Below are positions 1-64,000 of a stretch of 64,000 nt of DNA, in pieces. Positions within the stretch are counted from its first letter, which is position 1, and every line of letters begins with the position of its first letter. Source of the DNA: Nemertoderma westbladi (lineage: Eukaryota; Animalia; Xenacoelomorpha). The notes beneath the pieces are model-generated. The model ran no database searches. It had not been told where the DNA came from and was given only the letters and a program-made list of their open reading frames with translations. The position numbers and the translations under genes were made by a program. The stretch covers positions 1-64,000 of the forward strand of contig JAUCBJ010008517.1 of NCBI GenBank assembly GCA_032718475.1, in the 5' to 3' direction.

Positions 1-358
1 AGAGTTGTGTAATAGCCAGTATAGCTTCAGAAATACAAAACCAAACACAAAATGTACAGTTTGACAATTTTTTACTTGTACTTTTCGTCCTGGGGGGCCA
101 AAATAGCACCAAAAATAATTGATGCAGTGCCAGAAAATATTTTTAACAAGTTTTATCGTGGTCAGCGTCCTCGAATTCCCTTATACCATAAGTATATAAG
201 TCATTAGCACAATTACTTGCCCCCACCCCCCCCCCCCCCCCCCCCCGGACCAATTAAGTACTGCAGTACTCTACTACTACTACTAGGATCGGCATGCTGC
301 ATTGCAGCTGCATTTTTAAGAATGCAGTACTATAGCCCGGGCCAGATAGAAGAGAGGG
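1..358. mobile_element. End of a TTAA-flanked (piggyBac-like) MITE, same family as 4526-5356 in opposite orientation
   Basis: cttttcgtcctggggggcc (~81-99) is the near reverse complement of ggtcccccaggacgaaaag (~4709-4727). The element ends ...gagaggg followed by TTAA at 359-362. Confidence 0.6.
271..322 (-). mobile_element. Extreme 3' end of an RTE-clade LINE with (TAG)n tail
   Basis: Reverse complement of 22446-22506 (gcagctgcaatgcagcatgccgatcctagtagtag). Flanked by the direct repeat tgcagtact at 262-270 and 323-331. Confidence 0.75.
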
Positions 359-1454
359 TTAAACGTACCGGTAAATCAGGATCACAGTAGTAACTGAATA
401 TGAAGAATCTCTTAATTCCGCATCAAACACATAGTAGAGTAGAGTAAAATAAAGTAACTCTGTTCCTCAAATTAAACGACACTATATTCCAGGATAGTTA
501 ATAATAATTCCCCTAAATAATATCAGTTCCTCATTATATTGAAGTCGTATTCATGATCACGCATTGTCTTACTTGAGATCCCCCGAAAGGGCCGATATGT
601 CCTCGGGGATATGTATAAGATAAATAACTGGCCCACTAAATTTAGGGGCTCTGCAGCAGCTTGACGGGTCGTATCTATAGTAGGTCATGTTTGGAGTTGA
701 ATAAATCAGTGAATCTTTGGTGAAATCAACCCAAACTTGGTGAACAATATGTAATCGGAAAGTCTGGAATTGAGTTTATCTTGGGGATCTAAGCAGTTCT
801 TGAGTAGCCAGATAGAGGACGACTGGAAAGAAAGAAATAGTGGAACGCTTCTGAAACGTTTGTTTACTTGGTCCTGTGCGAAAGCCACACCGCACGTGTT
901 TCATATAATCCTATCGTAAAAGTTGGGGTAGATTCTGTCCCCTATTATTTAGAAATACTATCCATTAATAATTATTAGTAGAAAAAACATAAACCAATAA
1001 GGAAACACTGAATTTGTTCGGATAATATTGAGCGCCGCCGTTGATAACATATTTTGTGGCAGAACATTTATTTTTACTAAAAAGAAAGAAAATATAAAAA
1101 AATACGAAAATTGTGATTTCAACTCAAAAAATTGTGGCAACGGAACTCAAAAAAACTAAGTGGGAATTAATAGAAACGATTTGAAACGCTTATTAGCAGA
1201 GAAAGTCTGTTAGTTGGAAAAATAATGAGGGAAAATACGTGAAAGAAACAATTTAGTGAGTTCCATATGAATAATAAATAAATATACATGTGAAATAAAT
1301 AGAGAAGAGTTTAACTGGGTCTGTTGGATAAATCTAATGAAAGTCGCATTGATAAATATAAAAGTTCCAGAATAATTATAGATATTGCTAGGCAACATCC
1401 AATTAGAAGAGGCGTTCGCCTTCCACATCCCCGCAGTCGCTAGGCGACATCCAA

Positions 1455-2770
1455 TCAGGAGAATCTCTCGTAGACGGGGTTCTGGTAGTTGAGACTACTC
1501 ATAGTTACGCCGCCTAGCCGCATCCTAGAGAACCGATTGGGCCACCGTTTCCTGGCCCACAGGACCCCCGCCACCGCCACAACCACCACAATCACCACCG
1601 CCACCACCACCCCGACGATCACACCGGTGTTGCTACCGGCAAAGGCGGCGGCGGGGGGGATCGCGTCGCCAACGCAACGCGGCGTGGGGTGATTCCAGTT
1701 GCCCCCGGCAACGCAAACCGAAAGAGATGCGCCATCTAGCGTCGCTCCCGCGTAACAAGTGAATCGAACGCGCGAACCAATAACAACGCCCCCTTCGTTG
1801 AAAGTGACGTCACGCGAAGCGGGAACACCCGCGGTGACGTCGCTAGCCGGGGCGACCGTCGCGGTCCCGTTTACTAGACGCGGCGCCACGCAGACGGGCC
1901 CGGCGTAACGGCATTCAGGGACTTTATGATTCCAACCACCGCTGGGTTGGCACTCGAGAATCGGATCGCCGACGAGTTTATAGAAACGGTCGCAGTGGAA
2001 TTGGTAGCGAGCGCCGACGCTGAGCGGGTGGCTGCCGGCGTCCGCGGTTGTCCCCATCGGGTTCATGGCACCGTTGGGGATCCCGGACTGGAACTCGGGG
2101 CAATCGCCGCCCCGCTCCGAGACGCACCTGGGGAAGGTGGAGGTCCAGGCGCTGCGAGCCGTGCAGGTGATGTTGGGTTGGTGGTCGCTGGTGGTCGGGT
2201 AGTCGAGGTGGAACCCGGAGTAGCAGAGGAAACCCACCGAGTCGCCGGGGTGGTACACCGTGTTGTACGGCGAGTTGGGGAACTCGGGACTCGAGTCGTT
2301 GTTGTTGTTATTCCCCGGGGCTATTAGATTGAATATCAATCCGTGGGGCAACCCGACCGTGGGGAGTTCGCACTCGGAATGCGGGTTGGTGGCGGTGTGC
2401 GAGTCGGCGCCGTAGAGATTCAATAGAATACGGAAGCCGTAGTGTTCGCTGCTCGCGTCCGACCGGAAGTAGATCTGCAACGTGTTGCTAAGCGATATGA
2501 ACGAGGGGGGTAGATGCGAGGTGTTAATGGCCGCCGAGCCGCACCAACGGCCGACCAATCCGGGCTCGTCCAGCAGCGTACGGGGCGTAGAGGGCGGCCC
2601 TTCGCGCCGCACGGTGGGTTCCTCCGGGGAGTCCCACGCCTCGACCCAGTCGTAGCAGGACTGGAACCGAGGCGCCTCTAGCGAGATGTATTCGAACTCG
2701 AAGTGGATTCGGGACCCGTTAGGGGCCGTTACGTTCCAACGGCAGAACTCGTTGGTGTCATATGTCGCCG
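1455..2770 (-). CDS. Coding exon 2 (terminal) of CUB/Sushi type-I membrane protein: rest of the last CUB, three Sushi/CCP domains, TM helix, NPxY tail
   Basis: Acceptor TTTTGTGTCTCCCCTTAG|CG at 2771/2770 is phase 1 and matches the exon 1 donor. CUB motifs (CRWNVTAP, CYDWVE, FRSDAS..GF), CCP C-C-W-C patterns, hydrophobic VIVGVVVAVVIVVVVAVAGVLW followed by a basic stretch, and YQNPVY. The ORF-track N-terminus (2906-2771) is intronic. Confidence 0.9.
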
Positions 2771-2954
2771 CTAAGGGGAGACACAAAATATTCATATTAT
2801 GACATAAAAAAATATTACGCAACATGTTATATTCTTGTTTCAGTGTTTGGAACATCATAAAAAAAACATATAAAACAAAAACATTCGTTAAACTGGCCTC
2901 CATCATATTATATAATTCAGTAGGTAGAATGTGATGACATAATGTAGCAAAAAA

Positions 2955-3960
2955 AGCAAACAGTCGGCCGAGGCGAACCTTAGAATATTAATTCAACTCT
3001 ATCCCAGCCTACTCTACGTAGACTAGAACTTTATACGGCGGTGGAGGTCAACTAGAGTCCATAGGAAACTTTTGTATACGAGTTTTAGCTTAGCTAAATA
3101 GTTTGTTACAATATTATTCGCCATGTGACTTAGTATAGCTTATTGTATGAACTTCTGCGAACTAGTTTCATGTGATATAGATTATATGACACGTTCATTC
3201 ATATAACATTTAATCACAAAGTCTCACCCATTCTGATATTCTCCCAGAGCAGGGGTTCTCCAAAAGCTCGAATAACAGGTTGGTTGGACTGACAAACATT
3301 CGGGAATCGGTCTCCAATGTCTTACTCTACCTACCCCAACTGGGGCCTTCGCGCAGCACGTGACATTGACTTTTGTTAGAGACAACTCGAAAGAAATATA
3401 AGCAAATTCCAACCAGATGTGACCTAACAGCTCTACCACCTACAGAAGAGGCAGACTGGGTCCCTGCAGTGCCGATTTAAGACCTCACAAACCTCAGCCC
3501 GAGGTCTAGAATATATGTGCCAGATATCAATCAGGTAGAAAGGATTATAAACAACGAAATGGCTGAATGTTTTCATTTCAGCCCACTAGCGGTAGACTGG
3601 AGAACTGCCGATGGATTACCCTCCCAATAAAGACGCTGCCTATGGATGCTCTACGGTCTAGCATGTATATCTGCTGAGTTTCCGCTTGAACAGATGAAAA
3701 ATAACATGAGAGAAGGTTTTCAGATACTTCGACCTCTAGCGGCAAACAGTAGAAGTGTAGATGGAGTACCGCCCCAATGCCAAGTTTCAGCCTAACCGGA
3801 TTAAAATCAAGCCACACCGGTTAAACCCTTAGAGGCAGACTGGAAAACTGCAGACCGATCACCTTCTTCATAAAGACGCAACATGTGGTCTGGTACATAT
3901 ATTCCAAGATTCAGCTCAAACACATTAAGATCAAGGAATTCTAAAGAATAAAATGAAATC
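2955..3960. repeat. Interspersed repeat with degenerate ~120-bp internal subrepeats, shared with 19360-19915
   Basis: Recurring cores cctctagcggcagactgg / gcctatg...tagatg / aagtttcagcct are present in both regions. Confidence 0.55.
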
Positions 3961-4224
3961 TAATATTGCGCATAACATCTTTACAGCACTCTCTCAGTAT
4001 ATATCTGGCACGAAACGATTCAACTTTCTGGGATAGGCCAACTAAGCATTGTAGTTTTTAGTACAGTATGGGTTCATAGTTCTTAATAAAAATATTATAA
4101 TCTTGGTAAAGTGCATTAGCACCAGCGAGTAATCAAGAATGAAATACGTGCATGTGGGTGTGTGTACTGTGTATGTATGCACTATGCATGTAGTACTTGT
4201 GGCTGGTTTCGTATTGCTCAAGTG

Positions 4225-5887
4225 TAGCGATGTCCCGGAATCGATATTTTGATTCCGACCGGAACCGGAATTCAATATATTCGGAATATTCCGGCCGGAA
4301 CCGGAATTTTTAAATGAAATTGATTTTGAAGTGAAATACACTAAATAACCATTATCCTTTATATTTTTTTGTGAAATATACGTATTTTTTTGAATTTCTA
4401 AAGCCAAGTTTACTAATGATATCAATCAGCTCCACGGCCCCCCAGTTCTGGTGTGAGAGTGGCCTGGCCCAGAAGTAGGAGAAATTGATTATTGGGCTGG
4501 AGGAGGGGTTATTTGGGGGCCTTAACCCTATCTGGCCAGGTCTATTTTTACTAATTGGCCCTGGGTGGGTTGTCATTTTTGGAATTTTTTTAGATCTTGG
4601 CTAAAAAATTAAAATTTTGTGGTATAAGGGTTTTCGAGGTCGCTGATCACTTGATTCTTGTTAAAAAAGTTTTCTGGCATTGCAGCCATCATTTTGTTGC
4701 ACTACTCTGGTCCCCCAGGACGAAAAGTAACATGTGAAAAATTTTCAAACTAACGAACGTTGAGTTTGGATTGATAATTCTGAAGCTAGGGAAGTGTAAA
4801 CATTACATTTTTATCAATTTGTAATACTGGTACTACTTGTATTTTTCGTGCCAAATTGGCACATGTCCAAAAATGCCAACAATGAATCGGGTATGATATG
4901 ATATGAGTGTCATATTCATGATCAGCATCCCGGAAAGCCCCTAATGTCATAAAATTAGTTTGATTTGTGGTGATTTTTCATTATCATATTTGCACTACTT
5001 GTTTTTTTCATGCCCCGCGTCACATTCAAAATTACTAGAAATTTTCTCGTATGTTATATCTGAGTTCTATAATCATGATCAGCATCTAAAAAAACCGCTA
5101 TATACCGCAAATAAATTATTTTTATCGAGCTATTAAAACTTTTGAAAAAATTTTCGCGCGAAAATTACTGGAAATGAGTGCCAGAATGGGACAACACGAA
5201 AACGAACAAAGCTATGTTTTTGGCGTTTGTGCTGGTGGACAGCCCATTAAATTTTAGGAAAAGCGAAATTTGGGTTTTCCCACCATACTTGGCTTTTTAA
5301 AGATACAGTTGAGTTTCAAAAAAATTTCTAAAATTACCACCCCGGACCAAATAGGGTTAAACGACATGGAATTCGATCTCATTAATTCCAAAAACCCATA
5401 ACCTTGGCCAAAAGGCTTTGGTTCAATATCCTGGTGTCGTTAATGGAATGGAGCAGGTTACAGTGACATGTAATTATGACCAAATCAATAAACGAGAGTC
5501 AAAATTACATGTTACAATTTAATTTTTGCTGGGAATAAATATATTTTTGGTAAGAAATATATTTTCTGTATAAATAAAACTACTGTATTACGCAACACCT
5601 AAGGCTAATGACGCAGGACCTAATTAAGCAACATAGTCATAAAGGACCCTTTTGTAAATGAGTTCCAGCTTTACGGGTAATACGATGTTATGTTGGACAA
5701 TACCTATTATAATATTGTTATTGTTTTTACATAATGTGGGATAATAATTTCACAAACTAATTGAAACTAGTTAGTAAACTGGTAATTCCGCTAAAATTCC
5801 GGCCGGAATTGACCCAATTCCGACGGAACCGGAATCTGACATAAACCACCGGAATTCCGGCCGGAACGGAATTCCGGGACAACCCTA
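4225..5887. mobile_element. Non-autonomous hAT-like DNA transposon carrying nested insertions
   Basis: TIRs TAGCGATGTCCCGGAAT / ATTCCGGGACAACCCTA (15/17 match). Perfect 8-bp TSD ctcaagtg at 4217-4224 and 5888-5895. CCGGA-rich subterminal repeats. Confidence 0.85.
4526..5356. mobile_element. piggyBac-like MITE nested inside the hAT element
   Basis: TTAA|CCCTATCTGGCC ... GGACCAAATAGGG|TTAA termini. Confidence 0.7.
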
Positions 5888-6519
5888 CTCAAGTGGTTCT
5901 GTTTTCTCTAATAATTGTGTTAATTTTTTCCACTAGCTTATTGCAGCTAGTGTAAACGTACTCCAGTGGTGGCGGGTCAGGTACTCCAACATTATTAATT
6001 TGTAATCCTCGGCCCAAAAGGGTGCTTATAGTTATAATAAGCATTACGCATGATGCCCAATTGGGTTCAATAAAATAGATGTTAAACTAACTAAACTAAT
6101 GGGGAAGGACAGCTAATTAATTATCTGGTACAAATTTGCCAAATTTCAGTTTAAACCGATTATAAGCAAAGAAATTGGAGGACATTACTTTTAATGTTTG
6201 GACATGTAGCCCTCTACTAGGAGACTATTGAACTGGATGGTGTCTGAAAGTCTCAAAAAAATCTCAACTTTTTTGTTTTATTGATGCCTCCAAATTTTAA
6301 ACTCGACAGCTTTAAATCCGACAAAGTTATTAGCATGTCAGTTACGCCAGTTCTCGGCACACTGACTACTGAGTAGAGATAAACAACCAATTACTTTCAT
6401 TTTCCAAATCATCTGTATACTGTAGTACAGTTAGGCCAAGGCCTACTAGAAGACCTTCTAGTAAGCCTTGCGTTAGGCCTCAATAGCAGAGCTAATTGGC
6501 CAAAATTTTGAAACATTTT

Positions 6520-7267
6520 TTTTCTTATTTCAATTTTAAAATTTACCCATCTAGAACAGAATTTAATGTAGATTCCAAAAATCGACCTGAATCAAATCCT
6601 ATCAAAACTTATAAGCATTAATCTGGTCACATACAACAAATGCGGCTAAAGACTTTTGGGGCGATTTCGGATCATGGGAATTTATTCGCAATCGCCTTTA
6701 CAAAGGTACACACATATCAAAAACTATATAAAAGATATTAACATTACATTTTCACACAATATGTAGCACATGTTGGGGCAATAACATAACCAAAAGTTTC
6801 ATCTCATTTGCAATATTGGTCGAATGGGTGTTTTTTTTAATGAAATGTCTATTACTCGACCAATTTTGCAAATGAGATGAAACTTTTGGTTATGTTATTG
6901 CCCCAACATGTGCTACATATTGTGTGAAAATTTCATGTTAATAACTTTTGTAGTTTTCCACATATGTGTACCTTTGTAAAGGCGAATGCGAATAAATACC
7001 CATGATCCGAAATCGCCCCAAAAGTCTTTAGCCGCATTTGCTGTATGTGACCAGATTAATGCTTATAAGTTTTGATAGGATTTCATGGAATTTGAAAAAT
7101 AACGGACCGCCTTGAAAAATTTCACAGAAAAATTGACAACTTTTGATTGTTTGATATTCAGGTCATGGGACCTTGATTTTTGGAATCTACGTCAAATTTT
7201 GCATCAGATGATATGTTTTAAGAAATTCAGGAATTCCAATTTTTTGGTGTGTGACCGACCACCTTAA
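6520..7267. mobile_element. Foldback MITE with a long internal palindrome
   Basis: About 230-bp near-perfect inverted arms (~6595-6823 and ~6857-7083) with weaker outer arms. The right end ...gaccgaccacct|taa lies about 17 bp from the exon 1 donor. Confidence 0.75.
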
Positions 7268-7284
7268 TACGACCTGCTACTAAC

Positions 7285-10120
7285 CATTAGTATCGAAAGG
7301 GTACTGAATCGTAGACGTATTTACGGACGCATTTAACGCCACCTGCCTGACACACCCGGAATTATCGTAGCAAACTGGGGGAATTAAATTCCAGAATCCC
7401 CCGTCCTGGCAAGTCAAGTTGACTTCCTTCACCATCCGGTTGAAAACCACACCATGTGGACATCGGTAGGTCACAACGTCCCCAACCTGGAAGGTTGTAA
7501 CGTCCCCCGCGCCGGTCCCGCCAGCCCCCGTCCGGGACGCAACGCCACCCACGACCGGGTCTCGCGTCCCCCCGACTCCGGCCGGACCCGGATCCGCGCA
7601 GGAATCCCTCCCGGTCGCCAGCTGCCGGTAATTCATCCGCCAACCGACTCCGTTATTCGTCGAATCCGTGTGGAAATAAACCGCGACCGAATCGTACACG
7701 GACGCGAAAACTGACTCGGCGGCGGCCGCGTCGCAGACTACTCTAGATGGCCGGGGCGCCGTGCCATTTGGATACAGAACAACCGGGGTGCTGCCCGACT
7801 CCTTAACGAGAACCAACTTATCTACTCCGTAGTCGTCGTAGATGTTAACGTAATCGTATCGACAGAAACCATTCGGTTGAGCCTCGAAACCCCTCCAATG
7901 GAACTGGAGTTCCACTCGCCAACCACTAGAGGCGCTAATAGTCCACAGACAGTCAAGGTTCTCCGGGTAACTAGCCCCGTCGTCCTTGGATGGAGAGTCT
8001 ATCGATTGGAACTGTTCGGTTATCTTTACACTGCCCCCACAGACGCGGCATTCAGGCGGCGGGCCGGACCACATCCCGGTAGAGTTGCAACTAACAACGG
8101 CCTTCCCGACGAGATAGTAACTGGTGTTACACCGGTAGGAGACGATGGAATCCACATCGAACTTACTCGAGGGTTTAACCGACGGCGGGAGTATAAGATG
8201 CCCAAGGCCGGAGGTTATAGGAGGGGGCGGGGGGCATTGTGGGGGGATTCGCGCGCAGGAAGGGGGCTTCCCGGTCCAGGTGGAGAACACGGTGCAATTA
8301 ATCTGGGACGATGTACCCCGAGTGTCCGAGATATAGAAACCCGCGGGACACGAGTAATCGATAGAGGAGCCATTGGTAAACCCATCGGGTTGGATGTCCG
8401 ACGGGTTACGGATAGGGTTGGTGACCCCGAGTTGGGGTTTATTCGGGACGACAACATCGTCGGATTCGCCGTCCGGGTCCCGACAACGTCTGTCAGCCTT
8501 CTCGGCGCCGACCGCCTTGTATTTAATCTCGAATCCGTCGTTGTTTACAGAGAAGTCGGAGTGGAAGTACAACATAACGTCCGGGGTTAGAGAAACTATA
8601 CGTTTCGGGTACAAAGTCCCGCAATATCGACCGATTCGGTTTTCAGCAAAGTAGACAACCGCCTGGTTGCTCCCGTTCACATTATACCCATTCCACCCGT
8701 CGTAAATTTCAAGGAAATCGTAATTACAATCCTCGTGGCTCTCCATCCAGAAACTCACGAACTCCAGTTCGATGACGTGTTTAGTCGGCGCGCGAATCCG
8801 CCAGATACAGTTGGAGTTGGCACTGTAACCGACGCCAGGGAGATCGGAAGGGGCGAACAGAGATGGGGTGTCCGGGATCCGGGCGTCCGGACCTTCGGAG
8901 GGGACCTCCAACATTAGGAGGTCCCCGCATGGGGCCACGCACACAGGAGGGACCCCCGGTTCCCACAGCATAGAGGAGCGACAAACCATCTGGGGAACTG
9001 CCCCCGTACGCAACTTATACCCCGGTTCGCAGGTGTAATTCAACATGAAACCCTCGGGGAAACCTTCCTGGTTGATCTCCGAGGGCACGCGGTTCCGTGA
9101 CGTCATAGATAATGAGGCGGGAGAGTCGGGATCAGGGCATAACACCGGCTGACTCTCGGGGAAGAATTCAACACTCCCAGAGAATCCAAACTCGTTCATA
9201 CTCGCGTCTGTGTGCATCAACAAGGTCATGCGATTGGCCTCGGAGGCCAAAGTAATCGGATCCAACGACCCGCATAGCTTCCGGATTAATCCGTTCTCGG
9301 AAACTTCGGATGTCTGCATCTCAGAATCCGTTAGCTCCCGGGTGTAGATAGACAGCCAGTCGTAACTACAGTTGGCGACTAACTCCAGATGGAATGAATC
9401 TAAAGTTAATTTAACTCGGAATCCAACCGGGGCCGAAATAATCCACAAACAGTTAGAAGAATGGTGGTATTTATCGTCGGAGTTCTTATAGGATTCAATT
9501 GATTTGCTCTCAGACGAGGAATCTATCAGGGTTAGACAAGGGAGGCAATCGGGGCGGCTCGATGGGAAGGAGGAGTTCTGCCATGTCCAGGAGGAATCCT
9601 GGCAGGTCAACCTCTCTCCGTCCCCAGGGTATTCCACGCGGTAACCGAGGGTGCAGACCAGCTGGACGGAGGACCCCGTACCAAACCATTTAATGTCGGT
9701 GTCGGATACATCCTGTCCGATTGTTTCGTAGCGGCCGCCGGTTACGGGAGGAGGCGAACTGCAACTACCAGCGGGACGAGCCGGCTCGCAGACAGAAGTG
9801 TACGGGGAGGGGGGCTGACCATCCTGTACACTCCAGTCCACGGTGTTATTATCGGGATCGAGGGAACAGAGAATCGTGTATTTACCTGGGTTAGTAGAAG
9901 TACATTGGATGGTTAGGTTGGAACCGACAGGATATGTGGTGTTCGAAGCATCCGCTATCGTCCCATGTGTGACGGTAGATGGTTGGGAGCAGGTTGGCGA
10001 TGGAGCTGGGGTGGAGGTGTTGTTCCCAGTGGGTGTGCCCGGGTTGGTGGGGACCGCATCGGGGCGGACAGGGCTCGCCGTTAATGATAATAAAATAAGT
10101 AAAATAAATGAGTTTAACAT
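7285..10120 (-). CDS. Coding exon 1 of CUB/Sushi type-I membrane protein (SEZ6/CSMD-like architecture)
   Basis: Signal peptide MLNSFILLILLSLTASPVRP. Alternating CCP and CUB domains (CLWIISAP..CSYDWL; CIWRIRAP..CNYDFLEIYDG..FHSDFS; CLWTISA..CRYDYVNIYD). Phase-1 donor AATG|GTTAGT at 7285/7284. Spliced CDS is 2836+1316=4152 nt, i.e. 1383 aa. Confidence 0.9.
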
Positions 10121-10401
10121 TTTGCAGTTTTGTTTCGGTTATTTGGTTGTTGGTGTTATTAGAGTACAGCAGTATTACACGAAAAGGCCTACTGGAATAG
10201 GCCTACCTGCAGTACTGCAGTAGCCTGACTGGAATACTTAGTACATACTGACATAGACTGATAGAGCTGTAGAGCGCGCCGGCGCGGCAGTTAGATTTTA
10301 GTGTGCTGCACCCACACTACACAGCTACAGCACCTGTAACCTGTGTCCATATGCCATACAGTCATAACCACAAATTCAACTGTATATCGACCGGTCTGCG
10401 C

Positions 10402-10937
10402 CAGGCTGCAAATGGAGTGCAAAAATCGCAACGCGTTGTGTGCGGTTTTGAAATAGTCACCAAAAGTGCGCGGTAATCTGTGCAAAATATTAAAAGTCCA
10501 AGTGCGCGGATGAGGTGTAAAAAAAGTTATAACGTGTGTGCAAAACTGCAATTTAATGAGAAAAATAATTAGCCATAAAAAATTTCACTCGCTTCGCTCG
10601 CGTTTTTTTTCATTTTAGACCTGCTGACGTACATGCTACATACACAAATTTAAAATTTCACTCGCGTTTCGTTTTCATTTTACATTGTTAAAATGAAAAA
10701 TTTCGCTCACGATTTTTTGTCATTTTGCATTGCTTAAATTAATTTTTTTGTTTCTTTACGTTAATAAATAATACTTTTTTTGATTTATTTATTTATTCGT
10801 ATGTTTTTGTGAATTTAATTGTTTTTCAGCTTGGTGTGCGCATTTCTTCAGTCCATGCGCGGTATATTGTCAGTTATTGCTCGGCTGAAAAACTGTGCGC
10901 GGGCATTGTGCGCGTTTCAGTTGTGGTTTGCACCCTG
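10402..10937. mobile_element. Probable hAT-like MITE
   Basis: Termini CAGGCTGCAAA / TTTGCACCCTG. The internal ttcgctcgcttcgctcgc-type motif also occurs at ~12450. TSD unclear. Confidence 0.55.
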
Positions 10938-11135
10938 GGATCTGCGGCAGTGCGGGCACTGACTGACAGAAAAGTATTATATATCTGTAGGCCTATTGCC
11001 TATTACCGGTACGAAAAATACAGTATTTTCAAATTTGTTGACTTTGTTTAAAGAGAAAATGGAGTGAAATTAAATTAGATAACGAGTCAAACTGTCAAAG
11101 GAGTTAAATCTTAGCACTTAGTATACTGATAACTG

Positions 11136-13835
11136 CAGTTAGGGTAAGTTTCTTAAATTGTAAATAAGAGGTTTTTTTCTTCCTATATTGGAAAAAGTGC
11201 TTCCTATATTTGAAATTTTTGCCATTTTTCTGTAGGCCTACATTTTCTTCGTTATCTTTCTGTCTTTTGAAATATATTTTAGCGGCATATTTGAATTCCT
11301 GGTTATTGGAGGTTAATCTATACTAAGTTTGTTGTGAAAACTAGAAAAAAAACTACCTGTCTGTCTGTGCGTTCGCTTTCTATAACCATTTTAAAAACGT
11401 TACTTTTTCCGAGAATTTCTTATATAGGAAATATTTTTTGGACTTCCTATTTCAGTATTTAGGAGTTTAACTTAATTCTTATTTAAAATATTTTATGTCT
11501 TGATTTTTCTTAATTAAGACAAATTATGACGTGCAAGTTCAATTTAAGACGATGTTATTAATGTAGACTGGTCTGCTGGTAGAGTACGATAAATTGCTGT
11601 AAACTTCGGAGCGCGAACTTTATTCCTAAAATGTTTTTTTATTCGTTGATCTTTTTTTGCTTGCTTTTGCTATAGTGTCGCACATTGGGCGCAAGTGAAA
11701 TAATTTATAGTTTATTGTTTTGGTTAGCTGGTTAGAAAACACCCACTGTAACGGGAACCTGCTCCTTTCCCTTTCCATCAATGTTCTTAATTAAATGAAG
11801 CTAAATCTCAAGTATTGGGCAAGTGTCCTATTCGAAAACTGGCCTATTGTGCATTGGGCATATATAGATAGATACTGTAACAAATAATAATTGTTTGATT
11901 TCGAATTTTGACATCCTATACACTGATACATTCACAATAATTGGAACATAATTATCCTTGAAAATTCGATAGGACTGTAGGAACATAGTTCGCAAGTAGA
12001 GGAACAAAGTTCGCTACACGTTGGAACAAAATTCGCAAAAATGCAATAAGAACAAAATTCGCAAAATATCAAGAGGAACAAAATTCGCGCCACCAGTACA
12101 ATACAGTCAGAAAGTAGGCCCTACACGAACACGAGTCAATATGGTGACGCAAATAAATGTAAATTTTTGAAGATTTAAGGAAAGAAAATAATGAATAAGT
12201 TAGGGTGTGTGATAAAAGCCTACATCTACAATATACTAATGATATATAGCAGTATACCAGGTTGGAATTCATGCTGCAAAACTCGGACGCGTACCTGCGC
12301 GAATGACCGCAAACCAGATGCGCGTTGCGCGTTTCGGTGAGACAGGTGCGCGTTCGGGTGTGATACAGGTGCGCGTTGCGCCTCAGCGCGCAGCTCTGCC
12401 TCTGATGCGCACCACAAATTAATTGAAATCACGAAAATACACAAAAAAATTTCGCTCGCTACGCTCGCATTTCTTTCTCATTTCCAATTCTTCAAACAGT
12501 CAAATCACTTCACCATAATACTGTAATACCGGCAACCGGAGCTGAATTTGTCTATTTATTTTAACTACAGTGCTCTATTGTTGTATTGTTATTAGGTCTA
12601 TGCTATGCCGATGTTACGTTAGTAAACAGGTAAAGTCAGAAAGTAACAATGTATTATAAGTATGACTTAATTATAAGCCAACTGTATGTTTAAGCCTAAT
12701 TGTTACAGTAGGTAGGCCTATACAAAGTATTATTGGCAGACTGGTACCTATTTCAATATTCGTTTTTTTGAAATTACCGGTACATGTTTTGTTTGTAATC
12801 TAAAATAATATTTTCTGTTATAAAAGCAGTGAGCCCGATGGGCCACCATAGTAGTGGATTAAAAAAATATTTTTTAATATTAACAATTTTGATGTTGCAA
12901 AAATTACATTTATTATGTAAGCCTAGATTCAACGTACAGACAGACAGACGTAAAGATAAGCTTAAAACGCTCAAACTTGTAAAATAGGAATGTAAAATTG
13001 TTCTTATGAACTGTGCGATTTTTTGAGATATGCATGACATGAGCTGCGCGATTTTGTTTGGATTATGACATATGATGAGGTGCGCGACAAGCCAATTTCA
13101 GGTGCGCGGTGATTTCAAAACAACAAAGCGTACCTGCGCGCTCATGCATGAATTCCAACCTGGGCGAGTATAGGCCTCCTACAGTCCTATGATATATGTC
13201 AAGGGGGATATATATTTGCAGACGAGAATTGCAGTCATTGCTGCATTGTAGCATTGTTGCTATTATCTGATTATACTATATTATTGTAAAAAAACTTTCC
13301 ATTAATAATTATTAATTATTGAAAAAAATAAAAAATAATATTGCATCAATAGTTGATAATTATTTTAAAATATTATTGCAAAGCAGCAAAGTAATTATTA
13401 ATTAAGCCTACTGGTATTGCAGTATCTGAGTATTGTAAAAATAATATTGCATGAATAATTATTAATCTGTTAATTTTTACAAAAATATTATTGCTTGATG
13501 CATAAATAATCATTAGGCCTAATTATTATAAAATAACATTGCATTAATTATTATAAAAATAATAGGCCTATTGCATAAATAATTTATTAATTATTTTAAA
13601 AATATTATTGTAAAAATAATATTGCATCAATAGTTATTAATTATTTTAAGTAGGCCTAGCAGCCTAGTAAAGATTAACCTGCAATAAGCAGGAATTCAAA
13701 TATGCCGCTAAAATTTATTTCAAAAGATAACGAAGAAAATGTTCAGAAAAATGGCAAAAATTTCCTATATAGGAAGCACTTTTTCCTATATAGGAAGAAA
13801 AAAAAACTTCCTATTTAAGAAACCTACCCTAACTG
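11136..13835. mobile_element. Non-autonomous DNA transposon with ~180-bp TIRs (hAT-like CAG...CTG ends)
   Basis: 11136-~11325 is the reverse complement of ~13666-13835 (CAGTTAGGGTA...gcggcatatttgaattcctg / caggaattcaaatatgccgc...TACCCTAACTG). Imperfect flanks gataactg / gctaactg. Confidence 0.75.
12258..13162. mobile_element. MITE nested in the previous element
   Basis: Perfect 17-bp TIR CAGGTTGGAATTCATGC / GCATGAATTCCAACCTG, with repeated aggtgcgcg subterminal motifs. Confidence 0.75.
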
Positions 13836-13869
13836 CTAACTGTACTGCAGTACTGTACTGTGGTGTGGT

Positions 13870-16000
13870 ACGGTACCGGCAAGTTCGAAAGTGCTTTCCG
13901 AGAACTATGTTAATGATATTGGGGAAGTGCCGGTTTTTGAACGAAGAGTCCCTTCAAACATCAAATGTGTCGAAGTCAGAAATAAATTTCAGTGTAGATA
14001 AGGTATTTGCGTCGCTGAGAGGTCTTACCCCTAAAACGTAGCAACACTCCAGATCATTTTCCTAGCATTATATTTTATAAATTAGCTCGTCAATTGGCAC
14101 TTCCTTTATCTATTATTTTTCAAGTCTCGTTTATAACACACGCTCTGCCTTCTATTTGGTTAACTGCTAACATTATTCCGAGTTTTAAGAAAGGCAATGC
14201 CTCAGACCCGTACAACTACCGCCCGGTTTCATTAACTTGTGTAGCATGTAAGATAATGGAATCCTGTATAAAGACTGAACTAATTGATTACCTTTTTGCC
14301 CATAAGTTAATTACTACACATCAGCATGGTTTTTTAAAGCGCCGATCTACTGGTACTCAGTTATTGGAATGCATTAACGATTGGGTCAATTTAGCTGAAA
14401 AGAAATGTTCTATTGACATTTTGTACATAGACTTCTCTAAGGCTTTTGATCGAGTAGTGCATAGTAAGTTATTGTGTAAACTTGCCGGATACGGCATATG
14501 TGGTAACCTTCTGGCTTGGATTGCAGCTTTTCTATCAAATCGGAGCCAACAAGTGCTAGTAGGTAATGAATTTTCCGTTTCCCGGAGTGTCCAATCAGGT
14601 ACTCCGCAAGGAAGTGTTATCGGCCCCATTTTATTCGTGATTTTTATAAACGACTTACCTGATTTAATTGGAATTAATGGTGTGTGCTGTAAATTATACG
14701 CTGATGATGTAAAGATTTATGCACCGTCTTCTAATTATATTAATTTATGTGATTCTTTGGGTGCTTTGTCGTCCTGGTCTAATACATGGCAACTTAACGT
14801 AGCTAGTCATAAGTGTCAAGTGCTTTACTTAGGACTAAATAACCCTGAAAACCCTTACTTTTTAAGTGGTTTAAAATTGGAATGCATGGATGGCAAGGAT
14901 CTAGGAATGATTATGTGCCCTGACTTGAAATTTAATGTGTACTGTAGGGAGCAAGCCGCCAAAGCAAATAAAATAACCAATATGATATTTCGGTGCTTCC
15001 GTACTGCAAATCGATCTGCCCTTATTACGGCTTACAAAGCATATATTCGTCCTTTAGTGGAATATTGTACTTACATTTGGTCTCCTCATCATAAATGTAC
15101 AATTGATTTGGTCGAACGTGTCCAAAAGTACTTCACCCGCAGATTGTTTGCCCGTTGCAAACTACCATATATGACCTACGTAGATCGACTGCAGTTTCTT
15201 AAGTTAAAACCATTGGAAGTTAGGCGCATAATTTTTGATTTAAAGATGGTGTATAAAATTGAGAGAAATTTAGTTGATTTGTGTTTTGATGAATATTTTT
15301 CTTATACAGGTAGACCTGGGCTTAGGGGTCATTCTCACAAATTACTTGTTTCCCATTCACGTCTTTTAATCTCAAAATACTTTTTTTCTAATAGGGTGGT
15401 GCCTGTATGGAACTCATTACCTCAATCTCTAGTAGATTCGCCAACCCCAAATATTTTTTCAGTTCGATTAATGGATATTGATTTTCAAGATTTTTGCCAC
15501 TTTGACCGATAATTTCAATTTTCGGGCCCCCGTAAGTGCTATATTGCCTGGGTGGTCTTCTCCTCTTTCCAAATTATTTGTCTTTATTTTATGCAAGTAT
15601 ACAGTACGTTTTTTTTTTCTGTGTAATTTATGTATTGTTGTTTTTGTATACAGGGCGAAGTACATTACATATACTGTACGAATTATGCACATTGCATAGG
15701 AGTTTGAATTCAATGTGCTCCTTATTTTATGGCCGACTTTTACCAGGGTTAATCCGTGCGTATTTTAAATTTTCCTTTTTAATTAATATTGAAAATATTT
15801 TGTTTTACTTTAATTTTAACGAAATTAAGTGTAATTATTAAGTACCGATAATTTGTTCTGTGTCTCTAATCTCTACAGTACTTCACAGCAGTAACATGCT
15901 AATGCATTATTAGTTCATTAGTTCCTAAATACTGTATATTTCATTGTGCCTTTTAAAATGAATGTTTATGTGAATTATTAAAGAGTGTATTAAACTAAAC
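13870..16000 (+). mobile_element. 5'-truncated CR1-group LINE; RT ORF 14094-15512
   Basis: NYRPVSLT, QHGF, IDFSKAFD.V, GTPQGSVIGP.LF, YADD, and C-terminal RGHSHKL...FFSNRVVPVWNSLP. Frameshift near 14035-14040. AT-rich 3' UTR follows. Confidence 0.9.
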
Positions 16001-16619
16001 AACCGGTAGGCAGTAGGCTTCTGGGCTTATAGTACAGTACTGCTACTACTACTACTACTAGGTCGAGCGAACTCGGACAGTGGAAATGAGATCCTTCCAG
16101 GCTTCCCGATTCTCCATAGTTGTCGCAATTTCGTTTCTCCTAAGTTCAGTATCCCTTTCAAGTTGATCTATATATGTTATGGCCGGTAAGCAGTCTGATT
16201 ACAAATTATATTTGGTGGATACTGGTAACAATGCCAGGTTAGTGGTTAGCCAACTGCAGCTGCTGCTAAGGCTAACTACAGTACAAGCTACGATTTCTGG
16301 ATTTCGTCTAAGGCTATGGGGGCCCTATCAGAGAGAAATACTACAAGTTGATGCTACCACCATCTCTTCTAATTTTTCCATACAACAGGAATGGAAGGGT
16401 ATTATAAAACGGCTGGATAACAGGATAATGAAATGGGATTAGTAACTGATTAACGTGTTGGGGTCTCCACATAATAAGTACAGAAGTAACAAGTAACACA
16501 CGTCATAATCATAAACCAATTGAGGGAAAGGAACAGGTTACAGATGCAGGCTTTTCTAACTAAAACAATAGACGGTCACTTTTGACTTTACCAATTGAAG
16601 GAGCCCTATAACCTCACCA

Positions 16620-17050
16620 CATACTACTACTACAATCGGCATGATTCATTGCAACTGCATTATATATATAGGCCCTATTATGTATTAAGAATGCTGTGCC
16701 GGCTTGTTGACAAAAGTGCGCCCCCACAACTCCCTTACAGCCTTACACTCTTACAGCCTTATCACCCATGACATTTGCTAGATCATCCGCATCTTTAAGG
16801 CCAGTGTCCTTTAAGACAGTAAGAAATATGCGTCTCAAGAAAGTTATGGGCTGTCCACCATGCTTATTCACTCCATGAGGTGCACTGGCTGGTCCTCACG
16901 GCTTAAAGCGATGTCCTGCAAAGCGGAGGCGGCTTTGTTCTAGTGTCAAGCTTGGGGAACCAATGACTGAATGAGACACCTCCAACTCCAATGTTATATA
17001 GTGTTTGCTTGGAGATGCAGAGATGTGTTGTACTTGACACAGTGAACCTA
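16620..17050 (-). mobile_element. RTE-clade LINE 3' fragment
   Basis: Reverse-complement match to 22125-22500 (gacatttgctagatcatccgcatctttaaggccagtgtcc). Has a (cta)n tail at ~16623-16633. Confidence 0.8.
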
Positions 17051-18342
17051 ATCTAAACAATTAGTCAATAAACATTAACTCAATAACATAATAGGTTACA
17101 GTTTACAGTAGTCTTATTTTTGCCATACGAAAATACCACAGGCTGACAGGTATGGCAGTATGGGTATGAATGAATGAACTATACAGCTATAACTCCACTA
17201 CGCTACCGCGGTATACACCGCTAAGGCAGTAAGGCTACCGCAAAGCTATACCACTACCGCAAAAAGTAACTACTGATGTCTGACTGTATGTGTGCGATCC
17301 CTGTTTATAATACATATAATAATTAATTTGATCATTAAAATAATGTTGCATTGTAATTATGTAATATATATGTACTGATACGGGATGCAGTTTTGATTTA
17401 AATACCGATATACAGTATGGCAGCATGGGTACACTTGGAGTTGTACTAAAGTCCAATATTGGACTTTGGAGTCCAAAATTGGACTTGAAGTCTAAAATTG
17501 GACTTGAAGTCCAATTTTTGACTTCTCACCGACTGGCAGTACTGCAGTAGTTCAGCATGAACTGTAGTTGGTAATAGCAGGACATTTCGCATTATGTTTG
17601 GCATAGCTGCATAGGCCTATTTCTGGTGTTCTATTTGCGTAAACAGCGCCGCAATTCTAGATGTGCAAGAGCGCGCCGCAGATAGGCACTCAAACCTGTA
17701 AGTATTCCAGTCAGGCCAGTAGGCAGTAGGTACCAATATCCAGTAGCTGAGTACTGGAGTAGGCCTACAACTGTACAACAGGTTGTTGTGACAGTCTGAC
17801 AGTGCAGCAGTGTGATGAAGAAGGAATCTACAGTACATTGTACTACTGATGTACGCCTAACGGCCTAAGCTTGTCACTGTAATTACTCTATTATTACACC
17901 ATTGCGTCATTATTTGAGTGCATGGATTTCTCTCAACCAATTGACACATGGAACTGTATTCCTCCCAGGCCAAAATGTTTGGCAAACACCAACAAATATA
18001 AATCTATAAAGATATCCGACATTGCTATCGCAGTACATGGGCTACATACCCGACGGGACGTTAATGGCACAGCCGTAGCGCGAAAGGGGAACTCCATTGT
18101 CTGAAATTCCTATACAGTAGTAGGCCTATATGCTATACGGAACTCCAACAAAGTCGACAAAACATCTACGCCGAACAATCAGCAACTCATTTAATCCAAC
18201 CGCTCATTGATTTTGCGGCAACTTATACTGATAAAGTGGTACCAAACACATCCGTTCGTCCCACTGTCTGAGAAGGTAGGTCGGTGCGTAAGTGCCCTGC
18301 TTCATCTGTTGTCCCTAGGGTAGCGTAGGTGCTAAAATCTAC

Positions 18343-19060
18343 AACGAGCAACAATGAGTATGTGTAACAATGAGCAACAACAAGCAATAATAAAGTACAA
18401 CAGTGAGCAACCATGAACAACAACGAGCAACAATGAACAAAAATGAGCAAAAATGAACAACAACGAGCAACCATGAACAACAACGAGCAACAATGAACAA
18501 AAATGAGCAAAAATGAACAACAACGAGCAACAATGAACAACAATGAGCGACAATGAACAACAATGAGCAACACTGAGCAACAATGAGCAATAATGAGCAT
18601 CAACGAGCAACAATAAAGTACAACAATGAACAACAACAAGCGAAAATGAGCAACAACGAACAACAATGAGCAACACTGAGCAACAATGAGCAATAATGAG
18701 CATCAACGAGCAACAATAAAGTACAACAATGAACAACAACAAGCGAAAATGAGCAACAATGAGCAACCATGAACAACAACGAGCAACAATGAACAAAAAT
18801 GAGCAAAAATGAGCAACAACGAGCAACAATGAACAAAAATGAGCAAAAATGAACAACAACGAGCAACAATGAACAACAATGAGCGACAATGAACAACAAT
18901 GAGCAACACTGAGCAACAATGAGCAATAATGAGCATCAACGAGCAACAATAAAGTACAACAATGAACAACAACAAGCGAAAATGAGCAACAATGAGCAAC
19001 AACGAGCAACATTGTGCAACACTGAGCAACAATGTGCTACAATGAACAAAAATGAGCAAT
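18343..19060. repeat. AAC-rich 7-10-bp minisatellite (aacaatgagc / aacaacgagc) with block duplications
   Basis: Directly visible. It generates the Cys/Leu-rich shadow ORFs on the minus strand. Confidence 0.9.
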
Positions 19061-19359
19061 CTGCGCATCTGTGCGAGAGGCTATTATATTTCTTTAAATA
19101 AACGCACCATATTTTAAACATTTTTGTTTATGTATGAATATAGCTATATAATAGTAGGCCTATGAGTAAAGAGGTATTGCATTGTTGCCAATCTACGGGA
19201 CAAAATCACAAAATGACAAAATGTTCTAGAACAAATAACAGTTGATTACTCTCATAAATAAAACTGTAACCTGTTCTATTGGATTTAGTTTATTGTTTTT
19301 GTTAAAATAAGGTGCCACTGTAACCTGCTTCTTTCCCTAAATTGAGAATTTAACATGGG

Positions 19360-19915
19360 GGCGGGATATTAATTTGCCAAGATGGCCAAATTTGCCTTTA
19401 AAGGCATAGTGAGGCATGGTCTGTGGCTCAAACCTAAAACTCGAGGCTTTAGGAGTGCCTCAGGTCTTAAATCTGAGTCTTTAGTGGTAGACTGGAGAAC
19501 TGCGGGTCGATAAACCTCCTCGGTAAAATATAGCCTATGCCATAGTAGATGTCTACCAAGTTTCAGCCTAAATGGTTTAAAAACAATCAAATGAGATCAG
19601 GTTTTCACTTTGAGACATTTCACCCTCCAGCGGCAGACTGTGGAACTTCAGACTACTCTGCGCCTCCGTAAAAGATATAGCCTATGATATAGTAGATGCC
19701 TACCGAGTTTAAACCTATGCGGATTGTAAATAACAAAGATAGAGAAGATGTTAATTTTCAAATAATACGCCCTCTAGCGGCAGACTGGGGAACTTCCGAC
19801 TACTCTATGTCTCCGTAAAAGATATAGCCTATGCCGTAGTAGATGCCTACCGAGTTTAAACCTAATCTGAATGAAAATAACAAAGTTAGAGAAGATGTTA
19901 ATTTTCAGATCATAC
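19360..19915. repeat. Second copy of the ~120-bp subrepeat family (see 2955-3960)
   Basis: About four degenerate units containing gcggcagactg...aaagatatagcctatg...agtagatgcctaccgagttt. Confidence 0.6.
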
Positions 19916-20242
19916 AACGATAAAGCTGTCTGGATATACTGTAGATAAGAGTAATTAGTTATCAGTAAGGGAGCTGTATACCTTAGCGTATGCTATACCG
20001 TATGCTATACCGTATGCTATGTAAATGATATGATAAGCAGTATAGATCCCGATTTTAAACTCATTTTATATGCCGACGACAGTGCTCTTATTTTCTCCCA
20101 TAAAGATCCTATCCATATTTCCCAAAAGTTAAGTGCAGTTCTAGAATCCTGTAATGAGTGGTTGGTTGATAATAAGCTATCCATTCACTACGGTAAGACT
20201 GAAAGTATTTTGTTTGGTTCCAAAAGAAAGTTAATGAATGTA

Positions 20243-21135
20243 CACCATAACCCTTAATACAACAACCATATTTAGGGGGTCGGAGCCCCCCCCCCCCTTA
20301 ATTTTTTTAAAATTTCAATAAAATGCTACGAAATTTGGTATGATGATAGATCGACACCTTTTCTTACTGATGGCCTGGTCGGATTTTTTAATTTATGAGC
20401 TATTTCGATACAACAAGCCGTTAAAAATCGCCTTTTTCGCAATATTTAGCCACCTCCGTCAGGTTTATTTTTCGTCTTTGGAATGAGATCTAGATATCAT
20501 TAGAACCGCCTTCATCTGCAGATTCCGGATATGAAACCCGTTGTAAATTACACCAAGAACTTCCGGAGATATTATCAAAATACTAAGGTGTAAATTTTTG
20601 TGACGTAAATCGCTATAATTCTAATGTTTTATTTACTCAATTCTAGAATATTAATTATGGATATTAAAAAAACAAGATGGAGAGTTTTAAACGCTCAGCT
20701 AAATAATAATTAATATTCTAGAATAAAGACAACAAAACATCAGAATTATAGCGATTTACGTCTCTAAATTTACACATTAGTATTTTGATAATATCTTTAC
20801 CAATTTTTGGTTAAATTTAAAACGGTTTTCAGATTCGGAATCTACAGACGAAGGCGCTTCGAATGATATCTAGATTACATTTCAAAGACGTAAAATAAAG
20901 TCTACGGAGGTGGTTAAACATTGCTAAATAGACATTTTTTAAGGGATTGTTGTATGGAAATAACTGAGAAATTGAAAAATCCGGCCAGGCCACCAGTAAG
21001 AAAAGGTGTAGATCTATCATCATACCTAATTTCGTAGCATTTTATTGATTTATTGAAATTTGAAAAAAATTAGGGGGGGGGGGGGGGGGGGGCTCCGACC
21101 CCATAAAAATGGTTGTTGTATTAAGGGTTATGGTG
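20243..21135. mobile_element. Foldback MITE with TA target duplication (Tc1/mariner-like)
   Basis: TA|CACCATAACCCTTAATACAACAACCAT ... ATGGTTGTTGTATTAAGGGTTATGGTG|TA, with almost the whole element palindromic. Excising it rejoins the LINE frame (KRKLMNV-TKFEV). Confidence 0.9.
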
Positions 21136-21958
21136 TAACTAAGTTTGAAGTCACTAGTAATGGACATAAGATTGAAAATACGTAAAAAGGAAGTTAAATA
21201 TTTAGGCGCCATATTGGATAACTGCTTATCAGGAGAAAGCACAGTGAAAAACTTTTTCTCGAAAGTTAACAGTAGGCTTAGGTTTCTATACAGAAATAAA
21301 AATAGTTTAAACACCGACTCCCGCAAGTTACTTTGCTCTTTAATACAGTACAGTGTCACATTGACTATGCATGCTCTTCTTGGTATGAAGGCTTAACCAA
21401 ACAGCTTAACTGTAAATTACAAGTAGCTCAGAATAAAATAGTACGATTTATTAAAGACTACAAACCTAGGCACCACGTAACTCCAGATGACTTTTCTGAA
21501 TCTGGACTACTTAACTTAGATAGTAGAGTTAAGCAGCTACGCCTTAACCATGTGCATAAAGTGTATAATGGTAAATGTCCCAATTACCTAAAACAAGAAT
21601 TCAACAGAGTACGCGATACACACTCTTACAGTACCAGAGCTAGTGCTTCAAACTTCTACCTCCCGAATTGTAAATCCTTTGAATCTGATACTTTCTTTTT
21701 TAACGGCATTAAAAATTGGAAAGCTTTGCCTAATGAAATTAAAAACCTAAATAATCAACATTCTTTTAAATCAGCAGTTAAATCTCACCTCCGTGTGTAA
21801 TGTAAAAATATGTACAATAGTCCTACAGTAAGTTATTAGTTTATTAATTATTTACTATTTATACTCTAATTACGTTTTATAATAAATAGTTCTGTACATT
21901 ACATCTTTATCGTTGAGTCGGACATTGTCACGCTCTCGGTAAAATTGTACATGTACAT

Positions 21959-22506
21959 TGAATAGGTTTCCAGGATTTGGAAGTCACCAAGAATTAATCG
22001 GAAACTTAAGGTCCGATTATTTAGAGCAGCAGTATTCCAGTACTCCTCTACGGGAGTCCATGCAGGGCTCTAACTGCTGAGGACACCAAATCTCTGGATG
22101 GCACATTCACAAGAATGCTACGCCGGGTTCATTGTGTCAAGTACAATGCACACATCTCCAACCAGACACTATATAACATTGGAGGTGTCTCATTGGTTCC
22201 CCCAAGCTTGACACTAGAACAAAATCGCCTCCGCTTTGCAGGACATTGCTTTCGCCGTGAGGACCAGCCAGTGCATAATCTTGTACTTTGGCAGCCTCAT
22301 GGAGTGAATAAGCATGGTGGACAGCCCATGACTTTCTTGAGACGCATCTTAAAGGACACTGGCCTTAAAGATGCGGATGATCTAGCAAATGTCATGGGTG
22401 ATAGGGAGTTGTGGCGGTGCAATTTTGTTGACAAGCCGGCACAGCATTCCTAAAAATGCAGCTGCAATGCAGCATGCCGATCCTAGTAGTAGTAGTAGTA
22501 GTAGTA
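21959..22506 (+). mobile_element. RTE-clade LINE 3' fragment with (TAG)n tail
   Basis: RLRFAGHCFRR...LVLWQP.G...DTGL...MGDRELWR C-terminal motif. 12-bp TSD gtacatgtacat at 21947-21958 and 22507-22518. Confidence 0.85.
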
Positions 22507-23069
22507 GTACATGTACATAGTGTGATGACGTTTTATATTGGTTTTAGGTTAGCGTAGTGTAATATTGTATTTGTAACCAAGTAACATAAATTGGAAATAA
22601 GCTGCAAAGCTTTAGGGGTAATCCTATATGTTATGTTGGACAATACCTTTCTACCGGTACATTGTTTGGTGTATTTGTTATTGTTTTTACATAATGTATA
22701 AATAAATCTATCTATCTATCTATAGGGCTAAATATAGCAATGCGATGTCAACAAAGACATCATTTAGAAAGTGATATATAAAACTAATTATTGGTAAATC
22801 TAAAAATAGAAATCAATAAATAAAGTAAAAGTAATAGAATTAAATAATTTAAAATTAAATACAAATAAATAAGTATTAATAAATAAAAGAGCAGAGGTGT
22901 CACTTATGACACCCTTTGCACCTCTCGGTGACACTTAGAGAACACTGATGACCCATTGTGTGTCAGGGCGCTAATCAATCTGATTAATTAGGATAATCAA
23001 TTAAACTCTAATTAGGAGTCCTAAGACCCCTATTAGGGTTTAATTGTATTGGTTTAATTAGATTCACTA

Positions 23070-24792
23070 ATTTTATGTCTGGGCCCTTGCACTGTATAAT
23101 TGATTGCTTGAGTCCAATAGATGATTCACGAATTTTATGTCTGGACCCTTGCACTGTATAATTGAGTGTTGTATTCTAATAGAGGATTCACAAATTTTAT
23201 GTCTGGGTCCTTGCACTGTGTAATTGATTGTTTTATTTCAATAGATGATTCATGATTTTATGTCTGGGCCCTTGCACTGTATAATTGATTGTTTGAGTCC
23301 AATAGAGGATTCATGGATTTTATGTCTGGGCCCTTGCACTGTATAATTGATTGTGTGAGTTCAATAGATGATTCAAGGATTTTATGTCTGGGCCCTTGCA
23401 CTGTATAGTATAATTGATTGTGTGAGTCCAATAGATGATTCAAGGATTTTATGTCTGGGCCCTTGCACTGTATAATTGATTGTTTGAGTCCAATAGAGGA
23501 TTCATGGATTTATGTCTGGGCCCTTGCACTGTATAATTGATTGTGTGAGTCCAATAGATGATTCAAGGATTTTATGTCTAGGCCCTTGCACTGTATAATT
23601 GATTGTTTGAGTCCAAGAGATGATTCACGAATTTTATGTCTGGGCCCTTGCACTGTATAATTGATTGTTTGAGTCCAATAGATGATTCACGAATTTTATG
23701 TCTGGGCCCTTGCACTGTATAATTGATTGTTTGAGTCCAATAGATGATTCACGAATTTTATGTCTGGGCCCTTGCACTGTATAATTGATTGTTTGAGTCC
23801 AATAGATGATTCACGAATTTTATGTCTGGGCCCTTGCACTGTGTAATTGATTGTTTTATTCCAATCGATGATTCATGATTTTATGTCTGGGCCCTTGCAC
23901 TGTATAATTGATTGTTTGAGTCCAATAGAGGATTCAAGGATTTTATGTCTGGGCCCTTGCACTGTATAATTGATTGTGTGAGTCCAATAGATGATTCAAG
24001 GATTTTATGTCTGGGCCCTTGCACTGTATAATTGATTGTTTGAGTCCAATAGATGATTCACGAATTTTATGTCTGGGCCCTTGCACTGTATAATTGATTG
24101 TTTGAGTCCAATAGATGATTCACGAATTTTATGTCTGGGCCCTTGCACTGTGTAATTGATTGTTTTATTCCAATCGATGATTCATGATTTTATGTCTGGG
24201 CCCTTGCACTGTATAATTGATTGTTTGAGTCCAATAGAGGATTCAAGGATTTTATGTCTGGGCCCTTGCACTGTATAATTGATTGTGTGAGTCCAATAGA
24301 TGATTCACGAATTTTATGTCTGGGCCCTTGCACTGTATAATTGATTGTTTGAGTCCAATAGATGATTCACGAATTTTATGTCTGGGCCCTTGCACTGTGT
24401 AATTGATTGTTTTATTCCAATCGATGATTCATGATTTTATGTCTGGGCCCTTGCACTGTATAATTGATTGTTTGAGTCCAATAGAGGATTCAAGGATTTT
24501 ATGTCTGGGCCCTTGCACTGTATAATTGATTGTGTGAGTCCAATAGATGATTCAAGGATTTTATGTCTGGGCCCTTGCACTGTATAATTGATTGTTTGAG
24601 TCCAATAGATGATTCATGATTTTATGTCTGGGCCCTTGCACTGTATAATTGATTGTTTGAGTCCAATAGAGGATTCATGGATTTTATGTCTGGACCCTTG
24701 CACTGTATAATTGATTGTTTGAGTCCAATAGATGATTCATGATTTTATGTCTGGACCCTTGCACTGTAAAAATTGAGTGTTGTATTCTAATT
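23070..24792. repeat. ~62-bp minisatellite, ~28 copies
   Basis: Unit ttttatgtctgggcccttgcactgtataattgattgtttgagtccaatagatgattcacgaa. Edge units are more diverged. Confidence 0.95.
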
Positions 24793-24799
24793 TTAATTG

Positions 24800-26936
24800 T
24801 TGTAAAGTGCGTATACATTACAAACCGAGTATCAATAATACTCAACCGCACAAAATTAGAACAATGGAGGTACATCCCCGGACCTCAAAACCAGGCTGAC
24901 ATACCCTCCCGTGGTGCGACCCCTAATGACCTTTTAAATTCAACATGTTGGTTGAATGGGCCCGATTTCCTTTCCAAACCGGAAGACCAATGGCCTCCTC
25001 ATATTACTCCCGAGGAAATGAGGCAAGTCAAAGGTCTAGAAATCGTTAAGCCAAAAACCAGGCCCTCTAAGTCAAAGCTTTTTAAGCCTGTTGACATAGC
25101 AACCAACAACTATGTAAACAAAAGGGTTCCACCTTGGTGTAGTGGTCGCATTGAATTCACATATCCTGTAGGTCGTGGGTTCGATCCTCACATGGGCCAG
25201 GGCAGTTTTCGTTTCGGCACGAATGCTTTAAAGGGACCAGCCAGGGCGCATCTCTGCCTTGCATCCTTAAGTGGTAGCTAAATGAGTACTGGAGTTTCCT
25301 CTGGGGAGTAAAGTTCTGGGGGGACCGCACTGGAAATAAATCGTCAGACTTTGTGCGTAATCCCTGGCCTAGTGGCCGAAGAAAATTTACTTTACTTTAC
25401 TTTTAATTGGTAGTCAAATTCCAAACCTTCCCCCGAATATTGATTTCCAACCCAAAACTGCCGTTAATGACCCGGAAAAATCCACTGACCAACTACTGTT
25501 ACCAAATGTGGATATGGGCTTATCCCAGCTAATATCATGAATCATTATAGCTCGTGGGATAAAATGTGTCGAGCTATAACCATACTGAAACAACTCTTTC
25601 ACTATCGATACAGTACTAAGACCGTACCTGTGATAGGCTTAACTGCTAATGAGGTAGACAAAATCAAATTTACAGTTATTAAGAGTTTCACAAAGACTGG
25701 AGAAGCCTGAGAATTATAACCAGCTCAGTGTTGACCCCCTAACTCCATTGGCGGACAAATTTTCCAGTATAATGATAAGGAGGTCGCCTTACTAACGCTC
25801 CGATCTCTAGAGATACTATGTTTCCCATACAGTATTAATATTCGACCCGGAAATTCAGATTAAGTTGATACAGGACGTTCACTACCGACTCTATCACGCC
25901 GGGAGGGAACATATATTAAGCGAAATCAGAACGCGATATTTCCTGGTACACCCCCGCGCAGCTCTCAACCAAATATTACGAAACTGTATACCTTGCAAAA
26001 GGATTTATAGCAAGCCGATGACTCAACTAGAAGCGGCGCTCCCTAGGGAACGAGTCGAATGTTACCAACCCCCGTTTACCCACACCGGCGTAGATCTCTT
26101 CGGACCCTTCGAAGTCAGGCGCGCCCGTACAATGGTGAAAAGATGGTGTGTCATCTTTGTTTGCATGACCTTTCGAGCCATTTACTTAGATATGGTTTTA
26201 ACGATATGTCAATGAAAAGTTTTATCCTTTGCCTGAGAAGACAAATCGGTCGATTTGGTACCAGCCGCACTATGAGATCCGACCAGGGAACGAATTTCGT
26301 AGGCGCCAACAAGGAAATCACTAATACACGAAGATCGCGTTCCACCATATCATTCCATGTAAAGCCTATCTAACAGATGAGCTACTCCGAACATTCTTAG
26401 AGGAAATAGCGAGTTATTTAAATGATAGGCCTCTCTTACCTGTTTCATCTAATCCACAAGCCATGGAGCCACTAACACCGTCCCATTTTATGCTGAGGAA
26501 ACCCGTAACCATGTTACCGAAATCCAAACCACAGGACGGTTATGAGCTGCTGAGACGCACCTGGCAAATGATGCAACTACTATCTCGTCGATTTGCTACA
26601 CATTTCGAAAGACACTACTTACCGTCGGTCCAGCTCAGAACCAAATGGTTTTCTAAGAAGGAAAATGTATCAGTTGGTGATATTGTACTCTTAGTGGATC
26701 AAGATCAACCTAGAAAAAACTGGGAAACAGGACGTAGAACAGAAATTCATCAAAGAAAAGATGGTTTGGTACGCTCAGTTGAACTGGCTATTTGGAGAGC
26801 TACACCCAAACCGAAAGTACACTATTTCAACCGACCCATTGGACGCCTTTGTTTATTAGAACTGGCAAGGGAACGTTCTGATAACTACGGGCAACAGAGA
26901 GTTAGACCAAGCAGTCTGACATACAAACTTGAGTAA
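24800..26936 (+). mobile_element. Decayed BEL/Pao LTR retrotransposon pol (end of RNase H, HHCC finger, integrase, C-terminal domain)
   Basis: WRYIPGPQNQADIPSRG, HYRLYHAG...C.PC, PPFTHTGVDLFGPF, SDQGTNFVGA, PLTPSHF, GDIVLL, DGLVRSV. Multiple stops and frameshifts. Confidence 0.85.
25124..25405 (+). mobile_element. tRNA-derived SINE inserted into the BEL element
   Basis: A-box-like TGGTGTAGTGG and B-box GGTTCGATCC. The 3' part resembles the L2-type tail and ends in (tttac)n. Confidence 0.7.
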
Positions 26937-27583
26937 CGTCTTGTAGTAGGTTACGATTGAGTGTGTAATTATTATTAACCACTTGGTATAACGTAGGTGT
27001 TAGTATTAGACTATGGTGCGCACATAGCAACAAAACCTAGGCCTACTTATGTTAATTGTACGTTGTATATGATCGCAACAAGTGCAACAATTTAATTTAA
27101 GGGTAAATTATTCGACTTAAAACTTAAATAATACAAAATAAGTGACTAATTACTAACGACAATACTCAATCGTGGAAGCGGATTGTGCGACGTTATAGGC
27201 ATAGAAATATGCATTTTTCAAAAAATTTTACGAAATTAAACTTAAACAAATAATAATTAATAATCACAAATAAAATTAATATCGCCATAAATGCCCAAAT
27301 AACTATTACAGTAGTTACTAATGTGAAATAAGTGTGAGAGGTGAGCATTCTAATTTCTCAATATGTCACGGAACAATTAATTAAATAACAACGAAATAAC
27401 GTGTTTCCCAGGAAACATAGTTAGAACTCGTACAACTGTAAATGCAATTGCTTAACACAGCTTGTATGGGAAAGGTAACATTGTTATCATGGATACAGCA
27501 ACAGTGACATTTTGGTAAATGTTTAAAGTTAAGCGTTTTTGAACAGTATTTTGAACGAATGTTAACCAAAAGTGCACAAATAA

Positions 27584-28636
27584 CAAGGTGTACTAAATAA
27601 CAGGTCATGCAGCGAGCGGATTGCTGAAATTAGCGGAGGCCGATCGTTTCCCTATTTATGGCACTATTTTCATAATATTTCCTTAGAAACCTCTCTTATG
27701 CAACTTTGGTTAGGTGGATATGATGACTAGGATTCATAGAAATGTAATAAACAGTCTCTCTGGAATTTTTATCTTGTAGTTGCCAAGGTAACCGGGTGCA
27801 AAGTTCAAACTTTGCGCGCCTGTATTTCAAGGCGACAATGGATTCTTCCCTTGAGATTTGGTAGGTGACTAAAGGGAATAAAAGTCTATCAAAATATTTT
27901 ACATTTGAATTTGTTTACATTCCCGTTGCCATGGAAATAAGTAGAATGAAAAATTTTAACAATTGTCTACCAATTCTATAAAACACCATTTTTATTCGGT
28001 TTGTCAGTCTAAATAATAAGTTAAAATTTCCAACATTTTATTTTATAATTCGTCAATTGTGAATCATATTTCTAAAAGTCAATATTTGCAAATAAACTAA
28101 ACTGTCCAATCAGAGAGCAAGACCTGTTATAGCATGATTGTGACATTCCAGAATATTAAATTTCGGTTAGCAATTATTAGAAATAAAGGTCAGCCACCAG
28201 GCATGTTTGTTGAAAATTATAGAAGTAGTAAATAGTAGCCCAATTTCTATCTGGCAGTCATAATGGGAAATCATCGTAATTCCCGTCACCATGGAAACGG
28301 GATTGAAAAATAAATTAAATGTAAAATAATTTGATAGACTTTTATTCCCTTTACTCATACACCAAATATCAAGAACAGAATCCCTTGTCGTTTTTTATTA
28401 CAGGCGCTCGATTTTGAACTTTGAACCCGATTACCTTGGCAACTACAAGATAAAAATTCCAGAAAGACATTTTATTACATTTCTATGAACCCTAGTCATC
28501 ATATCCACCTAACCAAAGTTGCATGAGAGGTTTCTAAGAAAATATTATGAAAATAGTGTCATAAATAAGGAAACGATCGGCCTCCGCTAATTTCAGCAAT
28601 CCGCTCGCTGCATGACCTGTTATTTAGTACACCTTG
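27584..28636. mobile_element. MITE with long TIRs, P-element-like termini
   Basis: CAAGGTGTACTAAATAACAGG ... CCTGTTATTTAGTACACCTTG with about 240-bp inverted arms. Perfect 8-bp TSD acaaataa at 27576-27583 and 28637-28644. Confidence 0.85.
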
Positions 28637-30414
28637 ACAAATAAGCACCAAATTAAGCTAAATAGAGTGAAATACCCATAAATAGTGTGAAATTTAAGGT
28701 ACACACAATTGTCCAACCCTCCATAGATACTATAGTCGCAGTAGATCAGTGATGGCTCCGGGCCAATCCCCCGTCTCCCTGGCTTGAAGAGAGTTTAGAA
28801 TTTAGCCACGATATTTCTGTACCGCTGGTAGTTGCAAACTCGATTCTCGCCATAAGGGATTGACCAGGGACTGCGCCGCGGCGTGTATCGGCGCCTTTGG
28901 GGAGGTGACGCTCGCCTACCCCCCTTTATACGCTCCTCTACTCGAACTCATAATGTCTCGATCTTCAAAGACACCCCCCTCCGTAAAGCGACGTTCCCGG
29001 AAACAACATTCTGAGATGATGGATACGATGACGGCTCACTATACCGGCGAATCCACCCAGCTCGCTCAAAGTATGGAACCGCGTATAGATCCTTCGGGAA
29101 ACTACATCGAACCGTCGATGAACCCCGAACAGCGCGACATCGAACAACAATATCGTGAGTTTATTCTCAAATACGCCGAACGCGACGGAAGTTATAACAG
29201 CTTCCTCACTACTGGTCACCCTATGGACTTACGGGACATTGATGACCAACACGTCGAATGGGACATGAAGATGTTCAAACTTCATGTTGAGCGGCAACGT
29301 AGCAACGAGACTCAAACACAACACGACTATTAGATTTGCGTTGACATTTGATATTGTACTGTAACTTCCTCTTACCTCATCTGGGCAACTGGTAATCTGG
29401 ACAATTGTAATAGATAAGTGTGTTGCTCTATCTCTGACTTACTAAATAATTAATATATGGCGATATACCAGATCATTAATGTAAGAAAGATCCTTATTAT
29501 TAATTGTATCACGATTGACAGTTGTCATAAGTTAATTACGATAGAGACATTCATATAATTATACATAAAGACAAGTCACTATACGTTTCTCCTAAAGGGA
29601 AACACAGATACCACACTTGAATCCTTACAGAATTAATTAGTCAGCCATTTGCTTGTTAAACTGTGTTGTCAAACCCTCCCGGTATCGTATCTCAGTTAAA
29701 TACAATAGATAATCAAATACCGTATTGAACCAAATAAGTTATAAAGTAAATCAATATATGAGAGGAAGGCAAAGGGGAAGTAACCGATACAGTAAGCGGC
29801 CCTTGTTGACAGGTACACTAGCGCAATCCCGTTTATTGTGTCAGACCAGCAGTTTTGGGACGTCATAAATGCATAGATTCTCCGCACGGAATAATACAAG
29901 TCAAAAATATACGAAATTGAGATTGAAGGAACATAATTTATTAAAAGCGCTAACAATACAGATGGGCTGAGTCTAACAAAAACAATAAACGAATTAGTAT
30001 CTGTAAAGGTTATAAGATAGGAATGAGCGCTATAAAACACTTGACAAGGAGAAATAAAAAAAATACAAAATTCTTCATAAAATTTAAAAAAAATTCGACC
30101 GAAAAGTAAAAAGCTGGTATTCTTTCTCTACATTGGCGTTCAGAGTTAATGCGAGAATTCAGAAATTGGAAATGGGTTATTTTTTTAAATTGCCGATATA
30201 ATGCAAGAAATTGGATAGCATTACTAGGGAGGCGAGTAGAGAACATTATAAATTGAGAATGTGAATTATAGATTAATACGCTCAGATCAGAAGATACCTG
30301 ACAATCTTGGGCCCCGAGGTACCGGTAGTCAAAAACTTCAATATTGAATTGAGATTTAATATCTTGAACGAAATGTTATCATTGTATCATTGAACACACT
30401 AAATTATTAATAAC

Positions 30415-31140
30415 TAGGGATGTGCCGGATTGACTATTTTCAAACCGGCCAGGCCGGAGCCAAATTTGTATAAAAAATCCGGCCGGAATTCCGGCCAAGC
30501 CGGATTTTTTATATATCACCACTTTTTTCCTTGAATCAGCTATATGGTACCTTTATGCATGAACAGAACTGGAGGGAGGGAGAGTACCACGTCATTTGGT
30601 CCTTTGGGCGTTAGGTCCTGCATTGATAGATAACGTGCTGGATCATGATCAGCAAGGTCATGCATGATACGGACTTTGACTTTATTAATATTATGAATTC
30701 AGAAGTAGATAAGTATGTCAATTATCCAAACTAAACGGAACGAGAAGAGCGTTTCCTAATTTACAAATTCTTGTAATGTATATTTAGTATCACCGGCATC
30801 TTAAAATCATTCCGAGCGAATGTTTGTAGAGGCTGCGAGGCTGGTAATGTATCATATTTATGATATGAATGAATATGATATATACAAACTATGAAAATAA
30901 TTGTTTTGTATTGCATTGTATTTGCTTATGTTTAAATTTGTTTGAATTTAAAAGAAAATTTATTTTGATGTTTTTTTTTAATTTACATTAATTGTAAATT
31001 TTGTCAACAATTCGTCAATTCAACAATTCGTTGGAATTGAAATCCGGCCAAAAAAATTAAATCCGGCCGGAACCGGAACCGGATTTTTTCTCAAAATCCG
31101 GCCGGAATTCCGGCCCGGCCGGATATCCGGCACACCCCTA
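30415..31140. mobile_element. hAT-like MITE related to 4225-5887
   Basis: TAGGGATGTGCCGGAT ... ATCCGGCACACCCCTA termini. Perfect 8-bp TSD ttaataac at 30407-30414 and 31141-31148. CCGG-rich subterminal repeats. Confidence 0.9.
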
Positions 31141-31612
31141 TTAATAACCTTATGAAATTTGTACAACTAAAAATATAATGAAGATTCTTACAATTCTTAC
31201 GAGTTTGTCGTGTAATTAATTACAATAGGAATCCCTTACACCTACATTAATTAATTAATTACATTAATTATTCTTTTAGCTCTATGCATCGCTAATTGCA
31301 TTGAATAAAACATATAACATTTACAAAAGAATTCAATAAACATTCGATTATTTAAACTAATTATTGCTATGCGACTTCATAATTATTAATAAATCACTGT
31401 AATAAAAATATGTTAAACCACAATGGAAGAAAGTGAGGGATAATAAACCATATGTGAGACGGAACACACAATATCGTCTCAAATAAACTTTACTACAAAC
31501 AAACAACGCACTCAAAGACTCTCACCACAATAAACACTTTCTCTACCATACCCACAATACCGTGTAGGTGTAGTCAGGTAAGTAGCTCGTTGCATTGGCT
31601 AAGTATGTTTAC

Positions 31613-31792
31613 TTAGAAACCGTATTCGGATGGGGAGCGAGACCCCACGTCTAGGTGCTGCTTCAAAGTCCGCAGAGCGACCCTGGCTCGTTGCCTAGCT
31701 ACAGTCATAATATCGTCTGCTAACTGGTGGTCGTTGGTGTAGGAAACTCTGGCGGAGTCGAATATGTCTCGAACAAATCCGATAACTTCCTC
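31613..31792 (-). CDS. MIGA: Mitoguardin terminal coding exon (EEVIGFVRDIFD...LADDIM...YGF*)
   Basis: Acceptor TTTATTTGTTCAG|GAG, phase 0. Resembles the recalled MIGA2 C-terminus (QIVQYLRDMFDLDNVRYTS..ALADDIL). Confidence 0.85.
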   Translation of the reverse strand, partial: EEVIGFVRDIFDSARVSYTNDHQLADDIMTVARQRARVALRTLKQHLDVGSRSPSEYGF

Positions 31793-33286
31793 CTGAACAA
31801 ATAAAATAGTTAAAAAGGAAGTCAATGGAAAAAAATAGGTAAAAAATAGAGTAACAAATTGACAATATTTCTTATCTTAACTAAAAACACGCGACACAAA
31901 TCACGTCTGTATTTTCAACTATAGGCCATAAAGTAAAATCGGGCAAATAAAGCAATGCTGGCTTCTACAATCTAATACCCAAAAGGTTTATGAAATATAA
32001 TATTATAGTGGGACACTCTTTGAGGGGGGGGGGGGGGGGGGGGGGGGGGGTGTACACCCAACCAGTTACACCCAACCCCCCCACCCCCCCCCCCCCCCCC
32101 CCCAACCATAACAACACATACTATACTTAGACTCTATAAGGAATCCATTGGGTATAATTTTCCAAAATGATAACGAAAAATTAAACCAAGAAGTATGTTG
32201 ATTTACCCACATAACATCTGCGATATTGATGCCCAAATCGAATATTTGGATTCGGTCAATTATTACATTATGAATCAAAGAATAAGAAAAATATATAATT
32301 TATTTACTTTTAAATTTTTTCTTTAAATTCGAAATTCGCTATACTATTAACATTTTTTTTTCGAAATTTGGTATAAACATACGCATGAAAGTACGAATTA
32401 ACAATTTCAAATTTTAAACAACAAAATTATTTTTTCGATGTAAGGCGATGTTTTAAACGACGAAAATTATACGACCATAAAAAATAGAAAAACTAACAAA
32501 TAAATGCCCCTTTATTCGTTATACCCTGAGTTAAAAATAAAAATTCCAAATTTTAACGTAGATTCAGCATGTAGCACTTTTTGGCGCCGAGGACATTTTG
32601 TCGCGACAAAATGTCATATTTTGTCGCGATAAATTGCTAACCTTGTAAAGTTTGCAATGAAACTCGATTAACGATTTTCTTATAGAATATAGGCTTAGTT
32701 TTTGTGCAGTTTATTACCGGTATCATTTAGCGTACGGCGTTTAGGTTTAGGGTTAGGATGCGATACATACCTGTATGTTGAGCATATTTAATAAATTTGT
32801 TTGTTGTTTTTTATTTATGTCGTTTTTTTTGTTGTGTTTGTATTGTTTGTGGTTGGTAGATGGCCCAAGGGCCGAGTGGCTAAGGTCCTGATTCTATGTT
32901 TTTTGATGATTTTGTGGGGTGTAAGACTCTAATTTTTACCTATTTTCCTTTTTTTTAACACAGTTTTTTGGTTCAAACATTAAAGGCAATGATCTCAGAA
33001 TGGTATTTTTCATTTTTAAAACTCTACTCCTCCGGCATTTTTCAACCAAATCTCATGATTTTAGGCTCATTCGAAAGGGTTTCAGCAGTTATTTAACATT
33101 TATCTTATGGAGTTCCGAAAAAAATTGTATATTTCATGTAATAACTGATTTTAATCAAAATAATTATAATTCAATTAATTAATTAATTTAATTAAAATTA
33201 GCTAATTAAAAATTCTATAAGATAAATTTTGTAAAGACGATCGTGCTGAATCCAAAACAGTTGATTTCAAAATTTGGATCAAGATT

Positions 33287-33414
33287 GAGCCGCTAGCTGA
33301 ATGGTTATGGAGTCAGACTTCCAACCAGGAGGTCACCATTTCGATCCCACCTGGACGTCATTGCCGACTTTGCAAAAGCTGTGCCCAACATAAAGTTATA
33401 ATAAATAAATAATA
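33287..33414 (+). mobile_element. Short tRNA-derived SINE or tRNA pseudogene
   Basis: TAGCTGAATGG A-box, anticodon-arm-like tcagacttccaaccagga, degenerate B-box tttcgatccc, and (aata)n tail. Confidence 0.5.
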
Positions 33415-33468
33415 GAGTTTATAATAAATAACAATCAAATACAGTGTAGCCCAGCCAACGTAACCAAC

Positions 33469-33648
33469 CTTGAAGTAAGAACAGAGATAGTGTACCGGCC
33501 CGGCTGCTGATTCTGTAGCGAGGAACCCCCAGGCTAGGGTGGGAGTAACGGCTTCAGTAACCGAGTAGAAGCGGGACATAAACCCGTCACGGACCGGGAG
33601 ATTACGACGTTTAGTGGAGATAACGGTCCAGGTAGCGGTGGACAGGGC
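33469..33648 (-). CDS. MIGA: Mitoguardin penultimate exon (ALSTATWTVISTKRRNLPVRDGFMSRFYSVTEAVTPTLAWGFL...CSYFK), 180 nt
   Basis: Acceptor CTTTTATTTCAG|GCC and donor AAG|GTTGGT, phase 0 at both ends. Matches recalled MIGA2 ALATACWSVLKAKRR..PDGFISHFYSVSEHVSPVLAFGFLG. Confidence 0.9.
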
Positions 33649-36600
33649 CTGAAATAAAAGGATAACGGTCCAGATAGCTGTGGACAGAGCCTGGAATAAA
33701 GGATAACGGTCCAGGTAGCGGTGGACAGAGCCTGGAATAAAGTATAACGGTCCAGGTAGCGGTGGACAGGGCCTGAAATAAAAGGATAACGGTCCAGGTA
33801 GCAGTGGACAGAGCCTGGAATAAAGGATAACGGTCCAGGTAGCGGTGGACAGAGCCTGGAATAAAGGATAACGGTCCAGGTAGCGGTGGACAGGGCCTGA
33901 AATAAAAGGATAACGGTCCAGGTAGCAGTGGACAGAGCCTGGAATAAAGGATAACGGTCCAGGTAGCGGTGGACAGAGCCTGGAATAAAAGGAAAACGGT
34001 CCAGGTAGCGGTGGACAGAGCCTGAATTAAAGGATAACGGTCCAGGTAGCGGTGGACAGAGCCTGAAATAAAAGGATAACGGTCCAGGTAGCGGTGGACA
34101 GGGCCTGAAATAAAAGGATAACGGTCCAGATAGCTGTGGACAGAGCCTGAATTAAAGGATAACGGTCCAGGTAGCAGTGGACAGAGCCTGGAATAAAAGT
34201 ATAACGGTCCAGGTAGCGGTGGACAGAGCCTGAAATAAAGGATAACTGTCCAAATAGCAGTGGACAGAGCCTGGAATAAAAGTATAACGGTCCAGGTAGC
34301 GGTGGACAGAGCCTGAAATAAAAGGATAACGGTCCAGATAGCAGTGGACAAAGACTGGAATAAAGGATAACGGTCCAGGTAGCAGTGGACAGAGCCTGGA
34401 ATAAAAGTATAACGGTCCAGGTAGCGGTGGACAGAGCCTGAAATAAAGGATAACTGTCCAAATAGCAGTGGACAGAGCCTGGAATAAAAGTATAACGGTC
34501 CAGGTAGCGGTGGACAGGGCCTGAAATAAAAGGATAACGGTCCAGATAGCTGTGGACAGAGCCTGAATTAAAGGATAACGGTCCAGGTAGCAGTGGACAG
34601 AGCCTGGAATAAAAGTATAACGGTCCAGGTAGCGGTGGACAGAGCCTGAAATAAAGGATAACTGTCCAAATAGCAGTGGACAGAGCCTGGAATAAAAGTA
34701 TAACGGTCCAGGTAGCGGTGGACAGAGCCTGAAATAAAAGGATAACGGTCCAGATAGCAGTGGACAAAGACTGGAATAAAGGATAACGGTCCAGGTAGCA
34801 GTGGACAGAGCCTGGAATAAAAGTATAACGGTCCAGGTAGCGGTGGACAGAGCCTGAAATAAAGGATAACTGTCCAAATAGCAGTGGACAGAGCCTGGAA
34901 TAAAAGTATAACGGTCCAGGTAGCGGTGGACAGAGCCTGAAATAAAAGGATAACGGTACAGATAGCAGTGGACAGAGCCTGAATTAAAGGATAACGGTCC
35001 AGGTAGCAGTGGACAGAGCCTGAAATAAAGGATAACTGTCCAAATAGCAGTGGACAGAGCCTGGAATAAAAGTATAACGGTCCAGGTAGCGGTGGACAGA
35101 GCCTGAAATAAAGGATAACGGTACAGATAGCAGTGGACAGAGCCTGAATTAAAGGATAACGGTCCAGGTAGCAGTGGACAGAGCCTGAAATAAAGGATAA
35201 CGGTACAGATAGCAGTGGACAGAGCCTGAATTAAAGGATAACGGTCCAGGTAGCAGTGGACAGAGCCTGAATTAAAGGATAACGGTCCAGGTAGCAGTGG
35301 ACAGAGCCTGAAATAAAGGATAACTGTCCAAATAGCAGTGGACAGAGCCTGGAATAAAAGTATAACGGTCCAGGTAGCGGTGGACAGAGCCTGAAATAAA
35401 GGATAACTGTCCAAATAGCAGTGGACAGAGCCTGGAATAAAAGTATAACGGTCCAGGTAGCGGTGGACAGGGCCTGAAATAAAAGGATAACGGTCCAGAT
35501 AGCTGTGGACAGAGCCTGAATTAAAGGATAACGGTCCAGGTAGCAGTGGACAGAGCCTGGAATAAAAGTATAACGGTCCAGGTAGCGGTGGACAGAGCCT
35601 GAAATAAAGGATAACTGTCCAAATAGCAGTGGACAGAGCCTGGAATAAAAGTATAACGGTCCAGGTAGCGGTGGACAGAGCCTGAAATAAAAGGATAACG
35701 GTCCAGATAGCAGTGGACAAAGACTGGAATAAAGGATAACGGTCCAGGTAGCAGTGGACAGAGCCTGGAATAAAAGTATAACGGTCCAGGTAGCGGTGGA
35801 CATAGCCTGAAATAAAGGATAACTGTCCAAATAGCCGTGGACAGAGCCTGGAATAAAAGTATAACGGTCCAGGTAGCGGTGGACAGGGCCTGAAATAAAA
35901 GGATAACGGTCCAGATAGCTGTGGACAGAGCCTGAATTAAAGGATAACGGTCCAGGTAGCAGTGGACAGAGCCTGGAATAAAAGTATAACGGTCCAGGTA
36001 GCGGTGGACAGAGCCTGAAATAAAGGATAACTGTCCAAATAGCAGTGGACAGAGCCTGGAATAAAAGTATAACGGTCCAGGTAACGGTGGACAGAGCCTG
36101 AAATAAAAGGATAACGGTCCAGGTAGCAGTGGACAAAGACTGGAATAAAGGATAACGGTCCAGGTAGCAGTGGACAGAGCCTGGAATAAAAGTATAACGG
36201 TCCAGGTAGCGGTGGACAGAGCCTGAAATAAAGGATAACTGTCCAAATAGCAGTGGACAGAGCCTGGAATAAAAGTATAACTGTCCAGGTAGCGGTGGAC
36301 AGAGCCTGAAATAAAAGGATAACGGTCCAGATAGCAGTGGACAGAGCCTGAATTAAAGGATAACGGTCCAAATAGCAGTGGACAGAGCCTGGAATAAAAG
36401 TATAACGGTCCAGGTAGCGGTGGACAGAGCCTGAAATAAAAGGAAAACGGTCCAAATAGCAGTGGACAGAGCCTGGAATAAAAGTATAACGGTCCAGGTA
36501 ACAGTGGACAGAGCCTGGAATAAAAGTATAACAGTCCAGGTAGCAGTGGACAAAGACTGGAATAAAGGATAACGGTCCAGGTAGCAGTGGACAGAGCCTG

Positions 36601-39600
36601 GAATAAAAGTATAACGGTCCAGGTAGCAGTGGACAGAGCCTGGAATAAAAGTATAACGGTCCAGATAGCTGTGGACAAAGACTGGAATAAAGGATAACGG
36701 TCCAGGTAGCAGTGGACAGAGCCTGGAATAAAAGTATAACGGTCCAGGTAGCAGTGACAACGACTGGAATAAAGGATAACGGTCCAGGTAGCAGTGGACA
36801 AAGACTGGAATAAAGGATAACGGTCCAGGTAGCAGTGGACAGAGCCTGGAATAAAGGATAACGGTCCAGGTAGCAGTGGACAAAGACTGGAATAAAGGAT
36901 AACGGTCCAGGTAGCAGTGGACAGAGCCTGGAATAAAGGATAACGGTCCAGGTAGCAGTGGACAAAGACTGGAATAAAGGATAACGGTCCAGGTAGCAGT
37001 GGACAAAGACTGGAATAAAGGATAACGGTCCAGGTAGCAGTGGACAGAGCCTGGAATAAAGGTATAACGGTCCAGGTAGCAATGGGCAGAGCCTGGAATA
37101 AAAGGAAAACGGTCCAGGTAACGGTGGACAGAGCCTGAAATAAAAGGATAACGGTCCAGATGCTGTGGACAGAGCCTGAATTAAAGGATAACGGTCCAGG
37201 TAGCAATGGGCAGAGCCTGGAATAAAAGGAAAACGGTCCAGGTAACGGTAACGGTGGACAGAGCCTGAAATAAAAGGATAACGGTCCAGATAGTTGTGGA
37301 CAGAGCCTGAATTAAAGGATAACGGTCCAGGTAGCAATGGGCAGAGCCTGGAATAAAAGGAAAACGGTCCAGGTAACGGTGGACAGAGCCTGAAATAAAA
37401 GGATAACGGTCCAGATGCTGTGGACAGAGCCTGAATTAAAGGATAACGGTCCAGGTAGCAATGGGCAGAGCCTGGAATAAAAGGAAAACGGTCCAGGTAA
37501 CGGTGGACAGAGCCTGAAATAAAAGGATAACGGTCCAGATAGTTGTGGACAGAGCCTGAATTAAAGGATAACGGTCCAGGTAGCAATGGGCAGAGCCTGG
37601 AATAAAAGGAAAACGGTCCAGGTAACGGTGGAAAGAGCCTGAAATAAAAGGATAACGGTCCAGATAGCTGTGGACAGAGCCTGAATTAAAGGATAACGGT
37701 CCAGGTAGCAATGGGCAGAGCCTGGAATAAAAGGAAAACGGTCCAGGTAACGGTGGACAGAGCCTGAAATAAAAGGATAACGGTCCAGATAGCTGTGGAC
37801 AGAGCCTGAATTAAAGGATAACGGTCCAGGTAGCAGTGGACAGAGCCTGGAATAAAAGTATAACTGTCCAGGTAGCGGTGGACAGAGCCTGAAATAAAAG
37901 GATAACGGTCCAGATAGCTGTGGACAGAGCCTGAATTAAAGGATAACGGTCCAGGTAGCAATGGGCAGAGCCTGGAATAAAAGGAAAACGGTCCAGGTAA
38001 CGGTGGACAGAGCCTGAAATAAAAGGATAACGGTCCAGATAGCTGTGGACAGAGCCTGAATTAAAGGATAACGGTCCAGGTAGCAATGGGCAGAGCCTGG
38101 AATAAAAGGAAAACGGTCCAGGTAACGGTGGACAGAGCCTGAAATAAAAGGATAACGGTCCAGATAGCTGTGGACAGAGCCTGAATTAAAGGATAACGGT
38201 CCAGGTAGCAGTGGACAGAGCCTGGAATAAAAGTATAACTGTCCAGGTAGCGGTGGACAGAGCATGAAATAAAAGGATAACGGTCCAGATAGCAGTGGAC
38301 AGAGCCTGAATTAAAGGATAACGGTCCAAATAGCACTGGACAGAGCCTGGAATAAAATTATAACGGTCCAGGTAGCAGTGGACAGAGCCTGGAATAAAAG
38401 TATAACAGTCCAGGTAGCAGTGGACAAAGACTGGAATAAAGGATAACGGTCCAGGTAGCAGTGGACAGAGCCTGGAATAAAAGTATAACGGTCCAGGTAG
38501 CAGTGGACAGAGCCTGGAATAAAAGTATAACGGTCCAGATAGCTGTGGACAAAGACTGGAATAAAGGATAACGGTCCAGGTAGCAGTGGACAGAGCCTGG
38601 AATAAAAGTATAACGGTCCAGGTAGCAGTGGACAACGACTGGAATAAAGGATAACGGTCCAGGTAGCAGTGGACAAAGACTGGAATAAAGGATAACGGTC
38701 CAGGTAGCAGTGGACAGAGCCTGGAATAAAGGATAACGGTCCAGGTAGCAGTGGACAAAGACTGGAATAAAGGATAACGGTCCAGGTAGCAGTGGACAGA
38801 GCCTGGAATAAAGGATAACGGTCCAGGTAGCAGTGGACAAAGACTGGAATAAAGGATAACGGTCCAGGTAGCAGTTGACAAAGACTGGAATAAAGGATAA
38901 CGGTCCAGGTAGCAGTGGACAGAGCCTGGAATAAAGGTATAACGGTCCAGGTAGCAATGGGCAGAGCCTGGAATAAAAGGAAAACGGTCCAGGTAACGGT
39001 GGACAGAGCCTGAAATAAAAGGATAACGGTCCAGATAGCTGTGGACAGAGCCTGAATTAAAGGATAACGGTCCAGGTAGCAATGGGCAGAGCCTGGAATA
39101 AAAGGAAAACGGTCCAGGTAACGGTGGACAGAGCCTGAAATAAAAGGATAACGGTCCAGATAGCTGTGGACAGAGCCTGAATTAAAGGATAACGGTCCAG
39201 GTAGCAATGGGCAGAGCCTGGAATAAAAGGAAAACGGTCCAGGTAACGGTGGACAGAGCCTGAAATAAAAGGATAACGGTCCAGATAGCTGTGGACAGAG
39301 GCTGAATTAAAGGATAACGGTCCAGGTAGCAATGGGCAGAGCCTGGAATAAAAGGAAAACGGTCCAGGTAACGGTGGACAGAGCCTGAAATAAAAGGATA
39401 ACGGTCCAGATAGCTGTGGACAGAGCCTGAATTAAAGGATAACGGTCCAGGTAGCAATGGGCAGAGCCTGGAATAAAAGGAAAACGGTTGGGGTAACGGT
39501 GGACAGAGCCTGAAATAAAAGGATAACGGTCCAGATAGCTGTGGACAGAGCCTGAATTAAAGGATAACGGTCCAGGTAGCAGTGGACAGAGCCTGGAATA

Positions 39601-40870
39601 AAAGTATAACTGTCCAGGTAGCGGTGGACAGAGCATGAAATAAAAGGATAACGGTCCAGATAGCAGTGGATAGAGCCTGAATTAAAGGATAACGGTCCAA
39701 ATAGCAGTGGACAGAGCCTGGAATAAAATTATAACGGTCCAGGTAGCAGTGGACAGAGCCTGGAATAAAGGTATAACGGTCCAGGTAGCAATGGACAAAG
39801 ACTGGAATAAAGGATAACGGTCCAGGTAGCAGTGGACAAAGACTGGAATAAAGGATAACGGTCCAGGTAGCAGTGGACAGAGCCTGGAATAAAAGTATAA
39901 CGGTCCATGTAGCAGTGGACAAAGACTGGAATAAAGGATAACGGTCCAGGTAGCAGTGGACAAAGACTGGAATAAAGGATAACGGTCCAGGTAGCAGTGG
40001 ACAAAGACTGGAATAAAGGATAACGGTCCAGGTAGCAGTGGACAAAGACTGGAATAAAGGATAACGGTCCAGGTAGCAGTGGACAAAGACTGGAATAAAG
40101 GATAACGGTCCAGGTAGCAGTGGACAAAGACTGAAATAAAGGATAACGGTCCAGGTAGCAGTGGACAAAGACTGGAATAAAGGATAACGGTCCAGGTAGC
40201 AGTGGACAAAGACTGGAATAAAGGATAACGGCCCAGGTAGCAGTGGACAGAGCCTGGAATAAAGGATAACGGTCCAGGTAGCAGTGGATAAAGACTGGAA
40301 TAAAGGATAACGGTCCAGGTAGCAGTGGACAAAGACTGGAATAAAGGATAACGGTCCAGGTAGCAGTGGACAAAGACTGGAATAAAGGATAACGGTCCAG
40401 GTAGCAGTGGACAAAGACTGGAATAAAGGATAACGGTCCAGGTAGCAGTGGACAGAGCCTGGAATAAAAGGAAAACGGTCCAGGTAGCGGTGGACAGAGC
40501 CTGAAATAAAGGATAACGGTCCAGGTAGCAGTGGACAAAGACTGGAATAAAGGATAACGGTCCAGGTAGCAGTGGACAAAGACTGAAATAAAGGATAACG
40601 ATCCAGGTAGCAGTGGACAAAGACTGGAATAAAGGATAACGGTCCAGGTAGCAGTGGACAGAGCCTGAAATAAAAGGATAACGGTCCAGGTAGCAGTGGA
40701 CAGAGCCTGCAATAAAAGGATAACGGTCCAGGTAGCAGTGGACAGAACCTGCAATAAAAGGATAACGGTCCAGGTAGCAGTGGACAAAGACTGGAATAAA
40801 GGATAACGGTCCAGGTAGCAGTGGACAGAGACTGGAATAAAATGATGACAGTCAAGGTAGTCGTGGACAG
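33619..40870 (-). repeat. 41/42-bp tandem array (~175 units) made of the splice acceptor plus the first 30 nt of the MIGA penultimate exon
   Basis: Minus-strand unit CTTT(T)ATTYCAG|GCTCTGTCCACYGCTACCTGGACCGTTATC. The last unit runs directly into unique exon sequence. Confidence 0.95.
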
Positions 40871-41483
40871 AAGAAGTCGTGGGTATATGAGTTGTTTTAT
40901 AAGGCCATAAGGACAAAAATTGCAGTCATAAAATAACGCATCGGAATCATCAAGTGTATTTCCAGCAACAGCAGGCAAATCTATGTGGCATTACAGCAAA
41001 TAACTTTAGAAACTGTATAATAATTATTCTCCTTAAGAGTTAAAGTGTAATAGCAAGAAACATGTTTCAAGGGATTTCGTCCTGCAAACGAATACTACAG
41101 CTGTCAATTCTCGCCTCTATTGCAATCCTAATAAATTGAGGTCAGATATTTAATATTTAAACGCAGTAAATATGGTAAATGGTTATCTGTTGTTTATTAT
41201 TTATTCCGAGAATGGGTAAGAATCAGAACAAACCAATCATAATGATTTACTTATAAAAAGTAACAGGGCGGCAAATTTAAACAAGTTTGCTACTTAAAAA
41301 ATCTGCCTTTAATTAACTGTAATGATTTAGGAAGTTCGAAGGCAGATCAGCTCAAACCATAAACTTCAGTAATTTAGTCAAGCGACAAGGACAACACTGT
41401 GCACTTTTGTTTACCCATGCAAACAGTTGTAAGCACCGCGATAATCGTCAACATTAATCGAATCGAATATTGATTCCAACCAT

Positions 41484-41512
41484 AGGGAGGCGGAGTTCTC
41501 CTCTTTATAAAA
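41484..41512 (+). promoter_or_regulatory. Possible GC box and TATA box upstream of the LanCL gene
   Basis: gggaggcggag followed by tataaaa, about 150 bp upstream of the ATG. Motif match only. Confidence 0.3.
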
Positions 41513-41662
41513 CCTTTCGGGTCCGGTCAGTAGAATACCCGGTCCTCTGCCCCAATGATAGTCTCGGTACCTAATTACGTTACGTAGGTAGGCCTACGAT
41601 ATTATTTTGTAAACTTATTTTAAGTTACTATTCTATTATAATTGAATGTCTTGATTTGTATT

Positions 41663-42880
41663 ATGGGCGACAATTCCAGAGAATTTGTAAATAAACTCTC
41701 TGATTATCCGAAATCGCGATGCAGTGAAAACGAAATTATAACCGACCAATTTAAATCGGAAGTATCTTCATTCATTTCTCGGCAACTTATATCCTTGAGT
41801 AGAAAGATAAACAGCGACAGTAAAGACCACAAAGATACGTCAATATACACCGGGGTATCTGGATATGGGTTGCTCTATTTCATACTATCCGAGAAATACT
41901 TTACCGGCGCGCAAAGTAGGGAATACCTAGAGAAATCCTTAACTATCATCGATAAACCTTTACGAGGTTTAAACGGACGTCGGTACACCTTCCTCTGTGG
42001 AGACGCCGGCCCTCTGGCATTAGGCGCCGTGCTATACCATAAACTGGATCGCCAACAACAAAGCTTACAATGCGTAGCGCAACTGGAGCAGATTTCGCAT
42101 ATCGTAAACGAAGAAGATCGTTCCGATATTCCAAACGAGATTCTATACGGTAGAGCTGGATATCTGTATAGTCTGTTATTCGTGAAACGATATATCGGTG
42201 AGAATTCTATAAAAAGTGATATTATCGATAAAACTGTTAACGCGATTCTTTATTCCGGTTACCAATTCGCGACAAAGAATAAACTAGCGACCCCGTTGAT
42301 GTACGAATGGCACGACAAAGGATATTTAGGGGCGGCCCATGGTCTCAGCGGGATTATCCACACTCTGATATTATCCGGTAGGATATCCGGCGGTAATTCC
42401 ACCAAAGATATTCTACTGTCTACCGACTTCCTTATCGATAAGCAGTTCCCGTCTGGTAACCTGCCCTCGTCTCTAGGCAACGACAAGGATCGTCTGGTGC
42501 AATGGTGCCACGGTGCACCGGGGGTGGTGTTCACGCTTCTAGAGGTCTATAAACTAACCTCCTTAGATAAATACCTCGCGGCGGCGCTTCAATGCGGACA
42601 AGTTGTCTGGGAGTGGGGACTCGTAACCAAGGGTTACGGTCTGTGTCACGGCGTGGCCGGTAACGCCTACACCTTCCTAGCGTTGTACCGCGTTACCATG
42701 GATACCAAGCACCTGCACCGAGCGTGCCAGTTCGCCAGATGGTGCCTCGATCACGGCACCCACGGATGCCGCACCCCAGACAGACCCAACTCGATGTACG
42801 AAGGTCTCGCGGGGACTATCGTCTTCATGGCCGATATGTTAAACCCAAAAGAAGCAGGATTCCCCGGATTTCAGATTTAA
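41663..42880 (+). CDS. LANCL: LanC-like protein (LanCL1/LanCL2 type), 405 aa, intronless CDS
   Basis: SIYTG..G, TFLCGDAGPLA, EILYGRAGYL, YLGAAHG, LVQWCHGAPG, KGYGLCHGVAGNAY, TPDRP.S.YEGLAG, FPGF. Zn-ligand Cys/Cys/His and the GxxHG His are intact. First ATG is at 41663 (the ORF track starts at a TTG). Candidate AATAAA at 43173. Confidence 0.95.
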   Translation: MGDNSREFVNKLSDYPKSRCSENEIITDQFKSEVSSFISRQLISLSRKINSDSKDHKDTSIYTGVSGYGLLYFILSEKYFTGAQSREYLEKSLTIIDKPLRGLNGRRYTFLCGDAGPLALGAVLYHKLDRQQQSLQCVAQLEQISHIVNEEDRSDIPNEILYGRAGYLYSLLFVKRYIGENSIKSDIIDKTVNAILYSGYQFATKNKLATPLMYEWHDKGYLGAAHGLSGIIHTLILSGRISGGNSTKDILLSTDFLIDKQFPSGNLPSSLGNDKDRLVQWCHGAPGVVFTLLEVYKLTSLDKYLAAALQCGQVVWEWGLVTKGYGLCHGVAGNAYTFLALYRVTMDTKHLHRACQFARWCLDHGTHGCRTPDRPNSMYEGLAGTIVFMADMLNPKEAGFPGFQI

Positions 42881-43424
42881 CTAAAAAGCCCCCACCCCCA
42901 CCCCTGTTCCACTGGTAAATCATATATCGTTCAGTCGCAACGTCGGCCACAATATATGTCCCATGCCATGTTCTATATTTTGACTATCTGACCTGTGATT
43001 GGTTACTTTTAGTTATCAGCAAGTCGGAAAATATTGTACAGCAATGTACAAAAAAAACTTTCAGTTTCATCTGTATTAGGCCTAATGTCTAATAGTACTG
43101 CTATTTCAAGATGTTCACTGAGGTAAGATGTTCACTGTTCTCTGTTGTGAATTGTTACGATGTATGGCCAAGAATAAATACAATATCAGTGGCAGAAGTT
43201 GTTTTTCTATCCGAATTTTAGAGGATAATAATAATATGGACGATTTACCTCCCTAGGGGGATGATGTGTCGCGTAGAAATACATGTTAAGTGTTAATTAG
43301 CGGGATATTTAAAGTACCGTCATATAACATTTACAATAAATTATTCATTTATCGGTAAAATATCCATAAACACTTGTATCTAATAGTATGGATATGAATA
43401 ATGAACAGATATAACTTAACTAAC

Positions 43425-43563
43425 CCGTTGTTTAAAGGAATCGCTTAACCATCGGTTTTGGATGGCTGCGACGACAGCCGATGGTGGATTCTCTAAGTCA
43501 TCGAAGGAATCCATTAAAACGAAGTCGAGAACAATATCGTAGAACGAAAGAGAAACAACTCCT
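43425..43563 (-). CDS. MIGA: Mitoguardin internal exon ([R]GVVSLSFYDIVLDFVLMDSFDDLENPPSAVVAAIQNRWLSDSFKQR)
   Basis: Acceptor TGTTTTACAG|A (an alternative AG lies 2 nt downstream) and donor CGG|GTTAGT, phase 0. Strongly resembles the recalled MIGA motif RGVVCMSFFDIVLDFILMDAFEDLENPP.SV.AV..NRWLSDSFKE. Confidence 0.92.
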
Positions 43564-46500
43564 CTGTAAAACAAACAATATCGTAGAACGAAAGAGAAAC
43601 AACTCCTCTGTAAAACAAACAATATCGTAGAACGAAAGAGAAACAACTCCTCTGTAAAACAAACAATATCGTAGAACGAAAGAGAAACAACTCCTCTGTA
43701 AAACAAACAATATCGTTGAATGAAAGAGAAACAACTCCTCTGTAAAACAAACAATATCGTAGAATGACAGAGAAACAACTCCTCTGTAAAACAAACAATA
43801 TCGTAGTACGAAAGAGAAACAACTCCTCTGTAAAACAAACAATATCGTAGTACGAAAGAGAAACAACTCCTCTGTAAAACAAACAATATCGTAGAACGAA
43901 AGAGAAACAACTCCTCTGTAAAACAAACAATATCGTAGAACGAAAGAGAAACAACTCCTCTGTAAAACAAACAATATCGTAGAACGAAAGAGAAACAACT
44001 CCTCTGTAAAACAAACAATATCGTAGAACGACAGAGAAACAACTCCTCTGTAAAACAAACAATATCGTAGTACGAAAGAGAAACAACTCCTCTGTAAAAC
44101 AAACAATATCGTAGAACGAAAGAGAAACAACTCCTCTGTAAAACAAACAATATCGTAGAACGAAAGAGAAACAACTCCTCTGTAAAACAAACAATATCGT
44201 AGAACGAAAGAGAAACAACTCCTCTGTAAAACAAACAATATCGTAGAACGACAGAGAAACAACTCCTCTGTAAAACAAACAATATCGTAGAACGAAAGAG
44301 AAACAACTCCTCTGTAAAACAAACAATATCATAGAACGACAGAGAAACAACTCCTCTGTAAAACAAACAATATCGTAGTACGAAAGAGAAACAACTCCTC
44401 TGTAAAACAAACAATATCGTAGAACGAAAGAGAAACAACTCCTCTGTAAAACAAACAATATCGTAGTACGAAAGAGAAACAACTCCTCTGTAAAACAAAC
44501 AATATCGTAGAACGAAAGAAAAACAACTCCTCTGTAAAACAAACAATATCGTAGAACGAAAGAAAAACAACTCCTCTGTAAAACAAACAATATCGTAGAA
44601 CGACAGAGAAACAACTCTGTAAAACAAACAATATCGTAGAACGACAGAGAAACAACTCCTCTGTAAAACAAACAATATCGTAGAACGAAAGAAAAACAAC
44701 TCCTATGTAAAACAAACAATATCGTAGAACGACAGAGAAACAACTCCTCTGTAAAACAAACAATATCGTAGAACGAAAGAGAAACAACTCCTCTGTAAAA
44801 CAAACAATATCGTAGAACGAAAGAGAAACAACTCCTCTGTAAAACAAACAATATAGTAGAACGAAAGAAAAACAACTCCTATGTAAAACAAACAATATCG
44901 TAGAACGACAGAGAAACAACTCCTCTGTAAAACAAACAATATCGTAGAACGAAAGAGAAACAACTCTGTAAAACAAACAATATCGTAGAACGACAGAGAA
45001 ACAACTCCTCTGTAAAACAAACAATATCGTAGAACGAAAGAAAAACAACTCCTATGTAAAACAAACAATATCATAGAACGAAAGAGAAACAACTCCTCTG
45101 TAAAACAAACAATATCGTAGAACGAAAGAAAAACAACTCCTATGTAAAACAAACAATATCGTAGAACGAAAGAAAAACAACTCCTATGTAAAACAAACAA
45201 TATAGTAGAACGAAAGAAAAACAACTCCTATGTAAAACAAACAATATCGTAGAACGACAGAGAAACAACTCCTCTGTAAAACAAACAATATTGTAGAACG
45301 AAAGAGAAACAACTCTGTAAAACAAACAATATCGTAGAACGAAAGAAAAACAACTCCTATGTAAAACAAACAATATCGTAGAACGACAGAGAAACAACTC
45401 CTCTGTAAAACAAACAATATCGTAGAACGAAAGAGAAACAACTCTGTAAAACAAACAATATCGTAGAACGACAGAGAAACAACTCCTCTGTAAAACAAAC
45501 AATATCGTAGAACGAAAGAAAAACAACTCCTATGTAAAACAAACAATATCGTAGAACGAAAGAGAAACAACTCCTCTGTAAAACAAACAATATCGTAGAA
45601 CGAAAGAAAAACAACTCCTATGTAAAACAAACAATATAGTAGAACGAAAGAAAAACAACTCCTATGTAAAACAAACAATATCGTAGAACGACAGAGAAAC
45701 AACTCCTCTGTAAAACAAACAATATCGTAGAACGAAAGAGAAACAACTCTGTAAAACAAACAATATCGTAGAACGACAGAGAAACAACTCCTCTGTAAAA
45801 CAAACAATATCGTAGAACGAAAGAAAAACAACTCCTATGTAAAACAAACAATATCGTAGAACGACAGAGAAACAACTCCTCTGTAAAACAAACAATATCG
45901 TAGAACGAAAGAAAAACAACTCCTATGTAAAACAAACAATATCATAGAACGACAGAGAAACAACTCCTCTGTAAAACAAACAATATCGTAGAACGAAAGA
46001 AAAACAACTCCTCTGTAAAACAAACAATATCGTAGAACGACAGAGAAACAACTCCTCTGTAAAACAAACAATATCGTAGAACGAAAGAGAAACAACTCCT
46101 CTGTAAAACAAACAATATCGTAGAACGACAGAGAAACAACTCCTCTGTAAAACAAACAATATCGTAGAATGACAGAGAAACAACTCCTCTGTAAAACAAA
46201 CAATATCGTAGAACGACAGAAAAACAACTCATCTGTAAAACAAACAATATCGTAGAACGACAGAGAAACAACTCCTCTGTAAAACAAACAATATCGTAGA
46301 ACGAAAGAAAAACAACTCCTCTGTAAAACAAACAATATCGTAGAACGACAGAGAAACAACTCCTCTGTAAAACAAACAATATCGTAGAACGAAAGAGAAA
46401 CAACTCCTCTGTAAAACAAACAATATCGTAGAACGACAGAGAAACAACTCCTCCGTAAAACAAACAATATTGTAGAACGAAAGAAAAACAACTCCTCTGT

Positions 46501-49500
46501 AAAACAAACAATATCGTAGAACGAAAGAGAAACAACTCCTCTGTAAAACAAACAATATCGTAGAATGAAAAAGAAACAACTCCTCTGTAAAACAAACAAT
46601 ATCGTAGAACGACAGAGAAACAACTCCTCTGTAAAACAAACAATATTGTAGAACGAAAGAAAAACAACTCCTCTGTAAAACAAACAATATCGTAGAACGA
46701 AAGAGAAACAACTCCTCTGTAAAACAAACAATATCGTAGAACGAAAGAGAAACAACTCCTCTGTAAAACAAACAATATCGTAGAACGAAAGAGAAACAAC
46801 TCCTCTGTAAAACAAACAATATTATAGAAAGAAAGAGAAACAACTCCTCTGTAAAACAAACAATATCGTAGAACGAAAGAGAAACAACTCCTCTGTAAAA
46901 CAAACAATATAGTAGAACGAAAGAGAAACAACTCCTCTGTAAAACAAACAATATCGTTGAACGAAAGAGAAACAACTCCTCTGTAAAACAAACAATATCG
47001 TAGAACGAAAGAGAAACAACTCCTCTGTAAAACAAACAATATCGTAGAGCGAAAGAGAAACAACTCCTCTGTAAAACAAACAATATCGTAGAACGAAAGA
47101 GAAACAACTCCTCTGTAAAACAAACAATATAGTAGAACGAAAGAGAAACAACTCCTCTGTAAAACAAACAATATCGTAGAACGAAAGAGAAACAACTCCT
47201 CTGTAAAACAAACAATATCGTTGAATGAAAGAGAAACAACTCCTCTGTAAAACAAACAATATCGTAGAACGAAAGAGAAACAACTCCTCTGTAAAACAAA
47301 CAATATCGTAGAACGAAAGAGAAACAACTCCTCTGTAAAACAAACAATATAGTAGAACGAAAGAGAAACAACTCCTCTGTAAAACAAACAATATCGTAGA
47401 ACGAAAGAGAAACAACTCCTCTGTAAAACAAACAATATAGTAGAACGAAAGAGAAACAACTCCTCTGTAAAACAAACAATATCGTTGAACGAAAGAGAAA
47501 CAACTCCTCTGTAAAACAAACAATATCGTAGAACGAAAGAGAAATAACTCCTCTGTAACACAAACAATATCGTAGAACGACAGAGAAACAACTCCTCTGT
47601 AAAACAAACAATATCGTAGAACGAAAGAAAAACAACTCCTATGTAAAACAAACAATATCGTAGAACGACAGAGAAACAACTCCTCTGTAAAACAAACAAT
47701 ATCGTAGAACGAAAGAAAAACAACTCCTATGTAAAACAAACAATATCATAGAACGACAGAGAAACAACTCCTCTGTAAAACAAACAATATCGTAGAACGA
47801 AAGAAAAACAACTCCTCTGTAAAACAAACAATATCGTAGAACGACAGAGAAACAACTCCTCTGTAAAACAAACAATATCGTAGAACGAAAGAGAAACAAC
47901 TCCTCTGTAAAACAAACAATATCGTAGAACGACAGAGAAACAACTCCTCTGTAAAACAAACAATATCGTAGAATGACAGAGAAACAACTCCTCTGTAAAA
48001 CAAACAATATCGTAGAACGACAGAAAAACAACTCCTCTGTAAAACAAACAATATCGTAGAACGACAGAGAAACAACTCCTCTGTAAAACAAACAATATCG
48101 TAGAACGAAAGAAAAACAACTCCTCTGTAAAACAAACAATATCGTAGAACGACAGAGAAACAACTCCTCTGTAAAACAAACAATATCGTAGAACGAAAGA
48201 GAAACAACTCCTCTGTAAAACAAACAATATCGTAGAACGACAGAGAAACAACTCCTCCGTAAAACAAACAATATTGTAGAACGAAAGAAAAACAACTCCT
48301 CTGTAAAACAAACAATATCGTAGAACGAAAGAGAAACAACTCCTCTGTAAAACAAACAATATCGTAGAATGAAAAAGAAACAACTCCTCTGTAAAACAAA
48401 CAATATCGTAGAACGACAGAGAAACAACTCCTCTGTAAAACAAACAATATTGTAGAACGAAAGAAAAACAACTCCTCTGTAAAACAAACAATATCGTAGA
48501 ACGAAAGAGAAACAACTCCTCTGTAAAACAAACAATATCGTAGAACGAAAGAGAAACAACTCCTCTGTAAAACAAACAATATCGTAGAACGAAAGAGAAA
48601 CAACTCCTCTGTAAAACAAACAATATTATAGAAAGAAAGAGAAACAACTCCTCTGTAAAACAAACAATATCGTAGAACGAAAGAGAAACAACTCCTCTGT
48701 AAAACAAACAATATAGTAGAACGAAAGAGAAACAACTCCTCTGTAAAACAAACAATATCGTTGAACGAAAGAGAAACAACTCCTCTGTAAAACAAACAAT
48801 ATCGTAGAACGAAAGAGAAACAACTCCTCTGTAAAACAAACAATATCGTAGAGCGAAAGAGAAACAACTCCTCTGTAAAACAAACAATATCGTAGAACGA
48901 AAGAGAAACAACTCCTCTGTAAAACAAACAATATAGTAGAACGAAAGAGAAACAACTCCTCTGTAAAACAAACAATATCGTAGAACGAAAGAGAAACAAC
49001 TCCTCTGTAAAACAAACAATATCGTTGAATGAAAGAGAAACAACTCCTCTGTAAAACAAACAATATCGTAGAACGAAAGAGAAACAACTCCTCTGTAAAA
49101 CAAACAATATCGTAGAACGAAAGAGAAACAACTCCTCTGTAAAACAAACAATATAGTAGAACGAAAGAGAAACAACTCCTCTGTAAAACAAACAATATCG
49201 TAGAACGAAAGAGAAACAACTCCTCTGTAAAACAAACAATATAGTAGAACGAAAGAGAAACAACTCCTCTGTAAAACAAACAATATCGTTGAACGAAAGA
49301 GAAACAACTCCTCTGTAAAACAAACAATATCGTAGAACGAAAGAGAAATAACTCCTCTGTAACACAAACAATATCGTAGAACGAAAGAGAAACAACTCCT
49401 CTGTAAAACAAACAATATAGTAGAACGAAAGAGAAACAACTCCTCTGTAAAACAAACAATATGGTAGAACGAAAGAGAAACAACTCCTCTGTAAAACAAA

Positions 49501-52500
49501 CAATATAGTATAACAAAAGAGAAACAACTCCTCTGTAAAACAAACAATATCATAGAACGAAAGAAAAACAACTCCTCTGTAAAACAAACAATATCGTAGA
49601 ACGAAAGAGAAACAACTCCTCTGTAAAACAAACAATATCGTAGAACGAAAGAGAAACAACTCCTCTGTAAAACAAACAATATCGTAGAATGAAAGAGAAA
49701 CAACTCCTCTGTAAAACAAACAATATCGTAGAACGAAAGAGAAACAACTCCTCTGTAAAACAAACAATATAGTAGAACGAAAGAGAAACAACTCCTCTGT
49801 AAAACAAACAATATCGTAGAACGAAAGAGAAACAACTCCTCTGTAAAACAAACAATATAGTAGAACGAAAGAGAAACAACTCCTCTGTAAAACAAACAAT
49901 ATCGTAGAACGAAAGAGAAACAACTCCTCTGTAAAACAAACAATATCGTAGTATGAAAGAGAAACAACTCCTCTGTAAAACAAACAATATCGTAGAACGA
50001 AAGAAAAACAACTCCTCTGTAAAACAAACAATATCGTAGAACGAAAGAAAAACAACTCCTCTGTAAAACAAACAATATCGTAGAACGACAGAGAAACAAC
50101 TCTGTAAAACAAACAATATCGTAGAACGACAGAGAAACAACTCCTCTGTAAAACAAACAATATCGTAGAACGAAAGAAAAACAACTCCTATGTAAAACAA
50201 ACAATATCGTAGAACAACAGAGAAACAACTCCTCTGTAAAACAAACAATATCGTAGAACGAAAGAGAAACAACTCCTCTGTAAAACAAACAATATCGTAG
50301 AACGAAAGAGAAACAACTCCTCTGTAAAACAAACAATATAGTAGAACGAAAGAAAAACAACTCCTATGTAAAACAAACAATATCGTAGAACGACAGAGAA
50401 ACAACTCCTCTGTAAAACAAACAATATCGTAGAACGAAAGAGAAACAACTCTGTAAAACAAACAATATCGTAGAACGACAGAGAAACAACTCCTCTGTAA
50501 AACAAACAATATCGTAGAACGAAAGAAAAACAACTCCTATGTAAAACAAACAATATCGTAGAACGAAAGAGAAACAACTCCTCTGTAAAACAAACAATAT
50601 CGTAGAACGAAAGAAAAACAACTCCTATGTAAAACAAACAATATCGTAGAACGAAAGAAAAACAACTCCTATGTAAAACAAACAACATAGTAGAACGAAA
50701 GAAAAACAACTCCTATGTAAAACAAACAATATCGTAGAACGACAGAGAAACAACTCCTCTGTAAAACAAACAATATCGTAGAACGAAAGAGAAACAACTC
50801 TGTAAAACAAACAATATCGTAGAACGAAAGAAAAACAACTCCTCTGTAAAACAAACAATATCGTAGAACGAAAGAGAAACAACTCCTCTGTAAAACAAAC
50901 AATATCGTAGAACGAAAAAGAAACAACTCCTCTGTAAAACAAACAATATCGTAGAACGACAGAGAAACAACTCCTCTGTAAAACAAACAATATTGTAGAA
51001 CGAAAGAAAAACAACTCCTCTGTAAAACAAACAATATCGTAGAACGAAAGAGAAACAACTCCTCTGTAAAACAAACAATATCGTAGAACGAAAGAGAAAC
51101 AACTCCTCTGTAAAACAAACAATATCGTAGAACGAAAGAGAAACAACTCCTCTGTAAAACAAACAATATTATAGAAAGAAAGAGAAACAACTCCTCTGTA
51201 AAACAAACAATATCGTAGAACGAAAGAGAAACAACTCCTCTGTAAAACAAACAATATAGTAGAACGAAAGAGAAACAACTCCTCTGTAAAACAAACAATA
51301 TCGTTGAACGAAAGAGAAACAACTCCTCTGTAAAACAAACAATATCGTAGAACGAAAGAGAAACAACTCCTCTGTAAAACAAACAATATCGTAGAACGAA
51401 AGAGAAACAACTCCTCTGTAAAACAAACAATATCGTAGAACGAAAGAGAAACAACTCCTCTGTAAAACAAACAATATAGTAGAACGAAAGAGAAACAACT
51501 CCTCTGTAAAACAAACAATATCGTAGAACGAAAGAGAAACAACTCCTCTGTAAAACAAACAATATCGTTGAATGAAAGAGAAACAACTCCTCTGTAAAAC
51601 AAACAATATCGTAGAACGAAAGAGAAACAACTCCTTTGTAAAACAAACAATATCGTAGAACGAAAGAGAAACAACTCCTCTGTAAAACAAACAATATAGT
51701 AGAACGAAAGAGAAACAACTCCTCTGTAAAACAAACAATATCGTAGAACGAAAGAGAAACAACTCCTCTGTAAAACAAACAATATAGTAGAACGAAAGAG
51801 AAACAACTCCTCTGTAAAACAAACAATATCGTTGAACGAAAGAGAAACAACTCCTCTGTAAAACAAACAATATCGTAGAACGAAAGAGAAATAACTCCTC
51901 TGTAACACAAACAATATCGTAGAACGAAAGAGAAACAACTCCTCTGTAAAACAAACAATATAGTAGAACGAAAGAGAAACAACTCCTCTGTAAAACAAAC
52001 AATATGGTAGAACGAAAGAGAAACAACTCCTCTGTAAAACAAACAATATAGTAGAACAAAAGAGAAACAACTCCTCTGTAAAACAAACAATATCGTAGAA
52101 CGAAAGAAAAACAACTCCTCTGTAAAACAAACAATATCGTAGAACGAAAGAGAAACAACTCCTCTGTAAAACAAACAATATCGTAGAACGAAAGAGAAAC
52201 AACTCCTCTGTAAAACAAACAATATCGTAGAACGAAAGAGAAACAACTCCTCTGTAAAACAAACAATATCGTAGAACGAAAGAGAAACAACTCCTCTGTA
52301 AAACAAACAATATAGTAGAACGAAAGAGAAACAACTCCTCTGTAAAACAAACAATATCGTAGAACGAAAGAGAAACAACTCCTGTAAAACAAACAATATA
52401 GTAGAACGAAAGAGAAACAACTCCTCTGTAAAACAAACAATATCATAGAACGAAAGAGAAACAACTCCTCTGTAAAACAAACAATATCGTAGTATGAAAG

Positions 52501-55500
52501 AGAAACAACTCCTCTGTAAAACAAACAATATCGTAGAACGAAAGAAAAACAACTCCTCTGTAAAACAAACAATATCGTAGAACGACAGAGAAACAACTCT
52601 GTAAAACAAACAATATCGTAGAACGACAGAGAAACAACTCCTCTGTAAAACAAACAATATCGTAGAACGAAAGAAAAACAACTCCTATGTAAAACAAACA
52701 ATATCGTAGAACGACAGAGAAACAACTCCTCTGTAAAACAAACAATATCGTAGAACGAAAAAGAAACAACTCCTCTGTAAAACAAACAATATCGTAGAAC
52801 AAAAGAGAAACAACTCCTCTGTAAAACAAACAATATAGTAGAACGAAAGAAAAACAACTCCTATGTAAAACAAACAATATCGTAGAACGACAGAGAAACA
52901 ACTCCTCTGTAAAACAAACAATATCGTAGAACGAAAGAGAAACAACTCTGTAAAACAAACAATATCGTAGAACGACAGAGAAACAACTCCTCTGTAAAAC
53001 AAACAATATCGTAGAACGAAAGAAAAACAACTCCTATGTAAAACAAACAATATCGTAGAACGAAAGAGAAACAACTCCTCTGTAAAACAAACAATATCGT
53101 AGAACGAAAGAAAAACAACTCCTATGTAAAACAAACAATATCGTAGAACGAAAGAGAAACAACTCTGTAAAACAAACAATATCGTAGAACGAAAGAAAAA
53201 CAACTCCTATGTAAAACAAACAATATCGTAGAACGACAGAGAAACAACTCCTCTGTAAAACAAACAATATCGTAGAACGAAAGAGAAACAACTCTGTAAA
53301 ACAAACAATATCGTAGAACGACAGAGAAACAACTCCTCTGTAAAACAAACAATATCGTAGAACGAAAGAAAAACAACTCCTATGTAAAATAAACAATATC
53401 GTAGAACGAAAGAGAAACAACTCCTCTGTAAAACAAACAATATCGTAGAACGAAAGAAAAACAACTCCTATGTAAAACAAACAATATAGTAGAACGAAAG
53501 AAAAACAACTCCTATGTAAAACAAACAATATCGTAGAACGACAGAGAAACAACTCCTCTGTAAAACAAACAATATCGTAGAACGAAAGAGAAACAACTCT
53601 GTAAAACAAACAATATCGTAGAACGACAGAGAAACAACTCCTCTGTAAAACAAACAATATCGTAGAACGAAAGAAAAACAACTCCTATGTAAAACAAACA
53701 ATATCGTAGAACGACAGAGAAACAACTCCTCTGTAAAGCAAACAATATCGTAGAACGAAAGAAAAACAACTCCTATGTAAAACAAACAATATCGTAGAAC
53801 GACAGAGAAACAACTCCTCTGTAAAACAAACAATATCGTAGAACGAAAGAAAAACAACTCCTCTGTAAAACAAACAATATCGTAGAACGACAGAGAAACA
53901 ACTCCTCTGTAAAACAAACAATATCGTAGAACGAAAGAGAAACAACTCCTCTGTAAAACAAACAATATCGTAGAACGACAGAGAAACAACTCCTCTGTAA
54001 AACAAACAATATCGTAGAATGACAGAGAAACAACTCCTCTGTAAAACAAACAATATCGTAGAACGACAGAAAAACAACTCCTCTGTAAAACAAACAATAT
54101 CGTAGAACGACAGAGAAACAACTCCTCTGTAAAACAAACAATATCGTAGAACGAAAGAAAAACAACTCCTCTGTAAAACAAACAATATCGTAGAACGACA
54201 GAGAAACAACTCCTCTGTAAAACAAACAATATCGTAGAACGAAAGAGAAACAACTCCTCTGTAAAACAAACAATATAGTAGAACGAAAGAGAAACAACTC
54301 CTCTGTAAAACAAACAATATCGTAGAACGAAAGAGAAACAACTCCTCTGTAAAACAAACAATATAGTAGAACGAAAGAGAAACAACTCCTCTGTAAAACA
54401 AACAATATCGTTGTACGAAAGAGAAACAACTCCTCTGTAAAACAAACAATATCGTAGAACGAAAGAGAAATAACTCCTCTGTAACACAAACAATATCGTA
54501 GAACGAAAGAGAAACAACTCCTCTGTAAAACAAACAATATAGTAGAACGAAAGAGAAACAACTCCTCTGTAAAACAAACAATATGGTAGAACGAAAGAGA
54601 AACAACTCCTCTGTAAAACAAACAATATAGTAGAACAAAAGAGAAACAACTCCTCTGTAAAACAAACAATATCGTAGAACGAAAGAAAAACAACTCCTCT
54701 GTAAAACAAACAATATCGTAGAACGAAAGAGAAACAACTCCTCTGTAAAACAAACAATATCGTAGAACGAAAGAAAAACAACTCCTATGTAAAACAAACA
54801 ATATCGTAGAACGACAGAGAAACAACTCCTCTGTAAAGCAAACAATATCGTAGAACGAAAGAAAAACAACTCCTATGTAAAACAAACAATATCGTAGAAC
54901 GACAGAGAAACAACTCCTCTGTAAAACAAACAATATCGTAGAACGAAAGAAAAACAACTCCTCTGTAAAACAAACAATATCGTAGAACGACAGAGAAACA
55001 ACTCCTCTGTAAAACAAACAATATCGTAGAACGAAAGAGAAACAACTCCTCTGTAAAACAAACAATATCGTAGAACGACAGAGAAACAACTCCTCTGTAA
55101 AACAAACAATATCGTAGAATGACAGAGAAACAACTCCTCTGTAAAACAAACAATATCGTAGAACGACAGAAAAACAACTCCTCTGTAAAACAAACAATAT
55201 CGTAGAACGACAGAGAAACAACTCCTCTGTAAAACAAACAATATCGTAGAACGAAAGAAAAACAACTCCTCTGTAAAACAAACAATATCGTAGAACGACA
55301 GAGAAACAACTCCTCTGTAAAACAAACAATATCGTAGAACGAAAGAGAAACAACTCCTCTGTAAAACAAACAATATCGTAGAACGACAGAGAAACAACTC
55401 CTCCGTAAAACAAACAATATTGTAGAACGAAAGAAAAACAACTCCTCTGTAAAACAAACAATATCGTAGAACGAAAGAGAAACAACTCCTCTGTAAAACA

Positions 55501-58500
55501 AACAATATCGTAGAATGAAAAAGAAACAACTCCTCTGTAAAACAAACAATATCGTAGAACGACAGAGAAACAACTCCTCTGTAAAACAAACAATATTGTA
55601 GAACGAAAGAAAAACAACTCCTCTGTAAAACAAACAATATCGTAGAACGAAAGAGAAACAACTCCTCTGTAAAACAAACAATATCGTAGAACGAAAGAGA
55701 AACAACTCCTCTGTAAAACAAACAATATCGTAGAACGAAAGAGAAACAACTCCTCTGTAAAACAAACAATATTATAGAAAGAAAGAGAAACAACTCCTCT
55801 GTAAAACAAACAATATCGTAGAACGAAAGAGAAACAACTCCTCTGTAAAACAAACAATATAGTAGAACGAAAGATAAACAACTCCTCTGTAAAACAAACA
55901 ATATCGTTGAACGAAAGAGAAACAACTCCTCTGTAAAACAAACAATATCGTAGAACGAAAGAGAAACAACTCCTCTGTAAAACAAACAATATCGTAGAAC
56001 GAAAGAGAAACAACTCCTCTGTAAAACAAACAATATCGTAGAACGAAAGGGAAACAACTCCTCTGTAAAACAAACAATATAGTAGAACGAAAGAGAAACA
56101 ACTCCTCTGTAAAACAAACAATATCGTAGAACGAAAGAGAAACAACTCCTCTGTAAAAGAAACAATATCGTTGAATGAAAGAGAAACAACTCCTCTGTAA
56201 AACAAACAATATCGTAGAACGAAAGAGAAACAACTCCTCTGTAAAACAAACAATATCGTAGAACGAAAGAGAAACAACTCCTCTGTAAAACAAACAATAT
56301 AGTAGAACGAAAGAGAAACAACTCCTCTGTAAAACAAACAATATCGTAGAACGAAAGAGAAACAACTCCTCTGTAAAACAAACAATATAGTAGAACGAAA
56401 GAGAAACAACTCCTCTGTAAAACAAACAATATCGTTGTACGAAAGAGAAACAACTCCTCTGTAAAACAAACAATATCGTAGAACGAAAGAGAAATAACTC
56501 CTCTGTAACACAAACAATATCGTAGAACGAAAGAGAAACAACTCCTCTGTAAAACAAACAATATAGTAGAACGAAAGAGAAACAACTCCTCTGTAAAACA
56601 AACAATATGGTAGAACGAAAGAGAAACAACTCCTCTGTAAAACAAACAATATAGTAGAACAAAAGAGAAACAACTCCTCTGTAAAACAAACAATATCGTA
56701 GAACGAAAGAAAAACAACTCCTCTGTAAAACAAACAATATCGTAGAACGAAAGAGAAACAACTCCTCTGTAAAACAAACAATATCGTAGAACGAAAGAGA
56801 AACAACTCCTCTGTAAAACAAACAATATCGTAGAACGAAAGAGAAACAACTCCTCTGTAAAACAAACAATATCGTAGAACGAAAGAGAAACAACTCCTCT
56901 GTAAAACAAACAATATAGTAGAACGAAAGAGAAACAACTCCTCTGTAAAACAAACAATATCGTAGAACGAAAGAGAAACAACTCCTCTGTAAAACAAACA
57001 ATATAGTAGAACGAAAGAGAAACAACTCCTCTGTAAAACAAACAATATCGTAGAACGAAAGAGAAACAACTCCTCTGTAAAACAAACAATATCGTAGTAT
57101 GAAAGAGAAACAACTCCTCTGTAAAACAAACAATATCGTAGAACGAAAGAAAAACAACTCCTCTGTAAAACAAACAATATCGTAGAACGAAAGAAAAACA
57201 ACTCCTCTGTAAAACAAACAATATCGTAGAACGACAGAGAAACAACTCTGTAAAACAAACAATATCGTAGAACGACAGAGAAACAACTCCTCTGTAAAAC
57301 AAACAATATCGTAGAACGAAAGAAAAACAACTCCTATGTAAAACAAACAATATCGTAGAACGACAGAGAAACAACTCCTCTGTAAAACAAACAATATCGT
57401 AGAACGAAAGAGAAACAACTCCTCTGTAAAACAAACAATATCGTAGAACGAAAGAGAAACAACTCCTCTGTAAAACAAACAATATAGTAGAACGAAAGAA
57501 AAACAACTCCTATGTAAAACAAACAATATCGTAGAACGACAGAGAAACAACTCCTCTGTAAAACAAACAATATCGTAGAACAAAAGAGAAACAACTCTGT
57601 AAAACAAACAATATCGTAGAACGACAGAGAAACAACTCCTCTGTAAAACAAACAATATCGTAGAACGAAAGAAAAACAACTCCTATGTAAAACAAACAAT
57701 ATCGTAGAACGAAAGAGAAACAACTCCTCTGTAAAACAAACAATATCGTAGAACGAAAGAAAAACAACTCCTATGTAAATGTAAAACAAACAATATCGTA
57801 GAACGAAAGAAAAACAACTCCTATGTAAAACAAACAACATAGTAGAACGAAAGAAAAACAACTCCTATGTAAAACAAACAATATCGTAGAACGACAGAGA
57901 AACAACTCCTCTGTAAAACAAACAATATCGTAGAACGAAAGAGAAACAACTCTGTAAAACAAACAATATCGTAGAACGAAAGAAAAACAACTCCTCTGTA
58001 AAACAAACAATATCGTAGAACGAAAGAGAAACAACTCCTCTGTAAAACAAACAATATCGTAGAACGAAAAAGAAACAACTCCTCTGTAAAACAAACAATA
58101 TCGTAGAACGACAGAGAAACAACTCCTCTGTAAAACAAACAATATTGTAGAACGAAAGAAAAACAACTCCTCTGTAAAACAAACAATATCGTAGAACGAA
58201 AGAGAAACAACTCCTCTGTAAAACAAACAATATCGTAGAACGAAAGAGAAACAACTCCTCTGTAAAACAAACAATATCGTAGAACGAAAGAGAAACAACT
58301 CCTCTGTAAAACAAACAATATTATAGAAAGAAAGAGAAACAACTCCTCTGTAAAACAAACAATATCGTAGAACGAAAGAGAAACAACTCCTCTGTAAAAC
58401 AAACAATATAGTAGAACGAAAGAGAAACAACTCCTCTGTAAAACAAACAATATCGTTGAACGAAAGAGAAACAACTCCTCTGTAAAACAAACAATATCGT

Positions 58501-61500
58501 AGAACAAAAGAGAAACAACTCCTCTGTAAAACAAACAATATCGTAGAACGAAAGAAAAACAACTCCTCTGTAAAACAAACAATATCGTAGAACGAAAGAG
58601 AAACAACTCCTCTGTAAAACAAACAATATAGTAGAACGAAAGAGAAACAACTCCTCTGTAAAACAAACAATATCGTAGAACGAAAGAGAAACAACTCCTC
58701 TGTAAAACAAACAATATCATTGAATGAAAGAGAAACAACTCCTCTGTAAAACAAACAATATCGTAGAACGAAAGAGAAACAACTCCTCTGTAAAACAAAC
58801 AATATCGTAGAACGAAAGAGAAACAACTCCTCTGTAAAACAAACAATATAGTAGAACGAAAGAGAAACAACTCCTCTGTAAAACAAACAATATCGTAGAA
58901 CGAAAGAGAAACAACTCCTCTGTAAAACAAACAATATAGTAGAACGAAAGAGAAACAACTCCTCTGTAAAACAAACAATATCGTTGAACGAAAGAGAAAC
59001 AACTCCTCTGTAAAACAAACAATATCGTAGAACGAAAGAGAAATAACTCCTCTGTAACACAAACAATATCGTAGAACGAAAGAGAAACAACTCCTCTGTA
59101 AAACAAACAATATAGTAGAACGAAAGAGAAACAACTCCTCTGTAAAACAAACAATATGGTAGAACGAAAGAGAAACAACTCCTCTGTAAAACAAACAATA
59201 TAGTAGAACAAAAGAGAAACAACTCCTCTGTAAAACAAACAATATCGTAGAACGAAAGAAAAACAACTCCTCTGTAAAACAAACAATATCGTAGAACGAA
59301 AGAGAAACAACTCCTCTGTAAAACAAACAATATCGTAGAACGAAAGAGAAACAACTCCTCTGTAAAACAAACAATATCGTAGAACGAAAGAGAAACAACT
59401 CCTCTGTAAAACAAACAATATCGTAGAACGAAAGAGAAACAACTCCTCTGTAAAACAAACAATATAGTAGAACGAAAGAGAAACAACTCCTCTGTAAAAC
59501 AAACAATATCGTAGAACGAAAGAGAAACAACTCCTCTGTAAAACAAACAATATAGTAGAACGAAAGAGAAACAACTCCTCTGTAAAACAAACAATATCGT
59601 AGAACGAAAGAGAAACAACTCCTCTGTAAAACAAACAATATCGTAGTATGAAAGAGAAACAACTCCTCTGTAAAACAAACAATATCGTAGAACGAAAGAA
59701 AAACAACTCCTCTGTAAAACAAACAATATCGTAGAACGAAAGAAAAACAACTCCTCTGTAAAACAAACAATATCGTAGAACGACAGAGAAACAACTCTGT
59801 AAAACAAACAATATCGTAGAACGACAGAGAAACAACTCCTCTGTAAAACAAACAATATCGTAGAACGAAAGAAAAACAACTCCTATGTAAAACAAACAAT
59901 ATCGTAGAACGACAGAGAAACAACTCCTCTGTAAAACAAACAATATCGTAGAACGAAAGAGAAACAACTCCTCTGTAAAACAAACAATATCGTAGAACGA
60001 AAGAGAAACAACTCCTCTGTAAAACAAACAATATAGTAGAACGAAAGAAAAACAACTCCTATGTAAAACAAACAATATCGTAGAACGACAGAGAAACAAC
60101 TCCTCTGTAAAACAAACAATATCGTAGAACGAAAGAGAAACAACTCTGTAAAACAAACAATATCGTAGAACGACAGAGAAACAACTCCTCTGTAAAACAA
60201 ACAATATCGTAGAACGAAAGAAAAACAACTCCTATGTAAAACAAACAATATCGTAGAACGAAAGAGAAACAACTCCTCTGTAAAACAAACAATATCGTAG
60301 AACGAAAGAAAAACAACTCCTATGTAAAACAAACAATATCGTAGAACGAAAGAAAAACAACTCCTATGTAAAACAAACAACATAGTAGAACGAAAGAAAA
60401 ACAACTCCTATGTAAAACAAACAATATCGTAGAACGACAGAGAAACAACTCCTCTGTAAAACAAACAATATCGTAGAACGAAAGAGAAACAACTCTGTAA
60501 AACAAACAATATCGTAGAACGAAAGAAAAACAACTCCTATGTAAAACAAACAATATCGTAGAACGACAGAGAAACAACTCCTCTGTAAAACAAACAATAT
60601 CGTAGAACGAAAGAGAAACAACTCTGTAAAACAAACAATATCGTAGAACGACAGAGAAACAACTCCTCTGTAAAACAAACAATATCGTAGAACAAAAGAA
60701 AAACAACTCCTATGTAAAACAAACAATATCGTAGAACGAAAGAGAAACAACTCCTCTGTAAAACAAACAATATCGTAGAACGAAAGAAAAACAACTCCTA
60801 TGTAAAACAAACAATATAGTAGAACGAAAGAAAAACAACTCCTATGTAAAACAAACAATATCGTAGAACGACAGAGAAACAACTCCTCTGTAAAACAAAC
60901 AATATCGTAGAACGAAAGAGAAACAACTCTGTAAAACAAACAATATCGTAGAACGACAGAGAAACAACTCCTCTGTAAAACAAACAATATCGTAGAACGA
61001 AAGAAAAACAACTCCTATGTAAAACAAACAATATCGTAGAACGACAGAGAAACAACTCCTCTGTAAAACAAACAATATCGTAGAACGAAAGAAAAACAAC
61101 TCCTATGTAAAACAAACAATATCGTAGAACGACAGAGAAACAACTCCTCTGTAAAACAAACAATATCGTAGAACGAAAGAAAAACAACTCCTCTGTAAAA
61201 CAAACAATATCGTAGAACGACAGAGAAACAACTCCTCTGTAAAACAAACAATATCGTAGAATGAAAGAGAAACAACTCCTCTGTAAAACAAACAATATCG
61301 TAGAACGACAGAGAAACAACTCCTCTGTAAAACAAACAATATCGTAGAATGACAGAGAAACAACTCCTCTGTAAAACAAACAATATCGTAGAACGACAGA
61401 AAAACAACTCCTCTGTAAAACAAACAATATCGTAGAACGACAGAGAAACAACTCCTCTGTAAAACAAACAATATCGTAGAACGAAAGAAAAACAACTCCT

Positions 61501-64000
61501 CTGTAAAACAAACAATATCGTAGAACGACAGAGAAACAACTCCTCTGTAAAACAAACAATATCGTAGAACGAAAGAGAAACAACTCCTCTGTAAAACAAA
61601 CAATATCGTAGAACGACAGAGAAACAACTCCTCCGTAAAACAAACAATATTGTAGAACGAAAGAAAAACAACTCCTCTGTAAAACAAACAATATCGTAGA
61701 ACGAAAGAGAAACAACTCCTCTGTAAAACAAACAATATCGTAGAACGAAAAAGAAACAACTCCTCTGTAAAACAAACAATATCGTAGAACGACAGAGAAA
61801 CAACTCCTCTGTAAAACAAACAATATTGTAGAATGAAAGAAAAACAACTCCTCTGTAAAACAAACAATATCGTAGAACGAAAGAGAAACAACTCCTCTGT
61901 AAAACAAACAATATCGTAGAACGAAAGAGAAACAACTCCTCTGTAAAACAAACAATATCGTAGAACGAAAGAGAAACAACTCCTCTGTAAAACAAACAAT
62001 ATTATAGAAAGAAAGAGAAACAACTCCTCTGTAAAACAAACAATATCGTAGAACGAAAGAGAAACAACTCCTCTGTAAAACAAACAATATAGTAGAACGA
62101 AAGAGAAACAACTCCTCTGTAAAACAAACAATATCGTTGAACGAAAGAGAAACAACTCCTCTGTAAAACAAACAATATCGTAGAACGAAAGAGAAACAAC
62201 TCCTCTGTAAAACAAACAATATCGTAGAACGAAAGAGAAACAACTCCTCTGTAAAACAAACAATATCGTAGAACGAAAGAGAAACAACTCCTCTGTAAAA
62301 CAAACAATATAGTAGAACGAAAGAGAAACAACTCCTCTGTAAAACAAACAATATCGTAGAACGAAAGAGAAACAACTCCTCTGTAAAACAAACAATATCG
62401 TTGAACGAAAGAGAAACAACTCCTCTGTAAAACAAACAATATCGTAGAACGAAAGAGAAACAACTCCTCTGTAAAACAAACAATATCGTAGAACGAAAGA
62501 GAAACAACTCCTCTGTAAAACAAACAATATAGTAGAATGAAAGAGAAACAACTCCTCTGTAAAACAAACAATATCGTAGAACGAAAGAGAAACAACTCCT
62601 CTGTAAAACAAACAATATAGTAGAACAAAAGAGAAACAACTCCTCTGTAAAACAAACAATATCGTTGAACGAAAGAGAAACAACTCCTCTGTAAAACAAA
62701 CAATATCGTAGAACGAAAGAGAAACAACTCCTCTGTAAAACAAACAATATCGTAGAACGAAAGAGAAACAACTCCTCTGTAAAACAAACAATATAGTAGA
62801 ACGAAAGAGAAACAACTCCTCTGTAAAACAAACAATATGGTAGAACGAAAGAGAAACAACTCCTCTGTAAAACAAACAATATCGTAGAACGAAAGAGAAA
62901 CAACTCCTCTGTAAAACAAACAATATCATTGAATGAAAGAGAAACAACTCCTCTGTAAAACAAACAATATCGTAGAACGAAAGAGAAACAACTCCTCTGT
63001 AAAACAAACAATATCGTAGAACGAAAGAGAAACAACTCCTCTGTAAAACAAACAATATAGTAGAACGAAAGAGAAACAACTCCTCTGTAAAACAAACAAT
63101 ATCGTAGAACGAAAGAGAAACAACTCCTCTGTAAAACAAACAATATAGTAGAACGAAAGAGAAACAACTCCTCTGTAAAACAAACAATATCGTTGAACGA
63201 AAGAGAAACAACTCCTCTGTAAAACAAACAATATCGTAGAACGAAAGAGAAATAACTCCTCTGTAACACAAACAATATCGTAGAACGAAAGAGAAACAAC
63301 TCCTCTGTAAAACAAACAATATAGTAGAACGAAAGAGAAACAACTCCTCTGTAAAACAAACAATATGGTAGAACGAAAGAGAAACAACTCCTCTGTAAAA
63401 CAAACAATATAGTAGAACAAAAGAGAAACAACTCCTCTGTAAAACAAACAATATCGTAGAACGAAAGAAAAACAACTCCTCTGTAAAACAAACAATATCG
63501 TAGAACGAAAGAGAAACAACTCCTCTGTAAAACAAACAATATCGTAGAACGAAAGAGAAACAACTCCTCTGTAAAACAAACAATATCGTAGAACGAAAGA
63601 GAAACAACTCCTCTGTAAAACAAACAATATCGTAGAACGAAAGAGAAACAACTCCTCTGTAAAACAAACAATATAGTAGAACGAAAGAGAAACAACTCCT
63701 CTGTAAAACAAACAATATCGTAGAACGAAAGAGAAACAACTCCTCTGTAAAACAAACAATATAGTAGAACGAAAGAGAAACAACTCCTCTGTAAAACAAA
63801 CAATATCGTAGAACGAAAGAGAAACAACTCCTCTGTAAAACAAACAATATCGTAGTATGAAAGAGAAACAACTCCTCTGTAAAACAAACAATATCGTAGA
63901 ACGAAAGAAAAACAACTCCTCTGTAAAACAAACAATATCGTAGAACGAAAGAAAAACAACTCCTCTGTAAAACAAACAATATCGTAGAACGACAGAGAAA
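43530..64000 (-). repeat. 44-bp tandem array (>=465 units, runs off the window) made of the splice acceptor plus the first 34 nt of the MIGA exon at 43563
   Basis: Minus-strand unit TGTTTTACAG|AGGAGTTGTTTCTCTTTCGTTCTACGATATTGTT. The last unit continues as CTCGACTTC into unique exon sequence. Confidence 0.97.

Follow-up and report, generated by a model that had tools for sequence, protein, structure and literature searches.

Two consecutive exons of a gene that is, judged by its profile matches, mitoguardin (MIGA) are each preceded by a very large tandem array of copies of their own 3' splice junction in the DNA analysed here, a stretch of 64,000 nucleotides (the window). The arrays, A and B, are of a known repeat type, the mirage or junction-spanning minisatellite, and we consider it likely that they are two independent, satellite-sized mirages, which were born by junction duplication, grew by ordinary repeat turnover and have been tolerated through use of the acceptor nearest the exon's donor. 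Their size is the striking point, together with the natural test that they provide of 3' splice-site choice among hundreds of identical sites. More than 550 acceptors with CAG, including some that match the true acceptor over more than 100 nt upstream and 34 nt downstream, precede it in transcription and are apparently passed over. This places the signal that decides between them on the downstream side of exon position +34 and speaks against a simple first-come rule. The two arrays raise mirages from low copy numbers to the scale of satellites and show that they can make up three quarters of the length of an intron.

Results

The three exons concerned (Table 1) match the Pfam profile Miga (PF10265) and are colinear with its positions 395-535. 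Exon A matches positions 395-439 (E 7e-23, 81.8 bits), exon B 441-497 (E 7e-19, 68.6 bits) and the part of exon C from 31613 to 31792 matches 498-535 (E 5e-7, 29.5 bits), each above the curated cut-off of 25 bits, and the order of the matches agrees with the original assignment of these exons to MIGA. A single open frame crosses the joined exons to a stop codon at 31613-31615, beyond which the 3' UTR reaches at least 31111.

Table 1. Positions in the window of the MIGA exons, introns and arrays and of the nested gene
Feature	Position	Strand	Description
Array A	43564..64000	-	465 upstream copies of a 44-bp unit within the window; runs past the window edge
MIGA exon A	43425..43563	-	139 nt; the last unit of array A supplies its first 34 nt; Pfam, X4 contig 1583-1728
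Intron A-B	33649..43424	-	9,776 nt, GT..AG; array B takes up 7,223 nt
LANCL2-like gene	41666..43419	+	Intronless; nested antisense in intron A-B; CDS 41666-42880
Array B	33649..40871	-	173 upstream copies of a 41/42-bp unit; distal edge eroded
MIGA exon B	33469..33648	-	180 nt; the last unit of array B supplies its first 30 nt; Pfam, X4 contig 1727-1908
Intron B-C	31793..33468	-	1,676 nt; joint in X4 only ('skips 1676'); array-free at both ends by TRF
MIGA exon C	31111..31792	-	Last coding exon and 3' UTR; Pfam, X4 contig 1909-2589

Splicing of these exons was followed in run X4, where one contig of 2,589 nt (depth 505.5) joins positions 43569-43424, 33649-33468 and 31791-31111 back to back, without a single letter differing from the window over the three exons. 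Both joins that had been predicted, 43425>33648 and 33469>31792, are thus carried by one contig, and at either of them it holds one exon head only, in agreement with the claim that the last unit is the functional exon start. Exon A is preceded in the contig by non-array sequence and followed by exon B. The run is labelled 'DNA?' and was treated as poly(A) RNA from its content, since that content includes two GT-AG joins and an A-run at a 3' end, and the joint 33468>31791 is missing from the three other runs (X1-X3); these features also led us to reject a processed retrocopy in DNA. The assembled mRNA, likely the dominant form, therefore uses the last acceptor of each array, and normal splicing is undisturbed by the arrays, a statement that applies to this dominant form only, as the RNA support is a single assembled contig from a single run, and contigs lose rare forms and leave decayed products invisible. 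The mRNA contig wholly explains the depth of 303.8 that X4 shows in the B bin, and consequently no X4 contig lies on the two upstream B units. X4 also contains one array A contig of 74 nt (depth 97), which is most simply read as background of intronic or DNA origin, spread over hundreds of copies.

Tandem Repeats Finder (TRF) reports array A at 43530-64000 (period 44, 466.6 copies, cut by the window edge) and array B at 33619-40871 (period 41, 174.7 copies), corresponding to at least 466 units and at least 20.4 kb for array A and to 174 units and 7.2 kb for array B. Read on the minus strand, the A unit consists of a 10-nt intron tail ending in CAG and the 34-nt head of exon A, and the B unit of an 11-12-nt intron tail ending in CAG and the 30-nt head of exon B; TRF and dissection of the units together confirm the anatomy originally described. 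The terminal unit of each array is continuous with its exon, which starts at 43563 (A) or 33648 (B). That the two units are unrelated, as had also been proposed, agrees with their local alignment, the score of which was reached in 453 of 500 and in 130 of 500 shuffles. The first 20 nt of either unit gave no match elsewhere within the window, and an exact search for the units in metagenome contigs gave 0 matches.

Splice signals persist in many copies. Counting the functional unit, CAG stands in register in 389 of the 466 units of array A (YAG at -6 to +3 in 461 of 466) and is retained in 171 of 174 units of array B; pooling the upstream copies of both arrays, which we call decoys, 558 of 638 have it. 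CAG is intact in all 23 decoys closest to exon A and in all 109 closest to exon B, and the silence of the decoys is therefore not due to decay. The A decoy closest to its exon equals the true acceptor over 109 nt upstream and 34 nt downstream, and identity over at least 40 nt upstream and 29 nt downstream is found in 47 of the 465 decoys of array A and in 4 of the 173 of array B. The AG positions of the decoys show no clear excess or deficit of change.

Signs of repeat turnover were observed in both arrays. Array A contains near-identical blocks of 79 and 58 units, with duplicated blocks of 1-3.5 kb, and array B has short higher-order repeats. The longest exactly repeated run is 30 units in A and 10 in B (maximum 6 and 3, respectively, in 20 shuffles each), and the 57 and 55 distinct unit types are ordered in higher-order patterns. 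Mismatches to the exon head per 29 nt fall from 3.7 in the distal tenth of array B to 1.5 in its proximal tenth, and the most diverged unit (8 mismatches in 29 nt) lies at its distal edge. The kilobase block duplications fit ordinary repeat turnover.

Across the window, arrays straddle two of four acceptors and none of three donors, and the two largest of the four arrays above 500 bp are those that sit on junctions. The other two (10-bp and 62-bp units) show that this genome also makes arrays away from known junctions. A third mirage was sought among the open reading frames at the 62-bp array, with no convincing exon at either end.

Read depth is high over the arrays in X1 and X2, DNA runs of two studies, and the window possibly comes from either of them. 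When contig depths over the A unit were summed, they came to 49,574 in X1 and 92,365 in X2 (unique flanks about 27 and about 47), and over the end of array B 410 and 1,479 (unique flanks about 25 and 8-46); such sums show many copies rather than a copy number, and the exact array lengths are those of the assembly. The resulting ratios, about 1,800-2,000 for A and 8-176 for B, compare with 46-3,175 and 13-217 simulated for the assembled copy numbers, a simulated ratio that shifts about 70-fold with the assumed shortest contig.

Discussion

Arrays A and B share with the mirages described in amphioxus a head-to-tail unit across a real boundary, here confirmed by X4, of which the terminal copy is the authentic junction and the rest are intronic. 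Splice signals are likewise kept in many copies with normal splicing of the dominant form, and the interior is homogenised with a diverged edge (PMC3087553), seen here at the distal unit of B; the distal end of A lies beyond the window. Amphioxus mirages are known from Adh3, the globins BflGb6 and BflGb9, troponin C and PGBD5 (PMC3087553, PMC3902484), and are reported not to disturb splicing (PMC3087553). According to the same account the layout of BflGb6, the 3' end of an intron plus the 5' part of an exon, is identical in kind to that of the MIGA arrays, whose unit length falls within the 10-72 bp given for the Adh3 mirages. The MIGA arrays differ in copy number (174 and at least 466, against the 2-7 given for the globin and PGBD5 mirages), in their kilobase higher-order blocks and in occupying two consecutive acceptors. 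Their host, moreover, has no near relative among the sequenced animals of the protein collection searched, where the best LANCL hits reach 41-50% identity.

Junction-spanning minisatellites described in human genes, which serve as models of splice-site choice, include F7 IVS7 (37 bp, 5-9 copies), CBS IVS13 (15-20 copies) and 6-16 (25 pseudo-sites), with further cases in lamin B2 and PDGF (PMC1557585). There, too, identical pseudo-sites run into the intron and the site adjoining the exon is used (PMC1557585). However, the human repeats are described at donors, where the authentic site is the first transcribed, whereas in MIGA hundreds of copies are transcribed before the site that is used, a choice that a first-come rule does not explain. 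The CBS repeat that had been invoked as a precedent is thus real but lies on the donor side rather than at an acceptor (PMC1557585). Copy number in MIGA is about 7 to more than 50 times that of the human repeats, and the mirages and human minisatellites described in these sources together span 2 to 26 copies. No mirage of hundreds of copies was found in the literature searched, which covered main texts, largely outside subscription journals. This agrees with the earlier statement that no description at such a scale was known, although the type had already been named at acceptors, in the amphioxus mirages. In the Drosophila Y-loop genes kl-3 and kl-5 introns likewise owe their enlargement mostly to tandem repeats and are spliced nonetheless; those repeats are megabases of simple satellite, not described in that report as copies of the genes' own junctions (PMC6508621), unlike the tens of kilobases of the MIGA introns, which are built from the acceptor itself.

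We suggest that a stretch of 41-44 bp across each acceptor was duplicated, with the last copy staying joined to an intact exon; the exon preceded the array, because the units come from conserved coding sequence. The last copy is the one used in the assembled mRNA, and since upstream copies are indistinguishable from it by local sequence, either the choice must be made by information located further downstream or wrong products are destroyed. Such information could, under exon definition, reside in the rest of the exon and in how far away the 5' splice site lies, and the spliceosome would then likely commit to no acceptor other than the one closest to the donor of the same exon. Slippage and unequal exchange would have expanded the arrays to the pattern observed, and they are probably neutral filler by which the introns become longer. 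Against this explanation stand the single-contig RNA support and the 74-nt array A contig of X4 described above. In addition, a plain neutral model does not predict the observed distribution over acceptors and donors, and the complete choice of the downstream site exceeds what is expected from competing 3' sites, where proximity acts across the exon under exon definition but merely lessens a preference that still favours the upstream site overall (PMC9225289).

An alternative, advanced in the original prediction as a process possibly coupled to splicing or transcription, is that mutation in this lineage is biased towards the birth or expansion of arrays at 3' splice sites, so that acceptor copies regularly give rise to giant introns. 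Polymerase pausing, R-loops and slippage on the T-rich tract are possible causes of such a bias. It would account for the excess at acceptors, for which the chance of array-acceptor coincidence is about 1e-4 to 4e-4 within a window that was picked post hoc from a very large scan, and for the similar unit lengths and offsets of two unrelated sequences; moreover, the origin of mirages is stated to be unclear (PMC3087553). The shared 'same design' that had suggested a systematic process is weaker evidence than it appears. Polarity is automatic, because a duplication straddling an acceptor leaves its last copy on the exon and the others in the upstream intron; this geometry follows from any tolerated acceptor-spanning duplication and does not in itself point to a special process, although two hits among four acceptors and the similar unit length are not automatic. 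Published mirages are described at both boundary types (PMC3087553), the human repeats on the donor side (PMC1557585), and the 10-bp and 62-bp arrays have no evident exon at their ends. We regard an acceptor-biased process as unlikely, and hold equally doubtful the stronger proposal of genome-wide, splice-site-tied satellite seeding in this lineage as a main route to giant introns, combined with a strict cross-exon definition that disregards perfect acceptors in their hundreds, transcribed minutes before. If true, a genome-wide acceptor bias would bear on the birth of minisatellites and the growth of introns.

It is distinctly improbable that the spliceosome uses decoys at an appreciable rate, taking acceptors as transcription delivers them, with products that decay or form minor in-frame isoforms and so tune MIGA output. 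Most decoys do keep CAG in register, the frame stays open when the acceptor is the third decoy of A (+132 nt) or the first of B (+42 nt), the nearest pseudo-sites are reported in use in the human CBS and 6-16 repeats (PMC1557585), and X4 has its one array A contig. Against this, the mRNA contig crosses both junctions without a break and at high depth, X4 has no B-unit contig, the AG positions show no sign of special conservation or purging, and the GT motifs within the units do not resemble MIGA's own donors.

That the arrays are real but were wrongly inflated or collapsed by assembly is very improbable: their lengths are those of the assembly, X1 and X2 may be the source of the window and the exact 30-unit repeats of A could mislead an assembler, but the many unit types stand in ordered patterns, the depth ratios are judged to lie within the wide simulated range and coverage is deep in runs from two studies.

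Two further candidates were rejected. Recursive (ratchet) splice sites would need a donor GT directly after the acceptor AG, where the units have AGG (A) or GC/TC (B). The Rogers model of intron gain by tandem duplication, in which duplicated copies yield a new intron that splits an exon (PMC3087553), does not apply to arrays that sit in introns with their own upstream donors; the mRNA has no unit-made exon, and intron A-B contains 2.5 kb of non-array sequence.

Part of intron A-B is occupied by the LANCL2-like gene. Its open reading frame matches Pfam LANC_like (E 4e-76), and X4 contigs cover it up to an A-run loose end, a poly(A) end at 43419 that stops 5 nt short of the donor of MIGA exon A. 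The closest homologues of the protein show 41-50% identity, and it is about equidistant from annelids, echinoderms, arthropods, vertebrates and cnidarians.

Structure of the arrays and identity of the gene

The two arrays in the mitoguardin gene (MIGA) are real and supported by RNA, and they represent a satellite-scale variant of an established type of repeat, the mirage, a minisatellite named in amphioxus whose unit spans an intron/exon boundary. Tandem Repeats Finder recovered both large arrays where they had been predicted. Read on the minus strand, the unit of array A consists of a 10-nt intron tail ending in CAG and the 34-nt head of exon A, and that of array B of an 11-12 nt tail, also ending in CAG, and the 30-nt head of exon B. 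As originally predicted, the last unit is in each case the exon start itself, continuous with exon A at 43563 and with exon B at 33648, and the two units are unrelated in sequence; neither is present elsewhere in the window. The assignment of the exons to MIGA was confirmed by the Pfam Miga profile, to which exons A, B and C all align above cut-off and in colinear order (395-439, 441-497 and 498-535), and the three join in a single frame with a stop at the end. The part of each unit shared with the exon is conserved coding sequence, which means that the repeat was derived from the exon rather than the exon from the repeat.

Features of the window, with positions on the RNA-like contig of run X4
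Feature	Window position	Strand	X4 contig position	Description
Array A	43530-64000	minus		period 44, 466.6 copies; cut off by window end
MIGA exon A	43425-43563	minus	1583-1728	
LANCL2-like gene	41666-43419	plus		intronless; antisense within MIGA intron A-B
Array B	33619-40871	minus		period 41, 174.7 copies
MIGA exon B	33469-33648	minus	1727-1908	
MIGA exon C and 3' UTR	31111-31792	minus	1909-2589	
62-bp array	23061-24781			28 copies; adjoins retrotransposon remnant; no exon found at its ends
10-bp array	18366-19059			68 copies
Reverse-transcriptase ORF	14019-15512	plus		497 aa; Pfam RVT_1; LINE-like element
CUB/sushi membrane-protein gene	1458-10118	minus		two very large exons; predicted intron 7284-2771, in frame

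Depth of the arrays in sequencing runs

Eight candidate runs from three studies were available, five containing the flank and none on record as RNA, and four (X1-X4, as assembled contigs with depth) were compared; X1 and X2, both DNA, are a possible source of the window's assembly. Summed contig depth of the A unit was 49,574 in X1 and 92,365 in X2, against about 27 and 47 for unique sequence; for the B end it reached 410 and 1,479 where unique sequence gave about 25 and 8-46. Ratios simulated from the window's own arrays, which vary with the shortest contig counted, were 46-3,175 for A and 13-217 for B; those observed in X1 and X2 fall within these ranges, and the X3 ratios, 33 for A and 8-22 for B, come out somewhat under them. 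Many copies of the array units therefore exist, the depth ratios giving no copy number.

Splicing at the last acceptor

Run X4 is not on record as RNA but, judged from its content, behaves as poly(A) RNA. One of its contigs (2,589 nt, depth 505.5) carries exons A, B and C and the 3' UTR with zero differing letters, and 5' of exon A continues into non-array sequence that reads in frame. At the B-C joint, absent from X1, X2 and X3, 1,676 nt with GT-AG ends are skipped. Only one exon head stands at each join, and therefore the last acceptor is used at both, so that this contig bears out the predicted joins A>B and B>C and, for both arrays, the last unit as the functional acceptor. By arithmetic on the depth tables, the mRNA contig accounts for the whole of the B-bin depth in X4; in the A bin it does so together with one 74-nt array contig of depth 97. 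That short contig is most readily taken as a low background spread across hundreds of copies, although contigs would not reveal rare isoforms or decayed products. At 43564-43569 the mRNA is identical to the final six letters of the acceptor, so the upstream exon and the intron must share these letters at their ends; the splice itself falls after 43564 or 43562, depending on an upstream donor outside the window.

The array copies of the acceptor upstream of the functional one (decoys) are largely intact. CAG is in register in 389/466 A units and 171/174 B units, functional units counted, and is kept in all 23 decoys nearest exon A and all 109 nearest exon B; YAG occurs within a few bases in 461 of the 466 A units. 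The nearest A decoy is identical to the true acceptor over 109 nt of upstream and 34 nt of downstream sequence, and at least 40 nt upstream plus 29 nt downstream are shared with the true site by 47/465 A and 4/173 B decoys. Local sequence therefore cannot select the true site, and the branch point would have to sit in the exon-derived part of the unit before. The signal for the choice would have to come from exon sequence past +34 (A) or +30 (B) or from how far away the donor is, unless wrong products are removed. The established candidate is exon definition through cross-exon proximity, although in the study of that mechanism upstream preference among 3' sites was lowered, not reversed (PMC9225289). 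Decoy use would mostly shift the frame, +132 nt (A) and +42 nt (B) keeping it open. No AG-GT ratchet motif was found in the array units.

Origin and growth of the arrays

Several patterns within the arrays suggest growth by slippage and unequal exchange. Blocks of 79 units (3.5 kb) and of 58 units (2.6 kb) recur almost unchanged in array A, and array B shows periodicity of 3, 9 and 33 units. The longest exact repeated run is 30 units in A and 10 in B; 20 shuffles of each array gave no run longer than 6 and 3 units, respectively. Units of B match the exon head better the closer they lie to the exon (3.7 mismatches per 29 nt dropping to 1.5), and the unit at the distal edge has decayed furthest and is missing its acceptor. 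Such block, run and edge patterns are the usual marks of these processes.

The original prediction had instead read the shared design as suggesting a systematic process. The geometry is real, but the polarity is automatic, because any duplication that spans an acceptor will keep its final copy attached to the exon, and so is not evidence for such a process. The window holds four acceptors and three donors, from the three MIGA exons and a predicted two-exon CUB/sushi gene with an array at neither junction. Arrays lie on 2/4 acceptors and 0/3 donors, and two of the four arrays above 500 bp straddle a junction; no exon is evident at the ends of the other two. Under a null of uniform seeding the probability is 1e-4 to 4e-4, but the window itself was picked for this feature from a large scan, and for that reason the junction excess is only suggestive. 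We consider it unlikely that a lineage-wide process coupled to acceptors makes the arrays.

At exon positions +18/19 and +25/26 of the A unit, C>T or G>A variants occur at 4/4 CpG positions versus 5/11 other C/G, a weak hint that array A may be methylated. The array B majority differs from the exon at +3 and +12, both synonymous in the exon's frame, which could point to an earlier state of the exon or to decay of CpG sites. An X2 contig at 43591 exits the A unit via a decayed exon-head-like stretch into at least 255 letters of unique sequence, and could represent either the far edge of array A or a copy dispersed elsewhere.

Relation to known repeats

The PGBD5 mirages have 2-7 copies (PMC3902484), the repeats of human F7, CBS, 6-16, lamin B2 and PDGF are donor-side with 5-26 copies and in some cases use the nearest pseudo-sites (PMC1557585), and Drosophila Y-loop genes have giant introns filled with satellite (PMC6508621). 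The class is thus already known, and what makes the MIGA arrays noteworthy is how large they are, that two successive acceptors are affected, and that hundreds of intact acceptors are skipped. The expectation that this scale lacked an earlier description held in the literature covered, mostly outside subscription journals, in which no mirage of hundreds of copies was found.

Neighbouring features

The best homologues of the LANCL2-like gene are 41-50% identical and come from many phyla (best 120 of 1,492 matches). Its transcript ends in X4 with an A-run at 43419, 5 nt from the MIGA exon A donor on the opposite strand; X3 holds a second LANCL-like contig with 19 differences. The retrotransposon remnant beside the 62-bp array is presumably Bel/Pao-like, from its ORF motifs. 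A 669-nt X4 contig (depth 19) matches both 27149-27592 and 28633-28835, and could represent either repeat sequence or a weak transcript that is spliced.

Follow-up and report, generated by a model that had tools for sequence, protein, structure and literature searches.

The window, i.e. the whole stretch of 64,000 nucleotides that was analysed, contains the last three coding exons of a mitoguardin gene on its minus strand (exons A, B and C), and these encode the C-terminal lipid-binding domain of the protein. Exons A and B are each preceded by a long tandem array whose repeated unit spans the boundary between intron and exon. The features are listed below; a slash marks the splice junction and positions are those of the window.

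43425 to 43563, minus strand: mitoguardin exon A, 139 nt (1 nt plus 46 codons), acceptor TTACAG/AGG, donor CGG/GTTAGT; identified by Pfam Miga positions 395-439 (E 7e-23) and 7X15 chain positions 114-158
33469 to 33648, minus strand: mitoguardin exon B, 180 nt, true acceptor TTTCAG/GCC at 33648, donor AAG/GTTGGT; identified by Pfam Miga positions 441-497 (E 7e-19) and 7X15 chain positions 160-206
31613 to 31792, minus strand: mitoguardin exon C, coding part up to the stop; Pfam Miga positions 498-535
33619 to 40871, minus strand: array 1, upstream of exon B, 173 decoy copies plus the true copy (TRF and unit anatomy)
33649 to 33690, minus strand: decoy 1 of array 1, 42 nt, in frame, use of which would add ALSTAIWTVILLFQ
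33649 to 33855, minus strand: extension to decoy 5 of array 1 (acceptor 33855), which would add 69 residues and give a 387-nt exon
40832 to 40871, minus strand: outermost copy of array 1, decayed, with 32/40 identities to decoy 1 and no copy beyond it
43530 to 64000, minus strand: array 2, upstream of exon A, at least 465 decoy copies over more than 20 kb, running past the window edge (TRF and unit anatomy)
41663 to 42880, plus strand: LanC-like (LANCL) reading frame, intronless, 405 aa; Pfam LANC_like, E 4e-76

The three exons match the Pfam Miga profile (PF10265) at consecutive positions and are read through in one frame without a stop; the terminal copy of each array is the predicted functional junction, and the exons are intact. 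The donor of exon A had been given as 43425 in the initial annotation; this is indeed the end of the exon, but as its last base, the GT itself lying at 43424-43423 (phase 0). Exon A has at most 78% identity to 24 homologue matches. The A/B junction is free of indels in 22 of the 24, and the two exceptions (P0123 and P0125) both diverge exactly at the junction. They look like gene calls running into an intron, and this coincidence of the exon boundary with their point of divergence suggests that the A/B intron is old. The acceptor of exon C (from 31792) is an ordinary one without an array, with yUnAy motifs at -30 and -18.

Concerning the neighbours, the LANCL frame lies on the opposite strand within the non-repeated part of the A/B intron and is a bystander. 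Its best identity is 50% among the best 120 matches, none of which is labelled as lancelet; the host is apparently not Branchiostoma. No protein of the species itself appeared among the LANCL and exon A matches, and the collection compared contains none from a close relative. A tree of 44 of the 120 listed matches puts it on a long branch beside deuterostomes, with weak support (0.625). Two further arrays, a 62-nt one at 23061-24781 and a 10-nt one at 18366-19059, have no adjoining exon that we could find in the window.

The unit of array 1 consists of the last 12 nt of the intron and the first 29-30 nt of exon B. TRF gives 174.7 copies, and 174 junctions of intron end and exon start are found at 33648 (true), 33690 (+42), 33731 (+83) and so on to 40831, the true one coming last in transcript order. 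The 173 decoy units are 41 nt (89 units), 42 nt (83 units) or 48 nt (one unit) long, and AG is kept in all but two of them, both distal. There are 54 distinct unit types, a higher-order period of 125 nt (three units), a repeated run of unit types (10 units at lag 23) and a gradient of 3.5 to 6.8 differences from the true unit. Decoy 1 differs from the true copy at exon positions +3, +12 and +17. It also holds a further CAG at -29 (33677), the use of which would shift the frame. The motif TTGAC occurs at -21 of an AG only once within array 1, at the outermost, decayed copy (acceptor 40831). A derivation from an ancestral branch point at the outer end of the array was considered and rejected, the motif being a mutation in the decayed copy and not unique intron.

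Array 2, which the initial annotation omitted, lies in the intron preceding exon A, i.e. one intron before that of array 1. Its unit (13 nt of intron end and 31 nt of the head of exon A) is unrelated in sequence to that of array 1. Of the 466 units within the window, 443 have a length of 44 nt, 21 are 41 nt and two have other lengths. Forty-seven distinct unit types are present, and the true unit recurs without any change in 141 decoys. CAG is kept in 410/465 decoys and missing in 55/465, with none missing among the first 25. Runs of unit types are repeated over up to 30 units at lag 41; such long repeated runs in both arrays point to expansion by block duplication. The 14-mers of decoy unit 1 (array 1) and of the reference unit (array 2) are found nowhere else in the 64-kb window, so neither array is a matter of chance matches. 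Together, the two arrays place more than 630 decoy acceptors in 27 kb of one pre-mRNA.

Long tandem arrays are hard to assemble, and one reading is that these arrays, or their size, come from mis-assembly. The many unit types (54 and 47), the variants that units share in ordered blocks, the gradient of array 1 and its decayed outer copy all have the look of real turnover, and we consider such an artefact extremely unlikely. The copy number may still be off, even if the arrays are real.

The initial annotation described the nearest acceptor upstream of 33648, at 33690 and 42 nt away, as in frame and adding 14 residues, and the following 41-nt unit (33731) as shifting the frame. Both statements hold when computed, and the insertion site does fall in the conserved C-terminal region of the protein. 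It was also proposed that the mix of 41- and 42-nt units sorts the decoys into productive ones and targets of nonsense-mediated decay (NMD). The frame arithmetic behind this is right, but a sorting function is not supported; no selection on frame was seen. Based on all 206 AGs of array 1, full-length protein would result from two (33690, +14 aa; 33855, +69 aa). With the remaining 204/206, translation would stop upstream of the B/C junction by more than 50 nt; a stop in this position relative to the last junction is the usual rule for NMD, and is necessary for an NMD-coupled 3' splice site but not specific to one. Even among the 68 in-frame AGs, only 33690 and 33855 stay open; the other 66 run into a premature stop, owing to a unit variant near 34026 whose TAA interrupts the reading frame. 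Frame sorting is therefore relevant in the first nine units only.

The offsets of the array 1 decoys are flat modulo 3 (58/60/55). When the order of units was shuffled 3000 times, the first decoy was productive in 49% of the orders, and the median number of productive decoys was four, against two observed (P(n>=2) 0.72). The in-frame position of the first decoy thus looks like what chance gives (P 0.49) and is not notable alone. Of the recurrent variants in the exon part of the units, 7/14 are synonymous in array 1 (0.30 expected) and 4/14 in array 2 (0.26 expected); the excess is not consistent, and coding constraint on the units was discarded as a signal. Neither the shuffles, the offsets nor the synonymous variants gave any sign of selection on the frame or on an alternative segment.

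These counts bear on the reading that decoy 1 is a used acceptor, giving an isoform with 14 additional residues, and that the 41/42 pattern has been shaped to sort the products. The site is in frame and stop-free, the extended exon would be just 222 nt long, and 14 residues come close to four helical turns, so that the register of a helix would be nearly kept. An in-frame first decoy is, however, expected half the time, productive decoys are not enriched and array 2 starts out of frame: its decoy 1 (44 nt) shifts the frame and its first in-frame unit-type decoy is the third (+44 aa), the intron phase here being taken from the reading frame, as the upstream exon lies outside the window. The insert would also fall inside a conserved helix, at a junction where 22/24 homologues have no indel. 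The AG at 33690 is predicted to be less accessible (0.007) than the one at 33648 (0.04), a weak point, since the control acceptor of exon C has 0.014. Taken with the structural placement below, we find this reading very doubtful.

The A/B junction corresponds to T465/A466 of zebrafish Miga2 (PDB 7X15; chain offset 306, checked against V430, R454, R456, W457, K476, R480 and F488 as named in the accessible text of PMC9239997). It falls between the loop of R454/R456/W457 and the residues K476/R480 of helix alpha8. Surface mutations at R454/R456/W457 and K476/R480 lower membrane binding and cut lipid transfer to 15-60%, according to the same accessible text (PMC9239997), and relative to the zebrafish protein described there, the N-R-W and the basic positions of helix alpha8 are mostly conserved here. 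The helix assignment uses the predicted structure of an oyster homologue (P0121) together with 7X15; in P0121 the junction is residue 6 of the 21-residue helix H395-415, with pLDDT of about 80-90 there. The initial annotation had suggested modelling the insertion on a MIGA2 structure. On zebrafish 7X15 the site does lie within the domain, but the insert would split helix alpha8 and with it the docking surface, placing L-L-F-Q-A at the positions of S-T-K-R-R. None of the 24 mitoguardin homologues has a 14-residue insertion at this junction. Judged from this placement, the +14-residue product is likely to be docking-impaired, i.e. poor at membrane docking. Its folding is conceivable, 14 residues making about four turns with the register nearly kept. 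A related proposal is that the near decoys act as a live dial, in which decoy 1 would give the split-helix +14 isoform, the other near ones would feed decay, and unequal crossing-over at the edge of the exon would shift isoform ratio and dose from one individual or cell to another; we hold it to be very improbable.

If all acceptors competed equally, 173 or 465 decoys would leave the true exon less than 1% of splicing; the exons nonetheless appear intact. Transcription moreover reaches the decoys 7 to more than 20 kb ahead of the true site. At exon A, decoy 1 has the same sequence as the true acceptor from -109 to +34 (143 nt), so the local acceptor sequence cannot choose the site there. The splice sites were compared by simple motif counts. 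By these, the pyrimidine fraction is 0.67-0.71 for true sites and decoys alike, and no yUnAy branch motif is present at -14 to -46 of either true acceptor at the end of an array (exons A and B). As the array-free exon C has two such motifs and exons A and B have none, the true sites show no visible branch-motif advantage. Each unit contains only 12-13 nt of intron, and the true branch point must consequently lie in exon-derived repeat sequence, where the adenines at -15, -21 and -27 (exon B) and at -16, -18 and -21 (exon A) are candidates.

The last copy is unique solely in what follows it, namely the remainder of the exon and its donor, which makes exon definition the likeliest selector. By analogy with the mirages of other species discussed below, we think it probable that the extra copies in both introns are removed unused and that the last copy alone is joined, being selected by exon definition. 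Each array would have begun with a duplication of about 42 nt across its acceptor and grown by slippage or unequal crossing-over, and the 41/42 difference would be a drifting one-base indel beside the T tract. The last copy would be favoured because it alone is backed by a complete exon, with whatever enhancers this contains, and by a U1 donor after 139 or 180 nt; a decoy would offer only a 30-nt exon stub, and beyond the nearest two or three decoys the exons would exceed 300 nt. Exon definition may thus bar the far decoys by size, since in array 1 the exon would exceed 300 nt from decoy 3 onwards. The closest two or three decoys would escape this limit: exon B would be 222 or 263 nt long and exon A 183, 227 or 271 nt, all ordinary sizes. 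Length alone cannot bar these, and the unique exon sequence would have to decide. Where splicing occasionally slipped to a near decoy, NMD would remove most of the transcripts, and the +14-residue protein would be a minor by-product of such errors. Judging from the mirages of other species, exclusive use of the last copy is likely. Several points count against this explanation. The near decoys would define exons of ordinary size, the true sites have no visible branch-motif advantage, the published mirages compared here are far smaller, and the decoys are transcribed before the true site, so that scanning in the 5'-to-3' direction would favour them.

The same near decoys raise the reading that the array is leaky and carries a cost, the near decoys being really used, mostly ending in NMD, and the length of the array and the order of its first units tuning the dose without being selected. 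In sequence the near decoys match the true sites fully or almost fully (the -109 to +34 identity at exon A, the shared pyrimidine fraction), their exons would be of ordinary size, the 50-nt stop rule holds for 204/206 AGs of array 1, and the true sites have no consensus branch motif. Such a cost predicts purging of AGs, with AG-less units clustering beside the exon. This was not seen in either array: in array 2, 0 of the first 25 units lack the CAG against 55/465 overall, and the AG-less units of array 1 (2/173) are distal. Lancelet mirages, as far as the accessible parts of PMC3087553 and PMC3902484 go, are reported without effect on splicing. Overall, we rate a leaky array as rather unlikely.

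Masking of the decoys in the RNA, by pairing of CCTGGA with TCCAGG over TTCCAG decoys, was rejected as a main mechanism. The true site (33648) has a predicted opening of 0.04, and among the first 33 decoys 31 have 0.003-0.032; however, the other two reach 0.23, the control acceptor of exon C has 0.014, and array 2 shows no contrast.

Stepwise removal is a further reading, in which the long introns would be spliced via the decoys (recursive splicing or ladders of micro-exons) and the arrays would be of help. In its favour are the acceptors themselves, which number in the hundreds, are spaced evenly and have U-rich tracts, the pre-mRNA strand of the arrays being 37% and 51% U. Recursive splicing, however, needs a regenerated donor (AG/GT), and the units read AG/GC, AG/TC and AG/AG. 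A single weak YAG/GT is present in the 27.6 kb of both arrays, at 40748 (GTTCTG, 5/9), and an AG/GT ratchet with a strong donor was not found. The best donor-like sites in either array match 5/9 consensus positions, against 7/9 for both real donors. We therefore give stepwise removal almost no credence. With selection of the last copy by exon definition as the preferred reading, the locus is an extreme natural test of acceptor choice among identical copies, in which exon definition is set against first-come scanning.

Both arrays are minisatellites of the 'mirage' type, a kind known from lancelets, and it is their size that stands out. They have a head-to-tail unit spanning the boundary, a terminal copy at the predicted functional junction and a splice dinucleotide kept in most copies; array 1 also shows concerted turnover inside with a decayed outer copy, whereas the distal end of array 2 is beyond the window. 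Citing papers credit the term to Canestro et al. 2002. In the accessible parts of PMC3087553 and PMC3902484, amphioxus mirages are described in Adh3, troponin C, the globins BflGb6 and BflGb9, and PGBD5, with regular splicing despite the repeats. As in BflGb6, the repeated segment here is the 3' end of an intron with the start of an exon, and the unit length is within the 10-72 bp of Adh3. The retention of AG in most copies and the concerted turnover with a decayed outer copy are also shared with amphioxus mirages, and as in PGBD5 more than one boundary of the same gene is affected. In the literature searched, which lay mostly outside subscription journals and supplements, we found no report of giant acceptor arrays or of mirages outside lancelets.

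Other duplications of splice signals are related to a lesser degree. The 37-bp VNTR in intron 7 of human F7 is an array of 5-9 donor sites that begins with the true one and whose in-frame pseudo-donors are unused, as given in the accessible text of PMC1557585, which also summarises early duplication experiments as conflicting. The F7 repeat is likewise a minisatellite over an exon-intron boundary, and its identical pseudo-sites are silent through their position; in mitoguardin, in contrast, it is the acceptor that has been multiplied, with the true site at the end of a row of hundreds, and the 5'-to-3' scan of F7 therefore cannot explain the choice here. The Rogers model of intron gain by tandem duplication of a proto-splice site (PMC3265369) and the changes of exon and intron driven by tandem repeats in human paralogues (PMC2812944), as far as the accessible text of both goes, share with our arrays short intragenic duplications that carry splice signals and are removed with the intron. 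Unlike in the Rogers model, no new intron is gained here, and the units have no AGGT donor. The kind of array is thus already known, and what the present case adds is size: acceptor mirages at satellite scale in one gene, with 173 and at least 465 copies in mitoguardin against the 3-7 copies described for BflGb6 and PGBD5.

Upstream of mitoguardin exon A lies a second array of decoy acceptors (extra copies of the intron end and exon start), which is larger than array 1, the one upstream of exon B:

43530-64000 (-), acceptor array 2, unit of 44 nt, from the mitoguardin exon A junction

It comprises at least 465 decoys across more than 20.4 kb and continues past the window edge; block duplications inside it are up to 30 units long. 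The true unit of exon A (the functional junction copy) matches decoy units 1-3 exactly. The segments upstream of both array-flanked true acceptors were scanned for yUnAy:

33649-33693 (-), upstream of exon B
43564-43608 (-), upstream of exon A

No yUnAy branch motif is found from -14 to -46 at either of these acceptors, and two are found at the acceptor of exon C, which has no array. Any branch point at either array-flanked acceptor must be seated in exon-derived repeat sequence.

Other tandem repeats are:

23061-24781, 62-nt repeat, 28 copies, bordering BEL/Pao-like frames
18366-19059, 10-nt AACAATGAGC-type repeat, 68 copies, strong A skew

Within the window, no exon was found next to the former and no exon edge at the latter. 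The frames at 24736-29333 resemble an LTR retrotransposon, probably of the BEL/Pao family. Reverse-transcriptase frames or fragments, presumably LINE-like by motif, are located at 14019-15512 (+; 497 aa without a stop), 19990-21800 (+) and 22025-22453 (+).

The mitoguardin intron between exons A and B contains a nested LanC-like gene, antisense to mitoguardin:

41663-42880 (+), LANCL gene, intact, intronless, 405 aa

Its protein contains all of the GAAHG, WCHG and LCHG motifs, and AATAAA is present near 43173. Among the best 120 matches listed, identity to any homologue is at most 50%. The intronless gene may be a retrocopy which has displaced its parent gene, or may reflect a lineage poor in introns.

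Two open reading frames, both very long, code for a CUB/Sushi membrane protein:

7280-10138 (-), 952 aa
1455-2771 (-), about 438 aa

At its end the protein has a stretch resembling a transmembrane segment, together with an NPxY-like motif, and the intron count of the gene is unusually low for such proteins.

Follow-up and report, generated by a model that had tools for sequence, protein, structure and literature searches.

Two acceptor-spanning satellite arrays of the mirage type ahead of consecutive exons of a MIGA gene in Nemertoderma westbladi

The window analysed here, i.e., the whole stretch of 64,000 nucleotides at positions 1 to 64,000 of contig JAUCBJ010008517.1 of Nemertoderma westbladi (assembly GCA_032718475.1), carries exons of a MIGA gene, a nested open reading frame and two large satellite arrays:

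43530..64000, minus strand: array A, a 44-nt acceptor-spanning satellite of at least 466 units that runs off the window end
43564..43573, minus strand: putative real acceptor of exon A in the last unit, predicted from sequence
43425..43563, minus strand: MIGA exon A, 139 nt, entered in phase 2 and left in phase 0
43419..43424, minus strand: exon A donor GTTAGT, at a position common to 26 of 49 homologous loci
41663..42880, plus strand: intronless ORF for a LanC-like protein (PF05147), nested on the opposite strand within the intron that separates exons A and B
33619..40872, minus strand: array B, a 41/42-nt acceptor-spanning satellite with units of 30 nt of exon head and 11-12 nt of intron end
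33469..33648, minus strand: MIGA exon B, 180 nt, entered and left in phase 0, with GTTGGT as its donor
31613..31792, minus strand: coding portion of exon C, the final exon of MIGA, with the stop at its end and an array-free acceptor

Exon A encodes positions 395-439 of the Miga domain (PF10265, E 7e-23) and joins exon B in frame without a stop, while exon C is open up to a normally placed stop. The search with exon B gave no scored matches among 40 candidates. All 12 invariant columns of the protein alignment (alignment A1) include the window peptide, and the MIGA copy looks intact in its predicted frame, splice sites and invariant residues. A T occupies +3 in each of the three donors detected in the window, so that human splicing rules may transfer poorly to this gene. 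The LanC-like protein shares at most 50% identity with every one of the 120 matches listed.

TRF delimits array A (43530-64000) as 466.6 copies of a 44-nt unit with 95% matches, which corresponds to at least 20.4 kb and 466 acceptor positions, the real one included. Each unit consists of 34 nt of exon head and 10 nt of intron end. The head of exon A resembles or equals the array consensus, with 34/34 positions matching the commonest unit, in agreement with an earlier sequence-only reading in which the units were said to copy the exon head and the intron end. That reading had announced at least 465 intact decoy acceptors over more than 20 kb ahead of a 139-nt exon; the array, its length and the exon are as described, but CAG is present in only 410 of the 465 decoys, the others reading CAT (50), CGG (4) or CAA (1). 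Its further statement that consensus units keep an acceptor identical to the real one applies to the 377 of 465 decoys with its exact 10+5-nt motif and not to the rest, and the identical competitors 44 nt apart form a subset: among 408 decoys scored, identity with the real site extends from -14 to +34 in 141 and over the longer span of -44 to +34 (78 nt) in 47, the nearest decoy being one of these 47. The reading dealt with array A, and mentioned neither array B, nor the shifted intron position, nor the mirage class discussed below. Its proposal that a TGTT microhomology seeded the first duplication is not borne out by the junction, which retains both TGTT: slippage between them would leave one, and a 40-nt unit. 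Such seeding would be workable only if the original intron had a further TGTT just upstream, past the window.

Array A is assembled without N and comprises 55 unit types, with higher-order periods of 58, 163 and 221 units and imperfect nested duplications. Within the window, copies of the exon heads are confined to the two arrays. We counted 1315 14-mer self-duplications upstream of the acceptor against none in 49/49 homologous MIGA loci (metagenome loci from distant eukaryotes rather than sister species, some of them redundant, some intronless or spliced), so array A is no chance product. There is no sign of selection on the decoys: in array A, G(-1) ranks with the positions that vary most (50/442 44-nt units), and the variant alleles display no synonymous bias (5/26 versus 14/73, p=1.0). 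A purging of decoys near the exon was rejected, as AG is retained in the 26 units nearest exon A.

Array B covers 7.2 kb and is flanked by unique sequence on both sides. It contains 174 acceptor positions, 172 of them with AG (173 decoys, 171 with AG), and many of its units read CAG followed by GC. The distal unit is degenerate, differing from the consensus unit at 7/41 positions. Synonymous changes appear in excess among the variants (14/27 versus 17/63, p=0.03, one of two post-hoc tests); we do not rely on this excess as a mark of selection, since it is absent in array A and confounded by C-rich third positions. The two arrays are unrelated in sequence and arose independently by the same process. 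A shared origin of three arrays was rejected, their similarity not exceeding that of shuffles.

The intron of array B lies at an ancestral position. In contrast, the intron of array A sits 4 nt upstream of the site used in 13/13 intron-bearing homologous loci, in which the intron splits R-G from V. This apparently non-ancestral position of the array A intron of MIGA is new here. It recalls the near-intron pairs of Drosophila, where a conserved exon has gained a novel intron position within a few nucleotides of an ancient one (PMC2891723). In the accessible part of that study, however, the nine sliding cases among the rows listed have offsets that are multiples of three, unlike the 4-nt offset of array A, and the duplication cases involve an AG/GY proto-splice site. 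With respect to the tandem-duplication model of Rogers, the array A intron thus has the novel position, but its unit has AG then AG at the junction in place of AG/GY.

As far as their sequences go, arrays A and B fit the mirage class of minisatellites, a kind already known, here on an extreme scale. Regular mRNA splicing and array lengths that vary between haplotypes or cells are among the traits of this class. The original paper on the Adh3 mirage is reportedly that of Canestro in 2002. Amphioxus mirages, found in the globins BflGb6 and BflGb9, Adh3, troponin C and PGBD5, are described in the available portions of two reports as head-to-tail copies of an intron's 3′ end together with the 5′ portion of the following exon (PMC3087553; PMC3902484), with units of 10-160 bp (PMC3087553). 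Likewise, the units of 44 nt (34 + 10) in A and 41/42 nt (30 + 11-12) in B span the exon-intron boundary of their host, most but not all of them keep the splice signal (410/465 and 171/173 AG decoys), and the periods of 58 and 163 units in A and the diverged distal unit of B (7/41) correspond to concerted evolution inside an array that excludes the boundary unit. The arrays differ from the amphioxus mirages, as far as the latter are described there, in copy number (at least 466 and 174, versus 3-6 in BflGb6 and three copies of the 108-bp repeat of PGBD5), in affecting two consecutive exons with unrelated units, and in the non-ancestral position of one intron. No acceptor mirage with hundreds of copies appears in the literature surveyed, from which subscription papers are largely absent.

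Two other systems offer partial parallels. In CBS 844ins68, a duplicated junction presents two identical 3′ sites of which the distal one is used, according to the brief account in PMC1802585; G runs between the sites are needed there, whereas array A has hundreds of copies and no G run longer than GG. Expanded CAG repeats act as acceptors for upstream donors (PMC10614865, in the part available), so repeated acceptors are not always inert. As in array A, a tandem repeat offers many AG to an upstream donor, but these repeats are trinucleotide disease expansions used aberrantly, and array A is made of the acceptor and exon head of MIGA itself.

The acceptor at 43563 yields R-G-V in frame and is the best candidate for the one used. 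In human, when AGs lie less than 9 nt apart the upstream one is nearly always chosen, and between long introns an exon-centric proximity rule applies, with the upstream preference "significantly reduced" under exon definition for 3′ sites at least 20 nt apart (PMC9225289, as far as its accessible text goes). This reduction alone does not imply exclusive use of the last among several identical sites. Since 47 decoys match the real site at every position between -44 and +34, selection must use downstream information. An exon of at most 300 nt is possible from only three decoys in A and two in B, so that under exon definition about four sites would compete at A. The earlier reading, in which exon definition from the downstream donor must pick the last AG among identical competitors, was therefore right as to a downstream choice, and its 465-way contest shrinks to these four or so. 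Selection from the downstream donor side, which it also proposed, is borne out by the lack of donor-like GT inside the arrays: U1-pairing scores peak at 5.5 (A) and 6 (B), whereas the real donors score 7.5 and 6.5, and no GT reaches 6.5 (0/2391 in A, 0/392 in B).

It had further been argued that the branch point and the pyrimidine tract must be exon-derived. In the commonest unit, the only match to the branch motif yTnAy is the TTTAC at -48, derived from the intron end of the previous unit, and the 10 nt at the start of the pyrimidine tract are also intron-derived; an exon origin is thus likely and not forced. Several ways of silencing or bypassing the decoys were discarded. Micro-exons from the unit-internal GTTTGT would have a donor score of 5, be 31 nt long and shift the frame, and for premature polyadenylation the sense strands of the two arrays contain neither AATAAA nor ATTAAA. 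As for hairpin masking, folding does not separate real sites from decoys: the probability that CAG is unpaired is 0.37 at the real A site (median 0.32 for 408 decoys) and 0.42 at the real B site (median 0.24 for 171 decoys), all inside the range of 24 homologous acceptors (0.01-0.89), with folding z-scores of -1.2 to -2.0. Four of the five nearest B decoys fold tighter (0.03-0.05), a weak hint.

Use of a decoy would introduce a stop in 402/410 cases in A and 169/171 in B. The A decoys are evenly spread over the frames (139/138/133), and open in-frame options number eight in A and two in B, so surviving leaks would lengthen the transcript by 132n nt at the eight A sites and by 42 or 207 nt at the two B sites. 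The nearest B decoy is among the latter, in frame and open (+14 aa), and its product would not be removed by NMD.

Taken together, array A probably represents a tandem amplification of the intron-end/exon-start junction, i.e., a mirage, whose growth was likely neutral and which splicing likely removes in one piece, since only the last copies precede a donor. A single duplication across the acceptor would be harmless, and slippage or unequal crossing-over could then expand and homogenise the array. With long introns on both sides, exon A would be defined across its length: U1 at GTTAGT and enhancers within the 105 nt of non-repeated exon sequence would stabilise U2/U2AF on the nearest acceptor, while some 400 orphan acceptors, although transcribed earlier, would never be committed. 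NMD would clear most slips. The want of a partner donor for the decoys would explain why growth of the satellite was tolerated. Observations against this explanation include the AG kept in 172/174 positions of B and the nearest decoys, of which the one in A is identical to the real site from -44 to +34 and the one in B would escape NMD.

Alternatively, the decoys could be leaky and the array length could tune MIGA output, upstream entry leading mostly to NMD and to a few in-frame variants, longer by 44 aa at A or by 14 aa at B. The 410 and 171 decoys with intact AG, the 47 identical over 78 nt, the eight and two open options and the use of CAG-repeat acceptors (PMC10614865, accessible part) are all compatible with such leakage, but the insertions would fall in the best-conserved part of the Miga domain, no frame is enriched and, in the available portions of the reports, published mirages yield normal mRNA (PMC3087553; PMC3902484). 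We consider regulation of this sort unlikely.

It is less probable still that array A has disabled this MIGA copy or that misassembly has inflated its length. The array is longer than long reads typically are and continues past the window end, exact repeats extend over at most 25-30 units (1.1-1.3 kb) with offsets of 41, 58 and 96 units, and R replaces the conserved T before the exon A donor. However, the 55 unit types and imperfect nesting, with no N, look like turnover and not like a looped contig, array B has unique sequence at either end, and the coding features of the gene appear preserved.

Another possibility is that array A itself created the intron, the ancestral R-G/V intron having been lost and an exonic 44-nt segment with a chance acceptor having grown to more than 20 kb, 4 nt off the old site, with a donor at its far end produced by AG -> GT in the first unit. 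The shifted position would be accounted for, and translation of the last unit in the exon frame yields L-F-Y-R-G-V, which resembles the conserved E-L-x-x-R-G-V. The AGGAGT that follows CAG in the unit departs from the donor consensus only at +1/+2 (U1 score 6.5). For a wholly exon-derived unit, L and R would fit, but F and Y occur at their two positions in 0/35 distinct homologous motifs; the far end of the array lies beyond 64000. The 10 nt also read as a textbook acceptor, the AG-AG unit is not the AG-GY of the tandem-duplication model (PMC2891723, accessible part), and array B indicates that ordinary mirages arise at an ancestral intron in MIGA. Such an origin is very unlikely. In a recursive splice site, a regenerated donor comes immediately after the acceptor AG. 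Stepwise removal of the introns through units acting as such ratchet sites, evoked by the regular spacing of hundreds of acceptors within long introns and by the CAG-GC units of array B, is the most improbable reading, because the AG that follows the acceptor in array A regenerates no donor and the junctions of array B offer only weak GC sites (U1 score at most 5, against 6.5-7.5 for real donors).

Provided that splicing of MIGA is correct, its upstream donor passes over at least 410 intact acceptors, of which 47 equal the real site across 78 nt, during the transcription of more than 20 kb. RNA polymerase II proceeds at 1-4 kb per minute, so this takes minutes. The locus would then be an unusually clean natural test that commitment of a 3′ site waits for the downstream donor instead of being first come, first served, with exon B as an NMD-independent reporter (+42 nt). 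Its value lies in the scale, the class itself being already known. The arrays also expose a conserved exon head to hundreds of near-identical templates, as 100/442 units in A carry a change of F or D, the invariant residues of the F-Y-D motif, and they constitute an annotation trap, with false ORFs of up to 596 aa.

The 44-nt satellite that we call array A occupies the window from position 43530 up to its end; TRF counts 466.6 copies in it, with 95% matches. Read on the minus strand, it leads into exon A of the mitoguardin gene MIGA (43563-43425, 139 nt), which is followed by a GTTAGT donor. The product of this exon corresponds to Miga PF10265 positions 395-439, and its peptide shares 78% identity with the best of 24 homologue matches; the last codon of exon A (43425-43427, minus strand) specifies R, against a T in most homologues (F-K-E-T). 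Each array unit joins the 34-nt head of exon A to the last 10 nt of the preceding intron. Segmentation gave 465 units of 55 types (44 nt in 442, 41 nt in 21 and other lengths in 2) and 466 acceptor positions, the real one counted; a looser acceptor pattern led to 469 positions, three being false cuts within units. The sequence-only reading had recognised the array itself correctly, but its count of at least 465 intact decoys, i.e., array copies of the acceptor other than the real site, was too high: CAG ends 410 of the 465 decoys, AG is missing in 55, and the exact motif that it quoted occurs in 377. Among the 408 decoys scored for identity (two at the window edge being excluded), 141 are identical to the real site throughout -14 to +34, and 47 are so over the longer stretch -44 to +34.

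A tblastn search for further exons, in which 7 of the 24 homologues served as queries, located exon B at 33648-33469 and exon C, which extends from 31792. The reading frame passes from exon A into exon B and stays free of stops, and exon C has an open frame that reaches a stop after 59 codons. A second array with a 41/42-nt period (array B, 33619-40871) is built on exon B as array A is on exon A; its unit combines the 30-nt head of exon B with the last 11-12 nt of the intron, and AG is present in 172 of 174 acceptor positions. The two units have no sequence relation, so the event took place twice. Two third-codon positions of the exon B head (33619-33648) differ from the commonest array B base, both synonymously, and the similarity of array B units to exon B drops with distance (rho 0.31, the units not being independent).

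Both arrays exhibit the four features of mirage minisatellites (whose unit spans an exon-intron boundary of the host gene, as in amphioxus) that can be checked on sequence, and on this basis they are an extreme instance of that known class. Troponin C and PGBD5 are named as further mirage hosts in PMC3902484, and the human CBS 844ins68 is described as a two-copy case in which the distal site is selected (PMC1802585). New here are the size, above that of the published mirage cases compared, the presence of two arrays in one gene, and the shifted intron.

No duplicated acceptor region was found at exon A in any of 49 MIGA loci from metagenome contigs (23 to 5000 nt of upstream sequence per locus, many loci being intronless at the exon A and B sites) or at exon B in the 44 loci with an exon B match (its start being wrongly placed in two of the metagenome loci); the window has 1315 repeated 14-mers at exon A and 534 at exon B. 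We consider the intron between exons A and B ancestral, since 26 of the 49 loci have a GT at the same position. Near the array A point, 13 of the 49 loci carry an intron, 35 read through and one is unclear. All 13, some of them near-duplicates, split R-G from V, 4 nt downstream of 43563; the upstream exon, recovered in five of them, ends in R-G, then GT. The intron holding array A is thus not ancestral. No AG directly precedes the V codon in the window, so that this intron and the ancestral one form a near-intron pair whether 43563, 43561 or 43558 is used; as the real acceptor, 43563 is favoured over the other two, since its use restores R-G-V and no AG of the cluster comes earlier.

The novel position, an L-x-x-R-G-V that can be read through the acceptor in frame, and the near-donor directly after CAG could suggest that array A is itself the intron, born from coding sequence, but this is very improbable, as F and Y occur at their positions in none of 35 homologous motifs, the unit lacks the AG/GY site needed for intron gain in the duplication model (PMC2891723), and an ordinary mirage, array B, adjoins it.

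The best explanation, which we regard as fairly probable, is a giant mirage of neutral effect, with exon definition and NMD accounting for its tolerance. Array A shows higher-order periods of 58, 163 and 221 units, the distal unit of array B is diverged, and a codon variant is in the exon state only in units 2-53 of 173, counting from exon B; this repeat structure points to ordinary satellite turnover, with the exon head probably taking part, by which the giant mirage would have grown neutrally. The decoys of array A bear no sign of selection. A TGTT microhomology, proposed earlier as the seed of the first duplication, is not demonstrated, because both TGTT copies are kept at the junction; overall, the earlier observation was confirmed in part and its interpretation supported in part.

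Tolerance would follow from the anatomy: decoys would be unable to define exons of their own, since on U1 pairing, counted crudely against a consensus, every GT in array A or B scores below the real donors. Exons of at most 300 nt are possible from only 3 decoys in array A and 2 in array B, and a stop lies ahead of the donor from 402 of 410 intact decoys in A and 169 of 171 in B. The branch point, which was said to be necessarily in exon-derived sequence, probably is, but the necessity does not hold: in the commonest array A unit the sole yTnAy match, at -48, falls in the intron-derived part (481 matches in the ~465 units). Folding did not separate real from decoy sites. The discriminating signal must sit in the unique part of the exon or in the donor, because the nearest array A decoy is identical up to +34. 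Human data (PMC9225289) show a preference for proximity across the exon where the introns on both sides are long; for 3′ sites it amounts only to a reduced upstream bias. This weak proximity rule for 3′ sites is the chief gap in the proposed mechanism, and it is what makes the MIGA locus worth attention.

The neighbourhood of these exons contains the following features:

1455-10138, minus strand: CUB/sushi-type membrane protein gene, domains read by eye in the translation
18366-19059: 10-nt tandem array, ~68 copies, yielding spurious Cys/Leu-rich ORFs
23061-24781: 62-nt array, ~28 copies with no relation to array A or B, no exon link seen
41663-42880, plus strand: intronless LanC-like ORF, 405 aa, antisense, within the MIGA intron between exon A and array B

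Arrays occur at two of the four acceptors seen in the window (those of exons A, B and C and one in the CUB/sushi gene) and at none of the three donors seen. These donors all have T at +3 (43424 GTTAGT, 33468 GTTGGT and 7284 GTTAGT, all minus strand), which may be a splice-site trait of the lineage (n = 3). The CUB/sushi gene consists of two very large exons and a single phase-1 intron (7284-2771), whose ends carry no array. The LanC-like ORF has at most 50% identity to any protein among the 120 matches listed, so the animal has no close relative among them; nearby, one AATAAA lies at 43173 and another at 43335, ~90 nt away from the donor of exon A. ORF fragments at 24736-26936, adjoining the 62-nt array, resemble a retrotransposon integrase region, and we take ORFs 14019-15512, 21306-21800 and 22025-22453 (plus strand) to resemble pieces of a non-LTR reverse transcriptase.
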